From: Kiritimatiellia bacterium
GTDB taxonomy: Bacteria; Verrucomicrobiota; Kiritimatiellia; RFP12; DVOR01
Length of the DNA: 64,000 bases
Direction of reading: 5' to 3'
Assembly: GCA_017558005.1 (NCBI GenBank)
Contig: JAFYWN010000018.1
Location: forward strand, 3,696 to 67,695
Part shown: positions 1-64,000 of the stretch, in pieces
Layout of the letters: the number at the start of each line of letters is the position of its first letter
Numbering within the stretch: the first letter of the stretch is position 1
The notes under the pieces: generated by a model
Databases searched by the model: none
Seen by the model: the letters and a program-made list of their open reading frames with translations, nothing else
Told to the model about the DNA's origin: nothing
Translations under genes and position numbers: made by a program

Positions 1-1
1 A

Positions 2-895
2 TGCGCCTGTAAGGCCTTTGTGGATAAGATGGGGATTCCCTGTCTTACACCCAAAAAGGTGAACGCAGAAGACAGTTTGGCCCAGATTGCCGCTTGGTTG
101 CCAGATGTCATTGTGGTCGTGGCGTATGGACAGATTTTGAGCCGAAAGCTCTTGGATATCCCCACGTTAGGGTGCATCAATATCCACTTATCGTTGTTGC
201 CACGTTATCGTGGTGCTTCTCCTATCCATGCTGCATTATTGGCAGGAGACAAAGTGACAGGTGTTTCGGCAATGTTGATGGACGAGGGAATGGATACGGG
301 GCCCGTGCTCAAGTCGCTTGAGACGCCTATTCAGGACGAGGATACACTCGAAACGCTCCATGACCGTTTGGCTGATTTGGGCGCGCAACTCTTAGTGGAC
401 GTTTTGCCTGAGTGGGCCTATTTCCGCGTGCGACCTACGCCACAGAATCCTGACCAAGTGGTAACGGCTTACAAGATTAAGAAAACGGATGGGCTCTTGC
501 ATTGGTCTGAGCCAACGGAAACAACGCTCCGAAAGATTCGTGCGTACACACCCTGGCCCTCATGCTTTACCTACTTCCCGCCAGATGAGAAGGAAAAACA
601 ACAAAATCCCGAGGCGACCACTGGAAAGATGTTGAAGGTGCTTTCGGCGAAGGCAGAGGCGGTGCCTGTAGATGCAGAAGCGGCTATCCCTGGTACCGTG
701 CTTGAATCTGGCAAAAATGGTTTGTTAGTGCGTACGAGCGATGGCGCATTACGCATTTCACGAATCCAACCCGAAGGTGGCAAGGCCATGGAGGTTCAGG
801 CGTGGTTGTGCGGACATGCAATCCCGCCAGGCATGGTCTTCATTACGCCGCCGCCTCCTGCGGCGCAACCCATCGCCGCCTATCGTCGCACCTAA
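2..895 (+). CDS. fmt: Methionyl-tRNA formyltransferase, 5'-truncated by the window edge
   Basis: Frame of ORF 20..895 stays open back to base 2. Motifs VVVAYGQIL, INIHLSLLPRYRGASPI, MDEGMDTG, IQPEGGKAM. Confidence 0.93.
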   Translation, partial: CACKAFVDKMGIPCLTPKKVNAEDSLAQIAAWLPDVIVVVAYGQILSRKLLDIPTLGCINIHLSLLPRYRGASPIHAALLAGDKVTGVSAMLMDEGMDTGPVLKSLETPIQDEDTLETLHDRLADLGAQLLVDVLPEWAYFRVRPTPQNPDQVVTAYKIKKTDGLLHWSEPTETTLRKIRAYTPWPSCFTYFPPDEKEKQQNPEATTGKMLKVLSAKAEAVPVDAEAAIPGTVLESGKNGLLVRTSDGALRISRIQPEGGKAMEVQAWLCGHAIPPGMVFITPPPPAAQPIAAYRRT

Positions 896-945
896 TTGAT
901 GGTGGCGTGCCTTGAATAATCAATTTTAACTGAAGGTTTCATACT

Positions 946-2628
946 ATGGAAACAGCACAACGTAAGACAATTGTTATTGGCCATCGTAATCCGGATACAG
1001 ACTCAATCGTTTCTGCTATCGCTTATGCAGAGTTAAAGCGTCAGCAAGGATTGACCAACTGTATGCCTGCACGTGGTGGTAAGTTGACGCCGCAGACGGA
1101 ATACGTTTTGACACGCTTTGAAACACCTGCGCCGACCTTTATTCCCGATATGTTGCCGAAGGTGGAATACTTTTTGCCTGAAGGCACTCCCACCACAGTG
1201 CAGGCGAATACCTCCTTGTGGGATGCATTGGAACTGATGGATAAGAATCGCCTTTCGGCTATCCCTGTGGTGGATTCAGAGGGGTATTACCAGGCTTTTC
1301 TCACGCACAACACTTTTACGGAAAATATCATTCACAAGGCAGACCCGCATCGTAAGGCGATTATTCCAACCAGCATTAATTTGTTGGCGCATACCTTGCG
1401 CGCGCAACCGCTCCTGGTCTTTGATGGGAATGCGGTGGTGAAGAGCCGTGTCTTGGTCGCAGGTTCTACGAAAGAGGCCTTTGAGCAGATTTTAAAGACT
1501 GAAATCTCGAAGAATACGATTGCGATCATTGAGAATCGTTCTACGATTTTGGACCTTTGTGTGAACTACAAAGTGCGTGCAATCGTGCTTACGGGTGGTC
1601 AACCCCTGTCAAAGGAACTTCATGCCCGAGCAAAAGAAGCGGGCATTTCGGTGCTCATTTCGCCGTACGATATCGCAAGTACTGTCTATTTGACGTTGTA
1701 TTCAATGCCGGTGAGTACGATGGCAACGACCGCCATCAAGGCGGTGCATCACACGGCTTTGGTGCGAGATGTGCAGCAGGCGGTTAAATCTTCGCCGTCG
1801 CGTTCGGTGCCGGTCATTGATGATAATGGCAAGGTCGTGGGAATCTTGAGTGAGCGAGACCTCTATAAGCAACCGAATGTGGACGTCATTTTGGTGGACC
1901 ACAATGAGCTTTCGCTTGGCGTTGAGGGCTTGGAGCAATTCCGCATTGTGGAAATCTTGGACCACCACAAGTTAGGTAATTTCCCGACGCATGAGCCGAT
2001 TGAATTCATCAATCGCGTGGTGGGCTCCACGTCTACAATTGTTGCTTGCCTTTATCAAGAACGTAAGGCCGTGCTGTCGCCCAACATTGCAGGGTTGCTC
2101 CTCTCGGCAATTATTACCGATACGTTGGGGCTAAAATCCCCCACGACGACAGACACAGATCGCAATATGGCCGAGTATCTTTCGGGGCTCTTGAATCTTG
2201 ATGTGGAAGAATTGGCGCATGACATCTTCTCGCATGCCGCACGTATTGTGGATCTTTCCACCGAAAAATTGCTCACGTTGGACGCGAAGCACTACGAAGA
2301 AGGAAATATCGCCTTTGACGTGGCGCAGATTGAAATTAGCTCCTCTGACGAATTGCGTGGTCGTTTGCCCGACTTGTTGGCCGGCTTGAAGGATCATTGC
2401 CGTCACGAGAAGCTCTATTTTGCCGCCTTGATGGTGACCGATATCGCCGCATTGAACTCGGTGCTCTTGGTCGCAGGCGATTCACAATTTGTCTCAAAAA
2501 TTCCCTTCCCGCATTACGAAAATCAGGAAAATGCCTTCCTCTGCCGTGGCATCATGTCTCGTAAGAAGCAGCTCTTGCCGCTCTTACTCGAACAGATCTC
2601 AGTGCTTCAGACGTCTTCGTTGAGGTAA
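946..2628 (+). CDS. ppaC: Family II (DHH) Mn-dependent inorganic pyrophosphatase with CBS-DRTGG-CBS insert
   Basis: GHRNPDTDSIVSA, VDHNE, DHHKLG, IITDTL, GIMSRKKQL; central CBS-like segments and a DRTGG-like IVLTGG. Confidence 0.88.
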   Translation: METAQRKTIVIGHRNPDTDSIVSAIAYAELKRQQGLTNCMPARGGKLTPQTEYVLTRFETPAPTFIPDMLPKVEYFLPEGTPTTVQANTSLWDALELMDKNRLSAIPVVDSEGYYQAFLTHNTFTENIIHKADPHRKAIIPTSINLLAHTLRAQPLLVFDGNAVVKSRVLVAGSTKEAFEQILKTEISKNTIAIIENRSTILDLCVNYKVRAIVLTGGQPLSKELHARAKEAGISVLISPYDIASTVYLTLYSMPVSTMATTAIKAVHHTALVRDVQQAVKSSPSRSVPVIDDNGKVVGILSERDLYKQPNVDVILVDHNELSLGVEGLEQFRIVEILDHHKLGNFPTHEPIEFINRVVGSTSTIVACLYQERKAVLSPNIAGLLLSAIITDTLGLKSPTTTDTDRNMAEYLSGLLNLDVEELAHDIFSHAARIVDLSTEKLLTLDAKHYEEGNIAFDVAQIEISSSDELRGRLPDLLAGLKDHCRHEKLYFAALMVTDIAALNSVLLVAGDSQFVSKIPFPHYENQENAFLCRGIMSRKKQLLPLLLEQISVLQTSSLR

Positions 2629-2632
2629 ACGT

Positions 2633-3490
2633 ATGCAGTTATCGGTTGCCGAACCGCATGGGATGTGCTCGGGTGTCGCTCGCGCTTTAGAAATCGCACA
2701 TCGCACATTAGATGCGTATCCTGCGGACACCTTATGGTGTTTTCACGAATTAGTGCATAACGAACACGTTGTTGCGGAATTACAACGCCGTGGCGCGATT
2801 TTCGTAGACGATATTGAGGTCATCCCACAAGGTGCGCGCGTCCTTTTTTCTGCGCATGGCGTGAGCCCTGCCGTGCGCAAAGCAGCAGAAGCACGGCAAC
2901 TTGAAATTGTAGATGCCACGTGTCCCTTTGTGGCAAAGGTCCACGCAGAAGCGCGTCGATTTGCGACCGAGTCCGCTCCGATAGCCTTAATTGGACATAA
3001 GGGGCACGATGAAGTGGTGGGCATCCTTGGCGAGGCGCCAGAGCGTATTCATGTGATTGAAACGTTGGAAGATGTGGTGACATTGCGACAAACCCTAAGC
3101 GAAAAGACATTGATGGTCTTAAGTCAAACCACGGTAAGTGAGGCGATGTATGAAGCGCGTGTGGCGGAGTTGAAGCAGGCGGGATTTGACGTTTGCTTCC
3201 CCAATGCCTTGGATATCTGCTATGCCACGCGCGAACGCCAACAGGCCGTTCGTGAACTTGCGGCGCGTGTGGAGTGCGTCTTAGTGCTTGGGTCACGGAA
3301 TTCCTCGAACTCAAAGCGCCTCGTTGAGGTGGCTGAAAGTGTGGGGTGCCGTGCACATTTGATTACTGCGCCCGATGACCTTGAGCAAATAGATTTGACT
3401 GGCGTGCAACAACTGGGCTTAACTTCTGGTGCGTCTACCCCTGAAGCACTCTTAAATGAATTACGTCAACGTCTGGAAGTCGCTCATTAA
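2633..3490 (+). CDS. ispH: 4-hydroxy-3-methylbut-2-enyl diphosphate reductase
   Basis: PHGMCSGV, ELVHN, SAHGV, DATCPFV, GHDEV, ICYAT, SSNS, TSGASTPE. Confidence 0.96.
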   Translation: MQLSVAEPHGMCSGVARALEIAHRTLDAYPADTLWCFHELVHNEHVVAELQRRGAIFVDDIEVIPQGARVLFSAHGVSPAVRKAAEARQLEIVDATCPFVAKVHAEARRFATESAPIALIGHKGHDEVVGILGEAPERIHVIETLEDVVTLRQTLSEKTLMVLSQTTVSEAMYEARVAELKQAGFDVCFPNALDICYATRERQQAVRELAARVECVLVLGSRNSSNSKRLVEVAESVGCRAHLITAPDDLEQIDLTGVQQLGLTSGASTPEALLNELRQRLEVAH

Positions 3491-3508
3491 TTTCTCTCCT
3501 CGCCGACG

Positions 3509-5740
3509 ATGTTTGCCCAAATTGCCATTGAACAAGTGCCGAATATGCTCTTTACGTACAAAATCCCTGAGGGGATGGAGGTGCGTGTGGGGCAACGTGT
3601 CTCTGTGCCATGGCAGCGCATTTATCGCTTGGGCTATGTCATTGCTTTGACCACAGAGTCGCCGTATCGGCCAAAGCCATCTCAGCACCTTCTTCAAGAC
3701 GATTTATTCCAAGCCGAAGATTCAGCCAAAATAAAGGCTATTCATGCGATTGATGATGAATTGCCTTACTTTTCTGAACCCTTGATTAAGTTGTTGAGGT
3801 GGTTGGCAGACTACTATTCGGTTGGGTTTACCTTGGCATTAAGGAGTGCGCTCCCTGCGCCTGTGCGAGCGGGACGAGTAGGGGAGAAGGCTGTCTTTAT
3901 GGTTGCGCCGGTGGAGCCCTTGCCCACACAGTTGCCACCACTCTCAAAGCGTCAAGCCGAACTCTACAAAGAGATTGTGCGAATTGATGGCGGACGGATG
4001 GTACAAGTGTGCGAAGAATTGGGGACAACACCCGCCACGTTACGTAAATTGGCGCAACTCGGTTACATCACGTGCGAACAGGTGGTGGTCGCAAGAAGTC
4101 CACTGCAGGGGCGCCACGTGCTTCCTTCAAAGCCACTTCAGTTAACCGAGGGGCAGGCACAAGCATTAGCAACAATTCTTCAGGCCACCCGTCCCGTGCT
4201 CCTCTTCGGGGTGACGGGCTCTGGAAAGACAGAAGTCTATATGCAAGCAATCGCAAAGACGTTGGAGGAAGGACGTGATGCGATTATGTTGGTGCCAGAG
4301 ATTTCGCTCACGCCCCAAACGGTTAGCCGATTCGCGTCTCGCTTTGGGAAAACGGTTGCCGTCTTGCATAGTGCGTTAAGTGATGGCGAACGTCATGACG
4401 AGTGGCATCGTATTCGTCGTGGCGAGGCGCGCGTCGTGGTGGGACCGCGTTCGGCGGTCTTTGCGCCTGTGCGAAATTTGGGTCTCTTGATTGTGGATGA
4501 GGAACATGACAGCGGTTATAAACAGGATGAAAGTCCGCGTTATTCCGCACGTGATGTCGCCGTTGTGCGTGCCACCATGGAACATGCAAAGTGTATCCTT
4601 GGATCTGCTACGCCCTCACTTGAGAGTTGGCGAAATGCGACTGAGCTTGGAAAATACACCCTCGTACGAATGTCTGAACGTGCGGGCGGTGGGATGCTCC
4701 CTGTCGTAACGGTATTAAACATGCGCGATGCCGCACCTGCGGGCGGGCCAACGCCCATCTTTAGTCCGCCGCTCATTGATGCCATGCGGAGTCGCATCGA
4801 GCGTGGCGAACAGATTATCCTCTTCTTAAATCGTCGCGGGTATGCACCCACCTATCAGTGCGATGCTTGTAAGGAGTCGGTGATCTGTTCAAAGTGTAGC
4901 GCCAAGATGACGTATCATGTGAAGGATGACACGCTTCGCTGTCACCTCTGTGGCACTTGGCAACGTCCTCCAATGCGTTGCCCATCGTGTGGGATGCCGG
5001 TCTTTAATCGGTTGGGATTTGGCACGCAACGCGTTGAGACGGCCCTCCATGCGATTCTGCCACAGGCGCGAATCATTCGTATGGATGCAGATAGTACCTC
5101 ACGACGTCATAGCCATGATGAACTCCTCTCTGCCTTTCGTGCGAAAGAAGCCGACATTTTGCTCGGTACACAAATGATTGCGAAGGGGTTGGACTTCCCG
5201 AATGTGACCTTGGTCGGCATCTTGGCGGCAGATCGTTCTTTGGACATCACTTACGATTTTCGCGCAGCAGAACGTACCTTTCAGTTGATTGCCCAGGTTT
5301 CTGGACGTGCAGGACGAGGCTCTTTGCCAGGGGAAGTGGTGGTACAAACCTTCCAACCTGAACACCCTGCCATTCGCTTAGCGGCGTTATGTGACTATGA
5401 ACAGTTCGCGCAAGAAGAGCTTGAGTTGCGTCAAGATTCAGGCTTGCCTCCCTATAAAAAACTTGCCTGTGTGACATTTGCAGGAAAAGATTCAGATAAG
5501 GTTGCCGCTGCGGCAACTGCGGCAACGCGTCGATTTAATGCTTGTCGTGGATTAGAGGTCACCCCCGCAATGCCCGCCCCATTGGAAAAGAAAGAGGAGT
5601 GGTGGCGTTGGCAGATTCTCTTGCACGGGGAGAGCGCGAAGGGAATTGCGGCTGCGTGTGATCATGTCCTCCCTAAAGAGACGCGAATAACCGATGACCT
5701 GAGAATTTTGGTTGATATTGATGCCGTCTTCCTCGCATAG
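3509..5740 (+). CDS. priA: Primosomal protein N' (helicase)
   Basis: GVTGSGKTEVY, VDEEHD, LGSATPSLES, four CxxC motifs, GTQMIAKGLDFP, QVSGRAGR. Confidence 0.96.
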   Translation: MFAQIAIEQVPNMLFTYKIPEGMEVRVGQRVSVPWQRIYRLGYVIALTTESPYRPKPSQHLLQDDLFQAEDSAKIKAIHAIDDELPYFSEPLIKLLRWLADYYSVGFTLALRSALPAPVRAGRVGEKAVFMVAPVEPLPTQLPPLSKRQAELYKEIVRIDGGRMVQVCEELGTTPATLRKLAQLGYITCEQVVVARSPLQGRHVLPSKPLQLTEGQAQALATILQATRPVLLFGVTGSGKTEVYMQAIAKTLEEGRDAIMLVPEISLTPQTVSRFASRFGKTVAVLHSALSDGERHDEWHRIRRGEARVVVGPRSAVFAPVRNLGLLIVDEEHDSGYKQDESPRYSARDVAVVRATMEHAKCILGSATPSLESWRNATELGKYTLVRMSERAGGGMLPVVTVLNMRDAAPAGGPTPIFSPPLIDAMRSRIERGEQIILFLNRRGYAPTYQCDACKESVICSKCSAKMTYHVKDDTLRCHLCGTWQRPPMRCPSCGMPVFNRLGFGTQRVETALHAILPQARIIRMDADSTSRRHSHDELLSAFRAKEADILLGTQMIAKGLDFPNVTLVGILAADRSLDITYDFRAAERTFQLIAQVSGRAGRGSLPGEVVVQTFQPEHPAIRLAALCDYEQFAQEELELRQDSGLPPYKKLACVTFAGKDSDKVAAAATAATRRFNACRGLEVTPAMPAPLEKKEEWWRWQILLHGESAKGIAAACDHVLPKETRITDDLRILVDIDAVFLA

Positions 5741-5838
5741 CATCGAAATCTTCCCCTCACAACACCTCAACTTCATGCGCTTCAAACAAATCAAAGCGCA
5801 GTCCACTATAAGACGAAAGTGTCGTCTCAGTAAAGATA

Positions 5839-5930
5839 AACGCCGCTTCACGATAGAGAAGAATGTCTCTTCATGGCAGAGGTAAATGTCTCTTCACGGC
5901 AGAGGTAAGTGTCTCTTTATGGTAGAGATG
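5839..5930. repeat. Degenerate 23-bp tandem repeat, 4 copies
   Basis: aacgccgcttcacgatagagaag / aatgtctcttcatggcagaggta / aatgtctcttcacggcagaggta / agtgtctctttatggtagagatg, between convergent priA and mutL. Confidence 0.75.
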
Positions 5931-6103
5931 AGTGCGTAGTTGATTGCAAAGATAAATGCTTATCTGTCACAAAAACTAAACCTTCGTCTTCAAACAAACA
6001 AAAGTTTGGCCCAATGCTTTGATGGATTGAAATAAAGCAAAGAAGCGAGAATGTTTGGCCGAAGGTGAGTCCTTTCGGCTAACGTGGGTGGATTAAGGAT
6101 GGA

Positions 6104-7957
6104 TTAGTTGCGCTGGAAGCGACGTGCGAGTTCGCGGTAGGTCGTCAAAATCATGACGGGGCGACCGCGTGGGGTAGTGTAAGGCATCGCACATTGAGAG
6201 AGGTCACGAAGGAGAAGCTCGGCCGCTTCGCGTGTCTTTATAGGGAAGGTACGTGCAACTGCGGAGGCCGCGGCGCGAGCCGCAACTTCTTGTCGCCAGT
6301 GGTCAATCCCTTTACGAACGCCAGTCTTATCTAATTCTACGGCAATCTCGGGAATGAGTGTGCTGGGTGGAATCTCCGCCAAGGCTACAGGCAAGGCATC
6401 AACGAGGAAGGTGTTGGAAGAAAACGCACTAATGCCAAAGCCGCAAGCTTCTAATTCTGGTAGAAAACGTGAGACGCGATCGGCATCTGAAGGGCTCAGT
6501 TCAAGTGTTTCAGGGATGAGCAATGGCTGGGTGGCGGGTTGGTGGGCTTGCTTGATGAAGCGTTCATAGGCAATACGCTCTAATGCGGCACTTGCATCAA
6601 TGGTAACGTAACCCTGTTCGGTGATAACCAACCAATAGCCAGACTCAAGCACATCAGCAATGCGCAACCACGCGAAGTTGACCTTGCCCATGGGTTGCGC
6701 TTCAGGTGGCGTTGCAGGCGGAACAATCGGCGCAATGCGTTCGGGAGGAGCGCTGACGGGTGGGAAGGGGGCGGGTGGAGGCGTCGGGAAGTGGATGTGC
6801 TGTTGGGTCGCAGGCGGCACAACGGGGCGAGGTGCTTGCGGTGTGGGGAGCGGCGTCACTGGCGAAAGTGGCGCTGGTGCGACGGCACTGACACTCCTTG
6901 GCGGTTGACTCGGTTGGCTTGGTGTGGGGGGCTCAACCTGTGGTGTGGGCGCCTGAAAGAGATTCAGCGCTTGGGCAATCGCATTGGTGACGGCGTCAAT
7001 AACACGGTTGCCATGACGAAAACGCACTTCGCGCTTGGCAGGATGTACGTTGACATCCACCGCCTCAGGGGGTAAATCAATAAACAAGACGAGAGACGGA
7101 CGACGATCGCGCAGGGGCCACACTTCGCGAATGGCGTATTGAATCTGTGCAGCCGTCGCAGGACGATGGTTGACAAAAACGTACTGTTCAGGGGTGCCGA
7201 GGGCAGGGGCGTCCACGCGAGAGATGTACCCCGTAACGGAGACCTCGTTCTCGGTGTGTTGGATGGTCGTGAGGGTGCGTGCTAAGGGCGCACCAAGTAA
7301 GGTGCGGATGCGGTCATCCAAGGTGTCTCCTTCGGGCAGACGAAAGAGGTCTTTTCCGTCTGCTCGTAGGCGAAGGGCCACGTGGGGATGCGCTAAAGCA
7401 ATGGCCGTTAGGGCTTGTCGGATGCGCGAGAGTTCTGTTGCAGGGGCGCGGAGAAACTTTCGGCGCGCGGGGAGGTTGAAGAAGAGATCGCGAATCTGAA
7501 GGGTGGTGCCAATAGGATGGCCTGTTTCAGAAACGTCTTCAAGGGTGCCGCCGATAGCCGTTAATTGTGTGCCACTCTCTGCTTCGGCACAACGCGTCAT
7601 TAATGTAAAACGAGAGACGCTGGCAATTGAGGGAATCGCTTCACCACGGAAGCCAAAGGTGTTGATCTGAACGATATCTTCGGAGTCGGAGATTTTGCTT
7701 GTGGCTTGACGTTCTAAGGCTGCCAGGGCATCTTCGCGCGACATGCCATAGCCATTGTCTTCGACCTCAACGAGTTTGGTGCCGCCACTTTCAATTGAAA
7801 CCGTAATCCGTGTTGCGGCGGCATCGAGCGCATTTTCCACGAGTTCTTTCACGACAGAGGCGGGACGTTCAACCACTTCGCCTGCAGCGATTTGGTTGGC
7901 AACCGTTTCTGGTAATTTTTTTACGGCGCGCCGTTGTCCGAAAGATGGCAGACTCAT
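6104..7957 (-). CDS. mutL: DNA mismatch repair protein MutL, with Pro-rich linker and degenerate C-terminal endonuclease motifs
   Basis: IAAGEVVERPASVVKELVENALDA, DNGYGM, TFGFRGEAIPSI, VDVNVHPAKREVRF. Confidence 0.96.
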   Translation of the reverse strand: MSLPSFGQRRAVKKLPETVANQIAAGEVVERPASVVKELVENALDAAATRITVSIESGGTKLVEVEDNGYGMSREDALAALERQATSKISDSEDIVQINTFGFRGEAIPSIASVSRFTLMTRCAEAESGTQLTAIGGTLEDVSETGHPIGTTLQIRDLFFNLPARRKFLRAPATELSRIRQALTAIALAHPHVALRLRADGKDLFRLPEGDTLDDRIRTLLGAPLARTLTTIQHTENEVSVTGYISRVDAPALGTPEQYVFVNHRPATAAQIQYAIREVWPLRDRRPSLVLFIDLPPEAVDVNVHPAKREVRFRHGNRVIDAVTNAIAQALNLFQAPTPQVEPPTPSQPSQPPRSVSAVAPAPLSPVTPLPTPQAPRPVVPPATQQHIHFPTPPPAPFPPVSAPPERIAPIVPPATPPEAQPMGKVNFAWLRIADVLESGYWLVITEQGYVTIDASAALERIAYERFIKQAHQPATQPLLIPETLELSPSDADRVSRFLPELEACGFGISAFSSNTFLVDALPVALAEIPPSTLIPEIAVELDKTGVRKGIDHWRQEVAARAAASAVARTFPIKTREAAELLLRDLSQCAMPYTTPRGRPVMILTTYRELARRFQRN

Positions 7958-9771
7958 GCCCGTTGCTCCTGGATAAATTGGCGAATTTTCGTCAGGAGTG
8001 AGGCTTGATCAAGCGCTCCCCATGTGCGCAATTCTTGTTCGGAACCTTGTGGCACGAAGTGGTCATCCCACCCCAAAATCAACACCGGAGCATCATGCGT
8101 TTCGGCAACCGCCGAACCAAATCCCGCCTGAATCGCCGCATTTTCCAAGGTGATTAAGGGGCGACCTTTGAGGTTGTTCAAGCACTCTGGCAATGGTTTG
8201 ATTCGCTCAATGGCGATGTAGGGCAGACCCAATTCGGTGGCGATAGGTGCCGCCCAGGTTGCCGTATCACCCAATGCAAGGAGGCACGGGGTCTTTAGGG
8301 TCTCTGGAATCGGCAAGGATTCGGGCAACTGTTCACAAATGGGACCACGTGGATAACGGATGATAACAGCATCATTGCCCGTTAATGCTTCACGCATTGC
8401 CTGCTTTAAGCCCGCACGGGTGGCTGGCGCATAGAAGGTTAGATTCGGAAGCGCACGGAACATCGCAATGTCATAAAGACCATGATGGGTCGGACCATCT
8501 GCCCCAACGACGCCCGCACGGTCCAAGCAGAGCGTGACGGGTAAGTGAGGCAAACAAATGTCGTGCATCATGCAGTCAACGGCACGCTGGGCAAAGGTTG
8601 AGTAAATCGCCACGAAGGGGCGAAGCCCTTCTGCGGCAAGTCCTGCCGCAAAGGCAAGCGCATGGGCTTCACAAATGCCCACGTCATAGGCACGTTTGGG
8701 GAATTTACGGAAGAAGTCGCCAAGGCCTGTCCCGTCGCGCATTGCAGCGGTGACTGCAACAATCCGTGGGTCTTCTGCCGCTAATTCACACAAGATGGCC
8801 CCAACTGCATCCGACCAACTTTCTGGTGCTTGCGCTTTCCCTTGCGCTGAAGTGTGTTTTGACCAAGGTGCCACGCCATGCCATTTCGAGGGATCGCGCT
8901 CTGCAGGGGCGTAACCCTTCCCTTTGACCGTCGCAATATGAAGCGCGACAGGGACGTGACCCTCCGCCGCAGCGCGCAATGCTCCGCAAAGTGCGGGGAT
9001 GTCATGACCATCAATGGGGCCGATGTAACGCAACCCAAGGTCTTCGAAGATAGCCGAACGGTGACGCAATAAAAGGGGTTTTACTGCACGCTTGAAGGCT
9101 CGATAGAGGGATTTGAGCCCCGTAAGGCGGAGCTTATGACCCGCAAGTTCCGCTGCGGCACGAATACGGTTGTAACGAATCCCTGCAATACGACGAGCAA
9201 ACATGCGTGCAAAAGCGCCGACATTCTGCGAAATGCTCATCCCATTGTCATTGATAACCAAGATCATGCGTTCGGTGGTGTGGCGAATCGCATTGAGCGC
9301 TTCAAGGGAGATGCCATTGGTTAATGAGGCATCACCTACAACCGCTAAGATGGCTTCGGTCCCATTTCGGGCGTCACGTGCTGCCGCCATGCCTAATGCC
9401 GTGGAGAGGGCCACACCTGCATGACCGCCAACGGTAGCGTCAAAGCTTGACTCGGCAGGGAAAGGAAAGCCGCGCACTCCGCCGAATTGGCGTAAGGTGT
9501 CCATCTCTTGATTGCGCCCCGTGAGCATTTTCCACGCATAACTCTGATGGCCCACATCCCAAATTACCTTGTCGGTCGGGAAATTAAAGACGCGACAAAG
9601 TGCGATTGTGAGTTCAACAGTACCTAAGCTTGGGGCGAGATGGCCTCCTGTTCGGGAGACCACATCAATCATCCGCTCACGGATTTCGGTTGCCAAACGA
9701 GGAAGCGCGTCCTCTGGCAGAAGACGAACATCCTCGGGGGTGTGGATTTGTTCTAAAAGTGTTTCGGCCAT
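7954..9771 (-). CDS. dxs: 1-deoxy-D-xylulose-5-phosphate synthase
   Basis: GGHLAPSLG, WDVGHQSY, GDASLTNG, GPIDGHD, DRAGVVGADGPTHHG. Confidence 0.96.
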   Translation of the reverse strand: MAETLLEQIHTPEDVRLLPEDALPRLATEIRERMIDVVSRTGGHLAPSLGTVELTIALCRVFNFPTDKVIWDVGHQSYAWKMLTGRNQEMDTLRQFGGVRGFPFPAESSFDATVGGHAGVALSTALGMAAARDARNGTEAILAVVGDASLTNGISLEALNAIRHTTERMILVINDNGMSISQNVGAFARMFARRIAGIRYNRIRAAAELAGHKLRLTGLKSLYRAFKRAVKPLLLRHRSAIFEDLGLRYIGPIDGHDIPALCGALRAAAEGHVPVALHIATVKGKGYAPAERDPSKWHGVAPWSKHTSAQGKAQAPESWSDAVGAILCELAAEDPRIVAVTAAMRDGTGLGDFFRKFPKRAYDVGICEAHALAFAAGLAAEGLRPFVAIYSTFAQRAVDCMMHDICLPHLPVTLCLDRAGVVGADGPTHHGLYDIAMFRALPNLTFYAPATRAGLKQAMREALTGNDAVIIRYPRGPICEQLPESLPIPETLKTPCLLALGDTATWAAPIATELGLPYIAIERIKPLPECLNNLKGRPLITLENAAIQAGFGSAVAETHDAPVLILGWDDHFVPQGSEQELRTWGALDQASLLTKIRQFIQEQRA

Positions 9772-9781
9772 AGTCCGAAAA

Positions 9782-11923
9782 TTAATAACCTAAGAATTGA
9801 TAGAAGCGCGAACGCAGGTCGCCATTGACATTTACCGGTTCATCCGGGCCACCGCGCAAATCAATGTAGTCAGAGAGAATGTAGAAGGCTTCACGCAACA
9901 CGGGATCGGTCTTAAAGGTGGGACCTTCTTTACGATTAATCCCTGCGCCACCGAGTGCCTCTTCTTGCAATTTTTCAATTGCACGTTCAGCGCGCATACG
10001 GGTGCGACGTTCTTCAAGTTTGAGCGGCACGGTCTTTTCTGCATTGGCTTTTCGGACGTGCTCAACGAGTTGCTGCGCTACGGTTGCCTGTTCGTCGTTT
10101 TCGATACGCTTTTGGGAGGCGGCCTTCAAACGTGCGAGGAAGGGGGTGACGTCGGAGGTGCGTGCGTAGTAGGCGGGCTGTACGGTGCTATAGGGGAGTG
10201 CACCGGGGAGTTGGTCTTCGCCGAGCTCAAGAGCATCGTAAATGGAGGAGATTACGATATCGGGTTCTACGCCACGCAACTGTGTGGTGCCACCATTAAT
10301 ACGATAGAAGCAGGCGGTGGTGATGCGGTCTGCGCCATAGGTGCTGGTCGGCTTACCGAGTTGTTGCACTGTTTGAACCGTGCCCTTGCCATGCGTCTTG
10401 GAGTCACCGATGATAATTGCGCGACCATAATCTTGAAGTGCGGAGGCCACAATTTCAGAGGCGGAAGCCGAATTACGATTCACCAATACGACGACAGGCT
10501 TGCGGAATGCAACGCGCCCCGCGCCATTGAGTACGTCCACATTGCGCGCATCACGCACCTGGACGACGGGACCTGTCACAAAGAGGGAGGTCATGGAGAG
10601 TGCTTCAAGGAGCGAACCACCACCATTGTTGCGCAAGTCAATGACGAGGCCATCCACGTGTTCGGTGTTGAATTGTTGGAGATACACGAGCAAATCGCGG
10701 GTCATGGAAGATGCTTTTTCGCTCTTTTCGCCGCCAACCGTGCCAGCATAGAAGGCAGGAATGCGGACATAACCAAGCTTGCGTTCGCCAGATTTAAGTT
10801 CAAGGCGTTCAACGTGCCCTGTAACGGCCTGCTGTTCCAAGCGAATTTCATCACGGATGAGGTCCACAATCTTCGTGCGCGTGCCGCTCTTGTCGGAGAC
10901 CGGAATCACTTTAAGCGTCACCTTGCTTCCCTTCGGGCCGCGAATTTTACGCACTGTGCGGCTCAAGGGCTTGTGGGAGATGTCTTCAATCGGACCATCC
11001 CCTTGGCCAACGCCAACGATGCGATCGCCAACGCGTAAACGAATGTCGCGGGTGTCATTTGCCGCAGGTGCGCCAGGCATGAGTTCTGTAATGCGGATTA
11101 ATCCATCATCATAACGGAGTGTAGCGCCGATGCCACACAAGGTCAAATTCATGTCCATGCTGAACTCTTCAAAGTTCATCGGCGACATGTAGTCGGTGTG
11201 CGGGTCATAGGCCATCGCCGCTGCCGAGAGAATGCGCTGCAGGGCACTTTCGGCATCCAATTCTACATAGACATCCTTGAGTGTGCGATAACGTTTTGCA
11301 ATAATCTCTTCCGTGGGCAGGGAAAGATTTTCGTCTGCAGAGTAGTCTTCTTCGGCTTCGCTCTTTGCAGGTTCGTCCTTTTTCGGGTTGACCGCCTTTT
11401 CTTCAGCGTCTAATTCCTTTGCGAGTATCAGGGCGAGGTATTCATTCTTCAACATGGCATACCAAAGCTTGCGCTGCGCTTCGCGATCGGTAGGACGTTC
11501 TGCGTCACGACGTTTCCACTGGAAATACTCAGACTTCGTGAAGTCAAACGGCTCTTTCTGTTCAAGCACCTGGTGGATGTAGTCGCAACGTTCCACAATG
11601 CGATTGCGCACCAGCTCAACGAGTTGATACCCGAAGGCCAAATCACCCTTGCGCAACAAATCATCCATTTGGGTTTTCAAGGGTTCAATAGCCTTGAGGT
11701 CTTCTTGGGTCAAGAGCGTGTGATCATAGTCAAGCGAGTTAACGAGATTTGTCCATGCTACGGCAGAGAGACGATCGTCAAACTGTTCGCCCGAAAGATG
11801 CATTGAATTGAGTTGGCGCACCATGCGACGTGCGATTTCAGGATAGACCGCTTCGGGTTTCAATGCCTCTGCGAAGAGGGGTACGGCGAGGAGGAGAAGA
11901 AGAAGTGAAGAGAACTTTTTCAT
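9782..11923 (-). CDS. prc: C-terminal processing (tail-specific) protease, S41 family with PDZ domain
   Basis: Signal peptide MKKFSSLLLLLLAVPLFA (start taken at 11923). YDPHTDY, DLRNNGGG, SASASEIV, THGKGTVQ. Confidence 0.87.
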   Translation of the reverse strand: MKKFSSLLLLLLAVPLFAEALKPEAVYPEIARRMVRQLNSMHLSGEQFDDRLSAVAWTNLVNSLDYDHTLLTQEDLKAIEPLKTQMDDLLRKGDLAFGYQLVELVRNRIVERCDYIHQVLEQKEPFDFTKSEYFQWKRRDAERPTDREAQRKLWYAMLKNEYLALILAKELDAEEKAVNPKKDEPAKSEAEEDYSADENLSLPTEEIIAKRYRTLKDVYVELDAESALQRILSAAAMAYDPHTDYMSPMNFEEFSMDMNLTLCGIGATLRYDDGLIRITELMPGAPAANDTRDIRLRVGDRIVGVGQGDGPIEDISHKPLSRTVRKIRGPKGSKVTLKVIPVSDKSGTRTKIVDLIRDEIRLEQQAVTGHVERLELKSGERKLGYVRIPAFYAGTVGGEKSEKASSMTRDLLVYLQQFNTEHVDGLVIDLRNNGGGSLLEALSMTSLFVTGPVVQVRDARNVDVLNGAGRVAFRKPVVVLVNRNSASASEIVASALQDYGRAIIIGDSKTHGKGTVQTVQQLGKPTSTYGADRITTACFYRINGGTTQLRGVEPDIVISSIYDALELGEDQLPGALPYSTVQPAYYARTSDVTPFLARLKAASQKRIENDEQATVAQQLVEHVRKANAEKTVPLKLEERRTRMRAERAIEKLQEEALGGAGINRKEGPTFKTDPVLREAFYILSDYIDLRGGPDEPVNVNGDLRSRFYQFLGY

Positions 11924-11961
11924 ATGAGGTTTATTTTTAATGATTGTCAAAGAAAAACGCA

Positions 11962-12675
11962 TTAAAGTCCTTGCGTAATGGTGAGCGAACCCAAACGGGC
12001 CACATAGACTGCGACTTCGGTCGCATCAAAGAGGGTGGGTCCCGAGGTCAACATTTCGGAAAGGTTGAGGTGTGAACAGATCTTGACCTCATCAATTTGC
12101 TGTGGCGTGGAGAGGAATTGTGGCCCCGCGAAGCAAAGTACGCCATGGACGTCATCCGTCGCCGTCTCAAGATAGTCATTGAGTGCCGAGATGAGCGTGC
12201 GGACTTGGAGGATGGGCGACTTCATGAGCGGTCGGCCATTGGCAAGTAGCTGTCCATTATCAATGGAGACATCGCCACGCCAATGTTTGGTCTCAATCAC
12301 GAAAATGCCTTGGGGCCCCACCGCAACGTGGTCTACATCAGAACCATCGGGCAAAATTAATCCATTGAATACCGTCCAAGTGGCAGGTAGGCGAACCAAT
12401 TCGCCTGCGACCATCTCTTCTCCGCGTGCGCCCTTGAAATAACCATAAACAAGGTTCGCATGGTGAAGTCTAAAGAGGAAGAGGCAGGCAAAGGCCGCAA
12501 GAAAGAGGATGAGACCAATCCACCACGGCAGAATATCCATATTACCTAATAAGACCCCTGCGGCGAAGCCAAAGAGCACGCCGAAAAGGAGCACCGGAAT
12601 AAAAATGCGGCGGAGGCCCCGCTTACGGGCGGCATCTCCGGGGATGCCACGCATGGTTGCACGCGTTTCTGTCAT
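11962..12675 (-). CDS. NERD (nuclease-related) domain protein with two N-terminal TM helices
   Basis: GARGEEMVA...DVDHVAVGPQGIFVIETKHW is the NERD PD-(D/E)xK-like pattern. Confidence 0.78.
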   Translation of the reverse strand: MTETRATMRGIPGDAARKRGLRRIFIPVLLFGVLFGFAAGVLLGNMDILPWWIGLILFLAAFACLFLFRLHHANLVYGYFKGARGEEMVAGELVRLPATWTVFNGLILPDGSDVDHVAVGPQGIFVIETKHWRGDVSIDNGQLLANGRPLMKSPILQVRTLISALNDYLETATDDVHGVLCFAGPQFLSTPQQIDEVKICSHLNLSEMLTSGPTLFDATEVAVYVARLGSLTITQGL

Positions 12676-12684
12676 AAACTATCC

Positions 12685-13797
12685 TTAACGCAGTTTTCTA
12701 AAGAGGACAATTGCCGCAAATCCGAAGAAGAGCGAGGGCAACATCACTGCAATCGTTGGCTTAATCCACCCTTGGTTGGTGAGCAGCATCGCCAACGCCG
12801 TAATTGCATAGTAGGCAAGGAAGAGGCTAAGGGCCAACAAAATGCCACGGAATACGGATTGACGTCCTGATGCAATCCCTGCAGGAATTGCAAAGAGGGT
12901 CACCAAGATGATGGAGAAGGGGGCGGCGTAGTGGTTGTACGTCAAATAGGAGTCTTCGTGCTTTTGACGACGGGTCAAGCCCGTACGTTCACGTTCTTTT
13001 CGGTTAATCTTTCGGTCTGCCGCAGAGGAGAATTCGGCATCGGAATTTTGAACAACGATTTGACGCGGAATGATATCCATTACATAGAGTTGCTTGATTG
13101 CCGAATGAACGGGCTGATTGTCTGGCGGTGCAATCACTTCATCGAGTTCATTGAAATAGGTTGCCTTCACACCACCCTGTAACCACCATTCATTGTCTAA
13201 CCAACGTGCCTCAGGTGCTTCGTAAGTAACGCGGCGGGAGCCGTCGTCACGAAAGAGCGTAACGCGCACATCGCGCAAGACTTCCGGTTTGTTTGGGAGG
13301 AATTCGCCAATCACTAATTGGAAGCGACCAGAGGGATCAAAGTAGGCGCGACCCTTTAGCGGTTCACGACCCGTTGAGCGGAAGTCTGAGTTCTTGATCA
13401 CCATTGCACGTGCCGCGGCGGTGGGCTTGAAGAACTCCGTGTTGAGGAAGGAGAGCCCCGCGGCGAGGCAGGCGGTTAAGAGCACGGGCGCCACGATGGT
13501 CGACATCCCAATGCCACCTGCGCGCATTGCAATGAGTTCGCTATGACGGCAGAATTGCCACATGGTGTAGAGCGTGGACAAAAGGAAGACTGCCGGCAGA
13601 AGCCACTCTAAGTACATCGAGAGCGTGCCGATGATAAAGTCGCTTGCCACCATGAAGGTAACTGCCGACTTCGGATCAAAGCACGCACCAATGAGGTCAA
13701 AACTCATGAAGAGAATGGTCAATGCGCAGAGCCCAAAAAGGCACATGGTTGCCGGAAGGGCAAAACTACGTAATACATAACGGAAGAGAATACTCAT
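12685..13797 (-). CDS. LptF/LptG-family LPS export permease
   Basis: LPAVFLLSTLYTMWQFCRHSELIAMRAGGI; 3 TM + periplasmic domain + 3 TM; ends PSLFFGFAAIVLFRKLR. Confidence 0.82.
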   Translation of the reverse strand: MSILFRYVLRSFALPATMCLFGLCALTILFMSFDLIGACFDPKSAVTFMVASDFIIGTLSMYLEWLLPAVFLLSTLYTMWQFCRHSELIAMRAGGIGMSTIVAPVLLTACLAAGLSFLNTEFFKPTAAARAMVIKNSDFRSTGREPLKGRAYFDPSGRFQLVIGEFLPNKPEVLRDVRVTLFRDDGSRRVTYEAPEARWLDNEWWLQGGVKATYFNELDEVIAPPDNQPVHSAIKQLYVMDIIPRQIVVQNSDAEFSSAADRKINRKERERTGLTRRQKHEDSYLTYNHYAAPFSIILVTLFAIPAGIASGRQSVFRGILLALSLFLAYYAITALAMLLTNQGWIKPTIAVMLPSLFFGFAAIVLFRKLR

Positions 13798-14345
13798 TGT
13801 CCGACGACCTTTCCAAGTGAGAGTGCGGCGATGATGCAGAGCACACCGGCGAGTGTAAGGAGTGCCGCTACGGCAAGCCGAAGCGTGCGATATTCCGACA
13901 GGCGTTCGCAGGTGACGCGAACCGTCCAGGGATGAAAGACGGCAATCATACCGAGGGTTAAGCTAATGTACCCAAGCGTAATCGGAATCAGACGAAGTGT
14001 GGTTACATAGTCGCGCGTGAGCAGGATGACGGGCATCGGCCAGAGCATCATCAATCCGCCAATGGCGCGTGCGCACAAAAGATTGTCCAAAAAGATGCAA
14101 ATCAAGGGCGTAAGCACCACGCAGGCCACGAGTAATTTGGTCGGCGTGAGGAAGGCCAAGAAGTCAATTGGATGCATCCGAAGGGTCAGGTAGGTCCACG
14201 TCATGCAGAGGAGGGTCAACGTAACCCCTGCGATGCGATGGCGTGGCAACTTCAGCAGGGCGGTCTCGGCCTTCGGCAGAAAGAGTGCGCCGCCGAGCAG
14301 GAGAAGAATCACCGCGAGGGTGAGGATTGCGACTTCAGCAGTCAT
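13794..14345 (-). CDS. Hypothetical multi-pass membrane protein
   Basis: Hydrophobic ORF translationally coupled on both sides; start moved to MTAEV at 14345. Confidence 0.6.
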   Translation of the reverse strand: MTAEVAILTLAVILLLLGGALFLPKAETALLKLPRHRIAGVTLTLLCMTWTYLTLRMHPIDFLAFLTPTKLLVACVVLTPLICIFLDNLLCARAIGGLMMLWPMPVILLTRDYVTTLRLIPITLGYISLTLGMIAVFHPWTVRVTCERLSEYRTLRLAVAALLTLAGVLCIIAALSLGKVVGQ

Positions 14346-15519
14346 GCGTTGCCTCCTTTTGTGCCTTTTCTGCACCTTCGGTTTCGGGCATATGCACAAA
14401 GCGTTCGGTAGAGGCGCGCCATTCATCCCACGAGGCCTTGATGAATGCCGTCAATGGGATGGCGAGTAGCAACCCCAAAAAGCCGGCAAGTTGCGTCCAG
14501 AAGAGAAGGGCGAAGACGATTTGCCAGGCGGAGAGTTTCATGCGATTGCCCTGAATGTAGGGCTGCATAACGTAACCATCAAAGGTTTGAATCACACAAA
14601 AGACGGCAAAAATGCCGCAGGTGTAAGCAAACCCCGCATGGAAGAAGGCCACCGGGAGGGCAACGCAAAGGCCCGCCGTGACGCCAAGGTAGGGGATAAG
14701 ATTAAGCAGGCCTAAGACAAAGCCGATGATAAAGCCGTTGGGCAGTCCAAAGAGTTGGAAGGCCGAACCATAAAGGACGCCCTGGATGGAGACGTCAATG
14801 ATTTGACCACGGAAGTAGGAGACCATGATCTCATTGAAGTTGTGGAAATAACGCGCCATCGCTACGCGGCCACCGGTGCTGATGAAGGGAAGCAAACGCG
14901 CAAAATCGTCGCCACTCAATGGCTTCTTCATCACGAAGATAATCCAATAGAAGAAGGTGAGCAACCACAACATTGCTGCCGACCCCGCAGAGAAAACTGC
15001 GCCTCCCATGTGGACGCCTTTACCTGCGACTTCCATTAATTTCGACCAAGAGAGTGCACCGTCTTTTCCTAAGACATCAGAAAGATTGGGCAGGACGTTT
15101 TCAACGATGTCAGCAGAGTCGGGAAAGGCCTTTGTGAGGGCTTCGCGAATCCCTTCAACAATGCGCGGGAGCGCATGGGCGAGGTTGCTACCTTGTTCAA
15201 CGATAAATGCACCGAAGAACCAACAGAGTAAGAGCAGGGGAATTAAAAAGGAGAGCGAGAAAGCAATCACCGCCCATACTTCTTTACCGCCAAACCAACT
15301 CCGAAGGCGTGCATACCAAGGGCGTGTCAGCAGGCTTAGGAAGAACGCCACAATGACCGGTCCCACGATATTGAGAAAATAGTTCATCCCCTTTAAGAGC
15401 CCCATTAAGAAGAGGACGACGCTGATGACCAACGTTGCTCCGCAGAGGAGGGTTAGGGAGGCGGTAATAATCCGATTTTGAGCGGATGAAAAGGTAAGTG
15501 TACGTTTGGACTGGTCCAT
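14335..15519 (-). CDS. AI-2E (PerM) family transporter
   Basis: YFRGQIID, GLLNLIPYLG, QTFDGYVMQPYIQG, GFLGLLLAIPL. Confidence 0.85.
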   Translation of the reverse strand: MDQSKRTLTFSSAQNRIITASLTLLCGATLVISVVLFLMGLLKGMNYFLNIVGPVIVAFFLSLLTRPWYARLRSWFGGKEVWAVIAFSLSFLIPLLLLCWFFGAFIVEQGSNLAHALPRIVEGIREALTKAFPDSADIVENVLPNLSDVLGKDGALSWSKLMEVAGKGVHMGGAVFSAGSAAMLWLLTFFYWIIFVMKKPLSGDDFARLLPFISTGGRVAMARYFHNFNEIMVSYFRGQIIDVSIQGVLYGSAFQLFGLPNGFIIGFVLGLLNLIPYLGVTAGLCVALPVAFFHAGFAYTCGIFAVFCVIQTFDGYVMQPYIQGNRMKLSAWQIVFALLFWTQLAGFLGLLLAIPLTAFIKASWDEWRASTERFVHMPETEGAEKAQKEATHDC

Positions 15520-15520
15520 G

Positions 15521-16294
15521 TTAATTTTCCTTCACGGAGAAAGAGGCAGAGCGGATGGTAGAAATGCACAACTTTGTTACGCGGCGCATGCCATCACGTT
15601 GGATACGAAATTCACGTGGCACCCACCGTCCTTCTTCACGACCGATGCGTTGCACCCACATGCGGCGCACGGCACGACCGTGTGCATCGGTTTGTTCGGT
15701 CTGCACCAAATATCCAGTAGAGATGTCAATCCACAAAAGAATGGTGTGGAGCCCTGTGACGCTCTCTGGCGGCAGGACTTCAAGGACGACACAGTTGCGT
15801 CCGCCCTGACGCGCTTTGAGATTGCGCGAGGTAAGTTCTTCTTCGGAGAGTTGCCGCACGTCGTTCCACCAAAGGTAGTTGAAGGTCAGGTCGACCCACG
15901 TTAAATCGCTGTCACCCACCGGGGTGTTGAGGCGCACATCTTCAATGACCTTGCCGTCAGACCCCGTCAGGGCCAATGTCGTCTTGCCATTGGCACGCGT
16001 CAAATGGGCGTGTTGCAATGGGGTGGGATCGTCTTCTTTGAAGATTTTGCAGGTTGCTTCCGGATTGCCTGCGCGCCAATCAAGGGTCAAGGTATACGGA
16101 CGCACCACGGCATTTTGCCCACGGGCTTCGGCTGTCTCAAGGGTGCCTGCCACGTCAATGTGTTCTTGTGGGAACATACTGCGCGCCTGAATGAGCATCA
16201 TTTTGGGCGTCAGACCATCAATTGCGTTCTCTGCGTGTAGAAAACTTCCGCAGAAAAGCAGTGCGAGGAGGGGAATAAGGGTGTGTTTCTTCAT
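15521..16294 (-). CDS. Outer-membrane lipoprotein-sorting (LolA-like) protein
   Basis: Signal peptide; GDSDLTWVDL, LLWIDISTGYLVQTEQTD, WVPREFRIQ. Confidence 0.62.
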   Translation of the reverse strand: MKKHTLIPLLALLFCGSFLHAENAIDGLTPKMMLIQARSMFPQEHIDVAGTLETAEARGQNAVVRPYTLTLDWRAGNPEATCKIFKEDDPTPLQHAHLTRANGKTTLALTGSDGKVIEDVRLNTPVGDSDLTWVDLTFNYLWWNDVRQLSEEELTSRNLKARQGGRNCVVLEVLPPESVTGLHTILLWIDISTGYLVQTEQTDAHGRAVRRMWVQRIGREEGRWVPREFRIQRDGMRRVTKLCISTIRSASFSVKEN

Positions 16295-17397
16295 AAGCGA
16301 TTAACCCTGCTTAAGAATGCTGGTGTAAACTTGGCTTCAGAAAGCTTTCTGAGCCACAACGCACGAAGGATGTCGTAGTTCAGGAGGTATTCTTGACGGC
16401 AAATGGGGGGCAACGACCCTAATGCGTGGGGCGTTTCCAGATTGAGGAGGCTCTGTGGACAAAGTGCATCGCGAACGGAGTCAAAGCAGTCATTGAAGGC
16501 GTATGCCGGATCGTCAATGGGCTCAAGCGCACCACAGGAGCAGCCTGTCCAGTAGGAGGAGAGGAGGTTTTGCGCTTCTCGTTCAGGGACAATTAAGGCG
16601 TGGCGGCAAAGGAGAAGCGCACGCAGTAATTCGTCGTAAAGGTGGGCCACGCGATCATGGGCCAACCGCATCCGTGCGCGCATTTCCTGACGGGCTAAAC
16701 GAAGCAAAAAGGCTTTATAGTCTCGCACGATGGCGTCGGTCGGCAGGTTGAGCGAAAAACGATTGTAGAGAATGAAAATGTCGCCAGCGGGCGGTTCTTC
16801 ATTCGGCATGTATTCCGTTAGGACGCCCTTAACTTCTGCCGCGCGACAGAGTTGAGGCAGATAGTTGAGAGAGGCTAATCCCGAGAGGTGAATCCAACTG
16901 CGAATGCGCAGCCCCGTCCCCGTCAGTGTCGGTTGGGAGGTCAGATAACCGAACTGTTCGTCGTATGCGAAATGAAAGACTTCTGCGAAGCGATCGGTAA
17001 AGCGTTCCAAATCGGCTACCGCTTCATTAAAGTCAAGTTCGGCACTGGTGACCGAGAAGGTAAAGTGGTTGCAGGCCATCAGTTCACACCAGAAGGTGCG
17101 AATGCCGCTATCGCAGGCGACCTGAAAACGAAGCAGGCGATAGGCAGGGTGACGTTCTTCGACATCCGCAAGGCCATAACGATGCTCGGCGATGTGTGCA
17201 AAGGCGAGGTCATCCGTCAAATCATCAAAGGGATGAATGTCCGCAATTTGGGTGAGCCAGGCTTGAATCGGCACGGTCGTCGCACGCGTGGATTGCGTTG
17301 GGAAGGGATATTGCGCGACATTACGAACGAGGACAATCTGCGTTTTGAGGCAGATGGTCTTTAAGGCCACTTCTGCAGCGTGAGACTTAGGCTTCAT
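16291..17397 (-). CDS. mcsB: McsB-like ATP:guanido phosphotransferase homolog, catalytic motifs degenerate
   Basis: LVRNVAQYPFP, FAYDEQFGYLTSQPTLTGTGLR, ARQEMRAR; directly downstream of mcsA; GGAGG 6 nt before the ATG at 17397. Confidence 0.75.
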   Translation of the reverse strand: MKPKSHAAEVALKTICLKTQIVLVRNVAQYPFPTQSTRATTVPIQAWLTQIADIHPFDDLTDDLAFAHIAEHRYGLADVEERHPAYRLLRFQVACDSGIRTFWCELMACNHFTFSVTSAELDFNEAVADLERFTDRFAEVFHFAYDEQFGYLTSQPTLTGTGLRIRSWIHLSGLASLNYLPQLCRAAEVKGVLTEYMPNEEPPAGDIFILYNRFSLNLPTDAIVRDYKAFLLRLARQEMRARMRLAHDRVAHLYDELLRALLLCRHALIVPEREAQNLLSSYWTGCSCGALEPIDDPAYAFNDCFDSVRDALCPQSLLNLETPHALGSLPPICRQEYLLNYDILRALWLRKLSEAKFTPAFLSRVNRL

Positions 17398-18010
17398 CTG
17401 CATCCTCCGACGCCGTATTGTCTTCTGACGGCGATTCAAGTGCGCGAAGGGCTTGCATCAACTTCTTTGCCTCGTCAAACTGCTCTTTTTCGATGGCTTC
17501 TTGTAATTTGCGCTTCAAATCGCGAAGTTGGAACTTCGCAGAGAGCCATGCCGGCGGTTTCCCGCGAAAGCTAGTGCATCCCTGTAAATCTTTAAAGAGC
17601 ACTTTGAGTTCTTCGCGAAAGACATCGTAACAATGTGCGCAGCCCAAATGGAGTGAAAGCTGCACTTCATCTTCTGCAAGGCCACAGTGCGGGCAGGTTT
17701 TGAGTTGGATTAAATCGTCGGGTTGCGGGTCGGGACGTTCCGGATTGTCCCCAAAGAAGGGATTGTCCGCCGGCGAAAGCCCCATAAGCTTTTCTTCCAA
17801 TTCTGGCGGAATCGGTCGGGGAAAATGCTTGTCGGGTGGCATGAGTGGCGAAGCATCCATCGCTGCCACTTGAATGCCGTGCTGCTGTTCAAACGCACGT
17901 TCTCGCGCAGCGCACGATTCGCAGACATAGAGCTCTTCGCGCACACCCGCATCGGTCTGACGATAGAGCACGGTCTCTGCGTTGTTTTGATGACAAAGTT
18001 CGCATTTCAT
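17387..18010 (-). CDS. mcsA: McsA-like protein (CxxC motifs plus UVR domain)
   Basis: MKCELC, VCESC, CPHCG, LGCAHCY, LQEAIEKEQFDEAKKL. Confidence 0.83.
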   Translation of the reverse strand: MKCELCHQNNAETVLYRQTDAGVREELYVCESCAARERAFEQQHGIQVAAMDASPLMPPDKHFPRPIPPELEEKLMGLSPADNPFFGDNPERPDPQPDDLIQLKTCPHCGLAEDEVQLSLHLGCAHCYDVFREELKVLFKDLQGCTSFRGKPPAWLSAKFQLRDLKRKLQEAIEKEQFDEAKKLMQALRALESPSEDNTASEDADEA

Positions 18011-18027
18011 TCCACGAAACTCCCGAC

Positions 18028-18564
18028 TCAATCGTTTGTGCAAAACGCCTGAATCTGCGCAAAAAGTTCCTCTGGCTCTGGCAGGCGACCCGTTCCCGTA
18101 ACACCACAGGCCAAATCCCCCTCAGCGGGCGTCAACATCTTGGCGCCACGCGCCATTAATGTCGCTGCATTAGCTTGCGTAGCGGGGTGTTGCCACATGT
18201 GGGTATTCATCGAGGGGGCCAAAAGGAGCGGCTTCGTACATGCCAGCGCCGTTTGGGTCAATAGGTTGTCTGCCAATCCATTCGCCAACTTTGCCATTGT
18301 GTTTGCCGACAGCGGCGCAACGACAAAGACGTCACACCAATCGGCCATCTCAATGTGGCGCGGATGCCAATCGGATGATTCAGCGAAGGCGGAACGTTCC
18401 ACCGGATTCTGCGAAAGCGTACGCCACGTGATTTCACCAACGAAATCCAGGGCTCGATCCGTTGCCACAATGCGCACATTCCATCCCGCGCCCTTCATCA
18501 AGCGAACGAGCGTGCAGACTTTGTAACAGGCGATTGCGCCAGTAATGCCGAGTAAAACGTTCAC
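18028..18564 (-). CDS. coaC: Stand-alone phosphopantothenoylcysteine decarboxylase (CoaC flavoprotein half of CoaBC)
   Basis: GITGAIACYK, VAPLSANTMAKLANGLADN, APSMNTHMW, LACGVTGTGRLPEP; ends without a CoaB domain. Confidence 0.86.
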   Translation of the reverse strand: MNVLLGITGAIACYKVCTLVRLMKGAGWNVRIVATDRALDFVGEITWRTLSQNPVERSAFAESSDWHPRHIEMADWCDVFVVAPLSANTMAKLANGLADNLLTQTALACTKPLLLAPSMNTHMWQHPATQANAATLMARGAKMLTPAEGDLACGVTGTGRLPEPEELFAQIQAFCTND

Positions 18565-18593
18565 GACTCTTCCTCTACTTGGATCAAAATGCG

Positions 18594-19223
18594 TTAGAGC
18601 AAACCGCCACGCACCAAGACAATGTCACGCAGACGACGATAGGCCAAATCCAATTCGTCATTCACCACACGATAGGTGAATTCACCTGCGCGATCCATCT
18701 CACCCTGAGCATTCTTCAGGCGCAATTCAATCGTTTCCTTGCTATCCTCAGCACGCCCTTCGAGACGACGACGCAATTCTTCAATGCTCGGCGGCTCAAT
18801 AAAAATGTCCGTAAACCCTTCACGGAGGGGATCACCCGCAGGCAATGCCGCGATGTAACGGCGCACCAAGTCCGCGCCCACCACGTCAATGTCCAATAAA
18901 ACACTCTGCCCTTCGGCAAACGCCTCGCGAATCGGATCTGCAGGCGTGCCATATGAATTACCATGCACCACCGCATGCTCTAAAAGAAGCCCATCCTTCA
19001 CGCGACGATCAAATTCCTCCTGCGTCAGGAAGAAATAGTCAATGCCATCCTCTTCCATGCCACGCGGAGCACGCGTCGTGCAAGAGATGGAGTAAGTGAT
19101 TTCGGGAAATTCTTGCAACAACAAATCGCAAAGCGTTGTCTTACCAGTCCCACTCGGGGCGCTCATCACAATCAATAACGGTTTCATCAGTCTTCTCTTT
19201 TTCCGTTGGTTTTCCATAAACAC
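18594..19223 (-). CDS. gmk: Guanylate kinase (start may be 19187)
   Basis: SAPSGTGKTT, SCTTRAPR, EDGIDYFF, YGTP, LDIDVVG. Confidence 0.96.
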   Translation of the reverse strand: MFMENQRKKRRLMKPLLIVMSAPSGTGKTTLCDLLLQEFPEITYSISCTTRAPRGMEEDGIDYFFLTQEEFDRRVKDGLLLEHAVVHGNSYGTPADPIREAFAEGQSVLLDIDVVGADLVRRYIAALPAGDPLREGFTDIFIEPPSIEELRRRLEGRAEDSKETIELRLKNAQGEMDRAGEFTYRVVNDELDLAYRRLRDIVLVRGGLL

Positions 19224-19514
19224 GCATTATACCACAAATTCGCCCGCCCATACGTATACACGCGCGCAAAATTATTATTAAATTTCTGTGCTCACCCCTG
19301 CCGCAGTGGGCAGGGGCTACGATAATGACAACCACTCCCACAGTCCCACCGTCACTCCTCGAACGCTCTTCATCCCCGCCTTGCCTCGTCACTTCATCTT
19401 CAAAAATTCTTATCTCCACACACACTTGCAGTGTAGCAAAAAGGAAAAGGTAAGTCAAATCGTTATTTTAGAAAAAGGTGAAATAAGATAAAAAACGGGC
19501 TAAAATCAACCCTG

Positions 19515-19597
19515 AATATTAGCGAAATTGCGACTCAATTTCGCTAATATTGCCACCCCAATTTCGCTAGTATTGGGATCCAATTTCGCTAGGATTG
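19515..19597. repeat. Iteron-like 17-bp repeat: one inverted and three direct copies
   Basis: caatttcgctaatattg (19536), caatttcgctagtattg (19559), caatttcgctaggattg (19581); perfect 16-bp inverted copy at 19515-19530. Confidence 0.85.
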
Positions 19598-19637
19598 ACC
19601 CAAAATTTCTCCAGTCCGCCCCCAAAAAAGGGTAAAT

Positions 19638-19872
19638 TGTTGATAACTTTTCCTCCCCTCATGACCCATTTTTTCGCAAGGAAGCCGCTGTAGCGGAGTT
19701 GATTTCGCCTCATTTTCTCACTATCTCTTTCTCCTTAAAGGAGTTATGCTTTTTTAACACCCTCGCCATTTTCACCTCAAAATCCGCCAATCCACCGAAA
19801 ATTTTTCAAAAAACTGCGTCGAAAAACCTGCATTGTTGATAACTTGTTGATAACTCAAAAAAGTTTTCAACA
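19638..19872. promoter_or_regulatory. Cluster of DnaA-box-like 9-mers
   Basis: TTATCAACA on the minus strand at 19638-46, 19834-42 and 19845-53; TTTTCAACA on plus at 19864-72. These are 1-2 mismatches from TTATCCACA. Confidence 0.55.
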
Positions 19873-19985
19873 GCCGAAAAATCGCTAAAATTCCCCCAAA
19901 AGTGACAAACCTGCGTATGGGATTTTGAAGGAGAAAGAAGTGAGAAGTGAGGATTGAGAGAAGTGAGAAGAAAGGAGTGAGGAGA

Positions 19986-20061
19986 AGGGTGGGGGCTGTC
20001 TTCGCCCCCACACCCCTAAGGCAGGACTGAGTCCTGCACGCTACGCATCCTGACGGATGCT
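19986..20061. repeat. REP-like cluster of three GC-rich hairpins
   Basis: gtgggggc-tgtcttc-gcccccac; gcaggac-tga-gtcctgc; gcatcc-tgac-ggatgc. The first motif recurs at 56145-56170. Confidence 0.6.
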
Positions 20062-20146
20062 TTTACTGGTGCTCACGGAAAAAGAGGGGAGTGAGAGTAA
20101 GAAGTGAGGAGAAAGAAGCGTGGGGGCTACGTTGTAAATGATTAAT

Positions 20147-20280
20147 CTATCCATAATCTATCCGTAACCTATCTGAGCGACGGGCCGTTGCCCGTCTCAT
20201 CTATCCACCGATCTATCCACTATTGATCCACCTATCCATCACCTATCCATCCACCACTCTATCCACCGATCTACTATCCA
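20147..20280. repeat. CTATCC short-repeat tract, often 11-12 bp spacing, interrupted by a hairpin
   Basis: ctatcc at 20147, 20158, 20201, 20213, 20232, 20243, 20259, 20274; variants at 20169 and 20224; gacgggc-cgtt-gcccgtc hairpin inside. Confidence 0.75.
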
Positions 20281-20503
20281 TCCTTTCGTAAAAGTACCCA
20301 TAAAAGTTACCGAAAGCACTTTGAGGAATTCTTTTGCTTGCATATGAGATGGGGTAAATGGTAGGATATGGATGGTCCGTGGGAGTACGTACTTAAGGTT
20401 GCGTTACCTAAATGAGGGCGTACACTGCAGACGGACGTGTATCCAGTTGATGGCGTGGCTATGGCCACATGAATGACACTTTTATAAAGAAAGGAATAAG
20501 TAA

Positions 20504-21772
20504 ATGAATCTGAAATCCCTAATGGTGGCAGGCGTGAGCCTCGTGGCACTGATGGTGCAAGCGGCTGTGAATGTGACCAACGTGAAGGTCCAGCAACGTT
20601 ACCCCTGGAATGGCAAGGTAGACATTGATTACACTGTAACCTGTGATGATGCAGATGCCGACATCTGGGTCTATCCCATGGGCTTTGACCAAGATTCGAA
20701 AGCCTCCATGGCCTGTCGCGCCCTTGAAGGGGATGGGGTTGGAGCGCCGGTGAAGGCGGGTACCCATCGCATGACGTAGGATGTCTCAGCAGACTATCCG
20801 AATTTTAACTCCACAGCCTTTACTGTTAAGATGACCGCCTTAACAGGGGGGGCGCCCTATTTGGTGGTAGATTTGAGTGGTGGCGTAGATGCGCAGACCT
20901 ATCCCGTGAGCTACCTCTCCAGTATCCCCGCTGGCGGCTGGAGTGAGGAATACAAAACGACTAAACTCGTCCTGCGCCTCATTCCGCCAGGTACCTTCAT
21001 GATGGGCAGCCCCACCGATGAATTGGGACATGGTTGGAGTGGTTCTAATTACGAAACACTTCACCAGGTCACCTTGACGCAACCCTTCTATATCGGCGTC
21101 TTTGAAGTGACCCAGAAGCAGTACCAATTAGTTATGGATAGTGCTCCATCTGGCAACAAAGGTGATGCACGCCCAGTGGAGCGCGTTGCATATGACTATA
21201 TCCGTGGTACGGTTAATGGGGCGGCTTGGCCGAAGCATAACCAGGTGGATGCCAATTCCTTTATGGGCCGCTTACGCAGTAAGGTGAATCTGCTCTTTGA
21301 TCTGCCAACGGAAGCGCAGTGGGAATATGCCTGCCGCGCAGGGACCAGTACCGCGCTCAATAGCGGAAAGAATTTGACCGCGACAGGTAGTTGCGCTAAT
21401 ATGAACGAAGTCGGACGCTATAATTCCAATCAAAATGATGGCAAAGGTGGTTATAACAACTTTCACACAACGGTTGGCTCCTATCTCCCGAATGCGTGGG
21501 GGCTGTATGATATGCATGGTAATGTCGCCGAGTGGTGCTTAGATTGGTGGCAAAACAATCTTGGCGCTAACGCTGTGACCAATCCTAAGGGGCCGAATTC
21601 GGGGAGTTATCGTGTCATGCGTGGCGGCGCGTACTCTAACTACAATAGTTCAGGTTATGCTGCGGCGTGTCGCAGTGCCTATCGTAGCTACTTCCACAGC
21701 TACAACTATCCCTACCCTGGCGATGCGGAATACTACTATGGCTTCCGTGCGGTTTGCCTCCCCGTAGAGTAA
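20504..21772 (+). pseudogene. Secreted FGE-sulfatase (C-type-lectin fold) domain protein interrupted by an in-frame TAG at 20777-20779
   Basis: ORFs 20504-20779 and 20831-21772 are in one frame, separated by 17 sense codons. Signal peptide; PPGTFMMGSP, LPTEAQWEYACRAG, PNAWGLYDMHGNVAEW, RVMRGG, GFR. Confidence 0.8.
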
Positions 21773-21788
21773 TGGGAAAACGGAACGA

Positions 21789-21832
21789 TCATCTACGAAC
21801 AGGCCCTGGATGCGGTGTCGGTTCGTAGATGA
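21789..21832. other. 12-bp inverted repeat (stem-loop) just 3' of the FGE gene
   Basis: tcatctacgaac ... gttcgtagatga with a 20-nt loop. Confidence 0.7.
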
Positions 21833-21932
21833 AGGCTGGCGATGTGGGGTGTGTCTGTCATGAGAAATGCGAGCGGTCTTTGGGGGAACTCCTAAGGACC
21901 GCTATAGGACTCAAAACGCAAAGGACGTAAAG

Positions 21933-24900
21933 ATGACTACGCAAAAGACTTTTCGTGGAGTATTCCAGATGGTGTTGTTCCTTTTCTTGGGGTTGATGGC
22001 GCCTCAAGTAAAGGCTTCAACGGTTGCGCTTTTGAGTGATTCGAATACTGCAACGAATTGTACTGTGACGATGCAGGGGGTGGATGAGCAGCACAACCCC
22101 ATTTATTCTGTGATGCCGTGGGTGGAAAGTTCGCCGCGGATTCGGTTTGAGTCGCGTGCGTGGGCAGAGGAGGTGCGTTCTGCAGCATCGGCAGATCCGA
22201 CGGTGGTTGTGATGGGTGGGCGCTTGGGCGGGACTACGCCCACCTGGACCTCTGATAAAACCTTTTTAGTGATGAATTCGGTCTATGTGCCGAGCGGGGT
22301 CACCTTGACGATTCAGGCGGGCACAGTGGTGAAGTTCTGCCCAGGGACCTTTATTAAGATTGAAGATGGGGGCGCTTTAAATATCGTGGGCGCTGAGGGG
22401 CAAGATGTCATTTTGACGGCGGCGAATGACAATACGGTGGGCAGTCAAATTGTTGGGTTTGACGAGACACCCATCACGTTTGGCGGGATTGTGATTCAGT
22501 CGAGTGCGGCGAGTTTTAGCGAAAATGGGTATGTGCAGACACGTGGGTTTAAGTTTGGGAATTTCCCCACGTTGACATTGAATAACACGACCGCCTTTGC
22601 GTCGGGCGGGGTGGCGCGTATTCCCGTGACGCTCAATGGGGTGACGCGTGAGAAGATTTTTTCCATTGATTGGGTGGCCGAAGTCGATGGCGAGGCCTTT
22701 ACTTCGGGTAAGCTCACGTGGTCAAAGACGGGCGAGGGGACGAAGACGATTGAAGTGACTTTTGATGAGGCTTTTGCGTCTGCGCACGATGGATTCACGA
22801 TTCGTGTGGTGGCACATCGTGGGTGTAATGTCTCTTCGGAAACGTGTGCTGTGACCTTGAGTCAATGGGTAACTTTACCCATTGTGACTGGAATGTCAGA
22901 ATCCGCTGCAGTGGTCTATGAGGCGCGTGGGACTGCGACGGGCAAGCTCGTTCGTGGCGAAGTGACGCTGGGTGAACTCAAAGGGGGCGCAGCAACGCAG
23001 TGGGATACCACTGGCCTTTTGGATGGTTGGCAGACGGCAACTGTAGGTACAAATGCGACGGAGCTTTTGGTGCTCAATGATGCCACGATTGCGATTGAAG
23101 GGGGCCGTTTGGCTGCCGATACGACGTGGGATAACACGGTGACGCATTTGGTGCGCAATAGTGTCTATGTGCCGAGTGGGAAGACCTTGACGATTACGGC
23201 TGGTACAGTCGTGAAGTTTGGTGAAGGCACCTTTATCAAGGTGGAAGATGGCGGCAAGCTTACTGTCGTGGGTGCGGCAGGTCAGGATGTGATTTTCACC
23301 CCAGCGAATGATAACACTGTGGGGACAACTGTGCCCGGATTGGGTGATGAGACGATTACCTATGGTGGCGTGTGGGTGCAGTCGGGGAGTGCGACGTACA
23401 CGGATAATAGTTATGTGCAGTTGCGTGGGTTCAACTACGGGAGCTATCCCACGTTAACCCTAAATGATGCAACGCTATTTGCGACCGATGGAGTGGCCTA
23501 TTTGCCTGTGACGTTGAATGGCGTCACGCGAAATGCCGCATTCTCAATTGAGTGGGAGGCAGTGGTTGATGGTGAAGTCTTCCAGACGGGAGCATTGACT
23601 TGGTCTAAGACGGGCGATGGGACAAAGATTGTCGAAATTCCCTTTGATCGCACGTTTGGTGAGGCGCATGCCACCTTTACAGTGCGCATTGTAACGCATC
23701 GCGCGTGTAATGTGGGCCGCGGCGAGGCGACAGTCACCCTTTTGAAGCGTGAGACTTTAGCATTAGCAACCGATATCGCAACGTCACCTGCGGCACGCTA
23801 TGAAGGTCGTGAGGGGGAAACGGCAGCGATTGTGCGTGGTGAAGTAACCTTAGGCGAGCCCGAAGGGGGCGCAGCAACGCAGTGGGATACCACTGGCCTT
23901 TTGGACGGTTGGCAGACGGCAACTGTCGGCGAAAGCGATGCTGAACTCTTGGTGCTCAATGATCCGACGATTGCCATTGAAGGTGGTCGTATGACCGCGG
24001 ATGTGACGTGGGATAACACGGTAACGCATTTACTTCGTAATAGTGTCTATGTGCCGAGTGGGAAGACCTTGACGATTACGGCTGGCTCCGTTATAAAGTT
24101 TGGCGAAGGCACGTTTATCAAGGTGGAAGATGGCGGTAAGCTTAATGTCGTGGGCGCCGCAGGTCAAGATGTGATTCTCACCCCAGCCAATGATACTACA
24201 GTAGGGGCCCCTGTGCCCGGATTGGGTGACGAGACGATTACCTATGGTGGCGTGTGGGTACAGTCGGGAAGTGCGACGTACACGGATAATAGTTATGTAC
24301 AGTTGCGCCAGTTTAATTACGGGAACTATCCCACGGTGACCCTAAATGATGCGGTTGCACTGCGGAAGAATGGTGGCATTTATTTGGCGTTGACCTTGAG
24401 TGGCGCCACGCGCAATCAAGCCTTCTCTATTGACTGGAAGGCAACCGATGATACGGCGAAACTGGGACAAGATTATGCAGTTGCCTCTGGCTCGGTGACG
24501 TGGTCAAAGAGTGGTGAGGGGACGAAGTGGATTTATATCCCCCTCAACACAGATGAAGTCGCGGGAGAATCGCGCACCTTTACGGTGTCGATTGACGTGG
24601 CACGTGCAGTTAATGTGGCGCGTGGCGTGGCAACAGCACAGATTGATGAGTATGAAAATGCGGGCTTGAATGGTGACGAAGTGACGGTCACGGTGGGCAC
24701 TGAGTCCGCTGCGGCACCAATCCAAGAAGATATCGCAGAGCAGGTGCTCTTCTTGAACGACGTGGAAACAATTCAGTACAGTGGCCGTTGGCAGAAGTAT
24801 CCTGCAGAAGAAGCAACGAAACTGCGCGTCTCTTTGGCCACGGATAACGGCGTGACCGTCCTGAAGGAGACCACGCCAGACGATACAGGCGCATTTGATT

Positions 24901-27900
24901 TAACGCTCGCAGATTGGCCCGTGGGTTACTATACCTTGTCACATGAGGTTGAAAATGACTATGGCGAAGTGGTCGCCACGATGTCAAAGTCGTTTAGTAT
25001 TCTTGATCATGAAGATTATGAATGGCACGCTGGCACGTTGACGCAGAATGAACGCTGGACTGCGGATAAGGTGCATGTGGTTTATTCCACGGTCTATGTA
25101 CCAGCATTGTATACACTCTTCGTAGAACCCGGTGCCGTGGTGAAGTTTATGACGGGGGCGGGCATTGATATCTCGCAAGGCGGCGCCTTCTTTGGTGACT
25201 CCATCATCTTTACCCATGTGAATGATGATACGATTGGTGGTGACGTCCTCTCGGATGGGTATACTGTCGCGCCGCCGATGGATGCCTACTTCTTGAATGG
25301 TAGCTTCACCTTTGGTGATGATACGGAATTGCGTAACATTACTCAGAAGACTGCGCTCTCAGGTACGATCTCTTCAGATAAAAAGCTCTCCCGAGGATCG
25401 GTGTATCGTGTCTCTGGGACGTTGACCATTGCCAGTGGGGCGACGCTGACGATTCCTGCAGGAACGGTGCTGAAGATGGAGTCGGGGGCTACAATTAATG
25501 TGAATAGTGGTGCCACACTAAAAGCAGAAGGGACGCGCGCCCAACCCATTATCATGACCTCCATCAAAGATGACTCCGTGGGTGGAGACACCAATGGCGA
25601 CGGGAATAAGACAATGCCACAACCTGGTGATTGGCATCAGATTCGGGTCGCTGGAGGTACGTTTAATGCGAGCAACTTGTCAATGCTGTATTTAAGTAAT
25701 GGCAATAATCAGGGTGGTTTATTTGTGACAGGCGGAAGTGCGACATTAGATTTGTGCACAATCGCTCATTGCAAGTATGACGCGATGCGTTCCACGGGCG
25801 GTACGAGCTATGTTGTAAACTCTATTTTCACAGATGCATCAATTGGTGTGGCGCCGAATGGTGGATACGCCGAATACGTCAATTGTGTATTCCACTCCTT
25901 AACCACTGCGGTTCGTTGGCCTACAGGTAAATTTGTAAACTGTATCTTTAGTGAAGTTGCCTCTGTTTTCTTTGATTCTACAGGTTCAACTCCCATTCAA
26001 AATTGTGTTCTTTGGAATCCACAGGGATATGGGCCTCAATCAGTGAGTGTTACTGGCGCAAACGGCAACATTTGGGGCGATCCGCTCTTTGTGGATCCGA
26101 TGAATGGCGACTTCCGCATTGTGGAAGGGTCGCCGTGTGTGGATGCCGCCGATTCGATCGTGGCACCAGAAGTAGACTATTATGGTCAGCCACGTATTAC
26201 GATGACGGAGCAGGAAGAAGGCGCAGAACTGGTCGGTCAATTGGCAGATATTGGTATCTGCGAAGTGATGCCGCGTGACATCACCAGTGATATTGACTTG
26301 GTGCCGCTTAGCGTGCGTACGGCTTCTGAAGCAAAGATTGGTGAGCTACTCTTTGTGAAGTGGGAGGTGCAGAATGTTGGTGGTGCAGAGGTCTCAACTG
26401 CTTGGCGTGATACGATTCTCTTGGTTTCGGAGAGCGGTTGCACGGTGGCCTTGGGCGACAAGGTCGCAGGGAATCAGATCGTTGCAGGTGGTACAGTCTT
26501 CTGTTCGGGTTACTTTACGGTGCCTGCCATTGAAGAAGGCACATGGTATGTGAAGGTGAACGTCAATAGCTACCGCGACATCTTTGAAGGGTCGTTAATT
26601 CAAAATAATGCGTTGACGGGGGATCGTCCGATCACCCTTTCGTTGGACGCATTGGATGCGAATACCACGACAGAAGGCGTCGTGAATGCGAATACACCGA
26701 AGGTCTTGAAGTTTACCTATGACGAAGGTGACACCAATCGCATGATGACGGTGAAGGTGCCTGCAGGTGTCAAGGTGACATGGGGCTTCGATTTCGTGCC
26801 ACAGGGCGTCGCTAATTCGGGCTCGATGATTGCTGATGCCAATGGCGCCACGTTCCGCGTGCCTGAAGATGCTACAGATGTCTATGTCGTCATCGAAAGC
26901 GACACAACTGCAGAGTATGAAGTCTCGACCGACTCCACACAAATGGTGGTCACAAGTGTCTATCCGATGACGCTTCCCTCAAGTGGCAAAACGACCCTGA
27001 CCATCACCGGTGCAGGCTTTGATAAAGCATCCTCAATCGTTTTGTCAACAGGAGGCAAGGACTATGCCTTTGAATCGTTTGTTCAAAATGCGATGGGGAA
27101 TCTTGTCGCAACGGTGGACTGTGCCACCCTGCAAGCAGGAGCAGTGTATACCCTCACTGTCTCTGATGAAAATAATGCGGTATCTTTGACCAATGCCATC
27201 TCTGTCACAAAGGCAGAAGGTAAGGGTGAATTGGTGGCCAACTTGATTCTTCCTGAAAGTGCACGTCAAGGACGTATCGCAGTGGGGTACATTGAATACA
27301 CCAATGTTGGAACTGCTGATATGGACGCGCCAATTTTCAAGGTGATGGGGTGGCGTGAAGGTGGTCAAAAGACGGATATTGAGACGGCGCTATCTACCAC
27401 AATTGACGGTGAATTTACAGGTGAAATTCTCCTTGTAGGTATTAGCGCAACTCACCCAGCAGGCTTACTGAAGATTGGAGAAACGAATCGAATTCCTTTT
27501 TATTACAACGTTAACAGTGCTTTTAGCTTGAGATTGGCTGCGATTGACGCACAGTCGACATCTACACGTGATAGTATTTATCCTACATGGCAGTCGTTTA
27601 GCGAGGCAATCTCTGATGCAACAACAGAATTGAATCGTTTTGGAGAGTGTTTTGATTATAATGAAATTTATCGAGTTGCCATGCGAGCTGGTGTTGGTAA
27701 CGTTGTTACTACATTGCGTGGGCAAGTCTATTCAACTATAAGTGAGAGTCCTTGTGCGAATGTTACTTTACAGGTGTTTGAGTCAAATGCTGTCTTGTTG
27801 GAGAATATAACAACAAATGAAGATGGGTATTTTGAAATTAAGAATCTTAAAGTAGATGAAACATACACAATAGTTGCGAAAGGTAAATATCAATTTTCAA

Positions 27901-30900
27901 CAAATTGGTGCGCTAAAACTGCATCATTAGGAAGTGTAATCTTTTGGGTAGATCCATTAGGTGAGTTTACCTGTTCCGTAAAAGGTATTGCTGCTGATAA
28001 CGTTAATATTGTAGCTGTTGAAGTTAAAACAGGTCAGCGCGTGGAGGCTGATTTTGAAAACAATCTCTTCAATATAAAAGATTTAAGAGATGGCGAATAT
28101 ACTATTGGTGCTGAAATTAATGGGTATTATTGTTTAACCGACAATTACAACGTCACTGTTGATGATGGCGTAGCCTCTATTTCAAATGTTGAATTGGAGT
28201 TTGTCCCTTCTGGAGTCGTTGTTGGTACTGTCTTGAATGAAAAGGGAGTCCCTGTGCCCGCAGTTCAGTGTTTTGTTGAAAGAGAAGACGATGGAAAACG
28301 GTATGAGTTTTATTCAGATGAAAATGGACAATTTATAATTAACGTGCCTTCTGGCGTCTATATTGTAAGAACAGAAACTAACTATTCGCTTATCAAAGAA
28401 TATAAGATTACTGTAGTTAATCAACAAATTTCGCAAAAGGAGTTTATCGTTACGCCATGTCCCTTCATGCTTAAACCTGCAATGGGAATTGCTCCATTTG
28501 AATGTTCGTTGAAATGGAAAAAAGAATTTAATAATTATCCCGAGGCGATATCATTTGAATGGGATTTTGATAGTGACGGAGTCGTTGATTCAATTGAAGA
28601 AAGTCCAAAATGGACGTATACGAATGCGGGGGTGTATGACGTTACTTGTAATGTCACATTTGTTGATGGTACGCAAGTATTCTTTGCAAAAAAAGATGCG
28701 GTAGATGTATTGGCAGAAGAGATTGAAATACTTGCTGATGATACAGTGAAACTTGACAAATGGAGTGGTTGGGATATCATTGACGCAAGTGACGAATATA
28801 TCACAGTAAAATTTAATGAGCATTGTATCGCATCTTACTTGGACGTCGGAACGAAGATAATTCTTCCCGCGAACCCACTTTCACCATATAAAATTCTATC
28901 GCTTGAAAAGGTGGAAGACGATATGTTGTTGTTACAAGTTGAACCCATTTTCGTTGAACTTGCGTATGATACACTAGCAAAAACTTTTTCAGTAGAATTG
29001 ATGGCTGATGATAATGGATTTTATAATGGTGGCCACACGAAGTCGCTAACGCTCTCATCAGAAATTTCAAAATCTTTTTTGAATGACAAGCTTACGATTA
29101 CGGGGGGGGCATCCATTGGAGGTACTGCAACAGTTTTGATATATGAAAAAAAGCTTGAAAAGTGTGCTTTGAACGTAGAGGCAAAAGCAAGCCTTACAGG
29201 AACATTTAAAGTAGGGACAAATCTTAAAAAGGATGATGTAAAGAAGAAAAAGAACAAGAAAAAGAAAAAAAAGAAAAACGAGGATGACGATAGTAGATGT
29301 ACGATTGCGGAAAAGGTCATACTGGTTGGCTATGTTCCCATTGAGCTTAAACTTTACATCTTTGCAGATTGCGAGATTAGTATGTCGGGATCTATTACGA
29401 CAGAGGCGACTGCTTCTGTGGAGGCGGGATATTCTAAGGTTAAAGGGTGGTTTTCTGATGCTGAAGGAGATGCGAGTCTCGCGGACTTGAGTATAAATGG
29501 AAACGCTTCATTTTTCTTTGGTCTTGGGCTGGATGTCATCGCAGGGATGCCCAGCACCAAATTGACGAAATCTGTAAAACTGTCAGCATTAGACGGGACT
29601 TTTAAAGTAGGCCCTAATTTTTACGTTGATATTAAATATCATCCATCTGAGGATGAAGTGGCAGATGAGTACAAAATAGGTGCTGATATTAAATATGAGT
29701 TTACTGCAAATCTTTTAAATATTAAACTCTGGAACTTCTTGGATTGGAAAGCTCTTACATATACGGACGAACGCGCATGGCATATAATGATGTATACATG
29801 GAAGACTCCTATACCGTCATTTTATTGTGATGAGATTTATAGAGGGCAAAATCTTTCAACCGTTGAATTTAAACGAACAACTACGGTAGATCCTTTAGAG
29901 ACTCTGTTTAAATCCGGCTATTGGGAGATAAATGGTTGTGAATATCCTATTTCAACGTGGAATAATCAAACGGTGAGCCATGACTTCTATATCCCATCTG
30001 AGGATTCGGCAGATTCTGTTGAATATGATGTTGCGCTTTATGAATCATATAAGCCAGGGAATCCTCTATTTAGTAAATTAGTTCTGCCGGCATGTAAAGC
30101 AAATCGAACGACACTAACCTTTGGGACGGGGAAAGGTGAGGACGGTGGAGCAGGGTGGACCGGACTTGGAGGACATCAGGGAATACTTCCTCAATCCTGC
30201 GACCCCAATGAGATGGCGGGGCCGTTGGGGATTGGCGACCCGGAGACGGAACGTTTCGTCAAGCCGGGTGATTGGATGACCTATACGGTCTACTTTGAAA
30301 ACAAGAGTGATGCAACGGCTGCCGCGCAGGAGGTGCGTGTCACGAATCCGTTGAGTCAGTATCTTGATTGGTCGACCTTTGAGATGGGCGAAGTCTCCTT
30401 CAATAATCAAATTGACCTCGGGCTGAGTGGTAAGCAGACTGGGGCCAGTGAAGTCGCCTTGAATAACACCGCTTATAAGGTGAAGACGACTGTCGCTCTT
30501 GATCAAACAAAGGGTGAGGTGAATTGGTATCTGCGTATTGTGGACCCCTCCACGGAAACAACGTGGCCCGAGGATGTCTATGCGGGCATCTTGCCTCCCA
30601 ACGACGAGACGCATCGTGGTGAAGGTTACTTGACGTATCGCGTAAAGGTGCGTGAGGATGTACCCGCAGGGGTGCGGATTGATAATTCGGCAACGATTAT
30701 CTTTGACTATAACGAACCGATTGAAACAGACCCCGCGTGGTGGAATAGGGTGGTGCCGAGTCAGGTGCCGATGTCAATTTCTCCTGAAGCAACCCTCGTG
30801 GATGAGGGGGAAACGATCGAGGTTAAGGTCTTTGGCGGTGATTTGACGCGGCCGAGTTCGGCGCAGGTCTATTTGTCGTATCACACGGCAGCGGCTGCAG

Positions 30901-33900
30901 ACTTGGATTTGGCCAAGGCAACGGTGACGGGTGTCAATCAGACAGCGCCGAGTCGTACAAAGTTGGCCTTCCCCTTGACGTTGAATTGGGCCACGGGTGA
31001 AGTCGGCGAACAGACAATCCGAATCCCTGTGAAGGCAGACAAGACCGTGGAGGATGAGGAGACCTTTACACTTCAGCTCGCCAATCCAGAAAATATGGCA
31101 TTGGGGAGCAAGCAGGTGTGTATGGTGACGCTCCATGACACGAATGAAAAGGAACTGAAGGCAGCGGTGACGCCTTATAAACCGAAACCTGGCGAGTCGC
31201 CAGTGTCTCATCAGGTGACGGTTGGGCGGAATGATGGCGCTGCGGGCTTCGTGGCGGGGAGTGGTGAATATACCGCTGGCTCCAAGCTAACTCTCACCGC
31301 AGAGGCACGTCCGGGTTATGCCTTCGTGGGATGGGCCTTGAAGGAGGATCTTGAAAACCTTCTCTCCACCAATCCGAAGTATCAGATTGTGGTTGGTGAG
31401 GATGGCGACTATGTAGCTGTCTTTGAACCCATTCCCTATGTGCGTGGTCTTGCGACTCCGGCGGAGGGTGGTAAGGTGACGGGAAGCGGTTACTGTGCCG
31501 ACGGCAAGAAGGTGACCTTGAAGGCAAGCGCAAACAAGAACTTTGTCTTTAAAGGGTGGTATGCCGCCTCTGTGGAGAATCCGCAGACGCCTGATGAGGC
31601 GGTGTGCGTGGCAACAACGCCCTCGCTTGTGATTGATCGCACGGCAAAGCCGACGGCAAATTCAAAGACGTCAACGACGTTGACGGATATTGATGAGGAT
31701 GTCACCTTCTTTGCGCTCTTTGAAGGGGATCCACGCTTAGGTCTGACCATGATGCCTGAAAGCGCAGGTAAGGTGACGGGGGCAGGGCGCTATCTGCCAG
31801 GTACAAAGGTAACCCTGAAGGCAACGCCTAATAAGGGTTATGTCTTCGCAGGATGGTATCAGGATGAAGCCTTTACGATGCCGTGCGAATCCATGTTGGC
31901 GGACTATCGCAATCCAAGTTATACCTATGTGACGGGTGCAGCGGATGCAACACTCCATGCATGCTTTGTCCCCGCAGAAGAGGATCAGGTCTTAACATTA
32001 ACCGTTCAGAATAAGGTGAATGACGAGATTGCAGAAACCTTTACAATTAACGGAAAGGCTGAATTTGTACTTCTGGTGGACTCAAAGTCCTTGCCAAAGG
32101 CAACCGTGACAGGGCTTCCCACAGGCATGAAGTTCACGGCAACGCCTGTGATGGTGAAGGGGTCGAAGACCGAGGTGGAATATCCCATTAATACGATTTA
32201 TGGCACACCAACCAAGCCGGGCGTTTATACCGTAACAGTCTCGCTCACGAATAGCACAATTAAGAAGGCGATTACAAAGACCTTCGAAATTAACGTGCTG
32301 AACTTTACGGATGATTTGATCAAAGTAAAAGATTCTTACGGTCCATATGTTCCAGGTGTTTCGTATACCGTAGAGATTCCAGAAGCCGCAGGTTGCACGG
32401 TGACAGGTTTGCCCACTGGCATGAAGTGGACGGCAAAGGATATTATAGATTTAAAAACGAAGGAAGTAACAACGCCTGCGAACTCGGTCTATGGCATTCC
32501 GACGACACCTGGCAACTACACGGTCTATTTCACGAAGACGGTGGATAAGGTGAAGCACACGGCTACAGCAACCTTCATCGTGGGGCCGTATCCGCAGTTA
32601 ACCGTGGACGTTCCTGTGTGCACAGACGGAACAATTGGCGGTAAGGTGACGGGTGCGGGTGGTTTTGCCGCGAATAAGAAGGTTACCTTGAGGGCAACGC
32701 CAAACAAGGGCTATGTCTTCGCCGGGTGGTACAAGGATGCTTTCTTTGAAACACCTTGCGATTCCACGATAATGGACTATCGCAATCCAAGCTATACCTA
32801 TGTGATGGGTGATTGCGACACGCAATTCTATGCCCGATTCGTCACCAAGGAAGATGAAGCGGATTACAAGATGGGAATCGCTTTGTATCCATTGGATGCG
32901 CCGACTTTGGAAATTGATGAACTCGTTTACAAGGCGGGTGAAGCAATTTTGCCGATTTGGGTGATGGTGGATTCGCTCACCTTGCCAAAGGTGACCGTGA
33001 AGGGTCTCCCGAAGGGAATGCAGTTTGATGCCAAGACCTTCACGATTTCGGGAATGCCAACGCAACCTGGCGATTACGTCGTCTACATTGAAGCGGTCAA
33101 TGCTTCGAAGTCGTGTGTGGCAGTTGCGGAATTCTACTTCACAATCACACACTATGATGCACATGGGCTCCATCAGGATGAAGAAAAAGTCCTGATGGTA
33201 GCCGCCTTTGAAGCGGGTGAAATCGTTTTGGATGAGAACTTTAGTGACTTGTTGAACAGCGTTTCCGTCAAGTCATTCAAATTGCCCAGTGGCTTAAGCT
33301 ACGATTCAAAGACGAATTCCATCAAAGGCAATGGTACGCTAAAGTGTGGCACCTACGTCGCAACACTTACCGATACTGAAGGCAAAGTGACCTCCTTCAC
33401 GCTCGTGGCGGAACTTACCGACGAGGATAAGTTCACGTATCGGAACGCCCTATCACTTAATCCAGAATATGCTTATGGTTATGAGGGTATTGTTCAAGGT
33501 GTTAACGCAGAGGTCTTTTGGCTTGAGGTTCTAAAATCTTGCGATGATTTTGGAGGTGGTTCTGACGTTTGTTTATTGGACGCAGAAGAGGCTAAGGCAC
33601 TAAGTATTAAGGTCTCTGGTTTGCCGACGGGATTGAAGGCAAACTTTGAAAAAGAGTATGTTGAGGAGTGGGAGGGTGATGAATATGTGAGAGATGTCTA
33701 TGCGTGCGATCTTTGGTTGGAAGGTAAGACCTCGGCTGCGCCTGGAGATTATCATGTAACTGTAACCATCACGAATAGTCGTACAGGACAAGTGGAACAT
33801 GTTCCTTCATTAATTCGCATCTATCCTCCACAACCTATTCAAACGACTTGGAACGCTTCGTTTTCAACAGAAATGGTTGATGAAGAAACTGGCGAAGTGC

Positions 33901-34238
33901 GCAATGCACATGCGGATGTGGTCTACACCATTGATGGGACAAGCGGTAGTGTGACGTATTCTCTCACCATTGATCCGAGCATAAGTAATCCCACAGAAAA
34001 ACCAATCACAAGGTCTGGCAAGTTCTCCCTTTGGTGCATTGGTGTAAGAGAAAACTTAGACGGAGAGACATACTACTTGTATGAGTTTGACCACATTACC
34101 ATGACAACCGAAGTCTATGCATGGATTAATATCAATGCGTCACATGAGATTCAGTCTCTCCACTTTGATTATTGGGAAGAGCGTCTCTCAGATGTATATG
34201 ACTGGGTCCTCTGGGAGTGGGATGATTCTCCTTGGTGA
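21933..34238 (+). CDS. Giant (~4100 aa) secreted multidomain surface protein/adhesin
   Basis: Signal peptide MTTQK...QVKA with AAGGA-like RBS (start at 21933). Repeated beta-rich units, Calx-beta-like, choice-of-anchor-Q-like (GDPLFVD...GDFRI...SPCVDA), CARDB-like, IPT/TIG-like, carboxypeptidase-regulatory-like, PKD-like, SCDPNE domain, InlB-B/Flg_new-like and putative-Ig (GLPxG) repeats. Domain names assigned by eye. Confidence 0.85.
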   Translation: MTTQKTFRGVFQMVLFLFLGLMAPQVKASTVALLSDSNTATNCTVTMQGVDEQHNPIYSVMPWVESSPRIRFESRAWAEEVRSAASADPTVVVMGGRLGGTTPTWTSDKTFLVMNSVYVPSGVTLTIQAGTVVKFCPGTFIKIEDGGALNIVGAEGQDVILTAANDNTVGSQIVGFDETPITFGGIVIQSSAASFSENGYVQTRGFKFGNFPTLTLNNTTAFASGGVARIPVTLNGVTREKIFSIDWVAEVDGEAFTSGKLTWSKTGEGTKTIEVTFDEAFASAHDGFTIRVVAHRGCNVSSETCAVTLSQWVTLPIVTGMSESAAVVYEARGTATGKLVRGEVTLGELKGGAATQWDTTGLLDGWQTATVGTNATELLVLNDATIAIEGGRLAADTTWDNTVTHLVRNSVYVPSGKTLTITAGTVVKFGEGTFIKVEDGGKLTVVGAAGQDVIFTPANDNTVGTTVPGLGDETITYGGVWVQSGSATYTDNSYVQLRGFNYGSYPTLTLNDATLFATDGVAYLPVTLNGVTRNAAFSIEWEAVVDGEVFQTGALTWSKTGDGTKIVEIPFDRTFGEAHATFTVRIVTHRACNVGRGEATVTLLKRETLALATDIATSPAARYEGREGETAAIVRGEVTLGEPEGGAATQWDTTGLLDGWQTATVGESDAELLVLNDPTIAIEGGRMTADVTWDNTVTHLLRNSVYVPSGKTLTITAGSVIKFGEGTFIKVEDGGKLNVVGAAGQDVILTPANDTTVGAPVPGLGDETITYGGVWVQSGSATYTDNSYVQLRQFNYGNYPTVTLNDAVALRKNGGIYLALTLSGATRNQAFSIDWKATDDTAKLGQDYAVASGSVTWSKSGEGTKWIYIPLNTDEVAGESRTFTVSIDVARAVNVARGVATAQIDEYENAGLNGDEVTVTVGTESAAAPIQEDIAEQVLFLNDVETIQYSGRWQKYPAEEATKLRVSLATDNGVTVLKETTPDDTGAFDLTLADWPVGYYTLSHEVENDYGEVVATMSKSFSILDHEDYEWHAGTLTQNERWTADKVHVVYSTVYVPALYTLFVEPGAVVKFMTGAGIDISQGGAFFGDSIIFTHVNDDTIGGDVLSDGYTVAPPMDAYFLNGSFTFGDDTELRNITQKTALSGTISSDKKLSRGSVYRVSGTLTIASGATLTIPAGTVLKMESGATINVNSGATLKAEGTRAQPIIMTSIKDDSVGGDTNGDGNKTMPQPGDWHQIRVAGGTFNASNLSMLYLSNGNNQGGLFVTGGSATLDLCTIAHCKYDAMRSTGGTSYVVNSIFTDASIGVAPNGGYAEYVNCVFHSLTTAVRWPTGKFVNCIFSEVASVFFDSTGSTPIQNCVLWNPQGYGPQSVSVTGANGNIWGDPLFVDPMNGDFRIVEGSPCVDAADSIVAPEVDYYGQPRITMTEQEEGAELVGQLADIGICEVMPRDITSDIDLVPLSVRTASEAKIGELLFVKWEVQNVGGAEVSTAWRDTILLVSESGCTVALGDKVAGNQIVAGGTVFCSGYFTVPAIEEGTWYVKVNVNSYRDIFEGSLIQNNALTGDRPITLSLDALDANTTTEGVVNANTPKVLKFTYDEGDTNRMMTVKVPAGVKVTWGFDFVPQGVANSGSMIADANGATFRVPEDATDVYVVIESDTTAEYEVSTDSTQMVVTSVYPMTLPSSGKTTLTITGAGFDKASSIVLSTGGKDYAFESFVQNAMGNLVATVDCATLQAGAVYTLTVSDENNAVSLTNAISVTKAEGKGELVANLILPESARQGRIAVGYIEYTNVGTADMDAPIFKVMGWREGGQKTDIETALSTTIDGEFTGEILLVGISATHPAGLLKIGETNRIPFYYNVNSAFSLRLAAIDAQSTSTRDSIYPTWQSFSEAISDATTELNRFGECFDYNEIYRVAMRAGVGNVVTTLRGQVYSTISESPCANVTLQVFESNAVLLENITTNEDGYFEIKNLKVDETYTIVAKGKYQFSTNWCAKTASLGSVIFWVDPLGEFTCSVKGIAADNVNIVAVEVKTGQRVEADFENNLFNIKDLRDGEYTIGAEINGYYCLTDNYNVTVDDGVASISNVELEFVPSGVVVGTVLNEKGVPVPAVQCFVEREDDGKRYEFYSDENGQFIINVPSGVYIVRTETNYSLIKEYKITVVNQQISQKEFIVTPCPFMLKPAMGIAPFECSLKWKKEFNNYPEAISFEWDFDSDGVVDSIEESPKWTYTNAGVYDVTCNVTFVDGTQVFFAKKDAVDVLAEEIEILADDTVKLDKWSGWDIIDASDEYITVKFNEHCIASYLDVGTKIILPANPLSPYKILSLEKVEDDMLLLQVEPIFVELAYDTLAKTFSVELMADDNGFYNGGHTKSLTLSSEISKSFLNDKLTITGGASIGGTATVLIYEKKLEKCALNVEAKASLTGTFKVGTNLKKDDVKKKKNKKKKKKKNEDDDSRCTIAEKVILVGYVPIELKLYIFADCEISMSGSITTEATASVEAGYSKVKGWFSDAEGDASLADLSINGNASFFFGLGLDVIAGMPSTKLTKSVKLSALDGTFKVGPNFYVDIKYHPSEDEVADEYKIGADIKYEFTANLLNIKLWNFLDWKALTYTDERAWHIMMYTWKTPIPSFYCDEIYRGQNLSTVEFKRTTTVDPLETLFKSGYWEINGCEYPISTWNNQTVSHDFYIPSEDSADSVEYDVALYESYKPGNPLFSKLVLPACKANRTTLTFGTGKGEDGGAGWTGLGGHQGILPQSCDPNEMAGPLGIGDPETERFVKPGDWMTYTVYFENKSDATAAAQEVRVTNPLSQYLDWSTFEMGEVSFNNQIDLGLSGKQTGASEVALNNTAYKVKTTVALDQTKGEVNWYLRIVDPSTETTWPEDVYAGILPPNDETHRGEGYLTYRVKVREDVPAGVRIDNSATIIFDYNEPIETDPAWWNRVVPSQVPMSISPEATLVDEGETIEVKVFGGDLTRPSSAQVYLSYHTAAAADLDLAKATVTGVNQTAPSRTKLAFPLTLNWATGEVGEQTIRIPVKADKTVEDEETFTLQLANPENMALGSKQVCMVTLHDTNEKELKAAVTPYKPKPGESPVSHQVTVGRNDGAAGFVAGSGEYTAGSKLTLTAEARPGYAFVGWALKEDLENLLSTNPKYQIVVGEDGDYVAVFEPIPYVRGLATPAEGGKVTGSGYCADGKKVTLKASANKNFVFKGWYAASVENPQTPDEAVCVATTPSLVIDRTAKPTANSKTSTTLTDIDEDVTFFALFEGDPRLGLTMMPESAGKVTGAGRYLPGTKVTLKATPNKGYVFAGWYQDEAFTMPCESMLADYRNPSYTYVTGAADATLHACFVPAEEDQVLTLTVQNKVNDEIAETFTINGKAEFVLLVDSKSLPKATVTGLPTGMKFTATPVMVKGSKTEVEYPINTIYGTPTKPGVYTVTVSLTNSTIKKAITKTFEINVLNFTDDLIKVKDSYGPYVPGVSYTVEIPEAAGCTVTGLPTGMKWTAKDIIDLKTKEVTTPANSVYGIPTTPGNYTVYFTKTVDKVKHTATATFIVGPYPQLTVDVPVCTDGTIGGKVTGAGGFAANKKVTLRATPNKGYVFAGWYKDAFFETPCDSTIMDYRNPSYTYVMGDCDTQFYARFVTKEDEADYKMGIALYPLDAPTLEIDELVYKAGEAILPIWVMVDSLTLPKVTVKGLPKGMQFDAKTFTISGMPTQPGDYVVYIEAVNASKSCVAVAEFYFTITHYDAHGLHQDEEKVLMVAAFEAGEIVLDENFSDLLNSVSVKSFKLPSGLSYDSKTNSIKGNGTLKCGTYVATLTDTEGKVTSFTLVAELTDEDKFTYRNALSLNPEYAYGYEGIVQGVNAEVFWLEVLKSCDDFGGGSDVCLLDAEEAKALSIKVSGLPTGLKANFEKEYVEEWEGDEYVRDVYACDLWLEGKTSAAPGDYHVTVTITNSRTGQVEHVPSLIRIYPPQPIQTTWNASFSTEMVDEETGEVRNAHADVVYTIDGTSGSVTYSLTIDPSISNPTEKPITRSGKFSLWCIGVRENLDGETYYLYEFDHITMTTEVYAWININASHEIQSLHFDYWEERLSDVYDWVLWEWDDSPW

Positions 34239-34249
34239 CCTAAAAGACC

Positions 34250-34279
34250 AAGTGGACAGGGAAGGGCCCCTGTCCACTT
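34250..34279 (+). terminator. Intrinsic terminator after the giant gene
   Basis: aagtggacaggg-aagggc-ccctgtccactt followed by ttgttt. Confidence 0.75.
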
Positions 34280-34317
34280 TTGTTTATCAACAATTGCATA
34301 ACGTTCTAGTTTTCGGC

Positions 34318-34346
34318 TTGTACTTTCCAATAAAAGGGTGTAAAGT
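34318..34346 (+). promoter_or_regulatory. Sigma70-type promoter with extended -10
   Basis: TTGTAC-17 bp-TAAAGT with TG before the -10; the same layout is conserved at 56962-56990. Confidence 0.65.
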
Positions 34347-34422
34347 ATAGAGAGATTGTTCAACTTGAGGCTGTTGGTTTCTTTTGCCACGCATTGAATT
34401 ATTTTACGAAAAGAGGTATCGA

Positions 34423-37400
34423 ATGAAAAAGTTCTTACTCGCCCTTTGCCTCTTGATGGGTCATGCCGCCCTCTACGCAGCCACGGATCTTCTCTCCACT
34501 CCGTCTGCTCATGGAAGTGATTTTGTGACAGTTACCTTTAATGCGAATGGTGGTACTGGTGGTGCGACGATTACGCAAATGCCTGGAAGTAAGCTTGAGG
34601 CACCCATTGTTGCGCGCCCAGGGCATATTTTCGTTGGTTGGGATCCTGAAGTGCCGAAAGTCGTACCTCGCGAAGCGAGAACTTACACGGCAAAGTGGAG
34701 AATGTTTGAGGGGGAATGGGCTGATATTGGTTTTGTTAGGGGTAAGTCAAATTCCAACTCCCTCGTATTCATTGACAAATTTTATACCAACAACCCATCG
34801 TTAGAGGATGAACTGGGGAGATGTACGGTTATTGGCCTTCCTAAAGGAATTACCTTTAAGCAAAGGGATTATCCTGACGATCTTGAATTTTTAATTTCAG
34901 GTAAGACGAGTGTTCCCGTGGGGGACTATCCAGTGTTGTTTCAATTTGAAGATTCCTCCTACATATCGGCTAAGATAAAGGTGCGAGATCCCCTTCCCTC
35001 ATTTACCGCGACTTACAAAAGTACCACGAAGGAAGTGCCTGTAGGTTGGGATTATGGGGATGATTGGCCTATGGAGACAAAGGCTAATGTAGATGTTGAG
35101 TATCAGGTGGTCAACGGAGAGCTGAAAAAAATTAAGTACAAAAGTTCATATTTTGATAAAGATTATGGTTCTTGGAATCGTGAGTATGAAATCTCTGATA
35201 CTAAGTACTGGGCGGTTATCACAAGGGATGGTAAAGAGGCTATAGCCGTGGGTGGAAGGTATGATTATCCAACGAGGGGTGGTGTTGAGTATGAGTGCCT
35301 TTATGCTGCGATTCTTTTTTGGGATGACAATACTGTAACAGGTGGCGTGGGATATGATTACGAGGAGGATGCGAGGGGAAATATTTACATCATTGAAGGG
35401 CATGGTAACTGGGGCGGCGCTCCCATTGAGGTAAAATGCACGAGCTACTTTGGTGTTGAGAATATTGGGAGTGGATCCGGCAAAACAACACATTCAGGCA
35501 CGGTTGCGTTAGGCAATTCAGTGACGTTAAAGGCCACGGCAGATAAGGGAAGTCTCTTTGCTGGATGGTATTCGGATCCCGAGGGGCGACGTCCCTTAAA
35601 AGCGGCAGTAGATTATCGCACGACATCTCTTTCGCATACAATTACTAACGCTTTTGAAAAAGTGTATGCAAAGTTTGTCACAGCAGAAGAGGACCACTTG
35701 TTAACGTTAACTGTGAAAGGGAAAGAAATAACCGATGGCTCACACACCTTTATGGTGGATGGCCCGTTTGTTTTGACCTTTGACGTTGGCTCAAATTCAC
35801 TTCCGAAGGTTTCAGTAAAGGGGCTCCCCGCTGGGATGAAGTTTACTGCTACGCCAGTGATGGTCAAGGGTTCAAAGACGGAGGTGGAATATCCTGCGAA
35901 TAGCATTTATGGTACACCGACGAAGCCGGGTATTTATACGGTGACGGTCTCGCTTACGAACACGACTGTGAAGAAGGCAATTACAAAGACCTTTAATATT
36001 AAGGTGCCGAATTTGACAGCGCCTGACATTGATATTGACGATTGCTACGGAGAATACATCCCTGGCGTTTCGTACACAAAGCCGATTCCTGGAGCAGAGG
36101 GTTGTACTGTGACGGGCTTACCTGCAGGCATGAAGTGGACGGCAAAGGATATTTACAAGAAGGGTTCTAAGACGGAAGTTGAAACGCGTGCGAACTCGGT
36201 CTATGGAGTGCCGACAACGCCTGGTAACTACACGGTCTACTTCACAAAGACGGTGGATAAGGTGAAGCACACAGCTACGGCGACCTTCATCGTGGGACCG
36301 TATCCGCAGTTAAGCATTACAGTAAATGATGAAGCTGGTGGTAAGGTAACTGGCACAGGTGGCTTTGCTGCGAACAAGACGACAACTTTGAAGGCAACGC
36401 CGAACAAGGGTTATGTTTTTGCTGGATGGTACGAAGATGCAACCTTTGAAAACCCGTGTGACTCCACTTTAGTGGATTATCGCAATCCAAGCTATACTTA
36501 TGTGATGGGAGCAACAAATAAGACCTTCTACGCTCGCTTTGTCCCAGCAGAAGAGGATCACTTGTTAACGTTAACTGTAAAAGGGAAAGAAATAACCGAT
36601 GGTTCACACACCTTTATGGTGGATGGCCCGTCTGTTTTGACCTTTGATGTTGGCTCAAATTCACTTCCGAAGGTCTCTGTGAAGGGGCTCCCCGCTGGGA
36701 TGAAGTTCACGGCGAAGCCTGTGATGAAGAAGGGTTCGAAGACGGAGGTGGAATATCCTGCTAATACGATCTATGGGACACCAACGAAGCCTGGTATTTA
36801 CACCGTAAAGGTGGCACTCACGAACACCACAATTACGAAGGCTATTACGAAAACCTTTAACATTGAAGTGCCGAATTTGACCGCAGCGAATGAGTATTTT
36901 AATGTTACGCTTCAAAATGGTTCTGGTGACGCATACCAACTTGTTGCAGGGGATGCGAATGTGAGCAGTTTGCCCTCGCTTACGTTACGTGATCCGAACT
37001 GTAAACTTGCGGTGAGCGGTTTGCCAGCAGGATTGAAGTACGATGCAAAAACAGGTCAGATTGTCGGCGTGCCGACAAAGACCGGAACCTTTACGGTGAC
37101 CTTGACCGTAACAGAGGGGACGCAAAAGATTGTTTCAACGATAACAATCAAAGTTACAACTTTGCCCTCTTGGGCAATCGGAACTTTTGGAGGCGAATTA
37201 GAAAACCAATGGCTTGAAGACGATGGCCCTGCGTATGCATATGGAGATGCCTATCTTGAGATTGATGACGAAGGCTATGTGTTTGGACAGATTGAATTGT
37301 GGGATGACTACAGTTACACATACAGCGATATCGCGACTAAGGCGACCGTAAAGATATTGGCGGATGGTTGTTGTTTGCTGAAAATTCCTGCAGATATCTA

Positions 37401-37932
37401 CACAGAAATGATCGATGAAGGCTATACGTACCATGAGGGACGTTACACATTGGAAGCAACGATAGATAAGACGGGCTATCTTTCGCTGGACTATGGTCGT
37501 CGCGATTATGGTGAGTTTCTTCACGGAGACTTATTTCAATGGGGTGATTCTTTGCCCTCTTGGGTGACGGGAACATACTCCTGCGATTATCTCGAGAATG
37601 GATGGTGGTGTGACGACTGCGATCAAATGGAATACGCATATGGTAATGGATGGGTTGAGATTGATGCGGCAGGCAATGTTTTGGGGAAAATCAATCTTTG
37701 GGATGATAGCTCCTATACATACGCAGACGTTGATGCTAAGGCGGCCGTAAAACTTAAAGATGATGGTACGTATTCTTTGAAGTTTAGTGTGAATGTTTAT
37801 ACAAAGCATCACGACGGCAGAACCGAATATGAAGGTCGCTTTATACTTGAAGTAATCGTAAATGATGAGGGGAAACTTTTGCTTGATTACAGAGACCCGA
37901 GCGATTACGTAAGAGGAACCTTTTGGAAATGA
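34423..37932 (+). CDS. Secreted surface protein (~1170 aa) with InlB-B-like and putative-Ig repeats, paralogous to the giant protein's stalk
   Basis: AAGAGG RBS, signal peptide MKKFLLALCLLMGHAALYA; GYVFAGWY, GLPAGMKF...YGTPTKPG repeats; internal 864-bp duplication; duplicated LPSW..GT C-terminal domain. Confidence 0.85.
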   Translation: MKKFLLALCLLMGHAALYAATDLLSTPSAHGSDFVTVTFNANGGTGGATITQMPGSKLEAPIVARPGHIFVGWDPEVPKVVPREARTYTAKWRMFEGEWADIGFVRGKSNSNSLVFIDKFYTNNPSLEDELGRCTVIGLPKGITFKQRDYPDDLEFLISGKTSVPVGDYPVLFQFEDSSYISAKIKVRDPLPSFTATYKSTTKEVPVGWDYGDDWPMETKANVDVEYQVVNGELKKIKYKSSYFDKDYGSWNREYEISDTKYWAVITRDGKEAIAVGGRYDYPTRGGVEYECLYAAILFWDDNTVTGGVGYDYEEDARGNIYIIEGHGNWGGAPIEVKCTSYFGVENIGSGSGKTTHSGTVALGNSVTLKATADKGSLFAGWYSDPEGRRPLKAAVDYRTTSLSHTITNAFEKVYAKFVTAEEDHLLTLTVKGKEITDGSHTFMVDGPFVLTFDVGSNSLPKVSVKGLPAGMKFTATPVMVKGSKTEVEYPANSIYGTPTKPGIYTVTVSLTNTTVKKAITKTFNIKVPNLTAPDIDIDDCYGEYIPGVSYTKPIPGAEGCTVTGLPAGMKWTAKDIYKKGSKTEVETRANSVYGVPTTPGNYTVYFTKTVDKVKHTATATFIVGPYPQLSITVNDEAGGKVTGTGGFAANKTTTLKATPNKGYVFAGWYEDATFENPCDSTLVDYRNPSYTYVMGATNKTFYARFVPAEEDHLLTLTVKGKEITDGSHTFMVDGPSVLTFDVGSNSLPKVSVKGLPAGMKFTAKPVMKKGSKTEVEYPANTIYGTPTKPGIYTVKVALTNTTITKAITKTFNIEVPNLTAANEYFNVTLQNGSGDAYQLVAGDANVSSLPSLTLRDPNCKLAVSGLPAGLKYDAKTGQIVGVPTKTGTFTVTLTVTEGTQKIVSTITIKVTTLPSWAIGTFGGELENQWLEDDGPAYAYGDAYLEIDDEGYVFGQIELWDDYSYTYSDIATKATVKILADGCCLLKIPADIYTEMIDEGYTYHEGRYTLEATIDKTGYLSLDYGRRDYGEFLHGDLFQWGDSLPSWVTGTYSCDYLENGWWCDDCDQMEYAYGNGWVEIDAAGNVLGKINLWDDSSYTYADVDAKAAVKLKDDGTYSLKFSVNVYTKHHDGRTEYEGRFILEVIVNDEGKLLLDYRDPSDYVRGTFWK

Positions 37933-37934
37933 AC

Positions 37935-37960
37935 ATTGGGGCGCCTTCGGGCGCCCTAAT
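37935..37960 (+). terminator. Terminator-like hairpin with C(UUCG)G loop
   Basis: attggggcgcc-ttcg-ggcgccctaat right after the stop codon. Confidence 0.7.
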
Positions 37961-38080
37961 CTCTTTAAATTAAAATAAGAATGGGGAGCACGGGGTGAAG
38001 GAGAAGAAGAACCCAAGGGGGCGTCTAACTTAGGAAGAATTCTCAAATAGTAGAATTTTGAGTTATTTTCTTTTAAATTG

Positions 38081-38089
38081 TGCTATACT
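38081..38089 (+). promoter_or_regulatory. Extended -10 promoter element for argG
   Basis: TGCTATACT ~37 bp before the ATG; AAGGAG RBS follows. Confidence 0.55.
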
Positions 38090-38125
38090 TTCGCACGTTT
38101 TTATTTAATTAAGGAGTAAAACCTC

Positions 38126-39367
38126 ATGGCAATGGTTTTGGATGACCTCAAAGGTATGGTGGCTGGCACTTGCGTTTCCGGTGGTTTGGATTCGCGTACA
38201 ATCGCTAAGGTGATGATGGAAGCTGGCGTGAAGGTGATCGGTTTCACGGGTGGCATTGGCCAGCCTGACGAAGCAGATATCAATGACGTGGCAAAGCGTA
38301 TGGCGCCGACGGGCATTGAAACGATTATCGTTGATTTGCGCAATGAAATGGCTGATGCATGCTTGGAAGCAATTAAGTGCCAGGCAATGTATGATGGCGG
38401 TTATTGGAATTCCACTGGTATCGGTCGCGCAGTGACCATCAAGGGTTTGATTCCTGAGATGAAGAAGCGTGGCGTGCAGGTGTTGGTGCATGGTGCAACG
38501 GGTCGTGGTAATGACCAGATGCGCATTGAACGTTACACCAATGTGTTCGCTCCTGAAATGAAGGTGTATGCTCCGTGGCGTGATGCTGGTCTTCTTGAAA
38601 AGTTCCCTGGCCGTACGCAGATGGTGGATTACCTCGCCCAGTTTGGCATCGTAGCTTTCGCGGGTGGCAAGAAGAAGTATTCGACTGATGCTAATATGGC
38701 GGGTCTTTCTCACGAAGCAGAAGATCTCGAAAGCATGGAAACGTCCATGCAGATCGTTGAACCGACCATGGGCGTGTGGCCGTGGCAGGCTCCTGACAAG
38801 TTTGAGCAGGTTTCCATCCGCTTCGCTAAGGGTCGCGTGGTGCAGATTAATGGCAAGGATGTGACCCCGCTTGAAGCGATGATGCTCGCAAATGAAATCG
38901 GTGGCCGCAATGGTATCGGTATGAAGCACGCGCTTGAAAATCGTATCATCGGTACGAAGAGCCGTGGCGTGTATGAAGCACCGGGTATGGAATTGCTCGG
39001 TACGGCAATCCGTTATGTCTATCAGGCAACGATGGATCGTCGTGCGACCTTGTTCTTCACGCAGTTGTCTAAGTTGATTACTGATGAAATCTACGATGGT
39101 CGTTACTACGATCCGACCTGCGTGGCAGCTCGTAATGCGGTGGATACGCTCGCGCAGTACGCAGATGGCACGGTCAAGCTTAGCCTCTACAAGGGTAACA
39201 TCATCTTTGATGCACTCACGGACTGCCCGCATACCATTTATAATGAAGCAGACTCTTCGATGGAAGCTTCTGATGGTGTGAATCCGGTTAGCTCGCAGGG
39301 CTTTGCTGAAATTCAGTCGGTGGAAGCACGCATGTTGGCGCTCTCTGGCCAGATTGAAGGTCGCTAA
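38126..39367 (+). CDS. argG: Argininosuccinate synthase
   Basis: SGGLDS, HGATGRGNDQMR, YSTDANM, ENRIIGTKSRGVYEAPG. Confidence 0.94.
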   Translation: MAMVLDDLKGMVAGTCVSGGLDSRTIAKVMMEAGVKVIGFTGGIGQPDEADINDVAKRMAPTGIETIIVDLRNEMADACLEAIKCQAMYDGGYWNSTGIGRAVTIKGLIPEMKKRGVQVLVHGATGRGNDQMRIERYTNVFAPEMKVYAPWRDAGLLEKFPGRTQMVDYLAQFGIVAFAGGKKKYSTDANMAGLSHEAEDLESMETSMQIVEPTMGVWPWQAPDKFEQVSIRFAKGRVVQINGKDVTPLEAMMLANEIGGRNGIGMKHALENRIIGTKSRGVYEAPGMELLGTAIRYVYQATMDRRATLFFTQLSKLITDEIYDGRYYDPTCVAARNAVDTLAQYADGTVKLSLYKGNIIFDALTDCPHTIYNEADSSMEASDGVNPVSSQGFAEIQSVEARMLALSGQIEGR

Positions 39368-39392
39368 GGCGCGATAGACTTCAATTGAAGTA

Positions 39393-39430
39393 GAAAGAGG
39401 CGTTATCCCGCTCGGGCTAACGCCTCTTTC
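39393..39430 (+). terminator. Intrinsic terminator after argG
   Basis: gaaagaggcgtta...taacgcctctttc, 13-bp stem. Confidence 0.75.
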
Positions 39431-39540
39431 ATTTGGGTGCATAATAAATAATTGCATACATGAAATAGAGAAATACTTTTTGATGTAATGGTGATTGTTT
39501 TTTGATAGAATTTAGACAATTTTTTCAAAAGGAGTTTTCG

Positions 39541-40416
39541 ATGCTTAAGCTCAAAGGTGTTTTCACTGCTTTAGTGACGCCGTTTAATGACGACGGAACG
39601 GTTGACTATGGTGCATTGCGCGCGAATATTCAGTGGCAAATTGAAGAAGGCGTGTCGGGCATGTGCCCAGTGGGTACGACGGGTGAGTCGCCCACGCTTA
39701 GCCCTGAAGATCACCTCAAGGTGATTGAGGCCACCGTTGATGCGGTGAATGGCCAAGTGGCAGTGATTGCAGGCACGGGTGCAAATTCCACCGAAGAAGC
39801 GCTTCACTTGACAAAGGAAGTGCAGGATTTGGGTGTTTCTGCAACGCTTCAAGTGACTCCTTACTACAACAAGCCGAATGCTGAAGGGCTTTATCGTCAC
39901 TTTGCTGCAGTGGCAGATTTGGGCGTGCCGGTGGTGCTTTACAATGTACCGGGGCGCAGCGCAAAGGAAATCCCGCTTTCGGTGGTGGCCCGTTTGGCTC
40001 AACATCCCAATGTGTGCGCAATCAAAGAAGCAGCAGGGAGTGTCGATCGCGTCTCGGCAATCCGTCAAATCGCACCTGATTTGACGATTTTGTCTGGCGA
40101 CGATGGTTTGACATTGCCGATGATTTCTGTGGGTGCAGAGGGCGTGATTTCGGTCTGCTCTAATGTGATTCCGCGTGAAATGAGTCAGATGGTCGCCTAT
40201 GCGCTTGAGGGTGATTATGCTGCGGCGCGTACCTTGCATGAGACCTACTATCCGCTCTTCCGTGATATGTTCTGCGATACGAATCCGATTCCTGTGAAGG
40301 CGGCTCTTGCCATGATGGGACGCATTCGTCCGGTTTATCGTTTGCCGCTCTGCGAGCCCGATGCTGCGAATGCGGAATTGATTCGCAAGACCCTCACGAA
40401 TCTCAACTTGATCTAA
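39541..40416 (+). CDS. dapA: 4-hydroxy-tetrahydrodipicolinate synthase
   Basis: TALVTPF, GTTGESPTL, TPYYNKP, LYNVPGRS, IKEA, TNPIPVKAAL; AAGGAG RBS before 39541. Confidence 0.96.
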   Translation: MLKLKGVFTALVTPFNDDGTVDYGALRANIQWQIEEGVSGMCPVGTTGESPTLSPEDHLKVIEATVDAVNGQVAVIAGTGANSTEEALHLTKEVQDLGVSATLQVTPYYNKPNAEGLYRHFAAVADLGVPVVLYNVPGRSAKEIPLSVVARLAQHPNVCAIKEAAGSVDRVSAIRQIAPDLTILSGDDGLTLPMISVGAEGVISVCSNVIPREMSQMVAYALEGDYAAARTLHETYYPLFRDMFCDTNPIPVKAALAMMGRIRPVYRLPLCEPDAANAELIRKTLTNLNLI

Positions 40417-40423
40417 GGAGTCG

Positions 40424-41197
40424 GTGATGAAGCTTGCTATTCTTGGCGGTGCAGGTCGAATGGGGCGTATGCTCATTGACTGTGCCAAGGAAATGAATCT
40501 GCAAGTGATTGCAGTGACGGAAGCTCCTGGCAGTGAGTGCATTGGCAAGCCTGCCACGGGGGCGATTCGTTTCCAAGAGACGTGGCCTTGTGATGCAGAT
40601 GCAGTGATTGACTTTACGTTTCACACCTGCGTGAAAGAAAACCTCGTCAATGCCGTAAAATGTCGTCAGACGTATGTGCTTGGTACAACGGGATTGACGG
40701 CTGACGAATTGGCAGCAGTGGATGCCGCAGCGAAGGAGATTCCGATTTGCTTTGCGCCGAATTTCTCGCTTGGCGTGAATTTGCTTTTGGAACTTGTTCG
40801 CCGTGCCGCTTCCGTGCTTGATGCGTCTTATGATGCTGAAATCGTTGAGATGCATCACCGTCACAAAAAGGATGCCCCGAGTGGTACTGCGCTTGGCTTG
40901 GCTCAAGCATTGGCGAAGGGCCGTGGCGTAAATTTGGATGATGTGGCGTGCTATGGTCGTGAGGGCATTGTAGGCGAACGTCCCATCGGCGAAATCGGCG
41001 TGCATGCGATTCGCGGTGGTTCTGTGGTGGGCGATCATACGGTGATGTTTGCCGCAGACGAAGAACGTGTTGAAATCACGCATAAGGCCGTTTCCCGTGC
41101 TGCATTTGCAAAGGGTGCGTTGAAGGCTTCTCAGTGGTTGGAAGGTCGTCAACCTGGACTTTACAACATGCGCCACGTACTTGGCTTTGAAGACTGA
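40424..41197 (+). CDS. dapB: 4-hydroxy-tetrahydrodipicolinate reductase
   Basis: GGAGRMG, IDFT, GTTG, APNFSLGVN, EMHHRHKKDAPSGTA. Confidence 0.96.
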   Translation: MMKLAILGGAGRMGRMLIDCAKEMNLQVIAVTEAPGSECIGKPATGAIRFQETWPCDADAVIDFTFHTCVKENLVNAVKCRQTYVLGTTGLTADELAAVDAAAKEIPICFAPNFSLGVNLLLELVRRAASVLDASYDAEIVEMHHRHKKDAPSGTALGLAQALAKGRGVNLDDVACYGREGIVGERPIGEIGVHAIRGGSVVGDHTVMFAADEERVEITHKAVSRAAFAKGALKASQWLEGRQPGLYNMRHVLGFED

Positions 41198-41212
41198 CCC
41201 CTGAGGTGCACC

Positions 41213-41656
41213 ATGGCGCGAGCCGTTCTTGCACTTGGCAGTAATCTTGGAGACCGTGAGGGCTTTTTGGCCTTTGCGGTCTCTTCGCTTTCCGCTTTGC
41301 CCAATACGCGCGTGCTTAAGCAATCTGCCTTACGTGAGACTGAGCCCGTGGATGTGCCAGAAGACTTTACGGAGTTAAAATTCCTTAATGGGGCGGTGTT
41401 GATTGAGACCCAACTCTCGCCAGAGGTTCTTTTGGAGGCGGCACTTGCGATTGAAGCAGAGGCTGGACGCGTCCGAACCGTTCGCAATGGCCCGCGCCCC
41501 TTAGACGTAGATTTGATTCTCTATGAAGGGGAACGTCGCGCAACCGAACGCTTGATTTTACCCCACCCGCGCGCACATTTGCGTGATTTTGTCTTGGATC
41601 CTTTGCACGATTTAGGTTTCACTGCGATGGATGTGATGGAGAATCGATTCCCATGA
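41213..41656 (+). CDS. folK: 2-amino-4-hydroxy-6-hydroxymethyldihydropteridine diphosphokinase
   Basis: LALGSNLG, FLNGAV, GPRPLDVDLI, LPHPRAHLRDFVL. Confidence 0.94.
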   Translation: MARAVLALGSNLGDREGFLAFAVSSLSALPNTRVLKQSALRETEPVDVPEDFTELKFLNGAVLIETQLSPEVLLEAALAIEAEAGRVRTVRNGPRPLDVDLILYEGERRATERLILPHPRAHLRDFVLDPLHDLGFTAMDVMENRFP

Positions 41657-43869
41657 AGCGCTGTCATTTAGGGGTGATTGTTGCAACGGTGCTTCTCGGG
41701 GGCATTGGATGGTATTTTTTCTCCCACGCACTAGAAGTACTCCCTCATGAGGAGACAAGTGCTGGGACGCATTCAACTTCCTCCTCATCTCCAACACAAT
41801 GCATAGCCGAAAGCGTCAAAGTGCCCTGTGGTAATGTAGCTTATGCGTTACGCAAATTAGACGAAGCGCATGGTGATGCTGTCTCTTTTCTCTTCTTATT
41901 GGAGACGCCTTCGGCGGCGGATGAACTTTTACGTGTTTATCCCACGTTAACCCCTTTATCCAAAGGCGAACGGGTATTGACCTGCTCTGTGCCACAGAAG
42001 ATTGCGCGAAAGTGGTTGGAGCAGGGGCTGTTCTGCCAGGGAATTCTTGGGTTTGATGCCGAGATGCCGGTGGAACTCTATGGTAGTGAAGCAACGAAAG
42101 ATCGTTTTGTCGGGACCGCTTCGCTTCAGCAAATCTCCACCTTAGATGGGCGAGGTGAGGTGGTTGCGGTGATTGATTCGGGGATTAGTACGGGGGATGC
42201 GAGTACATTTCATCCTGAATTACTTCCTGCGCTCTATGGGATGACCGTTGAGCCTTCTGTTTCTTCTGCAAAAACTGCGACACCACATGATAATGCAAGT
42301 AACTCTCATGGAACGCATGTGGCGGGATGTATTGTTGCGCAACAGAAGCACTATCAAGACGTGCGTGGCACAGCGCCAGGTGCGGCACTTTATTTCCAAC
42401 GTTTTATTGACAATATCACCTTTAGTGATATCTCCAAACACTTTACGAGAAGCCAAGAGGTAGGGGCTTCGATTGTGAATTGCTCATGGGGGCATTCCAC
42501 TTCACCCACCAAAAATAAGTACAATGGTTATAGTCGCATGGTGGACCAATTTGTGTGGGAAAATCCAGAGATGTTACTCTGTTTTGCCGCAGGGAATGAC
42601 GGGTGTGACCTTAATGGCGATAATGTGGTTGATTTAGAATCAATTTATTCAAGTGAGGCCTATGCCAAAAATGTTATTGTCGTTGGCGCACAAGAATCCT
42701 ATCGGCCAACCTACAATTATGTTGTTCCTACGGAACCCTTTAAGGGAAGTCTCCTGAGGTCAGACTGGCTAGCGAAGCCATATGATGGCAATAGCGAGCA
42801 CCATGGGATGTTTGCCTCCTCTTCACGGGGACCATTATCAGATGGACGCATTGCACCAATGTTAGTTGCGCCCGGTACCGCCATTTATTCCACGCTCAAG
42901 GATGGTTCGGTTGGAGATCTCTGTGGCACCTCAATGGCATCCCCCATTGTAGCTGGCGCAGCGGCAGTCTTGCGTCAGTATCTTCGCGAGGTACAGAAAA
43001 TTGAACGTCCTACTGCGGCATTAATGCGTGCGGGCTTAATTTTGGCCTCTAAAACGCTTTCACCAGGTCAATTTGGCACTGGTGCCACCCGAGAAATCCC
43101 AGAGGAATCGCCGAATAACGTAGAAGGGTGGGGTGCATTGCGCTTAGGGGAAATGTTGCGATGTGGCGAACAATCAACACCAGAAACACTTTTCTTTAAA
43201 GACCGTATTTCGCTCGCAAAGACAGGTGACGAAGTCACGTTTGAAATTGATGACGCAATTTTTGGAATATCGTTAACCGTGGTCTTGTCGTGGATTGATG
43301 CACCTGCGACGAGTGGTACGACTGCCAATGTCTTACAAAACGATTACGATTTAATCTTAATTTCACCTGAAGGGGAGAGCATTTCATTAAATGATCACAC
43401 CAATCCAATCGAACGCATTACGGTTAATACAGGCTATGGATTTGCCCCGTGGAAGATTAAGGTTCGCGCAAATAAAATTGTAAAGAATGGTCCAGGGAAT
43501 CTCGCGGCTCTCGCTTGGCGTGTTGCAACGTTTGAGACGCCCGCCCCCCTTCCTAAGCCAACATCCGAGACGAAAAAGGTGCCCGTTAAGATTTCTCTAC
43601 CAGAAGGGCACCGTCCTTACTTAGATTATCCTGTGTGGCCTGCGCCAGGTACGCATCAGATTCCCATTGGGGAAACGATTCGCTTTCGCGGCGGTCGGAA
43701 ATTGCCACGAACGAATACCACGTCTACGGCATTGGCAGGTTGGATAATCAAACTGCAAGAGGGCACGCGCACGTGTGGCAAAGAAGATGTTTTCTCTCGG
43801 CGTATTGATGAAGCACAAGAGGTGCGATGGTATGAATCCCTTCCCGGTGCGGGGCTTTATCTACGATAA
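41653..43869 (+). CDS. Secreted subtilisin-like S8 serine protease (KP-43-like)
   Basis: Catalytic triad VIDSG / HGTHVAG / GTSMASP; AAGNDG, AKNVIVVGA, SSRGPLSDGRIAP, EGWG, LSWIDAP. Confidence 0.9.
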   Translation: MKRCHLGVIVATVLLGGIGWYFFSHALEVLPHEETSAGTHSTSSSSPTQCIAESVKVPCGNVAYALRKLDEAHGDAVSFLFLLETPSAADELLRVYPTLTPLSKGERVLTCSVPQKIARKWLEQGLFCQGILGFDAEMPVELYGSEATKDRFVGTASLQQISTLDGRGEVVAVIDSGISTGDASTFHPELLPALYGMTVEPSVSSAKTATPHDNASNSHGTHVAGCIVAQQKHYQDVRGTAPGAALYFQRFIDNITFSDISKHFTRSQEVGASIVNCSWGHSTSPTKNKYNGYSRMVDQFVWENPEMLLCFAAGNDGCDLNGDNVVDLESIYSSEAYAKNVIVVGAQESYRPTYNYVVPTEPFKGSLLRSDWLAKPYDGNSEHHGMFASSSRGPLSDGRIAPMLVAPGTAIYSTLKDGSVGDLCGTSMASPIVAGAAAVLRQYLREVQKIERPTAALMRAGLILASKTLSPGQFGTGATREIPEESPNNVEGWGALRLGEMLRCGEQSTPETLFFKDRISLAKTGDEVTFEIDDAIFGISLTVVLSWIDAPATSGTTANVLQNDYDLILISPEGESISLNDHTNPIERITVNTGYGFAPWKIKVRANKIVKNGPGNLAALAWRVATFETPAPLPKPTSETKKVPVKISLPEGHRPYLDYPVWPAPGTHQIPIGETIRFRGGRKLPRTNTTSTALAGWIIKLQEGTRTCGKEDVFSRRIDEAQEVRWYESLPGAGLYLR

Positions 43870-43904
43870 AAGCAAAAGTTTTTTAGGGTTTCAGACTTGG
43901 GAAA

Positions 43905-43934
43905 TTGAAGTTAACGGCCGAAATGTGCTAAACT
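43905..43934 (+). promoter_or_regulatory. Sigma70-type promoter for purF
   Basis: TTGAAG-18 bp-TAAACT with TG extension. Confidence 0.5.
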
Positions 43935-43968
43935 AAAGCAGTTCATTTGTTCATCTTAAGGAGCACTT

Positions 43969-45456
43969 ATGGGCGGATTTTTTGGAGTCGTGGCGCAACA
44001 AGGCTGTGTGCCAGACGTATATTTTGGAACAGACTACCATTCACACATGGGAACGGTACGTGGTGGTATGGCATTTTTCGCCGGTAACACCTTCCATCGC
44101 TCTATTCACAACATTCAAAATACGCAATTTCGTGCGTGCTTTGAGCGAGCAGCCAAACGCTTTGCAGGCTTAAATCCCAATTATGGTATTGGTGTAATTA
44201 GTGACCATGACGATCAGCCCATCTTGGTGCGTTCGCATTTGGGAATGTACGCATTGGTTTTGGTGGGATTGATTACAAATCTCCCTGAAATCGTTGCGGA
44301 GTTGGAAGAAAAGCGCAATACGCACTTCTGTGAATTAGGTAAAGATGGCGAAATTAATCCCTTGGAAGTGATGGCGGTGTTGATTAACACGCAAGACTCC
44401 ATTGAGGAAGGTATTCGCTACGCACAGTCGCGCATTGAAGGTTCAGCATCGATGCTCGTGCTTTCGGCGAAGGGTATTTTGTATGCGGCGCGTGACCGTT
44501 TTGGTCGAACACCTGTCGTTTTGGGACAGAAAGACGATGGCGCTTATGCCGTAACGATGGAAACTGCCGCATTCCCCAATTTGGGTTATCGCCGATTGCG
44601 AGACTTGGCGGCTGGAGAAGTGGTCGCAATTTCTTTGGATGGCATTCAGACGGTCATTGAAGGTCGTGACGAATCGGCAATTTGTGCATTTTTGTTTATC
44701 TACTACGGCTATCCTGCGAGCACCTATGAAGGCGTAGGGGTTGAACGCACCCGTTATCGCAATGGCGCTTACCTCGCACATCAGCATCCTGTAAACGCCG
44801 ACCACGTGGCAGGGATCCCAGACTCTGGTGTGGCGCATGGCCTTGGATATGCCTTCGAAAGTGGCATTCGCTACGCACGTCCGTTCGTGAAGTACACGCC
44901 TACCTGGCCGCGTAGCTTCATGCCGCCGGACCCCAGCTTGCGTCAGAAGATTGCCAATATGAAACTTCTGCCGGTGCCTGAATTGATTGAAGGCAAGCGC
45001 TTGATTTTCTGTGATGACTCGATTGTACGTGGTACGCAGCTCCGCAATCAAGTGGGACGCTTGTATGATGCTGGGGCAAAGGAAGTCCATGTGCGCATTG
45101 CTTGTCCGCCGCTTCTCTACAAGTGTAAGTTCTTGACCTTCTCGCGAACGGAAAGTGTGATGGATTTGGTCACACGTCGTCTGATTCTTGAAATGGATGG
45201 CCCTGACGCTGACATTGAAAGTTATCGTAATCCGGACGGCGAACCTTACAAACGCTTGGTCGAGGAAATGCGTCGTCGATTGAATATGACCTCTTTGGCA
45301 TTCCAGCGCGTGGAAGATGTGGTAAAGGCAATCGGCATCGGTAATAAGATCTGCACGTATTGTTGGACGGGTGAGGATATCTCCCTCAGCGGTCGTGGCG
45401 GGTGTAAGGGCAATTGTGCCGGATGCGGCGATCTCTGCGCAATGCGTAAAAAATAA
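43969..45456 (+). CDS. purF: Amidophosphoribosyltransferase-like protein lacking the N-terminal catalytic Cys
   Basis: ARDRFGRTP, CAFLFIYYGYP, IPDSG, DDSIVRGT, RIACPP, CTYCWTG; N-terminus is MGGFFG. Confidence 0.88.
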   Translation: MGGFFGVVAQQGCVPDVYFGTDYHSHMGTVRGGMAFFAGNTFHRSIHNIQNTQFRACFERAAKRFAGLNPNYGIGVISDHDDQPILVRSHLGMYALVLVGLITNLPEIVAELEEKRNTHFCELGKDGEINPLEVMAVLINTQDSIEEGIRYAQSRIEGSASMLVLSAKGILYAARDRFGRTPVVLGQKDDGAYAVTMETAAFPNLGYRRLRDLAAGEVVAISLDGIQTVIEGRDESAICAFLFIYYGYPASTYEGVGVERTRYRNGAYLAHQHPVNADHVAGIPDSGVAHGLGYAFESGIRYARPFVKYTPTWPRSFMPPDPSLRQKIANMKLLPVPELIEGKRLIFCDDSIVRGTQLRNQVGRLYDAGAKEVHVRIACPPLLYKCKFLTFSRTESVMDLVTRRLILEMDGPDADIESYRNPDGEPYKRLVEEMRRRLNMTSLAFQRVEDVVKAIGIGNKICTYCWTGEDISLSGRGGCKGNCAGCGDLCAMRKK

Positions 45457-45473
45457 TTGATTAAGGTGCGCGC

Positions 45474-46673
45474 GTGGCCAAGAAGAACAAAGTTCGTGCG
45501 ATTGAACGGCTTGAAAGCTATCTTATCCCGCTAATTCAGTTGGAAGGCGCTGACAAAAATGTGACCGACTTCTGGCCGAAGGTGCTTTTGGGTTTTCTCA
45601 AAGGCATTTCGAAGATTTTCAGTGCGGTGGTTTGGTTACGCATGCGCTTTTTTGCAATTGGCGTTTTACGTCGGTATCCCTTAGGTTGCCAAGTGATTAG
45701 CGTGGGCAACGTTACGGCGGGTGGCACGGGTAAGACGCCTGTTGTGGAAATCTTTGCGCGTGAACTAACGCGTCAAGGGCGTAAGGTGGCCATCCTTTCT
45801 CGTGGCTATCGCAGAAAGGAAAAACCCTTTTTGCAGCGTATCTTCTCCGAAAAGATTGATCCACCCTTAGAGGTTAGCGATGGTCGCCACGTCTTATTGG
45901 ACTCTGAGACTGGCGGTGACGAACCCTATATGTTGGCAAGCAATTTGCCGGGGGTTGTTGTTTTGGTGGACCGTGATCGTGTAAAGTCAGGACGTCATGC
46001 AATTAAAAAATTCGGTTGTGACACCTTAATTCTTGACGACGGCTTCCAATATCATAAATTGAAACACTCTCACGATATCGTATTGGTAGACAAGACGAAT
46101 CCCTTTGGTAATGGTAATCTCTTGCCGCGTGGCGTTTTGCGTGAACGTGTGCAAAATATTAAACGTGCGGACTTCATCTTCATCACGAAGAGCGATGGGA
46201 ATTCGGCTGCTTTACGCAAGCGCTTAAAAGAATTAAACCATCACGCAGAGATTATCGAGTGTCGCCATGCGCCAAAGCGCCTAAAGAATGTCTATGCACA
46301 AGGCGACGAAGAACTGTCATGGTTGAAAGGGAAGCGCATTTTGGCATTGTCGGGTATTGCGGTGCCACAAAGCTTTGAAAACTTCTTAAAACGTTATGAC
46401 GCCGAATTAGTGGAATGCGTCCGTTATGCCGACCACCACCGTTATGCCACGCAGGAAGTGATTAATGTGGTTAATCGTGCGGCAGACCTCGGGTGTGATG
46501 CGATGATCACCACGGAAAAGGATGCGGTTCGTTTCCCGAAACTTTCCACTACGGCGGTGCCAGTTTACTATCTACGAATTGAAATTGAAATTTTGCGTGG
46601 TGCAATCAATTTCCATGAAGCCGTTAGCCATATTTGCGGCAAGAAAAACACTTGGATGCCGGACCAAAAATAA
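45474..46673 (+). CDS. lpxK: Tetraacyldisaccharide 4'-kinase
   Basis: SVGNVTAGGTGKTP, LSRGY, GDEP, LDDGFQ, YADHH, TTEKDAVR. Confidence 0.94.
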   Translation: MAKKNKVRAIERLESYLIPLIQLEGADKNVTDFWPKVLLGFLKGISKIFSAVVWLRMRFFAIGVLRRYPLGCQVISVGNVTAGGTGKTPVVEIFARELTRQGRKVAILSRGYRRKEKPFLQRIFSEKIDPPLEVSDGRHVLLDSETGGDEPYMLASNLPGVVVLVDRDRVKSGRHAIKKFGCDTLILDDGFQYHKLKHSHDIVLVDKTNPFGNGNLLPRGVLRERVQNIKRADFIFITKSDGNSAALRKRLKELNHHAEIIECRHAPKRLKNVYAQGDEELSWLKGKRILALSGIAVPQSFENFLKRYDAELVECVRYADHHRYATQEVINVVNRAADLGCDAMITTEKDAVRFPKLSTTAVPVYYLRIEIEILRGAINFHEAVSHICGKKNTWMPDQK

Positions 46674-46685
46674 CCGGAATACAAA

Positions 46686-48242
46686 ATGAAACTACTTGGT
46701 AAAGTGGGAATTGTAAGCGCGATGACAGGCATCAGTCGCTTGTTTGGACTGATGCGTGAAATGTTAATGGCGCATTTTTTCGGCACAAGCACGCTGCAAA
46801 GCGCCTTTGTTATCGCATTTCGAATTCCCAATCTCTTTCGCCGCTTGTTTGGTGAAGGCGCCCTCGGTGCGGCATTTATTCCTGTTTTCGCCGAGGTAGA
46901 ACAGACTGAAGGACACGAAAAGGCGCAACAATTCTTCGCGAATGTATTGGGCTTATTAGTCTGCGTCTTAGGCTTCTTGGTGGGCCTTGGCATTTTGATT
47001 ACATGGGGCGTAGAAGGTTTTTGTGACGAAAATTCGCGCTGGTATGAAGCAATGCCATTAATGCGAATCATGCTTCCATATGCACTTTTGATTTGCATTG
47101 CGGCAATCGTTTCTGCAGTCCTGAATGTGCGAGATCGCTTTGCGATTTCCTCATTAACGCCGGTCGTTCTAAATGTTGTTTGGATTGTTGTGCTCGTGAG
47201 CATTTGTCCTTTCTTGCCCTCTGAGGGGTATTGGCGAATCGGCACGGTGTGTTGGGGAATTTTGCTCGCAGGCGTTGCTCAAATTCTCTTCCAACTCCCT
47301 GAGTTAAAGCGCGTCGGGCTCTCCTTGCGCTTTAGTTTTAAAGGGTGGTGGTCTTCACCCCATCTGAAAAAAGTCCTTTTGCAAATGGGCCCCGCATCAT
47401 TTGGCATTGCTTTGGCGCAGATTAATATTTGCGTGGATGGGTGGTTAGCATTTTACGGTGCGGCATGGGCACCTTCGGCATTGGAATATGCCGATCGAAT
47501 CATCTATTTGCCCTTGGGATTATTTGGGACAGCCTTTGCAACGGTTCTTTTGCCTACTTATAGCAGGCAGGCGGCCAACCAAAATGTACCAGAGATGGTA
47601 GAGACATTAGAGCGTTCCTTGCGGACACTTGCAGTTATTATGGCCCCGATGGCGGTGGGGTTAATGGTGCTTGCGGGACCGATTGTCGCATTGATTTATC
47701 AACGCGGTGCCTTTGATGGTCAATCCGTTTGCTGGACGGCGCGCGCCGTAATGGCTTATGCGCCAGGTCTTTTGGCCTTTTCTGCCGCAAAAACCGTGGT
47801 GCCAATCTTCTATGCTTTTAAGGATTTAAAGACGCCGGTACGTGTGGCGTCATGGTGTATCTTGGGTAATTTTGTGCTCAATCTTCTCTCGGTCATCTTT
47901 TTGCCAGAGGGGTGGAGACACGTTGGTATCGCAGTAAGCACCTGCGTTAATTCGTTGGTCAATACGGCGATCTTGCTGTATATCCTCCATCGTCGAAAGA
48001 TTTCAATTAATATTTGGGGATGCAGTTGGGTACTCGTTAAAACCTTGGTCGCCGCGAGCTTGATGGGAGCACTTGTAACCCTGTGTTACAATTGGCTAAA
48101 TAATCTGCTTCCCGCATGGATTTCGTTGTTTACGGCGATTGCCGTAGGGGGTGGTTTTTATTTCCTTGCTATGGCACTCTTGACGCCCGCCACGTTGCGA
48201 GAAGTATTGGCAGATTTCAAATTCCGCCGAAAAAGAAGTTAA
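46686..48242 (+). CDS. murJ: Lipid II flippase MurJ
   Basis: SRLFGLMRE, AFRIPNLFRRLFGEGAL, YADRIIYLPLG, FYAFKDLKTPV. Confidence 0.95.
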   Translation: MKLLGKVGIVSAMTGISRLFGLMREMLMAHFFGTSTLQSAFVIAFRIPNLFRRLFGEGALGAAFIPVFAEVEQTEGHEKAQQFFANVLGLLVCVLGFLVGLGILITWGVEGFCDENSRWYEAMPLMRIMLPYALLICIAAIVSAVLNVRDRFAISSLTPVVLNVVWIVVLVSICPFLPSEGYWRIGTVCWGILLAGVAQILFQLPELKRVGLSLRFSFKGWWSSPHLKKVLLQMGPASFGIALAQINICVDGWLAFYGAAWAPSALEYADRIIYLPLGLFGTAFATVLLPTYSRQAANQNVPEMVETLERSLRTLAVIMAPMAVGLMVLAGPIVALIYQRGAFDGQSVCWTARAVMAYAPGLLAFSAAKTVVPIFYAFKDLKTPVRVASWCILGNFVLNLLSVIFLPEGWRHVGIAVSTCVNSLVNTAILLYILHRRKISINIWGCSWVLVKTLVAASLMGALVTLCYNWLNNLLPAWISLFTAIAVGGGFYFLAMALLTPATLREVLADFKFRRKRS

Positions 48243-48403
48243 AACGTGAATCAAAACGTGTAACTTGTGCTAAAAGTTGCGAATATTTCGTTGAAAAAGG
48301 TTGCGCAATCGCATTTTTTTTGTCATACTCTTCACAATCCCTCTAAGGTTGAGGGCCTAACAATAAACACAACTATAAAAACACAAAAGAAGGAAAATCC
48401 AAA

Positions 48404-49261
48404 ATGGCAATTCGTGCAATGATTTTTATTGACGGATGTTGGCTTTACAAAGGACGTCAAGCATTGTTTGACAAACTTGGTGAAAAGGGATTTGAAGTTG
48501 ATTACAAGCGCATTCCCGACATAATTGCGCAGTCTTTGGCGGAAATCAGTGGTCAGGAGGTAGACATTGTTCGTACCTGCTACTATGGCACCATTCCCGT
48601 AAATAAAATTGGCTATAATCCTGCTAAGCAGAAGATTTTCTATGATTTCCTCGGCGAACAGTGTGGCTATGAAATGGATATCACGGAGATTGATTTCCGT
48701 AAAGAACCGAATGCACTGCCGGATGCAAAGTGGGTCAATGCAAACCTTGCTTCTGAAATGACCTATCTCGCGACACAATCTGGCGCCTATGATGTGGCGG
48801 TTTTGGTCGCAGGGGATGTGGATTATGTGCCTGTGTTGCGTCGTATTCGTCGCTTGGGCAAGCGTGTCCAGTTGGTTGCAATGAATCCGATCCGCGGCCA
48901 TGTCATTTCTTGCAAGACGTTGCTTTCGGCTCCCGGTTGCTTTGACTTCCCGCACATCTTCATGGATGAACACGCAAAGGAATTCCGTTTGCAGCGTGAC
49001 ATGCAGAAGCGTTGCTGCATGAATTGCGGCGTGGAAGAAGAAACCACGTGGGCAGGGGAAGAGTTCTACTGCGCAGAATGCCGTGCAAAGCGTGCTCGTA
49101 AGACGCGTACCTGCGACAGCTGTGGTAAGGAAGAGGAAACAACTTGGGATAAGGACTTCTTCTACTGCTCCGAATGCCGCGCAAATTATCGTTGCGCAAA
49201 TGCTGAAGGTGACGCAGAAAAGAAGACGACGCGTCCCACCTTGACGCCTACGGTTGAATAA
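48404..49261 (+). CDS. NYN (LabA/DUF88) domain protein with two C-terminal zinc-ribbon repeats
   Basis: IFIDG, VLVAGDVDYVPVLRRIRRLGKRV; two CxxC-x14-CxxC units. Confidence 0.8.
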   Translation: MAIRAMIFIDGCWLYKGRQALFDKLGEKGFEVDYKRIPDIIAQSLAEISGQEVDIVRTCYYGTIPVNKIGYNPAKQKIFYDFLGEQCGYEMDITEIDFRKEPNALPDAKWVNANLASEMTYLATQSGAYDVAVLVAGDVDYVPVLRRIRRLGKRVQLVAMNPIRGHVISCKTLLSAPGCFDFPHIFMDEHAKEFRLQRDMQKRCCMNCGVEEETTWAGEEFYCAECRAKRARKTRTCDSCGKEEETTWDKDFFYCSECRANYRCANAEGDAEKKTTRPTLTPTVE

Positions 49262-49281
49262 TCAATTGGTGCGTTAACACG

Positions 49282-49319
49282 AAGCGAGAGGCTTTAAAAT
49301 GGCCTCTCGCTTGTTTTTT
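49282..49319 (+). terminator. Intrinsic terminator after the NYN gene
   Basis: aagcgagaggc...gcctctcgctt followed by gtttttt. Confidence 0.8.
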
Positions 49320-49483
49320 GTAGTCTATACACTTGGTTTAATTTGTCTTAGTTGGGCTCCAAATGATACATGGAACCATAAAAATGGAGCATTTTATGGC
49401 TTTTGATATGCGGATTTGCTTGATTTTTTCAATGAAGTATCGAAATATGCTATACTATTTGTACTGATTTTAAGGAGGTTTTT

Positions 49484-50326
49484 ATGATCCTTCATTTTAC
49501 AAAGATGCACGGCGCAGCGAATGACTTTATTATGCTTGATGACCGTGAGAAGACTGTGCCTTGGCAAGATTATGTATTGATGAGTTTGCTTGCCGCTCGC
49601 CGAACAGGCGTGGGATGCGAAGGCATTATTTTGATTCAAAAGTCTAAGCGTGCAGATTTCCGGATGCGTTTTTTGAACCCTGACGGCACCGAAGTGGATA
49701 TGTGCGGTAATGGGGCGCGTTGCGCGGCATGGTTCGCGCACAAGATTGGGGCCGCGCCTCGCTCAATGACGATGGAAACCTCGTGTGGCTTGCTGGATGC
49801 AGAAATTCTGGATGATTGCAACGTCAAGGTTTGGATGCCTGAACCCACAGCACGCTCGTATGGCATTAAGATTACAGTGGATGACAAGGTGATTGAGGGG
49901 GATTACATCAATACAGGTGTGCCACACTTTGTCGTACATACTGAAAGCCCTGAAGCAATTGATATTGATACTTTGGGCCGTGCCATCCGCCTCCATCCCG
50001 CATTTGCACCAGAAGGGGTGAACGTTGACTTTGTAGCCTTGCGCGAATCGAATCGCTTGAGCATGCGCACCTATGAACGTGGTGTTGAGGCAGAATCTGG
50101 CGCCTGTGGCACGGGTGCTGTGGCTGCGGCGATTACAACCGTTGAAGCGCATGCAGGTACCTTGCCGATTACGGTGCGCACGAGCGGCGGATTTATGCTC
50201 AATATTGATGCTGATTGGCGAAATAATCGTTGCACCGGGTTGACCCTTACGGGGCCAGTTCGCGAAGTCTATCAGGGCTCCATTGATTTGGCGCTTTTGG
50301 GAAATGACTTAGCGGGTATTGAATGA
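49484..50326 (+). CDS. dapF: Diaminopimelate epimerase
   Basis: KMHGAANDF, MCGNGARC, GVPHFV, ERGVEAESGACGTG; TGCTATACT promoter element at 49448. Confidence 0.96.
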   Translation: MILHFTKMHGAANDFIMLDDREKTVPWQDYVLMSLLAARRTGVGCEGIILIQKSKRADFRMRFLNPDGTEVDMCGNGARCAAWFAHKIGAAPRSMTMETSCGLLDAEILDDCNVKVWMPEPTARSYGIKITVDDKVIEGDYINTGVPHFVVHTESPEAIDIDTLGRAIRLHPAFAPEGVNVDFVALRESNRLSMRTYERGVEAESGACGTGAVAAAITTVEAHAGTLPITVRTSGGFMLNIDADWRNNRCTGLTLTGPVREVYQGSIDLALLGNDLAGIE

Positions 50327-51039
50327 ACTTAATTTTAGTTACTGCAGAAGAAGCCGCCTCTGGCACTTGCACGCTTACAGATAACCGCGCAGAGCATTTG
50401 CGTAAGTTTCTGCATGCAGCGCCCGGAAGCACTTTTCGGGTGGGCATCATTGATGGTCTTCAGGGCGAAGCTACCGTGACGGAGGTCACGGATGCCACTG
50501 TGACGTTCTCGCTTGTTTGTGAAGAAGCGCCGCTTCAACCGTGGTATGACTTAATCTTGGCACTGCCACGTCCGCGTTCACTGCGTCGTATTTTATTTCA
50601 AAGTGCTGCGATGGGCGTTCGAAATGTCTTCATTGTGGGTGCAAAAAAAGTGGAAAAGAGTTATTTTTCCATGCACTTATTGCGTGAAGAGGAGTATCGC
50701 CCCGTCTTACTTGAGGGGTTAATGCAGGGCAAGAGTACGATTTTGCCGAAGTTGACCATTGTGCCGAAGTTTCATGAGTTGTGGCCATTGCTGCCAGAAG
50801 AGGATACGCTGCGCTTGATTGCAAATCCCGCCGAGCGCAATACGTTGTCGGCAGATGCGAAGGGCTTCCCCCTCATTGCCGTTGGCCCCGATGGTGGATG
50901 GACTGAGGCTGAAAATCAAGCCTTCGCCGAACACGGCTTCCAGCCTTTCACCTTAGGCTCGCGTCCGTTGCGAACAGATACTGCGGCGATTGCACTTCCT
51001 GCTGTAATCCAAGATCGACTTTACTTCAGAGAGAATTGA
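50323..51039 (+). CDS. rsmE: 16S rRNA m3U1498 methyltransferase
   Basis: VGPDGGWT, LGSRPLRTDTA SPOUT motifs. Confidence 0.85.
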   Translation: MNLILVTAEEAASGTCTLTDNRAEHLRKFLHAAPGSTFRVGIIDGLQGEATVTEVTDATVTFSLVCEEAPLQPWYDLILALPRPRSLRRILFQSAAMGVRNVFIVGAKKVEKSYFSMHLLREEEYRPVLLEGLMQGKSTILPKLTIVPKFHELWPLLPEEDTLRLIANPAERNTLSADAKGFPLIAVGPDGGWTEAENQAFAEHGFQPFTLGSRPLRTDTAAIALPAVIQDRLYFREN

Positions 51040-51059
51040 ATTCGGATTGAGAATGGGCG

Positions 51060-51944
51060 ATGAGTAATCTACTGATTGCGTTTTCTTTAACACTGATTGC
51101 GGGTCTTTCAACAGGGCTTGGGGCAGTCTTTGCGTTCTTTTCCAAGCGGACCAATACGCGTCTGCTTTCAGTGTGCACGGGTCTCTCTGCTGGGGTGATG
51201 CTCTATGTTTCCTTTATGGAACTTTTACCTGGTGGGATTCAGGAGATTATTGAGGGTGGAGCAGGGGAGCGTGCCGCTTCATTTTGGGCGATTGTAGCCT
51301 TTTTTGTTGGGATTGCACTCATCTTCTTGATTGACCGCTTGGTGCCTGATGCAGAGAACCCACACGAAACGCATGCTGCGGCGGAATATGCAGAGTTGCG
51401 TGACGAGGAGGCTGAAACGCCCCCAGAAGCATTGCACCATGTGGAAGAGACGCAACGTCATCAAGCGCATAAACTGTTGCGCATGGGGATGTTTACTGCG
51501 ATTGCAATCGTGATTCACAACTTCCCTGAAGGGCTCGCCACCTTTTTAACGGCGCTTGAAAAACCCGAATTAGGCGTGGCCATCGCAGTGGCAGTGGCAC
51601 TGCACAATATTCCAGAAGGCATCTCGGTCTCTGTGCCAATTTACTACGCTACGGGCAGTCGCATGAAGGCATTTGTGTGGTCTTGCCTCTCAGGTCTTGC
51701 CGAACCCATCGGCGCATTTTGCTTATGGGCCGTGCTCGCGTGTATTTACCAAAATCCGCTCTTTACACCTCCCGTCTTTTTGCTCGGCTTAATTTCTGCC
51801 GCAGTGGCGGGCATCATGGTGTTTATCAGCTTAGACGAATTATTGCCTGCTTCAAGGTCCTATGGTCGCGGCCACGACTCGCTCTACGGGCTTGTGGCAG
51901 GGATGGCGATTATGGCAATTAGCTTGATTTTGTTGGACGCTTAA
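51060..51944 (+). CDS. zupT: ZIP-family zinc transporter
   Basis: LSAGVMLYVSF, IHNFPEG, LHNIPEG, SGLAEP, DELLP. Confidence 0.92.
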   Translation: MSNLLIAFSLTLIAGLSTGLGAVFAFFSKRTNTRLLSVCTGLSAGVMLYVSFMELLPGGIQEIIEGGAGERAASFWAIVAFFVGIALIFLIDRLVPDAENPHETHAAAEYAELRDEEAETPPEALHHVEETQRHQAHKLLRMGMFTAIAIVIHNFPEGLATFLTALEKPELGVAIAVAVALHNIPEGISVSVPIYYATGSRMKAFVWSCLSGLAEPIGAFCLWAVLACIYQNPLFTPPVFLLGLISAAVAGIMVFISLDELLPASRSYGRGHDSLYGLVAGMAIMAISLILLDA

Positions 51945-51971
51945 TGCGTGAACTGACAGAGGAGTATCTCA

Positions 51972-53279
51972 ATGCACACTCATCTGGCCAAAAAGAGCAC
52001 TTGTTTCGTATTGCGATTCATGTTATGGTGTGTCGTAGGTATCTTTGCCGCTTCCACCCTCGTGGCGGCGCCTGACGCGCCAGATGAGTTTCGCTTCCGC
52101 TTAGGACCGTTTTTTGAGTGGAATTCAAAGAATGGTGAACTTACACGTTTTGCGATTCGCCCGTTTTACGCATGGGAAGAGTCTGATTTTGATGCACGTG
52201 ACAAAGATATGGACGTACTTTGGCCCTTGTCACACTTTGGGTGGCGTGGAGATGAATTTCACTGGCGTGTCTTGATGACCTTTTGGCAAGAGGCAGATGT
52301 CACCGAACGCCGCAGCCGTGATTACTCATTGGCGATTCCTCCCTTCTGGGTGAATGGACGTGACCAGGATGAAAATTATTGGGGTTTGTTTCCGGTCTAT
52401 GGTCACATGCCGAAGGCCTTTTTTGTTGAAGATATTCGCTGGGCGATGTTTCCGCTTTGGTTGCGCTATCGCACGGGCGGAAGTCGTGGCATCAAACGTG
52501 ACTACTTTGTCTGGCCATTCTTCTCTCTCAAGTATGATGAAGACAAGACACGTTGGGCGCTGTGGCCGCTTTATGGTACGAAAAAGGAACCCGATTTTGA
52601 ATCGCGCTTCGTGTTGTGGCCGATTTGGAATGACCGCACCTTTACCGCCCCTAATCATCAGGGCACAGGGGTGATGTTGTGGCCGCTCTTTGAACGGGTT
52701 AATACAAACACCGAACAATCCTACGGACTCTTGCCACCCTTTTTCCGATATACATCCACGACGTCAGACGCGCGCTTATTGCGTTGCCCTTGGCCGCTCT
52801 TTGAACGCTACACCGATCCCAAAGAGAGCACTTGGAAGTTTTGGCGTATTTGGGGGATGACCCATCGTGGCTCGCGAGATGGGTGGTGGTTCCTTCATCC
52901 AATTATGGTGAAGAAGCAACAAAAAACCGTGAATCTCTACACGCGTTCATTCCGTTTTTGGCCCTTTTACACCAATGAGGTCTCTTACGGTTATGACGTT
53001 GATGGCAATCCTCATCTGCAAACAAGTTATTTTCGTATCTGGCCCTTTTATTCGAGTTCCTACAATGAACGCGAAGGCTTAAAACGAAAGGGATTGGTGC
53101 TTTTCCCGATTCGTGACGTGCCCGCGATTGAGCGTAACTGGGCTCCTTTCTGGACCTTCTACACTGCGCGTCAGGAACCTGGTTCAGACGAAATTTTGCA
53201 TGAATTGTTTTGGGGTTTAATTTGGTGGCGGACGCATCCTGATCCAGAAGAACCAGAAATCCCAGGGGAGGAATCGTGA
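51972..53279 (+). CDS. Hypothetical secreted protein built of aromatic-Pro (WP[FL][YFW]-like) repeats
   Basis: Signal-peptide-like N-terminus; about 16 motifs such as LWPLS, VWPFF, LWPLY, FWPFY; stop is 1 nt before mlaE. Confidence 0.7.
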   Translation: MHTHLAKKSTCFVLRFMLWCVVGIFAASTLVAAPDAPDEFRFRLGPFFEWNSKNGELTRFAIRPFYAWEESDFDARDKDMDVLWPLSHFGWRGDEFHWRVLMTFWQEADVTERRSRDYSLAIPPFWVNGRDQDENYWGLFPVYGHMPKAFFVEDIRWAMFPLWLRYRTGGSRGIKRDYFVWPFFSLKYDEDKTRWALWPLYGTKKEPDFESRFVLWPIWNDRTFTAPNHQGTGVMLWPLFERVNTNTEQSYGLLPPFFRYTSTTSDARLLRCPWPLFERYTDPKESTWKFWRIWGMTHRGSRDGWWFLHPIMVKKQQKTVNLYTRSFRFWPFYTNEVSYGYDVDGNPHLQTSYFRIWPFYSSSYNEREGLKRKGLVLFPIRDVPAIERNWAPFWTFYTARQEPGSDEILHELFWGLIWWRTHPDPEEPEIPGEES

Positions 53280-53280
53280 G

Positions 53281-54066
53281 ATGACAATCATTCGAGAACC
53301 CGAAGGCGGGACCCTTGCCAACTTTTTTAGCGTATTAGGTCGTGCCGTACACTTAACCCTTCAAGCGCTTTGTGGCTTGCCAGGGGTCTTATTCCGCAGA
53401 GAGTCTCGGCAGACCTTTTTACAGCAGTTATACGTTATCGGTATCGGTACGTTGCCGGTCGCGACCGTTGTCGCGATGTTTACGGGGATGATTTTGACGC
53501 TGCAATTGGGCATTGCCTTCAAACAATTTTCTCAAGAATTGATGGTGGCCTACGCCTTGTCATTTGCGATGTTACGCGAAATGGGCCCCTTTATGACGGG
53601 GATTATTCTCGCTTCCTGCGTAGGCTCTGCGATGGCAGCCCAGCTCGGCACCATGAAGATCAATGAAGAAATCGCCGCATTGGAAATGATGAGCATTGAT
53701 CCTGTCCGCTTTTTGGTAGCCCCTCGTATGTGGGCTTTAGTTATCATGGCGCCCTTGCTCTCCTTCTTTACGTGCATTATTGCATTTTTGGGCGCAGCAT
53801 TCGTTGGGTATACGCAGCTCAATGTACCCTTCTTGCAGTTTATCTTTGAAATTGTCTCCGTCGCAGAGGTGAAAGATCTCTACGTTGGCCTCCTTAAAAC
53901 GGCCTTCTTTGGCGTGCTCATCTGCACAATTTCGTGCTCCGTAGGTTTTGCCACCATACAGGGAGCCGCAGGGGTAGGTGCCTCAACGCGTCGTGCCGTA
54001 ATTTATTCCTTCCTGGCTATCCTCGCAGGAGGTTATTTCGTAACGAGGTTCTTCTATGTCTTCTGA
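53281..54066 (+). CDS. mlaE: MlaE-family ABC permease
   Basis: REMGP, GSAMAAQLGTMKINEEIAALEMMSIDPVRFLVAPR, GVGASTRRAV. Confidence 0.92.
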   Translation: MTIIREPEGGTLANFFSVLGRAVHLTLQALCGLPGVLFRRESRQTFLQQLYVIGIGTLPVATVVAMFTGMILTLQLGIAFKQFSQELMVAYALSFAMLREMGPFMTGIILASCVGSAMAAQLGTMKINEEIAALEMMSIDPVRFLVAPRMWALVIMAPLLSFFTCIIAFLGAAFVGYTQLNVPFLQFIFEIVSVAEVKDLYVGLLKTAFFGVLICTISCSVGFATIQGAAGVGASTRRAVIYSFLAILAGGYFVTRFFYVF

Positions 54067-54832
54067 GCATAAACTCGATAGCCCCTTTGCGGTTAGTTTT
54101 GACAATGTTGTCAAAACATTTGGCGATCGCCGTATTTTGAATGGGCAAACCTTTTCTGTTAAAGCGGGCGAACTCTTCGTGATCATTGGCCCCTCTGGCA
54201 CCGGAAAGAGTGTGACGCTTAAATTGATTGCAGGGCTCTTACGTCCAAGCGCTGGCACCGTCAAAGTCTTAGATCAAGAAGTTGCCGCACTTTCTCCCCA
54301 AAAACTCTCCGCATTACGCCGTCGCGTAGGCCTCCTCTTTCAAGGCGGCGCACTCCTCGGATGGAAAACATTGGCAGAAAATATCGCCCTGCCATTGGCT
54401 GAACATGGCGGTGTCTCACGCGCCGAGATTGATCGTCGCGTAACCGAAGCACTGGCGGAAGTGGGGCTCCAAGAAGCAGGCGCACTCTATCCATCCGAAG
54501 TTTCTGGTGGTATGCTAAAGCGTGCTGCATTTGCACGTGCAATCATTGAAAATCCAGATGTGTTGCTCTTCGATGAACCCACCTCGGGCCTTGATCCTGT
54601 TATGGCATTTACGATTGACTCGCTCATTCGCAAGATTAATCGTTCGCACCATGCCGCTTGCATCGTCGTTACCCACGACCTCGTGGGCGCATTACGCTAT
54701 GCAGATCGCATTGGATTCCTTAAAAACGGACAATTTTTGACCATTGGCACACCAGAAGAAATCATGCACTCTGAACTGCCAGAAGTTAAAGCATTTTTAA
54801 ATCCCGAACACTCGGAGGTCGTTTATGGCTAA
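54056..54832 (+). CDS. mlaF: MlaF-family ABC ATPase
   Basis: GPSGTGKS, LFQGGAL, SGGMLKR, FDEPTSGLDP, VTHD. Confidence 0.9.
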   Translation: MSSEHKLDSPFAVSFDNVVKTFGDRRILNGQTFSVKAGELFVIIGPSGTGKSVTLKLIAGLLRPSAGTVKVLDQEVAALSPQKLSALRRRVGLLFQGGALLGWKTLAENIALPLAEHGGVSRAEIDRRVTEALAEVGLQEAGALYPSEVSGGMLKRAAFARAIIENPDVLLFDEPTSGLDPVMAFTIDSLIRKINRSHHAACIVVTHDLVGALRYADRIGFLKNGQFLTIGTPEEIMHSELPEVKAFLNPEHSEVVYG

Positions 54833-55934
54833 TTCGCGCGGAATGATTAAAGAAGTAATGACCGGCATCTTCCTTGCGGTCATGGTCGCCTTGTTGGTTT
54901 TCTTCACCGTAATTATCAGCGGTGTGGATCTCTTACGCGGTAAAGACTCACGCGTTTGCTATGTCCAATTCGAAGACGTTGGCGCACTGAAAACGCAAGA
55001 CCCCGTCTATGTCCGTGGTCTTAAAGTGGGCAGTGTGCTTGGACTAAAGCTCATCTCCGGCGCAGTAAAAGTTAAGATTTCTTTGGATCCTAATGTCGTC
55101 TTGCATAAGGACTATAGCGTTACTGTCGGAAAAACCTCTATGTTAGGCGGCACCTGCCTCCAAATTACAGAAGGTGGCGCCGAGGAACTCCTCACGGATA
55201 TGACCCAGCTCACAGGTCAGACGCCCACTGATATGATGGCAGACCTTGGCGAACTCGTGAAGGGGTTGCGTGAAGCCGTTAATCCCGAAGAACTGCGTCA
55301 GACGGTGAGCAATATTCAAAAAGCCTCCGCCGATGTCGCCGTGTTAACCGAACGCATTCGTAAAGGAGAAGGCACCATCGGCAAACTTCTCGCCGAGGAC
55401 TCCACCCTCTATGATGATTTGACCGTAAGTATCAACAATCTGAAACTCATCACCACAGATATTCATGACGGAAAAGGCCTCCTCGGTAAGTTGATTAGCG
55501 AAGAAGACTCCACCTATGATGATTTGAGGGCTACGATTGCCAATCTCAATGCCGTCACCACCAACCTCTCCGAAGGTAAAGGGCTTTTGGGTAAACTCAT
55601 GCGTGAAGAGGATGAATCCTACAACGATTTGAAAGCCTCTCTTGCCAACATTCGTCAAGTTACCGAAAAGCTCAACGATCCCAAGTCTGGTTTTGGTCGA
55701 CTCCTCTCACAAGACTCCACCCTCGTAGGTGACTTAGAAGTAGCCGCCGCCAACATCCGCTCCATCACCGAAAAACTTGAAAATGGAGACGGCACCCTTG
55801 GTAAACTCGTCAATGACGACAGCGTCGCGACCGAACTTGAAGCCGCCATTAAAGACGTTCGTCAAATCATTGACAACATGCGTGACACCGCCCCCATTAC
55901 CACCTTTACCTCACTTTTCTTTGGCGGATTATAA
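54825..55934 (+). CDS. mlaD: MlaD/MCE-family protein with helical repeats
   Basis: TM anchor, MCE domain (VYVRGLKVGSV, SMLGG), five ~35-aa GxGxLGKL repeats. Confidence 0.88.
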   Translation: MANSRGMIKEVMTGIFLAVMVALLVFFTVIISGVDLLRGKDSRVCYVQFEDVGALKTQDPVYVRGLKVGSVLGLKLISGAVKVKISLDPNVVLHKDYSVTVGKTSMLGGTCLQITEGGAEELLTDMTQLTGQTPTDMMADLGELVKGLREAVNPEELRQTVSNIQKASADVAVLTERIRKGEGTIGKLLAEDSTLYDDLTVSINNLKLITTDIHDGKGLLGKLISEEDSTYDDLRATIANLNAVTTNLSEGKGLLGKLMREEDESYNDLKASLANIRQVTEKLNDPKSGFGRLLSQDSTLVGDLEVAAANIRSITEKLENGDGTLGKLVNDDSVATELEAAIKDVRQIIDNMRDTAPITTFTSLFFGGL

Positions 55935-55962
55935 AAATAATCGCACATTATCGCAACAATTG

Positions 55963-55971
55963 TGATATAAT
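55963..55971 (+). promoter_or_regulatory. Extended -10 promoter element for tRNA-Pro
   Basis: TGATATAAT 16 bp upstream of the tRNA. Confidence 0.7.
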
Positions 55972-55986
55972 GTGCGCAACTTTTTA

Positions 55987-56063
55987 CGGAGCGTAGCGCA
56001 GCCTGGTAGCGCATCTGCTTTGGGAGCAGACCGTCGGGGGTTCAAATCCCTCCGCTCCGACCA
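55987..56063 (+). tRNA. tRNA-Pro (anticodon TGG), CCA encoded
   Basis: Acceptor stem cggagcg/cgctccg, D-arm gcgc-agcctggta-gcgc, anticodon arm tctgc-tttggga-gcaga, T-loop gttcaaatc. Confidence 0.97.
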
Positions 56064-56257
56064 CCTTTTTAAGCGACGATGTATCCATCGCCGCTTTTTT
56101 ATTTTTCCTTCCCATTAAATCCTAATTGTCCCTCCGCTGCGGGTAGGGTGGGGGCTAACTTCGCCACACCTTCAAGCATGGAGCGCCGCACACCTCAAAG
56201 CCTCTTCTGCCAGACGCTCCTCATTTTCTCTGCCCATAAAGCCCTCAATCCTGAGAT

Positions 56258-56278
56258 AAAAGGGCGAAACCCTTTTTT
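56258..56278 (+). terminator. Terminator-like hairpin that is also the left inverted repeat of the array
   Basis: aaaaggg-cgaaa-ccctttttt. Confidence 0.6.
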
Positions 56279-56299
56279 AATTTCTAAGAAAGTGAATCC

Positions 56300-56431
56300 A
56301 AGTTTGTAACAAACTGAACTTGAGTTTATAACAAACTAGATTTGCGTTTGTAACAAACTAGATTTAAGTTTGTAACAAATTGGATTTAAGTTTGTAACAA
56401 ACTGAACTTAAGTTTGTAACAAACTGAACAT
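56300..56431. repeat. Six 22-bp tandem units, each built on the palindrome AGTTTGT-A-ACAAACT
   Basis: aagtttgtaacaaactgaactt and variants at 56300, 56322, 56344, 56366, 56388, 56410. Confidence 0.92.
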
Positions 56432-56708
56432 TCATTTCGCCCTTTTTCATTTCTTCAATACTTTGTACTCTATTTGCCATTCCGTAACTTATTCATTTAC
56501 AATAATTTATCTTGAATATTTTATGGCGGGTAATTTTAGGCTTAAAATCAGTACAATCTGTACTATCCGTGCAAAATTTAAACAGTACAATTTTTGATGG
56601 GGCAAATTAATTTAAGGGAAAATTTCCGCTCGGGAAGAAATCTCAAATACTACAATTTTTGGCCGGGAACTTTTTAGACCTGTTTAGAAAATTCTAGAAA
56701 ATAGTACG

Positions 56709-56782
56709 AAGGGTCGAAGAAATGAAATGTAACAAATTGGATTTAAATTTGTAACAAACTGAACATTCATTTCGCCCTTTTT
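56709..56782. repeat. Second, shorter copy of the array (about 2 units) with the same right-end tail
   Basis: tgtaacaaattggatttaaatttgtaacaaactgaacattcatttcgcccttttt matches units 4 and 6 plus the tail of the first array. Confidence 0.88.
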
Positions 56783-56961
56783 GCTCAGAGGTTTCTCCGC
56801 TATGGAAGTGATCAGTGGTTAATTCATCGCTAAAAATCTCCAAGCCGCAAACAATTTATCTATCCTTAATTTGCCTGAACGACGAGCGCTTGTCCATCTC
56901 ATTTATCCCTAAGCTTTTTTACTAAGAATATAAACGTTCAAGATGAAAAAATACTTTTGAC

Positions 56962-56990
56962 TTGTCTTTTTATTTAAAAGGGTGTAGAGT
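56962..56990 (+). promoter_or_regulatory. Sigma70-type promoter, paralogous to 34318-34346
   Basis: TTGTCT-17 bp-TAGAGT, shared aaaagggtgta.agtata. Confidence 0.65.
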
Positions 56991-57084
56991 ATATGTGAGG
57001 ATATGATGTTAAGATGAGGCGGTACTCTTATATCATGCATTGAAATTATCATGCATTGAAATGTTTTACGAAAAGAGGTGTAAA

Positions 57085-60000
57085 ATGAAAAAGTTTTTAT
57101 TTATGCTTTGTCTACTGATGGGGTATGCCACCCTTCACGCAGACACGGCTAAAGTTAATGGTATTACTTGGCATTACCAAGTCTCAGATGGTGAAGCAAA
57201 GATTTATAACGATTATTACACTTCTGCAATACCATCCTCTGCCAGTGGCGCAATTACCATTCCCTCCACCCTTGGCGGTTACCCTGTGACCTCCATTGGG
57301 GATTATGCGTTTTATGAGTGTGGTCGGTTATCCTCGGTGACGATCCCTGAAGGCGTGACCTCCATTGGGGATTATGCGTTTGAGGATTGTTGGAAATTAA
57401 AAAAGCTTGATATTCCTTCCACTGTTAAATCTATTGGCCGTTACTCCGGAGAGGGAGAAGTATTTGCCTATTCCTTTGATTTGAAAATTACGGTTGCTGC
57501 AGAAAATCCAAACTACACCTCCAAAGATGGCGCATTATTTAATAAGGACATGACCACGTTGTTGCGCGGACCTGGCGCAACAGCGAATTATATAATTCCT
57601 GATGGTGTGACGGATATCGCGGACTTCGCCTTTTGTGGGAGTGAACGTTTAGAGTGGGTTACAATACCTGCCTCGGTGACTTCACTAAGTTGGAGTTCTT
57701 TTGATTCTTGTACATATGTAAGAATTAAGGTAAAAAATGGAAATAAGCACTACATAGCCTCAAGCGAAGGTGCGTTGTTTGATAAAGCAATGACAACGTT
57801 AATTCGTGGACCGGGTAAAACGGCTCACTATAAAATCCCTCACGGTATTGAGGTTATTGGAGTACGCGCTTTTAAGTGGACAGATATCAAAACTGTAGAA
57901 GTCCCTAATAGCGTAACAATAATTGAGGAAGGTGCGTTTTTTTCTTGTACAAAACTAGCCTCTATTTCACTTCCAAATAGTGTGAACAGAATTGAACGTG
58001 GAGCTTTTGATTGTTGTGAAAGTTTAACGAGTCTTACAATCCCTGCAAGCGTGACTATGTTAGGCAGTACGTTTGTTAGTGGCGACTGTGTCAAATTGAA
58101 ATCCATTTACTTTGAAGGAGTGCCGCCCAGTGATGAGTATGGAGATTATAACTGGGCCTCGGACTGGTGGGAAGTTCGCCCCTGGAAATTGACGGGCTAT
58201 TATCCCCCTACTTGTGCGTTAGATTGGGAAGAAATTATCGATAAGGACGGGTACATTTACGACCTTAAAATGGAACTCCTATCTAAGTCCGTTACTATTA
58301 CATTTAACACAAACGGTGGCAATAATCATCTTGGACAAACGGGAAAGATTCAGGAAAAAACGACATTTGGTTCTGTATTAGTAGCGCCAATAGTGACACG
58401 ACAGCATTATACATTTACGGGATGGTCTCCTGCATCGACGGGCATCGCGCCTGCAGTAAATACCACTTACGTAGCGCAGTGGGAGCCAATCATTAATATG
58501 GGTGGGGATGTTGAGCCCCGACAGATTACTTATACGATTAAGAATAAACAAGCCACCATTACCGGATGTTCGGAAAACATCTCGGGATGGTTAGATATTC
58601 CCGAAATGATTGGGGATGCCGTGGTAACTGCTATTGCTGCGAATGCGTTTAAGGAACAAATGGGTTTAACCGCTGTAACTTTCCCAGATACGATTACGTC
58701 AGTTGGAGCAGATGCATTTAAGGGATGTATCAATCTTGCGACTGATAACCTCATAATGCCGTCAATGTTAAAGACATTAGGCAAAGGCGCCTTTACGGGA
58801 TGCATGGCAGAAGCCATTAATCTCCGCCCCGGATCAGTGTTCACAATGGATGATTTGGCAGGATACAAGCTTAATACAACGGCTTCAGGTGCTAAGTTAA
58901 ACGCAAAAACTGGAATTTTAACAGCCACCTTTACAAAGCCAGGCGAGTATGAAGTCGTTTTATCAAAACCTGGATACGGAATAAAAGCGGTATCATTTAA
59001 TGTTGGAGCACTGCCTATACTTTCGCTTTCAATGGACGGTGGCGATGCCAAGTGCAAGGTTAGTGGTGCGGGTGCCTATTTAGTTGGCAGGAAGACCACA
59101 CTGAAGGCTACGGCAAGTAAGGGCTATGTTTTTGCTGGGTGGTACAAGGATTCATACTTTTGGGAATCTTGCGATTCCACTTTGGTGGACTATCGCAATC
59201 CGAGTTACACCTATGTGATGGGTGAAGAGGATACGCAGTTCTATGCTCGCTTCGTCACCAAGGAAGATGAGGCGAATTACGAAATGGGAATTGAACTCAT
59301 TGATGAATTCTACAATTCCTTAGGCGATTATTTACAGGTACGCGCGGGCGAAGTGATGGAGCCAGTTAAGGTTTGGGTTGATTCTTTGACCTTACCCACC
59401 GTAACGGTCACAGGACTTCCGACGGGTCTAAAGTTTGATGCTAATACCTTTACGATTTCTGGTAATCCCACGAAGCCAGGTTTTTATCCGATTACGATTG
59501 AAGTCAAAAATGCCTCAAAGAGTCGTAGCGCATTTGCGATTGTGAACTTGGAAGTTCGCCATTTTGATGCCCATGGGCTTCATGGCGATTGGGAGGATGC
59601 AGAGCCTATTGTGGTGGATGCATTTACAACAGAGCCGTTTAACTTAGAGGATTGGTTTGGCGGTTTCTTCAAAGATATTCCAATTAAATCGCTGAAGCTT
59701 CCTGCGGGACTCACCTACAACGCAAAGACTGGCACAATCAACGGCAATGGGAAATTGAAGTGTGGTTCGTATACAGTCACCTTGACGGATAAAGCGGGTC
59801 AAGTTACCACCTTCACCCTCGTGGCAGAACTTGACGAAGCGGATATGTTTACTTATGAAGACTACTTTACGCCTAACGAAGAATGGGGAGGAGTATATAA
59901 CGGCGTTGTTCAAGGAACTAACACTGATATTTGGTGGATATCAATTTTAAAGTGCAAAGAAGAGTCGGAAAATTGGTGGGATTGGGATCGTTGTCATTTA

Positions 60001-60606
60001 GATATGGCAACGGCTCAGGCTCTGAGTGTTAAGGTTACTGGCTTGCCAAGTGGTTTAAGAGCCAGCTTTGAAAAATATTGTTCGGAAGAAAAGACCTATG
60101 AATGTGACATCTACTTAGAAGGCAAAACTTCTGCAGCGCCAGGCGATTATCCCGTGACCGTTACAATTAGTAATTCGCGAACGGGGCAAGTTGAGCATGT
60201 TTCTTCCGTAATACGCATCTTTCCGGCACCCTCCATTCAAATGAAAAAGAAATTCACGCTTGAGGCAGATGATTATTATGACGAAAACGGAAAACCGCTA
60301 GAGGCGCATGCAGAGGTAACTTATACCATCAATGGAATAAGTGGGACTGCAGCCTATAAGGTGACAATGGAGCGTCCCAATGGAAAACAGTTTACTACGT
60401 CTGGAAGTCTTCCACTAAACGACATTTTTGTAACAGCAACAGTTCCCCCAACCGGCTACCTTGAGTATAGTTATTATTTTTACACTGCAACATCTATAGC
60501 AGAGGCTGATATTGGGATAACACTCAATGAAGATGGGGTAGTCGACTTCTCTTGGGTATGGCTTGGGTATACCCAAGACTATTCATTTAGTTGGTATCCT
60601 TGGTAA
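57085..60606 (+). CDS. Secreted BspA/LRR_5-type leucine-rich-repeat surface protein with InlB-B-like and putative-Ig stalk
   Basis: AAGAGG RBS, signal peptide MKKFLFMLCLLMGYATLHA; VTSIGDYAF / VTIPEGVTSIG / SISLPNSVNRIERGAF repeats; the C-terminal ~500 aa is colinear with the giant protein's C-terminus. Confidence 0.88.
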   Translation: MKKFLFMLCLLMGYATLHADTAKVNGITWHYQVSDGEAKIYNDYYTSAIPSSASGAITIPSTLGGYPVTSIGDYAFYECGRLSSVTIPEGVTSIGDYAFEDCWKLKKLDIPSTVKSIGRYSGEGEVFAYSFDLKITVAAENPNYTSKDGALFNKDMTTLLRGPGATANYIIPDGVTDIADFAFCGSERLEWVTIPASVTSLSWSSFDSCTYVRIKVKNGNKHYIASSEGALFDKAMTTLIRGPGKTAHYKIPHGIEVIGVRAFKWTDIKTVEVPNSVTIIEEGAFFSCTKLASISLPNSVNRIERGAFDCCESLTSLTIPASVTMLGSTFVSGDCVKLKSIYFEGVPPSDEYGDYNWASDWWEVRPWKLTGYYPPTCALDWEEIIDKDGYIYDLKMELLSKSVTITFNTNGGNNHLGQTGKIQEKTTFGSVLVAPIVTRQHYTFTGWSPASTGIAPAVNTTYVAQWEPIINMGGDVEPRQITYTIKNKQATITGCSENISGWLDIPEMIGDAVVTAIAANAFKEQMGLTAVTFPDTITSVGADAFKGCINLATDNLIMPSMLKTLGKGAFTGCMAEAINLRPGSVFTMDDLAGYKLNTTASGAKLNAKTGILTATFTKPGEYEVVLSKPGYGIKAVSFNVGALPILSLSMDGGDAKCKVSGAGAYLVGRKTTLKATASKGYVFAGWYKDSYFWESCDSTLVDYRNPSYTYVMGEEDTQFYARFVTKEDEANYEMGIELIDEFYNSLGDYLQVRAGEVMEPVKVWVDSLTLPTVTVTGLPTGLKFDANTFTISGNPTKPGFYPITIEVKNASKSRSAFAIVNLEVRHFDAHGLHGDWEDAEPIVVDAFTTEPFNLEDWFGGFFKDIPIKSLKLPAGLTYNAKTGTINGNGKLKCGSYTVTLTDKAGQVTTFTLVAELDEADMFTYEDYFTPNEEWGGVYNGVVQGTNTDIWWISILKCKEESENWWDWDRCHLDMATAQALSVKVTGLPSGLRASFEKYCSEEKTYECDIYLEGKTSAAPGDYPVTVTISNSRTGQVEHVSSVIRIFPAPSIQMKKKFTLEADDYYDENGKPLEAHAEVTYTINGISGTAAYKVTMERPNGKQFTTSGSLPLNDIFVTATVPPTGYLEYSYYFYTATSIAEADIGITLNEDGVVDFSWVWLGYTQDYSFSWYPW

Positions 60607-60702
60607 CGATTGCCCAAAAAGATCGCACGACTAAGAAGCTCTGTCAATGAAGGTGTTTATCATTTTAACGCACTAACATTCCAGTTGTGTTCGGGTGCTA
60701 AT

Positions 60703-60738
60703 AAATTAGGGCGACGCGAGTATCGCGTGCCCTAATTT
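60703..60738 (+). terminator. Long hairpin, probable terminator
   Basis: aaattagggc-g-acgcga-gta-tcgcgt-gccctaattt. Confidence 0.7.
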
Positions 60739-61098
60739 TAACTCGGTGGCGAAAGTTAATTGCGTATTGACCGAATCTCCACCCAGTAACCGTCTACACC
60801 TTGATGAAGTGGGGGCCCATTTTAGGATTTCAAAGCAAATTTCCTCCATTGTTTTATGGCGTGAAATGCATGCCGTTGTAATTGTCTGCCTCAAAGGCTA
60901 AGTGGAAATCTTCGTTACCTAGGCTATGTAATGTCGTATGGTCGCGCAACCAAGTGTATTCAAAGACAAATTTCTCTTCCATCGCCCAAGTGAACTACCC
61001 GTCGACAATGTAAATTGTGTAATATTCACTATGAAAAGTGTTTAAAATGTGTTGAGAGGGGTGTGGATGTGGTATACTAGAGGTGTTCGTTAACGGCA

Positions 61099-62067
61099 AT
61101 GAAACTGATTACACCTGAAGCCTATTTAGAGCGGTTGCACACCTCAAATGTTGAGGGGGCGGTGCCGTATTTTCTTTTTTATTCAAGTCTTTTGGATGGT
61201 TATGTGACGGATACTGCGCTGATGCAGGTGCCGTTTCATGATCATTTGGTGCATCGTGGGGATGGTGTTTTTGAGACATTGAAGTGTGTTAATGGTGCGG
61301 TCTACAACATGGATGCGCATTTGCAGCGATTGCAACGGAGTGCCCATGAGATTGGGCTTGGATTCCGTAAGGGCTTTGAGGCATTGCGTCAGCTGGTATT
61401 AGAGGCGCTTGAGACGGCGGCCCAACCTGAGTGTTCGGTGCGCATTGTATTGAGTCGCGGACCTGGTGGAATGGGTGTGGCACCTTCGGAGAGTGCTGGG
61501 TCTGCGCTTTACATTTTGATTTATGGTGCTGGAACGCCATTTATGAAGAAGCATCCAGAGGGGGCAACATTACGTAAAAGTAATGTGCCGCCGAAGCAAC
61601 CCTACATGGCACGTATTAAGACGTGTAATTACATTCCGAATGCTTTAATGCGCGCAGAGGCGATGTTGCATGGGGTGGATTGTGTGGTTGGCGTGGATGA
61701 GGCAGGGCACATCACGGAGAGTGCCACGGAAAATATCGGCATTATTTCGAAGAGTGGTCGCTTAGTTTTCCCGTCGCCTGATACAATTTTACCGGGAACA
61801 ACGATGATTCGCGTAGCAGAATTAGCGCAGACCATCAGTGATGAGGGTTTGGTACGTGGCGTCGTGTTTCGTCCGATTCGCGAAGAGGAATTGGCTGAAG
61901 CGAAAGAGATTTTGATTGTTGGTACGACCTGGAATGTTGCCTCTGTGGTGCGTTACAATGGAAATCCGGTAGGTGATGGCTTGCCGGGGCCTGCGGGTCG
62001 AGTTTTGAATGAGCTTTTGGAACGTGATACGTTAGAGAATACAAATCTGCGTGTCCGCTATATGTGA
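61099..62067 (+). CDS. Class IV PLP aminotransferase (IlvE/D-Ala aminotransferase/ADC lyase family)
   Basis: DHLVHRGDGVFETL, IKTCNY, ESATENI, ILPGTT, VVRYNGNPVGDG. Confidence 0.87.
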   Translation: MKLITPEAYLERLHTSNVEGAVPYFLFYSSLLDGYVTDTALMQVPFHDHLVHRGDGVFETLKCVNGAVYNMDAHLQRLQRSAHEIGLGFRKGFEALRQLVLEALETAAQPECSVRIVLSRGPGGMGVAPSESAGSALYILIYGAGTPFMKKHPEGATLRKSNVPPKQPYMARIKTCNYIPNALMRAEAMLHGVDCVVGVDEAGHITESATENIGIISKSGRLVFPSPDTILPGTTMIRVAELAQTISDEGLVRGVVFRPIREEELAEAKEILIVGTTWNVASVVRYNGNPVGDGLPGPAGRVLNELLERDTLENTNLRVRYM

Positions 62068-62095
62068 TTGACATACTATTGAATGAGGTACGCTA

Positions 62096-62554
62096 ATGAG
62101 CACTTATGAGAATATGCTTGATCGAGCAATCGTAATTAATTCGTTGAAGAGCGAGGATATTTTTAGCGCCATCGCAGAATTGACCGATGCGCTTGTGGCG
62201 GCAGGCGCTTTGGCAGAAGATAAGCGTGATGAAGCGAAGCAGGCAATTGTGCGCCGTGAGATGTCGGCTTCTACGGTGATGACCGATGAAATTGCGTTGC
62301 CGCATGGCCGAACGGATGTGGTGGATGAATTTGTGTGCGCAATTGGTTTGCATAAGGATGGCTTTGCGGCAGATGCGCCTGATGGACAACCGACGCGTGT
62401 GGTTATTTTGATGTTGGTGCCGCCTGCGGCAGGTTCGGGATATACCACTTTCCTTGGTACCATTAGCCGTACGTTAATGGATGACGACAAGCGCGCTGCA
62501 ATGATTGCCGCAACGGATCGTGATGCGGTGCTTTCGATTTTGCGAAGCAAATAA
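62096..62554 (+). CDS. Stand-alone PTS IIA domain protein (Fru/Ntr type)
   Basis: RREMSASTVM...IALPHGR (phospho-His motif), APDGQPTRVVILM. Confidence 0.85.
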   Translation: MSTYENMLDRAIVINSLKSEDIFSAIAELTDALVAAGALAEDKRDEAKQAIVRREMSASTVMTDEIALPHGRTDVVDEFVCAIGLHKDGFAADAPDGQPTRVVILMLVPPAAGSGYTTFLGTISRTLMDDDKRAAMIAATDRDAVLSILRSK

Positions 62555-62659
62555 GTTTTTTTAAAACGTAAGAATGTAAGGGCGCGCACTAAAGCGTTGC
62601 CCAAAGTTTGCGGAATATGACGACAGAGCGTCAACCGCATAGATGAATTAAGGACCCCT

Positions 62660-64000
62660 ATGTTTAATCCTGTTTCTAATCGCCCAGACTTCGCGAAGAA
62701 TGAAGAAGCTGTTTTAGAAAAATGGGCACGTGAAAACACCTTTGCGGAAAGCCTTAAGAAGCGTGAAAACGCGCCTATTTTCCGTTTTTATGATGGACCT
62801 CCTTTCGCAACGGGTTTGCCACACTATGGCCACTTGTTGGCGGGTACGATTAAGGATGTGGTGCCGCGTTATCAAGCAATGCGTGGGTATTATGTGGAGC
62901 GTCGATTTGGTTGGGACTGCCATGGTCTGCCGATTGAGGCTTTGGCACAGGATGCGCTCGGCGTAAGTGGTGCCTATGAAATTCGTCAACACGGTATTCA
63001 TGCATTTAACGAACAGTGCCGTTCAATGGTGTTGCGCTATGTGGAACAGTGGCGTAACACGGTGACGCGCATGGGGCGTTGGGTTGATTTTGACAATGAC
63101 TACAAGACGATGCAACCCTCCTTCATGGAGAGTGTGTGGTGGGTCTTCAAGCAGTTGTGGGATCAGAATCGTGTCTATCGTAGCCATCGCATTATGCCGT
63201 ATTCGTGGAAGTTGTCGACTCCGCTCTCCAACTTTGAGGCAGGCAACAACTACAAGGATGTGCAAGATCCGGCCGTAACGGTGCGTTGTCGCATCACTGA
63301 AGGTGCACGCGCGGGCTGGGGTGAAGAAGCGTATCTCTTGGTGTGGACGACGACGCCATGGACATTACTCACGAACTTTGCCATTTGCGCGGGTCCCGCG
63401 ATTGATTACGTAGCAGTACGTGACAAGGCGGATGGTGCCGTTTACATTCTGGCAGAGGCTCGTTTGAGCGCAGTCTTCAAGAAAGCTGATGCGTATGACA
63501 TCTTGGAAACCTTCAAGGGTGAAGCTTTGAAGGGTATCCGTTATGAGCCGATCTTCCCTTACTACAAGGATAAGCCGAATGCCTTTGTGGTATTGACGGA
63601 TGATTACGTCACCACCACAGATGGCACAGGCTTGGTGCACAATGCGCCTGCATATGGTGAGGACGACTTCCGCGTTTGTGCGGCGGCGGGAATTACAATT
63701 GAAGACCCGATGGATGAGAGCTGCGCCTTTACGGCACCTGCTCCCGAAGCATGGCGTGGTCGTTTCTGCAAGGACTGCGACAAGGATATCATCAAGGAAT
63801 TGAAGGCGAATGGAAAGTTGGTCCATCAGGCCACAATCGTCCACTCGTATCCCTTCTGTGATCGTACAGATACGCCACTCATTTACCGTGCAATCGATGC
63901 GTGGTATGTGAAGGTGGAAGATTTACACGAACGCCTTGTGGAAAACAATGCTAAGGTGCATTGGCAACCGGAAGCTGTGGGTGCGAACCGTTTTGGCAAT
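62660..64000 (+). CDS. ileS: Isoleucyl-tRNA synthetase, type II, running off the window (absent from the ORF track because it has no stop)
   Basis: My translation from the ATG at 62660: MFNPVSNRPDF...FYDGPPFATGLPHYGHLLAG...GWDCHGLPIE...VWTTTPWTL...GTGLVHNAPAYGEDD. Confidence 0.95.
   Translation, partial: MFNPVSNRPDFAKNEEAVLEKWARENTFAESLKKRENAPIFRFYDGPPFATGLPHYGHLLAGTIKDVVPRYQAMRGYYVERRFGWDCHGLPIEALAQDALGVSGAYEIRQHGIHAFNEQCRSMVLRYVEQWRNTVTRMGRWVDFDNDYKTMQPSFMESVWWVFKQLWDQNRVYRSHRIMPYSWKLSTPLSNFEAGNNYKDVQDPAVTVRCRITEGARAGWGEEAYLLVWTTTPWTLLTNFAICAGPAIDYVAVRDKADGAVYILAEARLSAVFKKADAYDILETFKGEALKGIRYEPIFPYYKDKPNAFVVLTDDYVTTTDGTGLVHNAPAYGEDDFRVCAAAGITIEDPMDESCAFTAPAPEAWRGRFCKDCDKDIIKELKANGKLVHQATIVHSYPFCDRTDTPLIYRAIDAWYVKVEDLHERLVENNAKVHWQPEAVGANRFGN

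Follow-up and report, generated by a model that had tools for sequence, protein, structure and literature searches.

To our knowledge, McsB is the only dedicated protein-arginine kinase, and ever since its first description, as an adaptor of ClpC, there has been debate over whether it also has a non-enzymatic adaptor role. The locus described here, which lies within a 64,000-nucleotide stretch of DNA (the window) from a Kiritimatiellia bacterium, raises the question of what an McsB that appears to have lost its kinase residues is doing beside its partner McsA. An earlier interpretation made from the DNA letters alone (the sequence-only reading) regarded this protein, here termed McsB*, as a pseudokinase that is being retained, as a scaffold or ClpC adaptor, and is not simply decaying.

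Organization of the mcsA-mcsB* locus

The ORF list of the window contains both genes as two minus-strand frames. The mcsA homologue (17387..18010) encodes a protein of 207 aa that contains two zinc fingers (CxxC..CxxC) and, at its C terminus, a UVR-like helix; the gene most likely starts at ATG 18010 (MKCELC...), the same position at which the sequence-only reading ended the pair. The mcsB* gene (16291..17397) encodes 368 aa, a McsB-fold protein without arginine-kinase catalytic residues. We favour ATG 17397 as its start, because a GGAGG ribosome-binding site (17404..17408, minus strand) lies 6 nt upstream, within the 3' end of mcsA, and because this start produces an 11-nt overlap with mcsA (stop codon at 17387-17389) that is also found in four relatives (L007, L013, L014 and L015). 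This overlap suggests translational coupling of mcsA and mcsB*. Residue numbers taken from our alignments of McsB* count from an ATG at 17403, that is, +2 relative to ATG 17397.

Upstream, the pair is preceded by tightly packed minus-strand genes (18028..19223) assigned by Pfam as a guanylate kinase (18594-19223) and a flavoprotein (18028-18564), and the resulting gmk-flavoprotein-mcsA-mcsB order is repeated in L007, L010-L015 and a genome of the same family, G135. Downstream on the same strand (11962..16294) are a LolA-like/TP_0789-like gene (15521-16294), which overlaps mcsB* by 4 nt, and genes for an AI-2E family transporter, a membrane protein, an LptF/G permease and a NERD-domain protein. 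The synteny around mcsB* is preserved among relatives down to 35% identity, and tight co-orientation with the LolA-like, AI-2E, LptF/G, NERD and Tsp genes is kept across the kinase-dead clade defined below. As the sequence-only reading had observed, there is no ctsR or clpC nearby; a ClpC-like gene is present on another contig (C18), and CtsR was not found in the genome.

Family membership, predicted fold and phylogeny of McsB*

The Pfam ATP-gua_Ptrans profile matched McsB* at 45 bits (cut-off 22.4) over its C-terminal part only (profile positions 72-201), and the NCBIfam McsB equivalog models gave 90-98 bits, below their cut-offs of 381-500. The AlphaFold (AF2) model of McsB* had a pLDDT of 88.5 and a pTM of 0.87, and its best PDB matches by Foldseek were full-length McsB structures (6tv6/6fh1/6fh3; TM 0.7-0.77, identity 20-21%). 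This model shows a retained McsB fold, with a predicted kinase-like domain and a helical dimerisation domain. Like McsB of B. subtilis, G. stearothermophilus and S. aureus (6TV6, 6FH1-3, 8GQD), McsB* has a two-domain fold and is encoded immediately downstream of mcsA, and it shares with the canonical proteins the McsA-binding loop, the GTG loop, the motif His, R34-N35 and the R-A of the C-terminal domain. Unlike them, it is without R29, R31, E120/E121, R125, C167, N170 and R207, without the pArg-receptor R337 and the autophosphorylated R190/R194, and carries ~17 additional residues in the C-terminal domain. Among the genomic traits of the McsB family, the adjacent partner gene mcsA is present, with the 11-nt overlap and, in two independent cases (P0012 and P0047), an McsA-McsB* fusion; an operon link to clpC, and to ctsR as in Firmicutes, is absent, neither gene adjoining mcsB*.

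PF00217 gave exactly one match in the assembly under study and in each of 5 other genomes of the genus, so the second, active mcsB that the sequence-only reading had proposed to look for was not found in any of these six; one match per genome was the rule across the class (147/151 genomes). On copy number and phylogenetic placement, mcsB* is the McsB orthologue and not an extra copy. Together with its relatives it forms a kinase-dead clade of ~27 clusters at 50% identity scoring >190 bits, all of which seem to be either complete ORFs or fragments at contig ends. In the tree the clade was recovered as monophyletic (support 100), nested within Kiritimatiellia McsB on a stem of 2.6 substitutions/site. 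In the matching gmk-flavoprotein-mcsA-mcsB position, G135 has a half-degenerate McsB (NDHDH, SPGD), and a placement of this protein as sister of the clade was not rejected by the AU test (p 0.35). Other lineages with a degenerate McsB are f4, f5 and f32.

The tree also grouped the clade (type A) with a set of sequences termed degC (G114/G134), a grouping that was flagged by the tree software as a meeting of long branches and that we did not use. We likewise rejected degC as an McsA-McsB fusion; its match to McsA is on the same strand but in a different frame, which indicates that the long open frame of degC is a high-GC artefact.

Loss of catalytic residues in McsB*

Motifs were compared using HMMER alignments to solved McsB structures (6fh1, 8wtb and 6tv6) and a MAFFT alignment (A1), and these reproduced every motif substitution that the sequence-only reading had listed. 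The remnant of SSRIRLARN is KTQIVLVRN (17320..17346, minus strand, as for all motifs below), in which B. subtilis R29 is replaced by Q and R31 by V, with R34-N35 retained; Arg occupies the first two positions in 90% and 89% of canonical sequences, compared to 91% Q at R29 and no Arg at R31 in the clade. NEEDH is replaced by MACNH at exactly 17065..17079, where it had been placed before, with both Glu gone, Asp changed to Asn, and the Arg of NEEDHxR changed to Thr. The clade consensus at this site is M-x-x-N-H-x-T, against canonical frequencies of 95% and 94% for the two Glu and 92% for the Arg, and a clade-specific invariant Glu is found two residues upstream of MACNH (WCELM). NEEDH and E121 are active-site elements, and C167 is the catalytic cysteine of McsB (PMC11046695). 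In the catalytic-loop remnant SQPTLTGTGLRIRS (16897..16938), SCPTNVGTG has become SQPTLTGTG, with Cys167 replaced by Gln and Asn by Leu; Cys is absent at this position from every tabulated clade member. GTG and R176 are retained in this loop, with an extra clade-specific Arg and Trp following. The VVRGxYGEGS loop is represented by VLTEYMPNEEPP (16789..16824; VRGIYGEG to TEYMPNEE), where the residue at the R207 position is ambiguous, being Glu by HMMER/L-INS-i and secondary structure and Lys by fast MAFFT, but Arg in neither; most clade members have Glu. Finally, in the C-terminal helical domain, NYDILRA (16360..16380) has Tyr in place of R337, while D338 and the following R-A are retained. Across the clade the R337 position is variable and D338 is mostly retained; these two residues make up the pArg receptor site (PMC8370763).

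The same motif losses were found in 32/32 clade members in the alignment, whereas 133 canonical McsB sequences keep the motifs. The five phosphate-binding arginines, B. subtilis R29, R31, R125, R176 and R207, which we take to be equivalent to arginine-kinase R124/R126/R229/R280/R309, are reduced to one, with R29 changed to Q, R31 to V, R125 to T and R207 to E or K, and only R176 kept. These alignments show that the residues for ATP-phosphate binding and phosphotransfer (R29, R31, E120/E121, R125, C167 and R207) are gone, and the absence of four of the five arginines makes nucleotide binding in the known mode unlikely.

Several polar residues near the old active site are invariant and specific to the clade (E107, N112, H113, R168, W170 and H172), and E190 and R215 are also counted among its clade-specific conserved residues. 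It is possible, though in our estimation improbable, that McsB* is still catalytic with another chemistry or substrate, acting through these residues and perhaps through a segment of McsA described below. Their invariance or near-invariance in and around the former active-site strands would fit such a role, as would the retained R34-N35, motif His, GTG and R176, a long stem branch with purifying selection thereafter, a pattern that fits a functional shift, and an McsA that has co-evolved with a new conserved motif and an insertion. Against it stand the loss of the four phosphate-binding arginines, the Glu that most clade members have at the R207 position, and the neighbouring genes, which suggest no candidate ligand or reaction: these have housekeeping and envelope functions, and their linkage, inherited in one family, is not seen downstream of the G135 mcsB.

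Two points count against a purely non-catalytic McsB*. Some proteins classed as pseudokinases have proved active with unusual chemistry, SelO being an example that was found to catalyse another reaction, and the loss of activity here is a prediction from sequence. The clade-invariant polar residues, moreover, could form a new site.

Purifying selection on mcsA and mcsB*

At dS ~0.7, mcsB* gave dN/dS ratios of 0.143 and 0.156, and mcsA a ratio of 0.069; conclusions were drawn from pairs with unsaturated dS, and saturated pairs (e.g., the window vs L028 or L007) were left out. The sequence-only reading had reasoned that simple decay should give a ratio near 1 with frameshifted orthologues, but the value is ~0.15 and none of the examined clade members showed a frameshift. 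At the same time, mcsA and mcsB* evolve fastest in the cluster (e.g., 42% identity where gmk has 93%), indicating weaker constraint than on housekeeping genes.

We regard it as very improbable that mcsB* is a non-functional relic in slow decay that has yet to acquire stop codons. In favour of this possibility are the low conservation of mcsA and mcsB*, lowest in the cluster, the great length of the stem branch and HMM scores far under the curated cut-offs. It is nevertheless difficult to reconcile with a dN/dS of 0.14-0.16 at unsaturated dS, ~27 deep clusters with full-length ORFs and the same conserved blocks, a confidently predicted fold, conservation of the translational-coupling overlap, and the existence of McsA gene fusions. 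The claim that this is a pseudokinase that is retained and not decaying holds up, given an intact predicted fold, a single copy in 6/6 genomes of the genus, the low dN/dS, synteny and the fusions.

McsB* accordingly combines replaced catalytic residues with purifying selection, resembling pseudoenzymes in general, which are homologues of active enzymes with their catalytic residues replaced, are maintained by selection, and often serve as a scaffold or allosteric partner. The bacterial Ser/Thr pseudokinases differ in having the Hanks-type kinase fold, as opposed to the phosphagen-kinase fold of McsB*, and the work describing them cites McsB solely as an active arginine kinase (PMC12599244). 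No comparable kinase-dead McsB was described in the literature searched.

The McsA partner

The mcsA homologue scored 74 bits with the NCBIfam McsA model, below the cut-off of 210, and matched 8wtb_B at E 2e-11. The sequence-only reading described this McsA as intact, which is true of its eight zinc-finger Cys, all present in the window and conserved across the clade, but not of the L3 motif. L3 (H-x-G-K-x-P) contacts McsB in 8WTB (PMC11046695); it reads F-R-G-K-P-P in the window and FKGPPP, YQGETP, YAGDAL and so on elsewhere in the clade. In addition, a segment just after zinc finger 1, RERAFEQQHGIQVAAMDA (17852..17905, minus strand), is strongly conserved only in the kinase-dead clade. The absence of a conserved L3 contact is a point against a surviving McsA-McsB* complex.

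In the McsA-McsB holoenzyme (8WTB/8WTC) the lambda-2 segment of McsB (Q160, G-Y-L-T165-S166 and P168 in 8WTB) docks McsA Z2 (PMC11046695), and no other block is as strongly conserved across the clade. The clade thus resembles the holoenzyme in conserving this docking segment, and the natural fusions argue for a physical complex, as in the holoenzyme. It departs from the holoenzyme in two respects: McsA in the holoenzyme arranges the catalytic Cys loop, while McsB* is without the catalytic Cys, and the clade McsA has the new motif and a Pro-rich insertion in addition to the unconserved L3. Conservation is highest in the McsA-binding loop (FAYDEQFGYLT) and in the zinc fingers of McsA, so the unit of function is probably the heterocomplex as such.

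A more radical possibility, which we consider doubtful, is that the McsA-McsB* module has been re-engineered: E107, N112, H113, R168, W170 and H172 would make up a new site for ligand binding or catalysis, McsA would be re-tooled through RERAFEQQHGIQVAAMDA, and the module would act independently of pArg and possibly of ClpC. Were this the case, the separate degenerations of McsB elsewhere in Kiritimatiellia would suggest that McsAB ancestrally had an activity independent of the kinase, and that this becomes the sole one once the kinase is lost.

ClpC, CtsR and the wider pArg system

Most Kiritimatiellia have a canonical mcsA-mcsB-clpC operon, but in the genus of the window clpC sits elsewhere. 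The genes of those operons are orthologous to the ones studied here and likewise occur without CtsR, which was detected in 0/61 genomes of the class. They differ in that all McsB catalytic motifs and both GTEH pockets of ClpC are kept, features that are lost in this genus. The ClpC residues E32 and E106 define its two pArg pockets (PMC12583610). GTEH was present twice in ClpC of 11/11 sampled canonical-McsB lineages, whereas in the genus of the window 6/6 genomes have lost Glu106 of the ClpC N-domain and 3/6, this one among them (GTAH / NTTC), have lost Glu32 too. Loss of these pocket residues means that any link to ClpC would be pArg-independent, and the ClpC-adaptor half of the sequence-only reading is consequently less obvious, with mcsAB unlinked from clpC and the ClpC pockets mutated. 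The canonical McsB-ClpC contact runs through the very pockets that are mutated here, which, with the unlinked clpC, speaks against a handover of clients to ClpC. The ClpC and McsB losses are essentially one shared historical event, and for this reason their co-occurrence provides no statistical evidence.

The sole LMW-PTP found in this genome, and in G033, has the P-loop CHGNICRS, of the Ile type and not the Thr type of YwlE. The C(T/S)GNTCRS P-loop occurs in 11/18 sampled canonical-McsB genomes, and pArg phosphatase activity depends critically on having Thr where CHGNICRS has Ile (PMC7772506). We did not treat the absence of a YwlE-type phosphatase as discriminating, as it is merely consistent with loss of the system: G049, of the same order and with canonical McsB motifs, also has CHGNICRS. 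Loss of ClpP was considered as well and rejected. PF00574 gave a weak SppA-like match in this genome, but all 40 order relatives, four of them in the same genus, have strong ClpP matches, so that the gap is attributed to the assembly, which is 90% complete.

A complex that probably works without arginine phosphorylation

We consider it probable that the locus encodes a pseudokinase-McsA complex that has persisted beyond the dismantling of the pArg system, with mcsB* as the orthologue of McsB in an uncultured, gut-type Kiritimatiellia genus, and the McsA-McsB* module probably works without arginine phosphorylation. Arginine-phosphate signalling would have been dismantled in the genus at the writer (McsB) and the reader (ClpC), and the eraser (pArg phosphatase) may also be gone, with the complex surviving for a phosphorylation-independent job. 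Most likely, it would serve protein quality control by binding clients or regulators, as a scaffold or selector equipped with zinc fingers, and the clients may be passed to ClpC/ClpP by direct contact instead of by a pArg tag. A possible functional analogy is offered by the MecA-type phosphorylation-independent ClpC adaptors, in the sense of a non-enzymatic client selector and/or ClpC activator, although these are unrelated to McsB* in sequence and fold, and MecA was not found in this genome.

A role apart from ClpC, in which McsA-McsB*, within the gmk...lptFG operon, senses stress or redox state or acts as an anti-regulator through the zinc fingers of McsA, or else serves as a stand-alone holdase, seems unlikely to us. 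The uncoupling of mcsAB from clpC, compared to the mcsA-mcsB-clpC arrangement in most of the class, is in keeping with it, as are the mutated ClpC pArg pockets, the conserved, tight co-orientation with the LolA-like, AI-2E, LptF/G, NERD and Tsp genes, and the invariant zinc-finger Cys of McsA, for which an oxidative-stress sensor role has been proposed (PMC11046695). However, gene order shared inside a single genus or family may reflect nothing more than common descent, and family f19 keeps a canonical McsB even though its clpC is elsewhere, implying that unlinking alone is not functional separation. Furthermore, neither of the known targets, CtsR and HrcA, was found in this genome, leaving no candidate regulator.

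On the favoured reading of a pseudokinase-McsA complex, this genus represents a ready-made comparative system, with a natural kinase-dead McsB selected together with McsA, ClpC pockets lost, and close relatives that are canonical, and it is suited to isolating a kinase-independent function of McsAB. One source annotates a clade member as 'protein arginine kinase'. Judging by its motifs, this automatic annotation is wrong for the clade, so the presence of mcsB is by itself no safe basis for inferring pArg-dependent proteolysis. McsAB is annotated in Chlamydia as well (PMC5177608).

A degenerate McsB is encoded next to McsA

The minus strand of the window carries two overlapping ORFs, an mcsA-like gene upstream (17387-18010) and an mcsB-like gene downstream (16291-17397; 368 aa), here termed mcsB*. 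The product of the latter matched Pfam ATP-gua_Ptrans at 45 bits, confined to profile positions 72-201, and scored 90-98 bits with the NCBIfam equivalog models of McsB, well under their cut-offs of 381-500; among solved structures it came closest to G. stearothermophilus and B. subtilis McsB (6fh1, E 7e-15; 8wtb_A; 6tv6). The mcsA-like product scored 74 bits against NCBIfam McsA (cut-off 210) and matched the McsA chain of 8WTB with an E of 2e-11. The likely start of mcsB* is ATG 17397, which is preceded by GGAGG at 6 nt and gives an 11-nt overlap with the mcsA stop codon, an overlap also called in relatives. For mcsA, ATG 18010 (MKCELC...) is the most likely start.

A sequence-only reading of this locus had listed substitutions in the kinase motifs, all of which were recovered both in HMMER alignments to solved McsB and in MAFFT. 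Using B. subtilis residue numbers taken from the 8WTB alignment and cross-checked with the residues named in PMC11046695 and PMC8370763, R29 and R31 are replaced by Q and V, with R34-N35 retained; N-E120-E121-D-H-x-R125 reads M-A-C-N-H-F-T (MACNH, 17065-17079); and C167-P-T-N reads Q-P-T-L, with R176 retained. R207 of VVRG is without an Arg counterpart, aligning with Glu by HMMER, L-INS-i and model secondary structure and with Lys by fast MAFFT. The phospho-arginine (pArg) receptor R337/D338 is Y-D, and the autophosphorylation sites R190/R194 are unconserved. In an alignment of 174 sequences, canonical McsB (n = 133) kept the catalytic-motif residues at 88-95%, and 32/32 members of the clade that McsB* belongs to were without them.

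McsB* is a single-copy orthologue under selection

The fold of McsB* is intact in an AlphaFold2 model built from the clade alignment (mean pLDDT 88.5, pTM 0.87). Its top Foldseek PDB matches were full-length McsB chains (6tv6, 6fh1, 6fh3 and 8gqd; TM 0.7-0.77, 20-21% identity), with animal arginine kinases ranking behind them. A search for a second mcsB returned a single ATP-gua_Ptrans match in the window's own genome (2.05 Mb, 37 contigs, 90% complete) and in each of five other genomes of the genus. In searches of protein collections the clade amounted to some 27 clusters (50% identity) with scores >190 bits, separated by a gap from canonical McsB (<=152 bits); one member is labelled 'Kiritimatiellae bacterium' in one source. 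All clade members examined, down to 35% identity, share the gene order guanylate kinase (gmk), flavoprotein, mcsA, mcsB*, LolA-like, AI-2E transporter, membrane protein, LptF/G, NERD, Tsp, dxs.

The dN/dS ratio across orthologues, a check set beforehand, was not near 1: in the two pairs whose dS (about 0.7) was not saturated, NG86 gave 0.143 and 0.156 for mcsB*, against 0.069 for mcsA. Among the neighbours it was 0.09-0.15 for the LolA-like gene and 0.016-0.054 for gmk, flavoprotein and AI-2E. Within the cluster, mcsA and mcsB* evolve fastest; in one relative (L015) both proteins are 42% identical, versus 93% for gmk. True McsA-McsB* fusions occur in two clade members (P0012, P0047). Two further single-chain McsA-McsB fusions (P0110, P0141) retain the N-terminal motif SSR(V/I)RLARN and were called canonical on that motif.

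The earlier proposal of a retained pseudokinase rather than decay is supported by these rates, the confident predicted fold and the fusions, and slow decay of the gene is disfavoured on the same three counts. mcsB* encodes a folded orthologue of McsB, present in single copy and under selection, that lacks the kinase catalytic and phosphate-binding residues and is coupled to McsA.

Conserved features of McsB* and McsA in the clade

The strongest conserved McsB* block in the clade is FAYDEQFGYLT, the counterpart of the lambda-2 segment (Q160, T165, S166, P168), onto which McsA Z2 docks in 8WTB. Clade-specific residues include E107 (WCELM), N112, R168, W170, E190 and R215; a repurposed enzyme using such newly conserved residues is a rival reading. 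Clade McsA retains 8/8 zinc-finger Cys but no longer conserves the L3 motif H-x-G-K-x-P. New in it are an insertion rich in Pro and, behind zinc finger 1, the strongly conserved RERAFEQQHGIQVAAMDA.

The pArg pockets of ClpC are altered in the genus

The window's genome encodes a ClpC-like protein of 879 aa (contig C18, 12450-15086; 769 bits to S. aureus ClpC) with the VGF ClpP-docking loop. Its N-domain has GTAH and NTTC where ClpC has GTEH twice. E32 and E106 of ClpC define two pArg pockets, and E32A/E106A ClpC acts like pArg-primed ClpC (PMC12583610). None of the six genomes of the genus retains Glu106, and three of them lack Glu32; both residues are kept in 11/11 sampled lineages with canonical McsB. 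The acidic linker behind the N-domain of this unfoldase is longer, and its C-terminal tail is basic (…KRRATKRATTSK).

The sole LMW phosphatase found in this genome (contig C30, 788-1210; L047) and in one other genome, G033, has the P-loop CHGNICRS (Ile type), and the YwlE-like C(T/S)GNTCRS occurs in 11/18 canonical-McsB genomes sampled. Activity as a pArg phosphatase depends critically on this Thr (PMC7772506). Phosphatase type does not discriminate, however, because G049, whose McsB has canonical motifs, is also of the Ile type. Neither HrcA nor MecA was found in the window's genome, and its assembly yielded no ClpP, just a weak SppA-like match (contig C32, 73537-73731). ClpP is present in 40/40 relatives searched, so its absence is most likely an assembly gap.

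Arginine phosphorylation has probably been abandoned in the window's genus, with the McsA-McsB* complex persisting for a phosphorylation-independent role. Most likely the complex would bind clients or regulators as part of protein quality control, possibly handing over to ClpC/ClpP; a rival reading is a sensor or holdase that acts independently of ClpC.

McsB degeneration across the Kiritimatiellia

One McsB-family match each was found in 147/151 Kiritimatiellia genomes sampled, most of them scoring >185 bits with the full canonical motif set. Coordinates place clpC directly 3' of mcsB in most genomes with a match, so the usual operon of the class is mcsA-mcsB-clpC; in the window's family clpC is unlinked from mcsAB. 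The absence of ctsR and clpC near the locus, as first noted, holds: clpC lies outside the window on contig C18, and CtsR was found in 0/61 Kiritimatiellia genomes, its absence thus being a class trait and no peculiarity of this locus.

In the sister genus (G135), mcsA-mcsB likewise follows gmk and the flavoprotein, and its McsB is half-degenerate (NDHDH, SPGD). In the tree the kinase-dead sequences form one monophyletic group (support 100) whose stem measures 2.6 substitutions per site, and uniting this clade with G135 was not rejected by the AU test (p 0.35). These observations are most simply explained by degeneration in place, within a single family.

Differently degenerate McsB genes occur at L021-L023 (G074, G085, G095), L024-L025 (G001, G027), L026-L027 (G114, G134) and L017 (G135). 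McsB of family f4 is 285 aa with GETDA / PDPYHMGCG and is sister to a canonical McsB, family f5 has NFEDH / SPK, and f32 has NQGSH / DPERLGTG; these three forms are apparently independent. Most of these other degenerate genes still adjoin clpC, and GTEH is mostly kept in its N-domain. Given several different degenerate forms in one class, McsB catalysis seems, from sequence, to have been lost several times. Outside the clade, some of the catalytic residues are also missing from scattered McsB homologues (P0020, P0024, P0056, P0059, P0062, P0071), among them a protein from a Megasphaera MAG carrying ASPSMTGTG / LIVGV and proteins in which INDCNH or NGGDH occurs.

Full-text literature searches on McsB and 'pseudokinase' turned up no description of an McsB that has lost catalysis. 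Particular to the window's genus are the loss of ClpC pArg-pocket Glu together with the McsB kinase residues, the unlinking of mcsAB from clpC and the McsA fusions within its clade; also particular is the occurrence in one class of canonical and intermediate McsB alongside several degenerate forms that are apparently independent.

Other features of the window

A 4123-aa ORF with internal repeated segments (21867-34238, plus strand), inside which GC drops as low as 0.38 (28-30 kb), is preceded by a 313-aa ORF (20831-21772). A local GC dip to 0.39, versus ~0.50 for the window, lies at 56001-58000.

Follow-up and report, generated by a model that had tools for sequence, protein, structure and literature searches.

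The window analyzed here is a stretch of 64,000 nucleotides (C37:3696-67695) from a Kiritimatiellia MAG of 2.05 Mb in 37 contigs, 90% complete, which is also the genome that was searched. The part of the window considered here encodes a secreted lectin-type protein and, directly downstream, a giant surface protein, separated by a short leader with two hairpins. The features are:

20504-21772, forward strand: full-length lectin gene of 422 codons; homologs (420-430 aa) are colinear with it from Met1.
20777-20779, forward strand: in-frame TAG that replaces Trp92; same-species alleles have TGG.
21602-21762, forward strand: segment homologous to the variable region (VR) of diversity-generating retroelements (DGRs) in sister lineages (RGG...CRSAYR...GFR...CLP), aligned with the pairs of VR and template repeat (TR) of loci L032 and L033.
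21789-21832, forward strand: extended hairpin after the stop codon, whose outer stem has 12 bp and whose two inner stems have 3 bp each, ending in a GAUG tetraloop; no U-run follows.
21872-21903, forward strand: second hairpin, in the conserved leader that precedes the giant gene, with 13-nt arms that are 85% complementary.
21933-34238, forward strand: giant surface-protein gene, with beta-helix, Calx-beta, Flg_new and He_PIG repeats (Pfam domains of its orthologs).

The lectin gene ends with a TAA at 21770-21772 and specifies a signal peptide, an Ig-like beta-sandwich and an FGE-type C-type-lectin domain, in that order. In the window, the gene is split by the TAG into ORFs of 91 and 313 aa. 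The ORF called from 20831 represents the distal part only, as homologs align from the ATG at 20504. Trp92 is invariant among 44 aligned sequences. The window's allele, TAG included, is unchanged on 8 public contigs, and the split products (P0122 and P0123) are on record from 8 such contigs; because these products recur, the TAG is a true nonsense allele rather than an assembly error. Judged from these comparisons, the TAG at Trp92 is a probable inactivating nonsense mutation, and this copy of the lectin gene a probable pseudogene, a feature that the original prediction had overlooked. Reassignment of TAG was considered and set aside: all aligned homologs have Trp at the position, two same-species DNA alleles have TGG, and the fact that sister-lineage genes terminate with TAG also speaks against it. 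Upstream of the gene, at about 20140-20290, lies a tract of CTATCC(A)-type repeats whose length depends on the strain, with ~43 nt missing in L012 and L013; this tract could be a variable regulatory region. An Rfam scan of 19900-22100 gave a single match, a sub-threshold Yfr1 at 19961-20011, also upstream of the lectin gene, and no family for either hairpin or for the leader (21773-21932).

The gene had been described as FGE-type from its letters, and the Pfam family FGE-sulfatase (PF03781) matches it with E = 4.6e-39. So strong a match, together with the appearance of PvdO and FGE in a PDB sequence search, would also fit a functional formylglycine-generating (or SUMF1/EgtB/PvdO-type) enzyme with a C-terminus that merely looks odd, and human and bacterial FGE (SUMF1; PDB 1Y1E, 2AFT) and PvdO do have the Pfam family and the fold in common with the window's lectin. 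However, a HMMER alignment to 2AFT/2AFY places Asn at the catalytic Cys336 of human FGE and Gly at Cys341; the protein is secreted, with a signal peptide and an additional Ig-like N-terminal domain; the loops expected to make up an active site are hypervariable among strains; and the gene is interrupted by a stop. We consider an enzymatic role to be scarcely credible.

The AF2 model of the protein (pLDDT 84, pTM 0.83) is beta-rich in residues 22-123, followed by an FGE fold. Among solved structures it best matches TvpA of Treponema denticola (2Y3C, E = 9e-16), with PvdO and FGE following. TvpA uses the FGE fold as a scaffold for binding, with no enzymatic role (PMC5758913), and by analogy with it the lectin fold would serve the same purpose; we infer that the window's gene encodes a secreted binding protein with no enzymatic function, in which the Tyr/Ser/Asn-rich C-terminal loops are presumed to form the ligand-binding surface. 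TvpA and the window's lectin both have the FGE-subclass C-type-lectin fold without catalytic cysteines, and the variable residues of TvpA lie in C-terminal loops running from RGG to GFR that match the window's segment. Sequence identity between the two proteins is ~25%, and the window's protein differs by its N-terminal Ig-like domain, by its constant pairing with a giant beta-helix protein and by strain variation that is not restricted to adenines. TvpA belongs to the HRDC-type Treponema DGRs, known as “architecture C” (Wu et al. 2018, PMC5758913); the combination of an HRDC accessory gene with a reverse transcriptase (RT) is found likewise in the sister lineages of the window's gene, whereas the window's genome yielded no TR, RT or HRDC partner.

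The original prediction held that the 3' end of the gene resembles a DGR variable region, dense in NNY codons between conserved anchors. The anchors lie where they were placed: cgtggcggc (RGG) at 21620-21628, cgcagtgcc (within CRSAYR) at 21671-21679 and ggcttccgt (GFR) at 21740-21748. The density of NNY codons is genuine as well. Within the two variable segments 25 of 31 codons are NNY, compared with 234 of 391 (60%) in the remaining gene (Fisher p = 0.022), a modest excess that is fully explained by a Tyr-rich composition, Tyr making up 10 of the 31 residues (32%) in these segments and 5% elsewhere in the gene. At residues whose third position is free, NNY accounts for 9 of 14 codons in the variable segments against 61%, which is no enrichment (p = 1). 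In the window's allele, 30 of the 31 variable-segment residues can be reached from AAY codons.

Given such numbers, the likeness could be a coincidence, that is, a generic variable loop of an FGE domain with no relation to DGRs. Besides the modest and explicable NNY excess, this would agree with the fact that RGG, RSAxR and GFR are motifs found throughout the FGE family and that most surveyed members have no DGR nearby, with an RT close by in just 2 of 80 more distant genome loci, a survey in which the positive control (L032/L033) was recovered. The closest solved fold, however, is that of a DGR variable protein, and proteins 74-77% identical to the window's, in a like module of lectin and giant gene, are diversified by DGRs over exactly this segment. 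A purely coincidental likeness is, in our assessment, improbable.

The evidence for these DGRs comes from the homologs themselves. A protein search returned ~120 strong homologs of the window's lectin, from Kiritimatiellia/Lentisphaerota-like MAGs, many of them from the ruminant gut. Sister lineages represented by P0004 and P0133 are 74-77% identical to the window's protein. In the first, a 90%-identity cluster (P0004, P0126-P0129) that is 77% identical to it, the members are identical save between RGG and GFR; a 169-aa ORF with an HRDC domain comes right after the lectin gene, and the RT ORF has at its end a 159-nt repeat of the lectin 3' end. The second DGR lineage is the P0133/P0018 cluster (loci L122-L124), with 45 member sequences bearing the NCBI name Kiritimatiellia bacterium. 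Loci of both lineages (L032/L033 and L122-L124) have the same gene order: FGE lectin, HRDC, RT with the TR, giant gene. The two lineages share 58.5% identity in the RT and 61% in the HRDC protein.

In these sister DGRs the TR measures 159-164 nt, and its translation reads RGGCW-NDNNN-AGYAAACRSGYRS-NNYNNNTNPNNSYNY-WGFR. The mismatches between TR and VR have the signature of adenine mutagenesis: 15 of 16 in L032 are TR-A to VR-N (the remaining one is of another kind), all 11 positions that differ in L123 are A-to-N, and 52 of 53 substitutions among four VR alleles of the P0004 lineage fall at TR adenines. Positions 21602-21762 of the window align with the sister VR codon for codon, with a length difference of one codon. 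Sequence comparison thus indicates that the window's segment resembles a DGR VR by shared ancestry and not by chance, because sister proteins 74-77% identical, in a like module, have VR/TR pairs over this very segment. The same comparison describes the module as a lectin gene, an optional DGR cassette and a giant gene. The sister DGR loci and the window share the domain order, the downstream giant gene, homology in the VR segment and a hairpin past the stop codon; unlike the window's lineage, the sister loci possess HRDC, RT and a TR of 159-164 nt.

Several observations on the sister loci deserve mention in their own right. In L033 (3263-4600) and L123 (2291-3634), the annotated RT ORF contains the TR in its 3' end and reads it in another frame, and at both loci the giant gene begins right at the stop of the RT ORF. 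Some sister VRs carry in-frame insertions relative to the TR in AAC-repeat tracts, of 6 nt in L033 (2488-2652) and 3+9 nt in L035 (~1143-1316), while every substitution in these VRs is still adenine-specific. Such a change in length is unusual for DGRs and suggests template slippage. In-frame indels among the alleles of the window's species are no argument against a DGR, since these genuine sister VRs have insertions as well. P0018, encoded on a Logan contig of 1613 nt, has an Asn-rich “VR” in the style of a TR, and a foreign tail, AAQGLILKTG, in place of the family's C-terminal AE (LPAE); it is probably a chimeric assembly of VR and TR.

We then consider the machinery. The window had been reported to hold no RT, Avd or template repeat, and this absence was confirmed and extended to the 90%-complete genome. 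BLAST with 21560-21840 (E <= 10) found no second copy in the genome beyond chance matches of 14-21 nt. An adenine-tolerant scan was run with 60-nt pieces on both strands of the 37 contigs, mismatches at genome adenines being counted apart; in the 90%-complete genome, it recovered no TR but the segment itself alone. Each of the next-best positions showed 9 or more non-A mismatches and 22 or more A mismatches per 60 nt, and these are A-rich chance matches. Neither search, then, found a copy differing only at adenines, as the original prediction had proposed to look for. The check for a DGR RT came out the same way: the 90%-complete genome contained no candidate for Pfam RVT_1, and tblastn with two sister DGR RTs (E <= 10) reached a best E of 0.39, with none credible. 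Avd (PF05635) was likewise absent from the 90%-complete genome. Sister HRDC proteins used as queries produced one weak match of 54-58 aa (E ~3e-4) on contig C14, far from the lectin gene, which is consistent with a generic HRDC domain elsewhere. Among the same-genus genomes, 0 of 24 have an RVT_1 match. Exact-pattern scans of IMG/VR with the VR anchors found nothing, and the JGI metagenomes gave no match to the 3' anchor, although both collections probably lack the window's organism; the central anchor gave 67 chance or unrelated JGI matches, with no close allele, TR or RT among them.

These results bear on the proposal that the gene is an active target of a remote DGR, whose TR and RT would lie either in the 10% of the genome missing from the assembly or on a phage or plasmid of the same population that escaped binning, and would still act in trans. 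For the HRDC-type DGR of Treponema, remote targets at distances of over 100 kb from the RT have been described (PMC5758913). The homolog of the VR and the downstream hairpin are both kept here, five distinct alleles exist in one species, and the MAG is just 90% complete. On the other side stand the searches: no RT in the genome or in 24 relatives of the genus, no TR in the adenine-tolerant scan, and no allele, TR or RT through the anchor patterns in IMG/VR and JGI. The identical allele on 8 contigs, which hints at a stable sequence, and its being a pseudogene also count against an active target, as does the pattern of variation among strains.

Within the window's species, strain L012 is 97.9% identical to the window over the upstream 8 kb, and the synonymous divergence of three neighboring housekeeping genes provides a background dS of 0.068. 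The species has five different lectin alleles, and between strains the lectin gene diverges far more, with a synonymous divergence of 6-14x background. For the window and L012, dS is 0.18 for the N-terminal domain, 0.41 for the FGE scaffold and 0.96 for the VR-equivalent, in which dN amounts to 0.36; with L012 and L014 taken together, the ranges are 0.34-0.41 for the scaffold and 0.96-0.99 for the VR-equivalent. Third-position changes are frequent, as are the non-NNY codons ATG, GTG, GTA and GAA, and variable patches extend well upstream of the VR (aa 177-184, 217, 293-298, 307-311 and 318-321; nt ~21032-21466). The alleles are also mosaic: a derived block in the 3' part of the VR is common to L012 and L014, and the window has part of patch 3 in common with L014. 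A DGR-bearing pair, L033/L034, offers the contrast: dS is 0 for the entire gene, and all 15 nonsynonymous changes lie in the VR. Alleles of the sister DGR loci differ in the VR alone and at TR adenines alone, while those of the window's lineage are old and recombining.

The high dS, the third-position changes and the changes outside the VR are the reason for reading these alleles as old and recombined, and the sequences indicate long-lived recombining alleles under diversifying selection, unlike the outcome of repeated retro-homing. The site-restricted variation expected of the proposed target is not seen; synonymous and third-position changes are many and reach well beyond the VR, and the derived block common to L012 and L014 implies that strains have not each been re-randomized. 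Since the 90%-complete genome yielded neither TR nor RT, and neither Avd nor a credible HRDC gene, and the 24 relatives have no RT, the remote-target proposal is largely refuted by the standard that the original prediction set for itself; it is unsupported and, in our view, decidedly unlikely. What stood of the original prediction is the resemblance, which is a true homology to the VR of sister lineages. Loops outside the TR-covered region are hypervariable both in the DGR-bearing P0018 cluster and in the DGR-less window species; the entire binding face of the lectin appears to be under diversifying selection, with a retroelement or without, and we infer that selection is the driver of the strain variation.

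The hairpin after the lectin gene had been put forward as a further likeness to DGR targets, with the reservation that its loop was longer than in characterized DGRs. The inverted repeat is present as described, with fully complementary 12-nt arms at 21789-21800 and 21821-21832, 20 nt between them, and 17 nt past the stop. However, additional pairing within the 20-nt “loop” (3+3 bp) reduces it to 4 nt, GAUG, and therefore the objection concerning loop length disappears. The hairpins of phage DGRs lie 4-34 bp downstream of the VR and have GC-rich stems of 7-10 bp with a GRNA loop (Guo et al. 2011, PMC3240598). The window's structure resembles the hairpin/cruciform of BPP-1-type targets in being an inverted repeat a short distance (16 nt) past the VR with a 4-nt terminal loop, and differs in its 12-bp outer stem, its GC content of 42%, its internal bulges and its GAUG. 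It is kept in two other strains, with a change to a U-G wobble in L014 and one mismatch in L012. Stable hairpins of unrelated sequence follow the lectin stop in every lineage, DGR-bearing or not, and as relatives without a DGR have them too, the presence of this hairpin does not by itself point to one; it may be a transcript-end or processing structure.

In three strains of the species the lectin stop is followed by ~160 nearly invariant nucleotides and then by the giant gene. This intergenic leader (21773-21932), which holds both hairpins, varies less among strains than the flanking coding DNA. The giant protein itself is 54% identical in amino acids to the product of the sister-lineage giant gene. 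Just past its signal peptide, an insertion of ~1.1 kb differs between same-species strains (window 22047-22065 compared with L012 11552-12659), and the rest of the giant gene is 86-97% identical between strains, compared with 97.9% in the upstream housekeeping DNA.

In all family members for which the genomic context was examined, the lectin gene has a giant gene downstream, and what varies is the content of the interval. Nothing lies between the two genes in the window's own species and in P0014; P0011 and P0100 have a Zn-ribbon gene, P0048 has a minus-strand gene, and the P0004 and P0133 lineages have the DGR cassette. In a tree of the lectin family built with the variable columns removed, both DGR-bearing lineages fall within one clade of 18 members (support 82/88), which also includes the DGR-less P0011. 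The window's species lies outside this clade, and the base of the tree is a polytomy. On this topology, parsimony favors a gain of the DGR within the 18-member clade, and repeated loss across the family is possible. For the window's lineage, the loss of a DGR and its never having had one are close to equally probable, with a slight lean toward the latter, which parsimony favors.

Taken together, the sequence evidence makes it likely that this lectin copy is a DGR-less, inactivated member of a protein family known as DGR targets. The secreted lectin, which is paired with the giant beta-helix surface protein, would bind ligand through its C-terminal loops. In at least two sister lineages, an HRDC-RT-TR cassette between the two genes rewrites these loops by adenine mutagenesis; in the window's lineage, where the VR homolog and hairpin are present with no TR, RT or accessory gene, the segment would not be retro-diversified. 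Differences among strains of the window's species would represent old polymorphism among alleles that recombination has shuffled and diversifying selection has acted on, and a TGG-to-TAG nonsense mutation would have knocked out the gene in the window's strain. Some points count against reading the copy as DGR-less. The MAG is in 37 contigs and 90% complete, so absence is no proof; DGR cassettes on mobile DNA often escape binning. Five alleles are also much variation to arise with no dedicated mechanism, 30 of 31 residues are AAY-reachable, and a hairpin is kept past the VR-equivalent as at DGR targets.

The FGE-lectin class of DGR targets was already known, while the HRDC-type DGRs of the sister lineages are newly seen, and the main value of the window's gene is as a DGR-free comparator for them. 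Annotators should note that a VR-like C-terminus does not suffice to call an FGE-type lectin a DGR target. Within the family, lineages in which the retroelement acts on the protein can be set beside lineages that lack it; their substitution signatures are clearly different, and these pairs could help to show how DGRs are gained and lost and which ligands the module of lectin and giant protein binds in the ruminant gut. We tentatively entertain the possibility that the module first became hypervariable through ordinary mutation and recombination, a state that persists in the window's species, and that an HRDC-RT-TR cassette, inserted later between the two genes in a single sub-clade, adopted the existing variable loops for its VR. 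In that case the window would represent the “before” state of DGR recruitment, and the family would be a natural experiment in which DGR-driven and DGR-free diversification of one binding surface can be compared.

Follow-up and report, generated by a model that had tools for sequence, protein, structure and literature searches.

An AT-rich 2.8 kb within one giant open reading frame of the window (the whole 64,000-nucleotide stretch of DNA analysed here) probably represents one of several alleles for the central, hypervariable cassette of a giant protein that is secreted or surface-located. Feature coordinates are collected in Table 1. Public data carry a 4,101-aa version of the protein, with its start called at M23 (nt 21933). 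The product begins with a signal peptide, followed by beta-helix and Calx-beta repeats, TIG and then the variable cassette; after the cassette come DUF7619, Flg_new_2 and He_PIG repeats, and a Trp-ended C-terminus. The variable block spans aa ~1800-2776 of 4,123, with a demarcating motif at its distal end and 1,345 residues after the motif. Searches of the giant protein with Pfam and NCBIfam found neither RTX or glycine-rich repeats nor a cysteine-protease (CPD) domain or T1SS signature, and NCBIfam gave nothing beyond the Pfam matches. The gene downstream (34384-37932) encodes a surface-type protein of 1,182 aa with a signal peptide. The source genome is a MAG in 37 contigs (2.05 Mb, 90% complete).

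Table 1. Features of the giant gene and its central cassette, in window coordinates
Feature	Position	Strand	Remarks
Giant ORF, 4,123 aa	21867..34238	+	Host: gut Kiritimatiellia bacterium
Smaller second mosaic patch	25640..26065	+	Near-random identity to L038 between stretches of at least 93%
5' breakpoint zone relative to L037/L039	27210..27330	+	Identity at least 93% up to 27209, 57-73% within the zone, random from 27330
AT-rich cassette 'type A', allele-specific central module	27330..30100	+	GC 0.38, GC3 ~0.31
CarboxypepD_reg-type (transthyretin-like) beta-sandwich domains, aa 1951-2189	27717..28433	+	Two Pfam matches, unmatched stretch between
PKD-like domain, aa 2226-2270	28542..28676	+	Weak Pfam match; PDB PKD chains, E about 0.002
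Predicted long-stranded antiparallel beta-sheet region, aa 2387-2646	29025..29804	+	Strands of 11-34 residues, pLDDT 45-90
Lys-rich disordered loop KKDDVKKKKNKKKKKKKNEDDD	29226..29291	+	A-rich tract with A8 run
Ig-like beta-sandwich ending the cassette, aa 2652-2752	29820..30122	+	pLDDT about 90
Gly-rich disordered linker, aa 2757-2778	30135..30200	+	pLDDT <50; GC back at flank level
Junction motif S-C-D-P-N-E-M-A-G-P-L-G-I-G	30195..30236	+	28-member alignment
DUF7619 (PF24595), aa 2779-2965	30201..30761	+	Profile positions 1-67 and 81-129, ~57-aa insertion between
3' breakpoint zone	30242..30286	+	L038 identity back at about 30242; L037/L039 at least 95% from 30286

The original prediction had described the segment as an exchangeable payload between conserved flanks, and comparison with related genes supported this. 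The syntenic locus in a strain of the same species (L038, protein P0154) has flanking genes that are 97.96% (6.6 kb) and 96.1% (8.0 kb) identical to those of the window. Within the giant gene, identity to L038 was 93% at 22065-25643, 70% at 26054-27019 and 88.7% at 30200-34480, and no nucleotide similarity was found from about 27010 to about 30240; P0154 lacks the segment. Proteins P0004 and P0153 were 75-98% identical to the window protein per 40-residue window over aa 1481-1800 (mostly at least 88%), about 29-30% identical over aa ~1800-2790 (~45% at the nucleotide level, which is saturated) and 95-100% identical over aa 2810-3410. At the nucleotide level their flanks are 92-99% identical around the divergent core. 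In a related gene at a second locus of other strains (L037/L039), the cassette interval is AT-rich too, with ~29% amino-acid identity. Orthologs therefore carry non-homologous inserts between conserved flanks, and not the same segment at the same identity as the flanks. Since a strain of the same species has an unrelated module at the same place, the gene behaves as a slot for recombined "heads".

Divergence from L038 starts farther upstream than divergence from L037/L039, with identity at 70% by 26800 and random from 27010. The second mosaic patch mostly overlaps a local dip in GC at third codon positions (GC3; 0.37 at 25767-26066). Composition edges match identity edges within about 150 nt, and the composition edges of the cassette coincide with recombination breakpoints. 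On the evidence of these alignments, whole cassettes are evidently swapped between strains and paralogous giant genes, by homologous recombination in the conserved segments.

The AT-rich segment inside a single reading frame was real, and the four hand counts of GC on which it had been based (17/60, 23/60, 29/60 and 36/60) were exact. GC was 0.388 at 27480-30224, the limits first proposed, compared with 0.506 at 24500-27200 and 0.517 at 30250-33000. GC3 fell from ~0.57 to ~0.30-0.31 between about 27330 and 30100, and ranged from 0.20 to 0.37 over aa ~1830-2740, as against 0.53-0.64 in the flanks. GC1 and GC2 changed far less, whereas GC3 halved. As third codon positions account for most of the drop, amino-acid composition is not its whole cause. 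The 3' composition edge is sharp (30060-30120) and the 5' edge graded (27330-27600), which places the true segment at about 27330-30100. Thus the predicted segment exists, but its limits lie slightly to the left of those proposed.

Sliding-window GC and codon usage confirmed that the GC and GC3 shifts of the cassette are extreme for this genome. Long ORFs have a mean GC3 of 0.587 (sd 0.071), and only 0.4% of ORFs of at least 400 aa have a GC3 of 0.31 or less. Among 6,560 sliding 2.4-kb windows (genome mean 0.524, sd 0.040) the cassette is the sixth-lowest GC island, at 0.379. The cassettes of P0004/P0153 have a GC3 of 0.29-0.30 compared with 0.56-0.58 in their flanks, and the third same-species allele, P0154, shows a mild dip only, to 0.51. 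Cassette GC3 was below that of the downstream flank in all of 18 distinct genes from genomes of 39-70% GC, the gap ranging from 0.03 to 0.40. With a GC3 of 0.31 against a genome norm of 0.59, the cassette has a history unlike that of its flanks. It may have been imported from an AT-richer lineage, or may be an old allele outside the recombination that homogenises the flanks. The family-wide deficit suggests a systematic cause, such as less biased gene conversion or a relaxation of synonymous constraint, over a single import. An exhaustive search of 1.84 billion representative proteins yielded no cassette donor, the closest match being a partial protein with 41% identity, and a word-indexed homolog search with the cassette region matched the protein itself only.

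We compared 97 proteins of the family with the window protein around the motif DPNxMxGP. The 250 residues downstream of the motif were 50-95% identical to the window in all 97. For about 60% of the proteins BLAST matched nothing in the 950 aa upstream, and for the others identity there was 22-29%; the 600 aa upstream fell into about 10 unrelated classes. Across the family the slot holds binding-type, lipase, Cys-rich and RHS modules, the last as complete shells with polymorphic tails. In some members a whole RHS shell (DUF6531, YD shell, ...DPSGL) and a polymorphic tail of 150-170 aa stand directly before DPNEM; for these RHS-class relatives both contigs stop at the gene, so that the downstream neighbour is out of view. 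The downstream limit of variability was always at S-x-DPNEMxGPxGxG, the start of DUF7619, whereas the upstream breakpoints differed. Two stand-alone proteins (L047 and L059) are made up of DPNEM-DUF7619 with a signal peptide and a short linker before it, so that the C-terminal base is a unit in its own right. Literature searches turned up no publication about giant or polymorphic Kiritimatiellia proteins.

At the junction the sequence is PQSCDPNEMAGPLG (30189-30230), of which 30195-30224 reads SCDPNEMAGP, as originally noted. Across 28 aligned family members the D, P, N, M, G, P, G and G of the motif do not vary, and the S hardly does. The Cys position varies: 41 of the 97 occurrences have C, the others I, Y, W and further residues. 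The DUF7619 profile matched with 65.5 bits, above the Pfam gathering cut-off of 27. D2779 is profile position 1, and D-P-N (D2779-P2780 onward) corresponds to positions 1-3 of this widespread domain family. The domain is predicted by AF2 to be a CnaA-like Ig/Greek-key beta-sandwich (pLDDT 80-96), and Foldseek matched the model with probability 1.0 to the CNA collagen-binding domain 1amx (TMt 0.53), ACE 2okm, AgI/II, BcpA and SpaD. In the DUF7619 reference L7WFS8 (domain 653-784) the isopeptide is formed by Lys657, Asp695 and Asn764 (PMC12617251). The canonical place of the isopeptide Lys, the fifth domain residue when mapped to L7WFS8 by numbering, is a Met that is invariant in the 28 members. 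No Lys column was invariant or nearly so in DUF7619 of these members, and the triad was accordingly not recovered; the Asn of FDYN is nearly invariant. With Met at the Lys place, the N-terminal strand would not be stapled in the canonical way.

The domain content proposed for the cassette, carboxypeptidase-regulatory-like and PKD-like domains plus an unassignable region, was upheld, no domain match being found at aa 2279-2748 (28701-30110). In the cassette the residues K, N, I and Y are abundant. PDB searches with the cassette and with alignment A1 gave only PKD matches or none. For aa 2292-2808 the single-sequence AF2 model had a pLDDT of 34 and an alignment-based model was used. When this two-part model was searched with Foldseek, only the DUF7619 part was recognised and the long-sheet part had no confident structural neighbour. 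Its matches to TonB-dependent barrels, perforin-2, MTP/lipovitellin and phage tail proteins were discounted, with probabilities not above 0.2 and TM <0.1. A basic loop occupies the position of the Lys-rich loop in homologous cassettes too. The models suggest that the cassette is probably an all-beta extracellular module of transthyretin-like and PKD/Ig-like sandwiches and a long-stranded sheet with a basic loop.

Taken together, the protein would present the exchanged cassette between a conserved N-terminal scaffold of beta-helix, CARDB-like and TIG domains and a conserved C-terminal base, comprising the DUF7619 CnaA-like domain, a Calx-beta-like region and Flg_new_2 and He_PIG repeats. Judged by its domain types, the cassette most likely sets what the protein binds, or what recognises the protein (phage, antibody or competitor). 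Many alleles would in that case be kept in circulation through diversifying or frequency-dependent selection.

The low-GC dip might instead be an artefact, either of a metagenome chimera, which conserved flanks in co-occurring strains could produce in a 37-contig MAG, or of amino-acid composition in an ordinary, vertically inherited gene, to which the cassette's richness in K, N, I and Y would point. We regard this as extremely improbable. An identical full-length protein of 4,101 aa was found on six contigs of 50-200 kb each, which contradicts an assembly chimera; the halving of GC3 goes with much smaller changes in GC1 and GC2; and the ortholog comparison indicates replacement and not drift. 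Both forms of the artefact were rejected on these grounds. It is highly improbable that a built-in mechanism of the genome generates the variation in place of exchange between strains, whether through gene conversion with silent cassettes as donors, through a shufflon or invertase, or through a diversity-generating retroelement (DGR). The Flg_new_2 modules repeated in several paralogs would be substrates for conversion, but the 90%-complete genome holds no silent copies of type-B or type-C cassettes, type B matching only the expressed type-A cassette there, at 30% identity. Moreover, alleles differ at ~70% of residues over 900 aa in a pattern that is not adenine-targeted, and the recurrence of one identical allele on the six contigs also speaks against DGR- or shufflon-type switching, which we rejected.

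The segment had also been likened to polymorphic toxin systems, and relatives do fill the same slot with lipase and RHS-plus-tail modules. The predicted long strands with their protease-exposed basic loop loosely recall beta-pore-formers, and there were low-probability Foldseek matches to perforin-2, pneumolysin pores and TonB-dependent barrels. That the window's own cassette is a toxin or pore-forming payload is nevertheless very unlikely. The pore-type probabilities do not exceed 0.2; Pfam, NCBIfam and PDB gave no toxin family match, only CarboxypepD_reg and PKD; the variable part is internal; and the downstream gene encodes a large surface protein and not a small immunity protein. Having neither a recognisable toxin or enzyme nor an immunity-like neighbour, the gene is not a member of such a system. 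Cleavage at the invariant Asp-Pro at the start of the degenerate DUF7619, autocatalytic or by a dedicated protease, would free the N-terminal part and polymorphic payload from the base. This reading would add to cassette exchange and is compatible with it. S-x-D-P-N-E-M-x-G-P-x-G-x-G is (nearly) invariant family-wide although it lies at a boundary between disordered linker and domain, the isopeptide Lys is replaced by Met throughout, and an RHS shell with tail nested before DPNEM is hard to use unless freed at both ends. On the other hand, D-P-N merely begins a widespread adhesin-stalk domain family, the fold is CnaA-like and not that of a self-processing module (SPM), no solved SPM was matched in sequence, and the stand-alone versions, with ~20-45 residues from signal peptide to DPN, have little to release. 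We therefore consider cleavage unlikely, and quite unlikely the fuller proposal that the motif and a DUF7619 lacking the isopeptide Lys form a new 'clip' or clip-and-link module that frees or covalently deploys the slot cargo. If true, the cargo may consist of beta-rich modules for binding, of lipases or of RHS-encapsulated toxins, and gut and rumen Kiritimatiellia would possess a previously undescribed delivery architecture of internal-payload polymorphic effectors.

Cassette exchange, the reading we prefer, would make one of the largest Kiritimatiellia genes a modular platform whose middle is re-equipped by within-species recombination. Kiritimatiellia are common yet almost unstudied in gut and rumen communities, and the locus may offer a concrete entry point for studying how strains differ in surface recognition or antagonism. 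It is also a clean natural example of an intragenic composition shift that maps onto recombination breakpoints, and the sharply conserved DPNEM junction, where the isopeptide domain is degenerate, makes a candidate site of new protein-processing chemistry.

In MARTX toxins (Vibrio RtxA) a strain-variable central effector block is exchanged by recombination between conserved flanks. The giant protein likewise has a central module block that differs between conspecific strains within conserved flanks, but it lacks RTX repeats, a CPD and a recognisable effector, and belongs to another phylum (Kiritimatiellia, PVC group). At fliC and at O-antigen and capsule loci, conserved ends serve as recombination handles around a hypervariable, low-GC centre with divergent alleles. 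The population-genetic pattern is the same here, although the protein belongs to another type and its centre is a ~900-aa string of autonomous domains that is swapped for non-homologous modules in relatives. As in Rhs and CdiA proteins, a conserved motif parts conserved from polymorphic regions, and relatives hold RHS shells with DPSGL and tails; here, however, the variable part is internal and not at the extreme C-terminus, the motif comes after it instead of before, and there is neither toxin domain nor immunity gene. The self-processing module of FrpC and ApxIVA performs Asp-Pro 'clip-and-link' and has a unique fold with EF-hand-like Ca sites (PMC7078468). The giant protein resembles it in that a conserved module inside a very large secreted protein has Asp-Pro at its N-terminal edge, but shares no sequence or fold similarity with it and no RTX repeats, and cleavage here is hypothetical. 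In comparison with the DUF7619/CLIPPER-type adhesin domains (PMC12617251), the domain has an invariant Met at the Lys place and is single, at the junction, instead of a tandem stalk repeat; it shares with them the D-P-N start, the predicted CnaA-like fold and a place in a long surface protein with stalk-type repeats.

The giant gene is a single ORF of 4,123 codons on the + strand (21867-34238). The original prediction described an AT-rich in-frame segment within it, and recounting reproduced its four hand GC counts exactly. GC content was 0.388 over 27480-30224, compared with 0.506 (24500-27200) and 0.517 (30250-33000) on either side. In 100-codon windows GC3 fell from 0.53-0.64 to 0.23-0.41 across approximately aa 1830-2740. 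GC1 and GC2 fell far less than GC3, so the shift is one of synonymous composition and not of amino acid content alone. The 3′ composition edge of the cassette is abrupt (30060-30120), and the 5′ edge is gradual (27330-27600). The window's own genome (2.05 Mb in 37 contigs, approximately 90% complete) was used as the reference for composition. Its mean GC was 0.524 (sd 0.040, 2.4-kb windows), and the AT-rich stretch ranked as the 6th-lowest island. Among its ORFs of at least 400 aa, GC3 was 0.587 ± 0.071, with just 0.4% at or below 0.31. The remaining low-GC islands were whole-gene islands, and an in-frame low-GC island within a gene is uncommon in this genome. The predicted segment is thus real when judged in GC and GC3 windows against both flanks and genome. 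An equally AT-rich stretch of 900 codons (GC3 0.31) was observed in a 1,913-aa Flg_new_2-bearing ORF on contig C35 of the same genome (approximately 59.5-62.5 kb, minus strand). AT-rich intragenic patches may be a general trait of this organism's giant surface genes.

The ortholog in another strain of the species (protein P0154) lies at a syntenic locus, L038, where gene order matches the window on both sides. At both loci the order runs from LptF/G to FGE-sulfatase, the giant gene, then ArgG, DapA, DapB, HPPK, S8 peptidase and LpxK. Identity in the flanking genes is 97.96% across 6.6 kb and 96.1% across 8.0 kb. Identity along the giant gene itself is given in the table. The middle of P0154 forms a separate homology class, and its distal part is helical. 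The beta-helix region at 25640-26065 is a second, smaller mosaic patch between stretches at least 93% identical to L038; it mostly coincides with a local GC3 dip (0.37), and P0154 shares another, AT-rich version of it with P0153. The neighbouring downstream gene (34384-37932), encoding a signal-peptide-bearing surface protein that has Flg_new_2/He_PIG domains, is strain-variable too. Its product is 1,182 aa in the window versus 725 aa (LRR_5/He_PIG) in L038, with patchy nucleotide identity of 74-82%. Overall, 20-37.5 kb is a variable surface-protein island bordered by flanks 96-98% identical.

Positions along the giant gene (nucleotides of the window) and its product (aa)
Feature	Position	Basis	Result
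Giant gene	22065-25643	comparison with L038	93% identity
Giant gene	25640-26065	comparison with L038	random identity
Giant gene	26066-26275	comparison with L038	high identity
Giant gene	by 26800	comparison with L038	70% identity
Giant gene	27010 to ~30240	comparison with L038	identity undetectable
Giant gene	~30240 to gene end	comparison with L038	88.7% mean identity
CarboxypepD_reg-type domains	aa 1951-2189	Pfam	two
PKD	aa 2226-2270	Pfam	weak match
Flg_new_2		Pfam	four matched stretches
Flg_new		Pfam	two
Small beta domain, then helix	aa 2292-2360 (beta domain)	AF2 model	
Very long antiparallel strands	aa 2387-2646	AF2 model	moderate confidence
Ig-like sandwich, then Gly-rich linker	aa 2652-2752 (sandwich)	AF2 model	

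Related genes in other strains (L037 and L039, encoding P0004 and P0153) adjoin genes which in the window come after 60.6 kb, and therefore occupy a paralogous locus. Their identity to the window is 90% over 26060-27298 and 92% over 30187-32857. At 30-nt resolution identity was at least 93% up to 27209, random from 27330, and at least 95% again from 30286. The protein flanks are mostly 88-100% identical to the window, with approximately 29% identity over the intervening 950 residues. The P0004/P0153 cassette is AT-rich as well (GC3 0.29-0.30 versus 0.56-0.58 in its flanks), and the window's composition and recombination boundaries agree within approximately 150 nt. The comparisons with L038 and with L037/L039 bear out the original view of an exchangeable payload between conserved flanks, a pattern found family-wide; the orthologs clearly differ over the segment instead of carrying it at the identity of the flanks.

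The locus at 57040-60606 (and 59056-64000) of the window is occupied in L037 and L039 by a giant gene of 2,877-4,549 aa, whose DUF7619/Flg_new_2 part is 92-99% identical to window 30.2-32.9 kb. The window has just a 1,188-aa gene without DUF7619 at this locus. This pattern points to recombination between paralogous giant genes approximately 25 kb apart. In L039 (approximately 8380-8560) the acidic linker ahead of DPNEM in P0153 has grown, relative to P0004, into a (D)nPSDN repeat array; linker length is therefore variable in itself.

The family set comprised 97 proteins with the DPNxMxGP motif. In all 97, the stretch of 250 residues that starts at the motif was 50-95% identical to the window. 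The 950 residues ahead of it gave no BLAST match in approximately 60% and 22-29% identity in the others, and the 600 residues ahead of it fell into about ten unrelated clusters. The window's class (transthyretin-like, PKD, long-sheet) has 27 members and that of P0154 has 26; lipase (PF00151) classes have 14 and 6, complete RHS shells (DUF6531, YD shell, ...DPSGL) followed by unrelated tails have 8, and Cys-rich modules and others make up the remainder. With so many unrelated module classes ahead of DPNEM, this position is a general slot. Among six high-GC homologs, too, this central region was the least conserved part in every pair compared. The RHS cocoons are nested in giant proteins (P0191, P0197, P0203, P0242 and P0245; loci L065 and L066). 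Their tails, of at least four unrelated kinds and 150-170 aa, are in some cases glycine-zipper-like, and each is followed directly by DPNEM-DUF7619 and approximately 900 residues. Such internal placement is atypical for an RHS toxin. The window's own gene does not qualify as a polymorphic toxin, one of the two kinds of system to which it had been likened.

Pfam matched Calx-beta, TIG, CarboxypepD_reg, PKD, DUF7619, Flg_new_2, Flg_new and He_PIG in the giant protein, and nothing over aa 2279-2748 (window 28701-30110), in agreement with the carboxypeptidase-regulatory-like and PKD-like domains and unassignable region first proposed. Precomputed annotation places Beta_helix_4 in the N-terminal third, and the protein starts with a signal peptide. 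Every named relative is a MAG of Kiritimatiellia/Kiritimatiellae from a ruminant or human gut. In the AF2 model the long-strand region is broken by a disordered Lys-rich loop, which is basic (K/R-rich) in homologous cassettes too. The long-sheet part had no confident structural or sequence neighbour in Foldseek or PDB sequence searches. On this model the cassette and the upstream transthyretin-like/PKD sandwiches look more like a module for extracellular recognition than like an enzyme. The coding sequence of the loop (29226-29291) is A-rich and contains an A8 run (GAAAAAAAAG); it could be a slippage-prone site or encode a protease-sensitive basic loop.

In the alignment-based AF2 model (mean pLDDT 78.6) the SCDPNE motif lies where the disordered Gly-rich linker gives way to a confidently modelled beta-sandwich, which Foldseek matched to adhesin and pilin domains of CnaA type with probability 1.0. 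The DUF7619 profile begins (position 1) at D2779. Among 28 aligned sequences, D, P, N, M, G, P, G and G do not vary, and the S before them is nearly invariant; the Cys position is C in just 41 of the 97 occurrences. The paper defining DUF7619 predicts an isopeptide triad whose Lys is the fifth domain residue (Lys657 in L7WFS8, domain 653-784; PMC12617251). Mapped by numbering, the corresponding residue is the Met of DPNEM, which is invariant, and the 28 sequences have no conserved Lys anywhere in the domain. It follows that the motif marks where a known domain family canonically begins, and the subfamily here is predicted to have lost the canonical cross-link. The original prediction saw the Asp-Pro bond as a candidate autoprocessing site, which we consider unlikely. 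The FrpC self-processing module, cleaved at the N-terminal edge of a conserved module, would be a precedent by analogy (PMC7078468), and RHS cargos nested ahead of the motif would seem to need freeing, but PDB sequence searches and Foldseek on the model found no homology to that module, and proteins consisting of a signal peptide, short linker and DPNEM-DUF7619 occur on their own.

These secreted stand-alone proteins (L047, 9349-10674; L059, 9857-11920) have approximately 20-45 residues between signal peptide and S-x-DPNEM-DUF7619. In both MAGs their genes show a 4-nt overlap (translational coupling) with a conserved upstream set encoding a giant protein, a protein of approximately 215-250 aa, an AAA-type ATPase and a protein of approximately 380-395 aa.

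Cassette GC3 was below that of the conserved downstream region in 18 of 18 distinct genes from genomes of 39-70% GC, by 0.03 to 0.40. Such recurrence speaks for a systematic cause. In the window the cassette is the part that deviates from the genome norm, and the flanks are native-like. Cassettes might circulate among lineages, or might be spared a homogenising and perhaps GC-biased recombination of the conserved part. A search of 1.84 billion representative proteins yielded no donor lineage, the top match being 41% identical. An assembly artefact is very unlikely, since one and the same 4,101-aa protein is encoded on six contigs (50-200 kb), and so is an intragenomic switch, since the approximately 90% complete genome showed no second copy of the window's (A), P0004/P0153 (B) or P0154 (C) cassette. 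Genomes placed in the window's genus (loci L031-L034; G003, G007 and G024) have GC3 of approximately 0.85-0.95 at the family versus 0.59 for the window's genome, a very wide spread inside one genus-level group.

In the literature searched we found no description of this architecture, in which DPNEM and a degenerate DUF7619 close an internal slot within giant proteins of Kiritimatiellia. MARTX effector mosaics, hypervariable centres in the style of flagellin and O-antigen, and Rhs/CdiA polymorphism are all known, and by analogy with these the phenomenon is of a known kind.

Follow-up and report, generated by a model that had tools for sequence, protein, structure and literature searches.

A family of modular, probably surface-located secreted proteins in an uncultured gut bacterium of the Kiritimatiellae is, quite probably, diversified at the level of the population by recombination at conserved sequence blocks. 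The window analysed here, a stretch of 64,000 nucleotides from a genome of 2.05 Mb that is ~90% complete, holds three genes of this family (W1, W2 and W3), and the versions found among strains, all of them compared as metagenome assemblies, are reshuffled, swapped, deleted or missing, which points to ordinary homologous recombination rather than a dedicated machine as the source of the repertoire. The sequence-only reading of the window had proposed a modular display system in which recombination at conserved blocks generates mosaic genes; this stands for the population, where it is seen in strain alleles, and does not stand for variation within a cell or for a dedicated variation 'system'.

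The three open reading frames (W1; W2, 34384-37932 with its ATG at 34423; W3, 57040-60606 with its ATG at 57085) are joined by six further paralogs in the genome, tblastn giving nine full-length genes. A scan of genome contigs with the W1 stalk and tail as query gave no relatives. Hydrophobic, signal-peptide-like leaders at the N-terminus could be aligned in seven of the nine members (W2, W3 and all but one of the six further paralogs), and all nine appear to be complete genes, each with its own leader of this kind. The general layout is a Sec signal peptide, often encoded on a common 5′ promoter/leader cassette, a variable head, a stalk of Flg_new_2 + He_PIG + He_PIG units and a tail, of which there are two types, type A ending in ...YPW and type B starting with LPxWxxGT. 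The repeating stalk unit, the F-H-H supermodule, consists of Flg_new_2 (F) and two He_PIG Ig-like domains (H-H) and occurs in 1-3 copies per stalk; the Pfam and NCBIfam models PF18998, PF09479, TIGR02543 and PF05345 are matched above their cut-offs by W1, W2 and W3. The heads are unrelated, as had been claimed from the sequence. That of W3 is a BspA-type LRR_5 domain (E 8e-60, 200.7 bits against a cut-off of 27.7), as are those of the paralogs C9, C15, C17, C23, C30 and C35, while Pfam finds no LRR_5 match in W1 or W2; W1 has a giant β-rich multi-domain head with a β-helix/Calx-beta/CarboxypepD_reg region, its Pfam domains being Calx-beta, CarboxypepD_reg, TIG, PKD and DUF7619 in addition to Flg_new_2 and He_PIG, and the Pfam matches of the W2 head are limited to Flg_new and He_PIG. 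No recognised anchoring or sorting signal was found in the tails with NCBIfam and Pfam. Hundreds of metagenomic proteins likewise pair PF18998 and PF05345, with heads of the LRR_5, PKD, Peptidase_C10, InlK_D3 and reprolysin families. W1, W2 and W3 are members of a family that numbers nine or more modular proteins, secreted by prediction and probably located at the cell surface, for which domain content and predicted fold make an adhesin or display function a candidate.

In the AF2 model of W2 the stalk has pLDDT values of 80-93, the head values below 50 and tail B values of 50-70. The predicted stalk gives Foldseek matches to SraP (4m00, 4m02, 4m03; ≤29% identity), Sap (6hhu/9g93) and SbsB (4aq1) as well as to Ig cell-adhesion molecules, and the modelled W3 head resembles the LRR surface proteins 4gt6, 4fs7, PcpA (4cp6) and TpLRR (6mlx); whole-chain TM-scores are low in the stalk comparisons, single domains alone being superposed. 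The predicted stalk is a beads-on-a-string chain of β-sandwich modules. The W2 head and the tails are modelled at low to moderate confidence, and whole-chain Foldseek searches did not isolate the tail domains.

Table 1. Positions of the genes, modules and strain-variable segments, counted from the first nucleotide of the window.
Feature	Position	Strand	Description	Basis
gmk-argG island	20078..38047	+	Strain-variable; FGE-like gene, W1 and W2 between gmk and argG	Conspecific contig comparison
W1	21867..34238	+	4123 aa; large β-rich head, stalk F-F-F-H-H-F, tail A	ORF, translation, Pfam, unit map
W1 central cassette	26968..30186	+	In frame, low GC, replaced in other strains	Strain comparison
W1 stalk	31215..32843	+	Flg_new_2 + He_PIG units	Unit map
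63-nt conserved block, W1 copy	32538..32600	+	TVDKVKHTATATFIVGPYPQL	Pattern match
W1 tail A	32844..34238	+	Three He_PIG units and ~150-aa β-rich C-terminal domain, end ...DDSPW	Colinear with W3 aa 740-1188
W2 5′ cassette	34317..34484	+	Promoter-like region, leader, RBS, signal peptide	Alignment
W2	34423..37932	+	1169 aa; SP, Flg_new, H, unassigned domain, F-H-H-F-H-H, two tail-B repeats	Pfam, unit map
W2 internal tandem duplication	35674..37401	+	864 bp, two F-H-H-type units	Direct repeat
63-nt conserved block, W2 copy	36250..36312	+		Pattern match
W2 tail B	37156..37932	+	Two ~125-aa β-meander repeats	Strain alleles compared
W3 island	56907..61012	+	5′ cassette, W3, terminator region; present or absent among strains	Strain comparison
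W3	57085..60606	+	1173 aa; SP, BspA LRR head, Flg_new, F-H-H-H, tail-A C-terminal domain	Pfam, unit map
W3 F unit and tail A	59020..60606	+	Head-swap joint at ~59056-59102	L039, L040, L043

The homologies among the three genes that had been noticed from the sequence hold up on alignment. W1 aa 3291-3839 is colinear with W2 aa 356-912 (52% identity, E 1e-150), and W1 aa 3546-4094 with the C-terminal part of W3, aa 632-1165 (48% identity, E 5e-141); at the border of this second colinearity one strain joins a W1-like body to the W3 tail. The near-identical block shared by W1 and W2 has exactly two 63-nt occurrences, each fitting the degenerate pattern without a single mismatch where 0 occurrences are expected by chance, and its two copies have 59 of 63 bases in common. 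The KGYVFAGWY...DYRNPSYTYV motif is common to the three proteins. W2 does carry a duplication of its own, with direct repeats (35674-35973 and 36538-36837) of 87% identity at a spacing of 864 nt, and its N-terminal module and the terminal module of W1 and W3 are remote homologues (hhalign probability 96%, E 4e-9, 101 columns).

The evidence for recombination comes from strains that share almost identical surroundings. The flanking genes argG and dapA are 97-100% identical among strains and the anchor proteins ArgG and aminotransferase are identical across the compared contigs, so that the strains are taken to be conspecific, yet inside the genes block identity ranges from 39% to 100%. Fixed architectures, which the sequence-only reading had associated with old duplications alone, are not found: conspecific strains carry different combinations of head, stalk and tail. 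At the second-gene locus before argG, contigs with identical ArgG have W2-type alleles of 1169-1178 aa, an allele of 1550 aa, an LRR allele of 725 aa, a remnant with a frameshift, or an empty site. In X124, the allele of 1550 aa, a unique extra LRR head of 2.1 kb, for which this genome offers no relative above 37% identity, is followed by ~1.2 kb at 96-100% identity to the A32 allele and then by a last 960 nt that is 100% identical to A30; X124, though known from a single assembly, thus reads as a clear recombinant of different alleles. The final ~350 nt of tail B exists in two deeply diverged allelic types, one in W2 and A32 and the other in X91, X124 and A30, which are mutually 39-77% identical and assort independently of the upstream sequence. 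The W2 5′ cassette, which can be aligned with the 5′ regions of W3, C9, C23, X4 and X124, forms the left joint of a 2161-nt LRR-head insertion in L013, and the 864-bp duplication is present in L014, L015 and L032 and absent from L013 and L030. The whole gmk-argG island is absent from L027, L031 and L036, where position ~20077 of the window is joined straight to ~38040 with ArgG identical, and in L028 a scar is all that remains of it, while other contigs with identical ArgG have the full island. In sister species W1 and W2 are missing before argG.

Exchange is visible in W1 too. In L013 the site of the central cassette, within which GC is 0.38 at 28001-30000, is occupied by 3.5 kb of unrelated sequence with abrupt borders at ...VVTSVYP and DPNEMAGPLGIGDPE, and L030 and L039 likewise have no match to the cassette. 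The recombination-hot part of the W1 stalk is H-H-F (about 32085-32843), in which identity to L013 falls from 94-99% to 71-90%. Within it W1 aa 3582-3611 shares 93% identity with the W2 orthologue of L014 and only 74% with its own orthologue, a breakdown of orthology in the W1 stalk. Tail A of L013 has a divergent patch at ~33335-33694, and its portion aa 3808-3837 (~33288-33377) is closer to W3-type sequence. At the W3 locus the states found are the LRR gene, a giant W1-like body of three F-H-H units whose fusion with the W3 tail lies at ~59056, or nothing. A W1/C30-like F-H-H stalk is joined to a W3-type tail in L039, L040 and L043, with downstream flanks of 95-97% identity, and the stalk of L039 is part of such a giant body. 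In P0005 a W2-type head and a W1-type stalk are followed by a tail whose nucleotide identity to that of W3 is 90-96% over ~400 nt. In L038 ~310 nt of unrelated sequence joins ~56906 to 61013 of the window. W3 adjoins tRNA-Pro and a multi-copy repeat element, and palindromic 22-bp arrays lie upstream of it.

Because the protein tree of the F unit is too short to resolve, sliding-window identities, quartet site patterns and the PHI test were used instead. For the four second-gene alleles, whose site patterns fall into blocks (111..333..222), the observed PHI is 0.19 against 0.40 ± 0.011 in permutations (p≤0.001). Six F-H-H-F blocks gave p≤0.001 as well, while the upstream F part, used as a control, gave p=0.47; in all, three alignments reached p≤0.001. 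On the H-H-F block, with four sequences only, the test has no power (p=0.40). The joints lie at conserved blocks: the leader/signal-peptide cassette at the 5′ end, the point where Flg_new begins (TFNANGG), the F-unit start at ~59056, the H units, and the beginning of the second tail-B repeat. In window coordinates, joints fall at ~34484/34528, ~36293, ~37555 and ~59056. Most of the visible events are between diverged alleles of strains of one species, with exchange also among paralogs, W1 with W2 and W1-type with W3-type genes, and both the gmk-argG and the W3 locus are content-variable presence/absence islands.

Under this explanation, recombination with joints in conserved module sequences yields new combinations of head, stalk and tail, unequal exchange alters the number of stalk repeats, and deletion removes genes or whole loci. 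We infer that the mechanism is RecA-type homologous recombination, with no dedicated recombinase or retroelement. The resulting diversity would be retained by selection, exerted by host, phage or ligand niche, on those binding or antigenic parts that are exposed at the surface. ComEC was not found in the ~90%-complete genome and DprA gave a weak match only; for most divergent patches no donor above ~80-90% is found in this genome. The longest exact matches between W1, W2 and W3 modules are 16-28 nt, so that present-day exchange within the genome should be inefficient. A selected combinatorial display, in which the 5′ cassette and the tail/terminator ends serve as recombination anchors and the tails are an undescribed Kiritimatiellae attachment or export module, seems rather doubtful; if it were true, any head or stalk length could enter either chromosomal locus.

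Several other accounts of the data have to be weighed against recombination among strains. That the shared modules are relics of old duplications, with fixed architectures and no ongoing exchange, would agree with a dS between paralogous modules in this genome of 0.9 to saturation, against 0.55 between the H copies of the W2 duplication and 0.16-0.25 between strains, and with the lack of near-identical tracts common to W1, W2 and W3; it is nevertheless scarcely credible, since architecture differs at both loci among conspecific strains, unrelated alleles have 100%-identical tracts in common and site patterns are incompatible block by block, as the PHI values indicate. Programmed variation within the cell, a high-frequency switching of heads and tails by a cassette, shufflon or DGR-like device, would account for the common 5′ promoter/signal-peptide cassette, the conserved blocks at the joints, the two allelic tail-B ends and the palindromic arrays upstream of W3. 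The machinery for it was not found: the genome has no RVT_1 match, although control genomes did give matches, and no serine recombinase or resolvase, and its two tyrosine recombinases are Xer-like and lie on contigs C9 and C28, this contig having no recombinase gene at all, as had been stated of the window. A target of a diversity-generating retroelement was rejected on the missing reverse transcriptase and because allele differences comprise whole blocks and are not adenine-specific; a shufflon or invertible element on the recombinase content and because all modules are in direct orientation; and antigenic variation of the cassette type (pilE/pilS, vlsE) because no silent partial cassettes occur among the nine tblastn matches and conserved blocks are only 87-94% identical, with exact matches of at most 28 nt. 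As the gmk-argG island is, moreover, simply missing from many strains, programmed switching is very improbable, and a dedicated or within-cell variation mechanism is not supported, given that the modules diverged anciently, that the genes are complete and that a search for a reverse transcriptase or extra recombinase found none.

Two further accounts concern the origin of the mosaics. Short-read assemblers might jump among co-occurring strains or paralogs inside repeated modules: the loci are all metagenomic and the genes repetitive, X124 occurs in one assembly only, and upstream of the W3 orthologue L012 changes over, at a multi-copy repeat, to the sequence of another contig of this genome. 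Such an artefact is nonetheless decidedly improbable, given that the alleles turned up independently in different samples and under different assemblers (A30 in three samples, X91 in two at 100% identity, the form with W1 body and W3 tail in three, and the window sequence at 100% identity in four other assemblies), that exact matches between paralogs are below usual k-mer sizes and that matching sequence lies on both sides of the divergent patches. Alternatively, the loci could be insertion hot spots into which different surface genes came ready-made, with other taxa or mobile elements as their source. Presence and absence at both loci, the tRNA-Pro and repeat element beside W3, the lack of both genes before argG in sister species and the isolated LRR head of X124 are in keeping with this, as is a genome from a different family of the order, whose 17 matches at 35-54% identity are no worse than those of genomes in the same genus. 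Independent acquisition is still an unlikely main explanation, because within one gene long stretches of 96-100% identity alternate with divergent ones, a pattern that requires recombination at the site itself; the scar in L028 shows loss by deletion, and no integrase or att-like repeats are seen at the island borders; horizontal acquisition may be a source of new heads without replacing recombination among strains as the main explanation. The pattern as a whole fits ordinary mosaic surface-gene evolution and not a programmed system.

BspA-like LRR_5 surface proteins include Tannerella BspA, Treponema LrrA/TpLRR, pneumococcal PcpA and LRR proteins of gut commensals. The present family resembles them in the LRR_5 heads of W3 and six paralogs and in being a multigene family of predicted secreted proteins, and differs in that W1 and W2 have no LRR head and in being defined by the F-H-H stalk and two tail types. 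A large BspA-like family occurs in Trichomonas (PMC2843621). Listeria-Bacteroides repeat and InlB B-repeat proteins (PF09479, PF18998, TIGR02543), whose models W1, W2 and W3 match together with He_PIG, are domain families and not a described system, and the F-H-H supermodule with its variable copy number is known from the present sequences only. Surface genes diversified into mosaics by homologous recombination among alleles and paralogs are familiar from pneumococcal PspA/PspC, streptococcal M and M-like proteins and neisserial Opa. Here too the flanks are near-identical, identity changes in blocks from 100% to 40-80% inside a gene, PHI is significant, the tail-B ends have deeply diverged forms and neighbouring paralogs exchange sequence; the differences are the host, an uncultured commensal-type Kiritimatiellae bacterium, and the swapping of 2-kb heads and 3-kb giant cassettes as wholes. 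Gene conversion and allelic dimorphism are described for Plasmodium surface antigens (PMC10919680). The predicted stalk shares its β-sandwich chain with serine-rich-repeat/cadherin-like adhesins such as staphylococcal SraP and with the Ig-chain S-layer proteins Sap and SbsB, from which W1-W3 differ in having no SRR regions and no LPXTG or SLH anchors.

No new genetic mechanism is revealed by these data, which fit an already known kind of mosaic surface-gene evolution by recombination, here in a little-studied phylum. Kiritimatiellae are common bacteria of gut and sediment that are almost unstudied, and we know of no account of the surface that they offer to a host, a phage or a substrate. The gmk-argG and W3 loci provide a clean sequence-level case of strain-level surface diversification in the phylum, in which strains with 97-100% identical housekeeping genes have exchanged or lost whole heads, giant internal cassettes and tail ends and vary in the length of the stalk. 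The two C-terminal domains without family assignment, which are common to related metagenomic proteins, merit structural and functional study, and the variable genes offer candidates for adhesins or antigens specific to a strain, as well as useful markers by which metagenomics can tell strains apart.

W1, W2 and W3, the three modular genes of the window for predicted secreted proteins, share the sequence features first reported for them, and the sequence-only reading is confirmed on this point. Residues 3291-3839 of W1 are colinear with residues 356-912 of W2 (52% identity, E 1e-150), and residues 3546-4094 of W1 with residues 632-1165 of W3 (48% identity, E 5e-141). The 63-nt block quoted from W1 and W2 occurs exactly at 32538-32600 and 36250-36312 (0 expected by chance), W2 does contain the 864-bp internal duplication, and the proposed likeness of the N-terminal module of W2 to the terminal module of W1 and W3 was recovered by profile-profile comparison (probability 96%, E 4e-9). 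W2 and W3 also have an F unit and a signal peptide in common. In Pfam, the shared parts correspond to Flg_new_2/Flg_new (F) and He_PIG (H) units, the W3 head is BspA LRR_5, and W1 contains Calx-beta, CarboxypepD_reg, TIG, PKD and DUF7619; these domain families are well known. Unit maps drawn with HMMs built from the F and H units reveal an F-H-H supermodule as the recurring building block. Six further family members lie on contigs C30, C9, C15, C35, C23 and C17 of the source genome (2.05 Mb in 37 contigs, ~90% complete), all with LRR heads and with tails of type B or another type; five carry F/H stalk units, C23 having an F unit only and C17 none. Flg_new_2 and He_PIG are likewise joined to assorted heads in related metagenomic proteins.

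Features of the window and unit maps of the modular proteins (SP, signal peptide; F, Flg_new_2 unit; f, Flg_new unit; H, He_PIG unit)
Feature	Position	Strand	Description	Unit map
ORF	20831-21772		member of strain-variable island, immediately upstream of W1	
W1	21867-34238	+	ORF, 4123 aa	head, F-F-F-H-H-F, H-H-H, C-terminal domain A
W2	34384-37932	+	ORF; likely start ATG 34423 (MKKFLLALCLL...)	SP, f, H, unknown domain, F-H-H-F-H-H, tail B x2
tRNA-Pro (TGG)	55987-56063		immediately precedes the W3 island and palindromic arrays	
W3	57040-60606	+	ORF; likely start ATG 57085	SP, LRR, f, F, H-H-H, C-terminal domain A

The housekeeping genes argG, dapA, subtilase, lpxK, murJ, dapF, rsmE, ZIP transporter and mlaEFD separate W2 from W3. 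Identical or near-identical housekeeping proteins carry names that assign the source to an uncultured Kiritimatiellae bacterium. Two long minus-strand ORFs (38105-39457 and 39571-40557) gave no Pfam match and overlap plus-strand ORFs sized roughly as ArgG and DHDPS; they are probably spurious, since syntenic loci place argG, dapA and dapB on the plus strand. Gene order differs in the closest sister species (G005, locus L018): the genes of window 1-5740 lie ~1.2 kb from argG there (38123-39364 in the window), so that ~32 kb of the window, to which the minus-strand block 6104-19223 belongs, has another placement. Microvirus-like genes (Phage_ORF5, Chlamy_scaf, Phage_F) lie downstream of ygbB, just past the end of the source contig, on two contigs (L037:15509-16969 and L040:10258-11835) whose remaining sequence matches the window region completely or at 97%.

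AlphaFold models the stalk as a confident chain of beta-sandwich domains (pLDDT 80-93) and the tails, with moderate confidence, as beta meanders, while the W2 head is poorly modelled. Foldseek matched the stalk to SraP cadherin-like modules, Ig cell-adhesion molecules and the Sap and SbsB S-layer proteins, and the W3 head to gut-bacterial LRR surface proteins, PcpA and TpLRR. Because the case is drawn from domain content and fold, and a search of the proteins for a known anchoring signal found none, the surface adhesin-like role of W1, W2 and W3 is regarded as putative.

Within the source genome nothing suggests recent exchange among the W1, W2 and W3 copies: dS between paralogous modules runs from 0.9 to saturated and is 0.55 for the pair of H copies within the W2 duplication, compared with 0.16-0.25 against orthologs in other strains, and the longest exact matches among the three genes are 27, 20 and 16 nt. 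The decisive evidence for recombination comes from conspecific strains. Locus L013 shows synteny with window 24750-41063, and argG and dapA are 97-100% identical between the two. There the low-GC central 3.2 kb of W1 (26968-30186) is exchanged for 3.5 kb of unrelated sequence, sharply delimited at both ends. The W2 ortholog at this locus, P0124 (1550 aa; allele X124, known from one assembly), has a head of 2161 nt of LRR and Flg_new, joined on the left within the signal-peptide cassette and on the right at the TFNANGG start of Flg_new; 289 nt stand in place of window 36294-37554, and patches of 58-80% identity interrupt sequence otherwise 94-99% identical. The central W1 cassette of the window also contains homopolymers, G8 at 29102-29109 and A8 at 29265-29272, the latter in a Lys-rich stretch (KKKKNKKKKKKKNEDDD), which are possible slippage sites.

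Among contigs encoding identical ArgG, the gmk-argG site is empty at L027 and five similar places, at L031, and at L036 and one similar place. At L028 (8334-9625) and three similar places a deletion has left a scar, with the last 225 aa of W1, still an ORF at L028, and a 93-aa W2 stub whose frame is broken where window 34570 meets 37603. Otherwise the giant gene is followed by one of three second genes, namely the W2-type of 1169-1178 aa or LRR forms of 1550 or 725 aa. Codon alignment shows the 1550-aa allele to be 96-100% identical to allele A32 over its aa 795-1193; from there its final 960 nt agree at every position with the 725-aa allele (100%). Two forms of the tail-B end occur, 39-77% identical to each other, which assort independently of upstream sequence. 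For four second-gene alleles the three possible site partitions run in consecutive blocks, and PHI is 0.19 against 0.40 +/- 0.011 in permutations (p<=0.001).

The same picture is found at the W3 locus, sampled from contigs encoding identical aminotransferase. Some strains have W3 as in the window, the strain of L013 lacks the gene (L038), and L039, L040 and L043 carry a W1/C30-like F-H-H stalk fused to a W3-type tail, the joint (~59056-59102) falling at the start of the W1/W3 colinear block named in the sequence-only reading; in L039 the fusion gene (4549 aa) unites a W1-like body with an LRR head and has three F-H-H units. Upstream of W3 lie arrays of a 22-bp unit with the palindrome AGTTTGT-A-ACAAACT (56275-56447 and 56720-56782), of which L038 has one; arrays of a similar kind are found on contigs C1, C5, C9, C13, C15 and C35, often close to contig ends, and the L012 contig switches synteny at the element upstream of W3, its upstream 1.2 kb matching contig C2 at 96.7%. 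The adjacent tRNA-Pro is a neighbourhood typical of variable islands, although an integrase is absent.

Exchange also reaches paralogs, and orthology is lost in the H-H-F block. Residues 3582-3611 of W1 resemble the W2 ortholog of another strain (L014; 93% identity) more closely than W1's own ortholog (74%) or W2 of the source genome (69%). Quartet patterns back orthology at 158/158 sites of the upstream F unit and are mixed in H-H-F, and with six sequences PHI is significant in H-H-F (p<=0.001) but not in the F part (p=0.47). The L013 tail A contains a patch nearer to W3-type sequence than to W1, and in P0005 a W2-type head and a W1-type stalk are followed by a tail whose nucleotide identity to W3 is 90-96% over ~400 nt and then 40-60%.

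All sequences compared are metagenome assemblies; for several alleles, two to four samples put together with different assemblers yielded the allele independently, and the exact repeats that paralogs share fall below the usual k-mer lengths. Of the recombining display system first proposed, the strain comparison upholds modular recombination at population level but not a dedicated system, for which no machinery was found. The window holds no recombinase gene, as had been noted, both tyrosine recombinases of the genome being on other contigs. Neither a reverse transcriptase nor a serine recombinase was found in the ~90% complete source genome, which likewise has no silent cassettes; the island borders have no integrase or att-like repeats. 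As for a DNA-transfer route, ComEC was not found in that genome and DprA gave a weak match only. The best explanation is homologous recombination of the ordinary kind, with conserved module sequences as its sites. It would act chiefly between diverged alleles within the population, with occasional paralog exchange, unequal exchange altering stalk length, and deletions as further contributions.

Bacterial mosaic surface genes shaped by recombination are known. BspA-like LRR multigene families have already been described (PMC2843621), and a long-familiar pattern is that of mosaic surface genes shaped by gene conversion and recombination, with deeply dimorphic alleles among them (PMC10919680). 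While the mechanism itself is not new, these genes provide a new and well-resolved case of this kind in an unstudied phylum.
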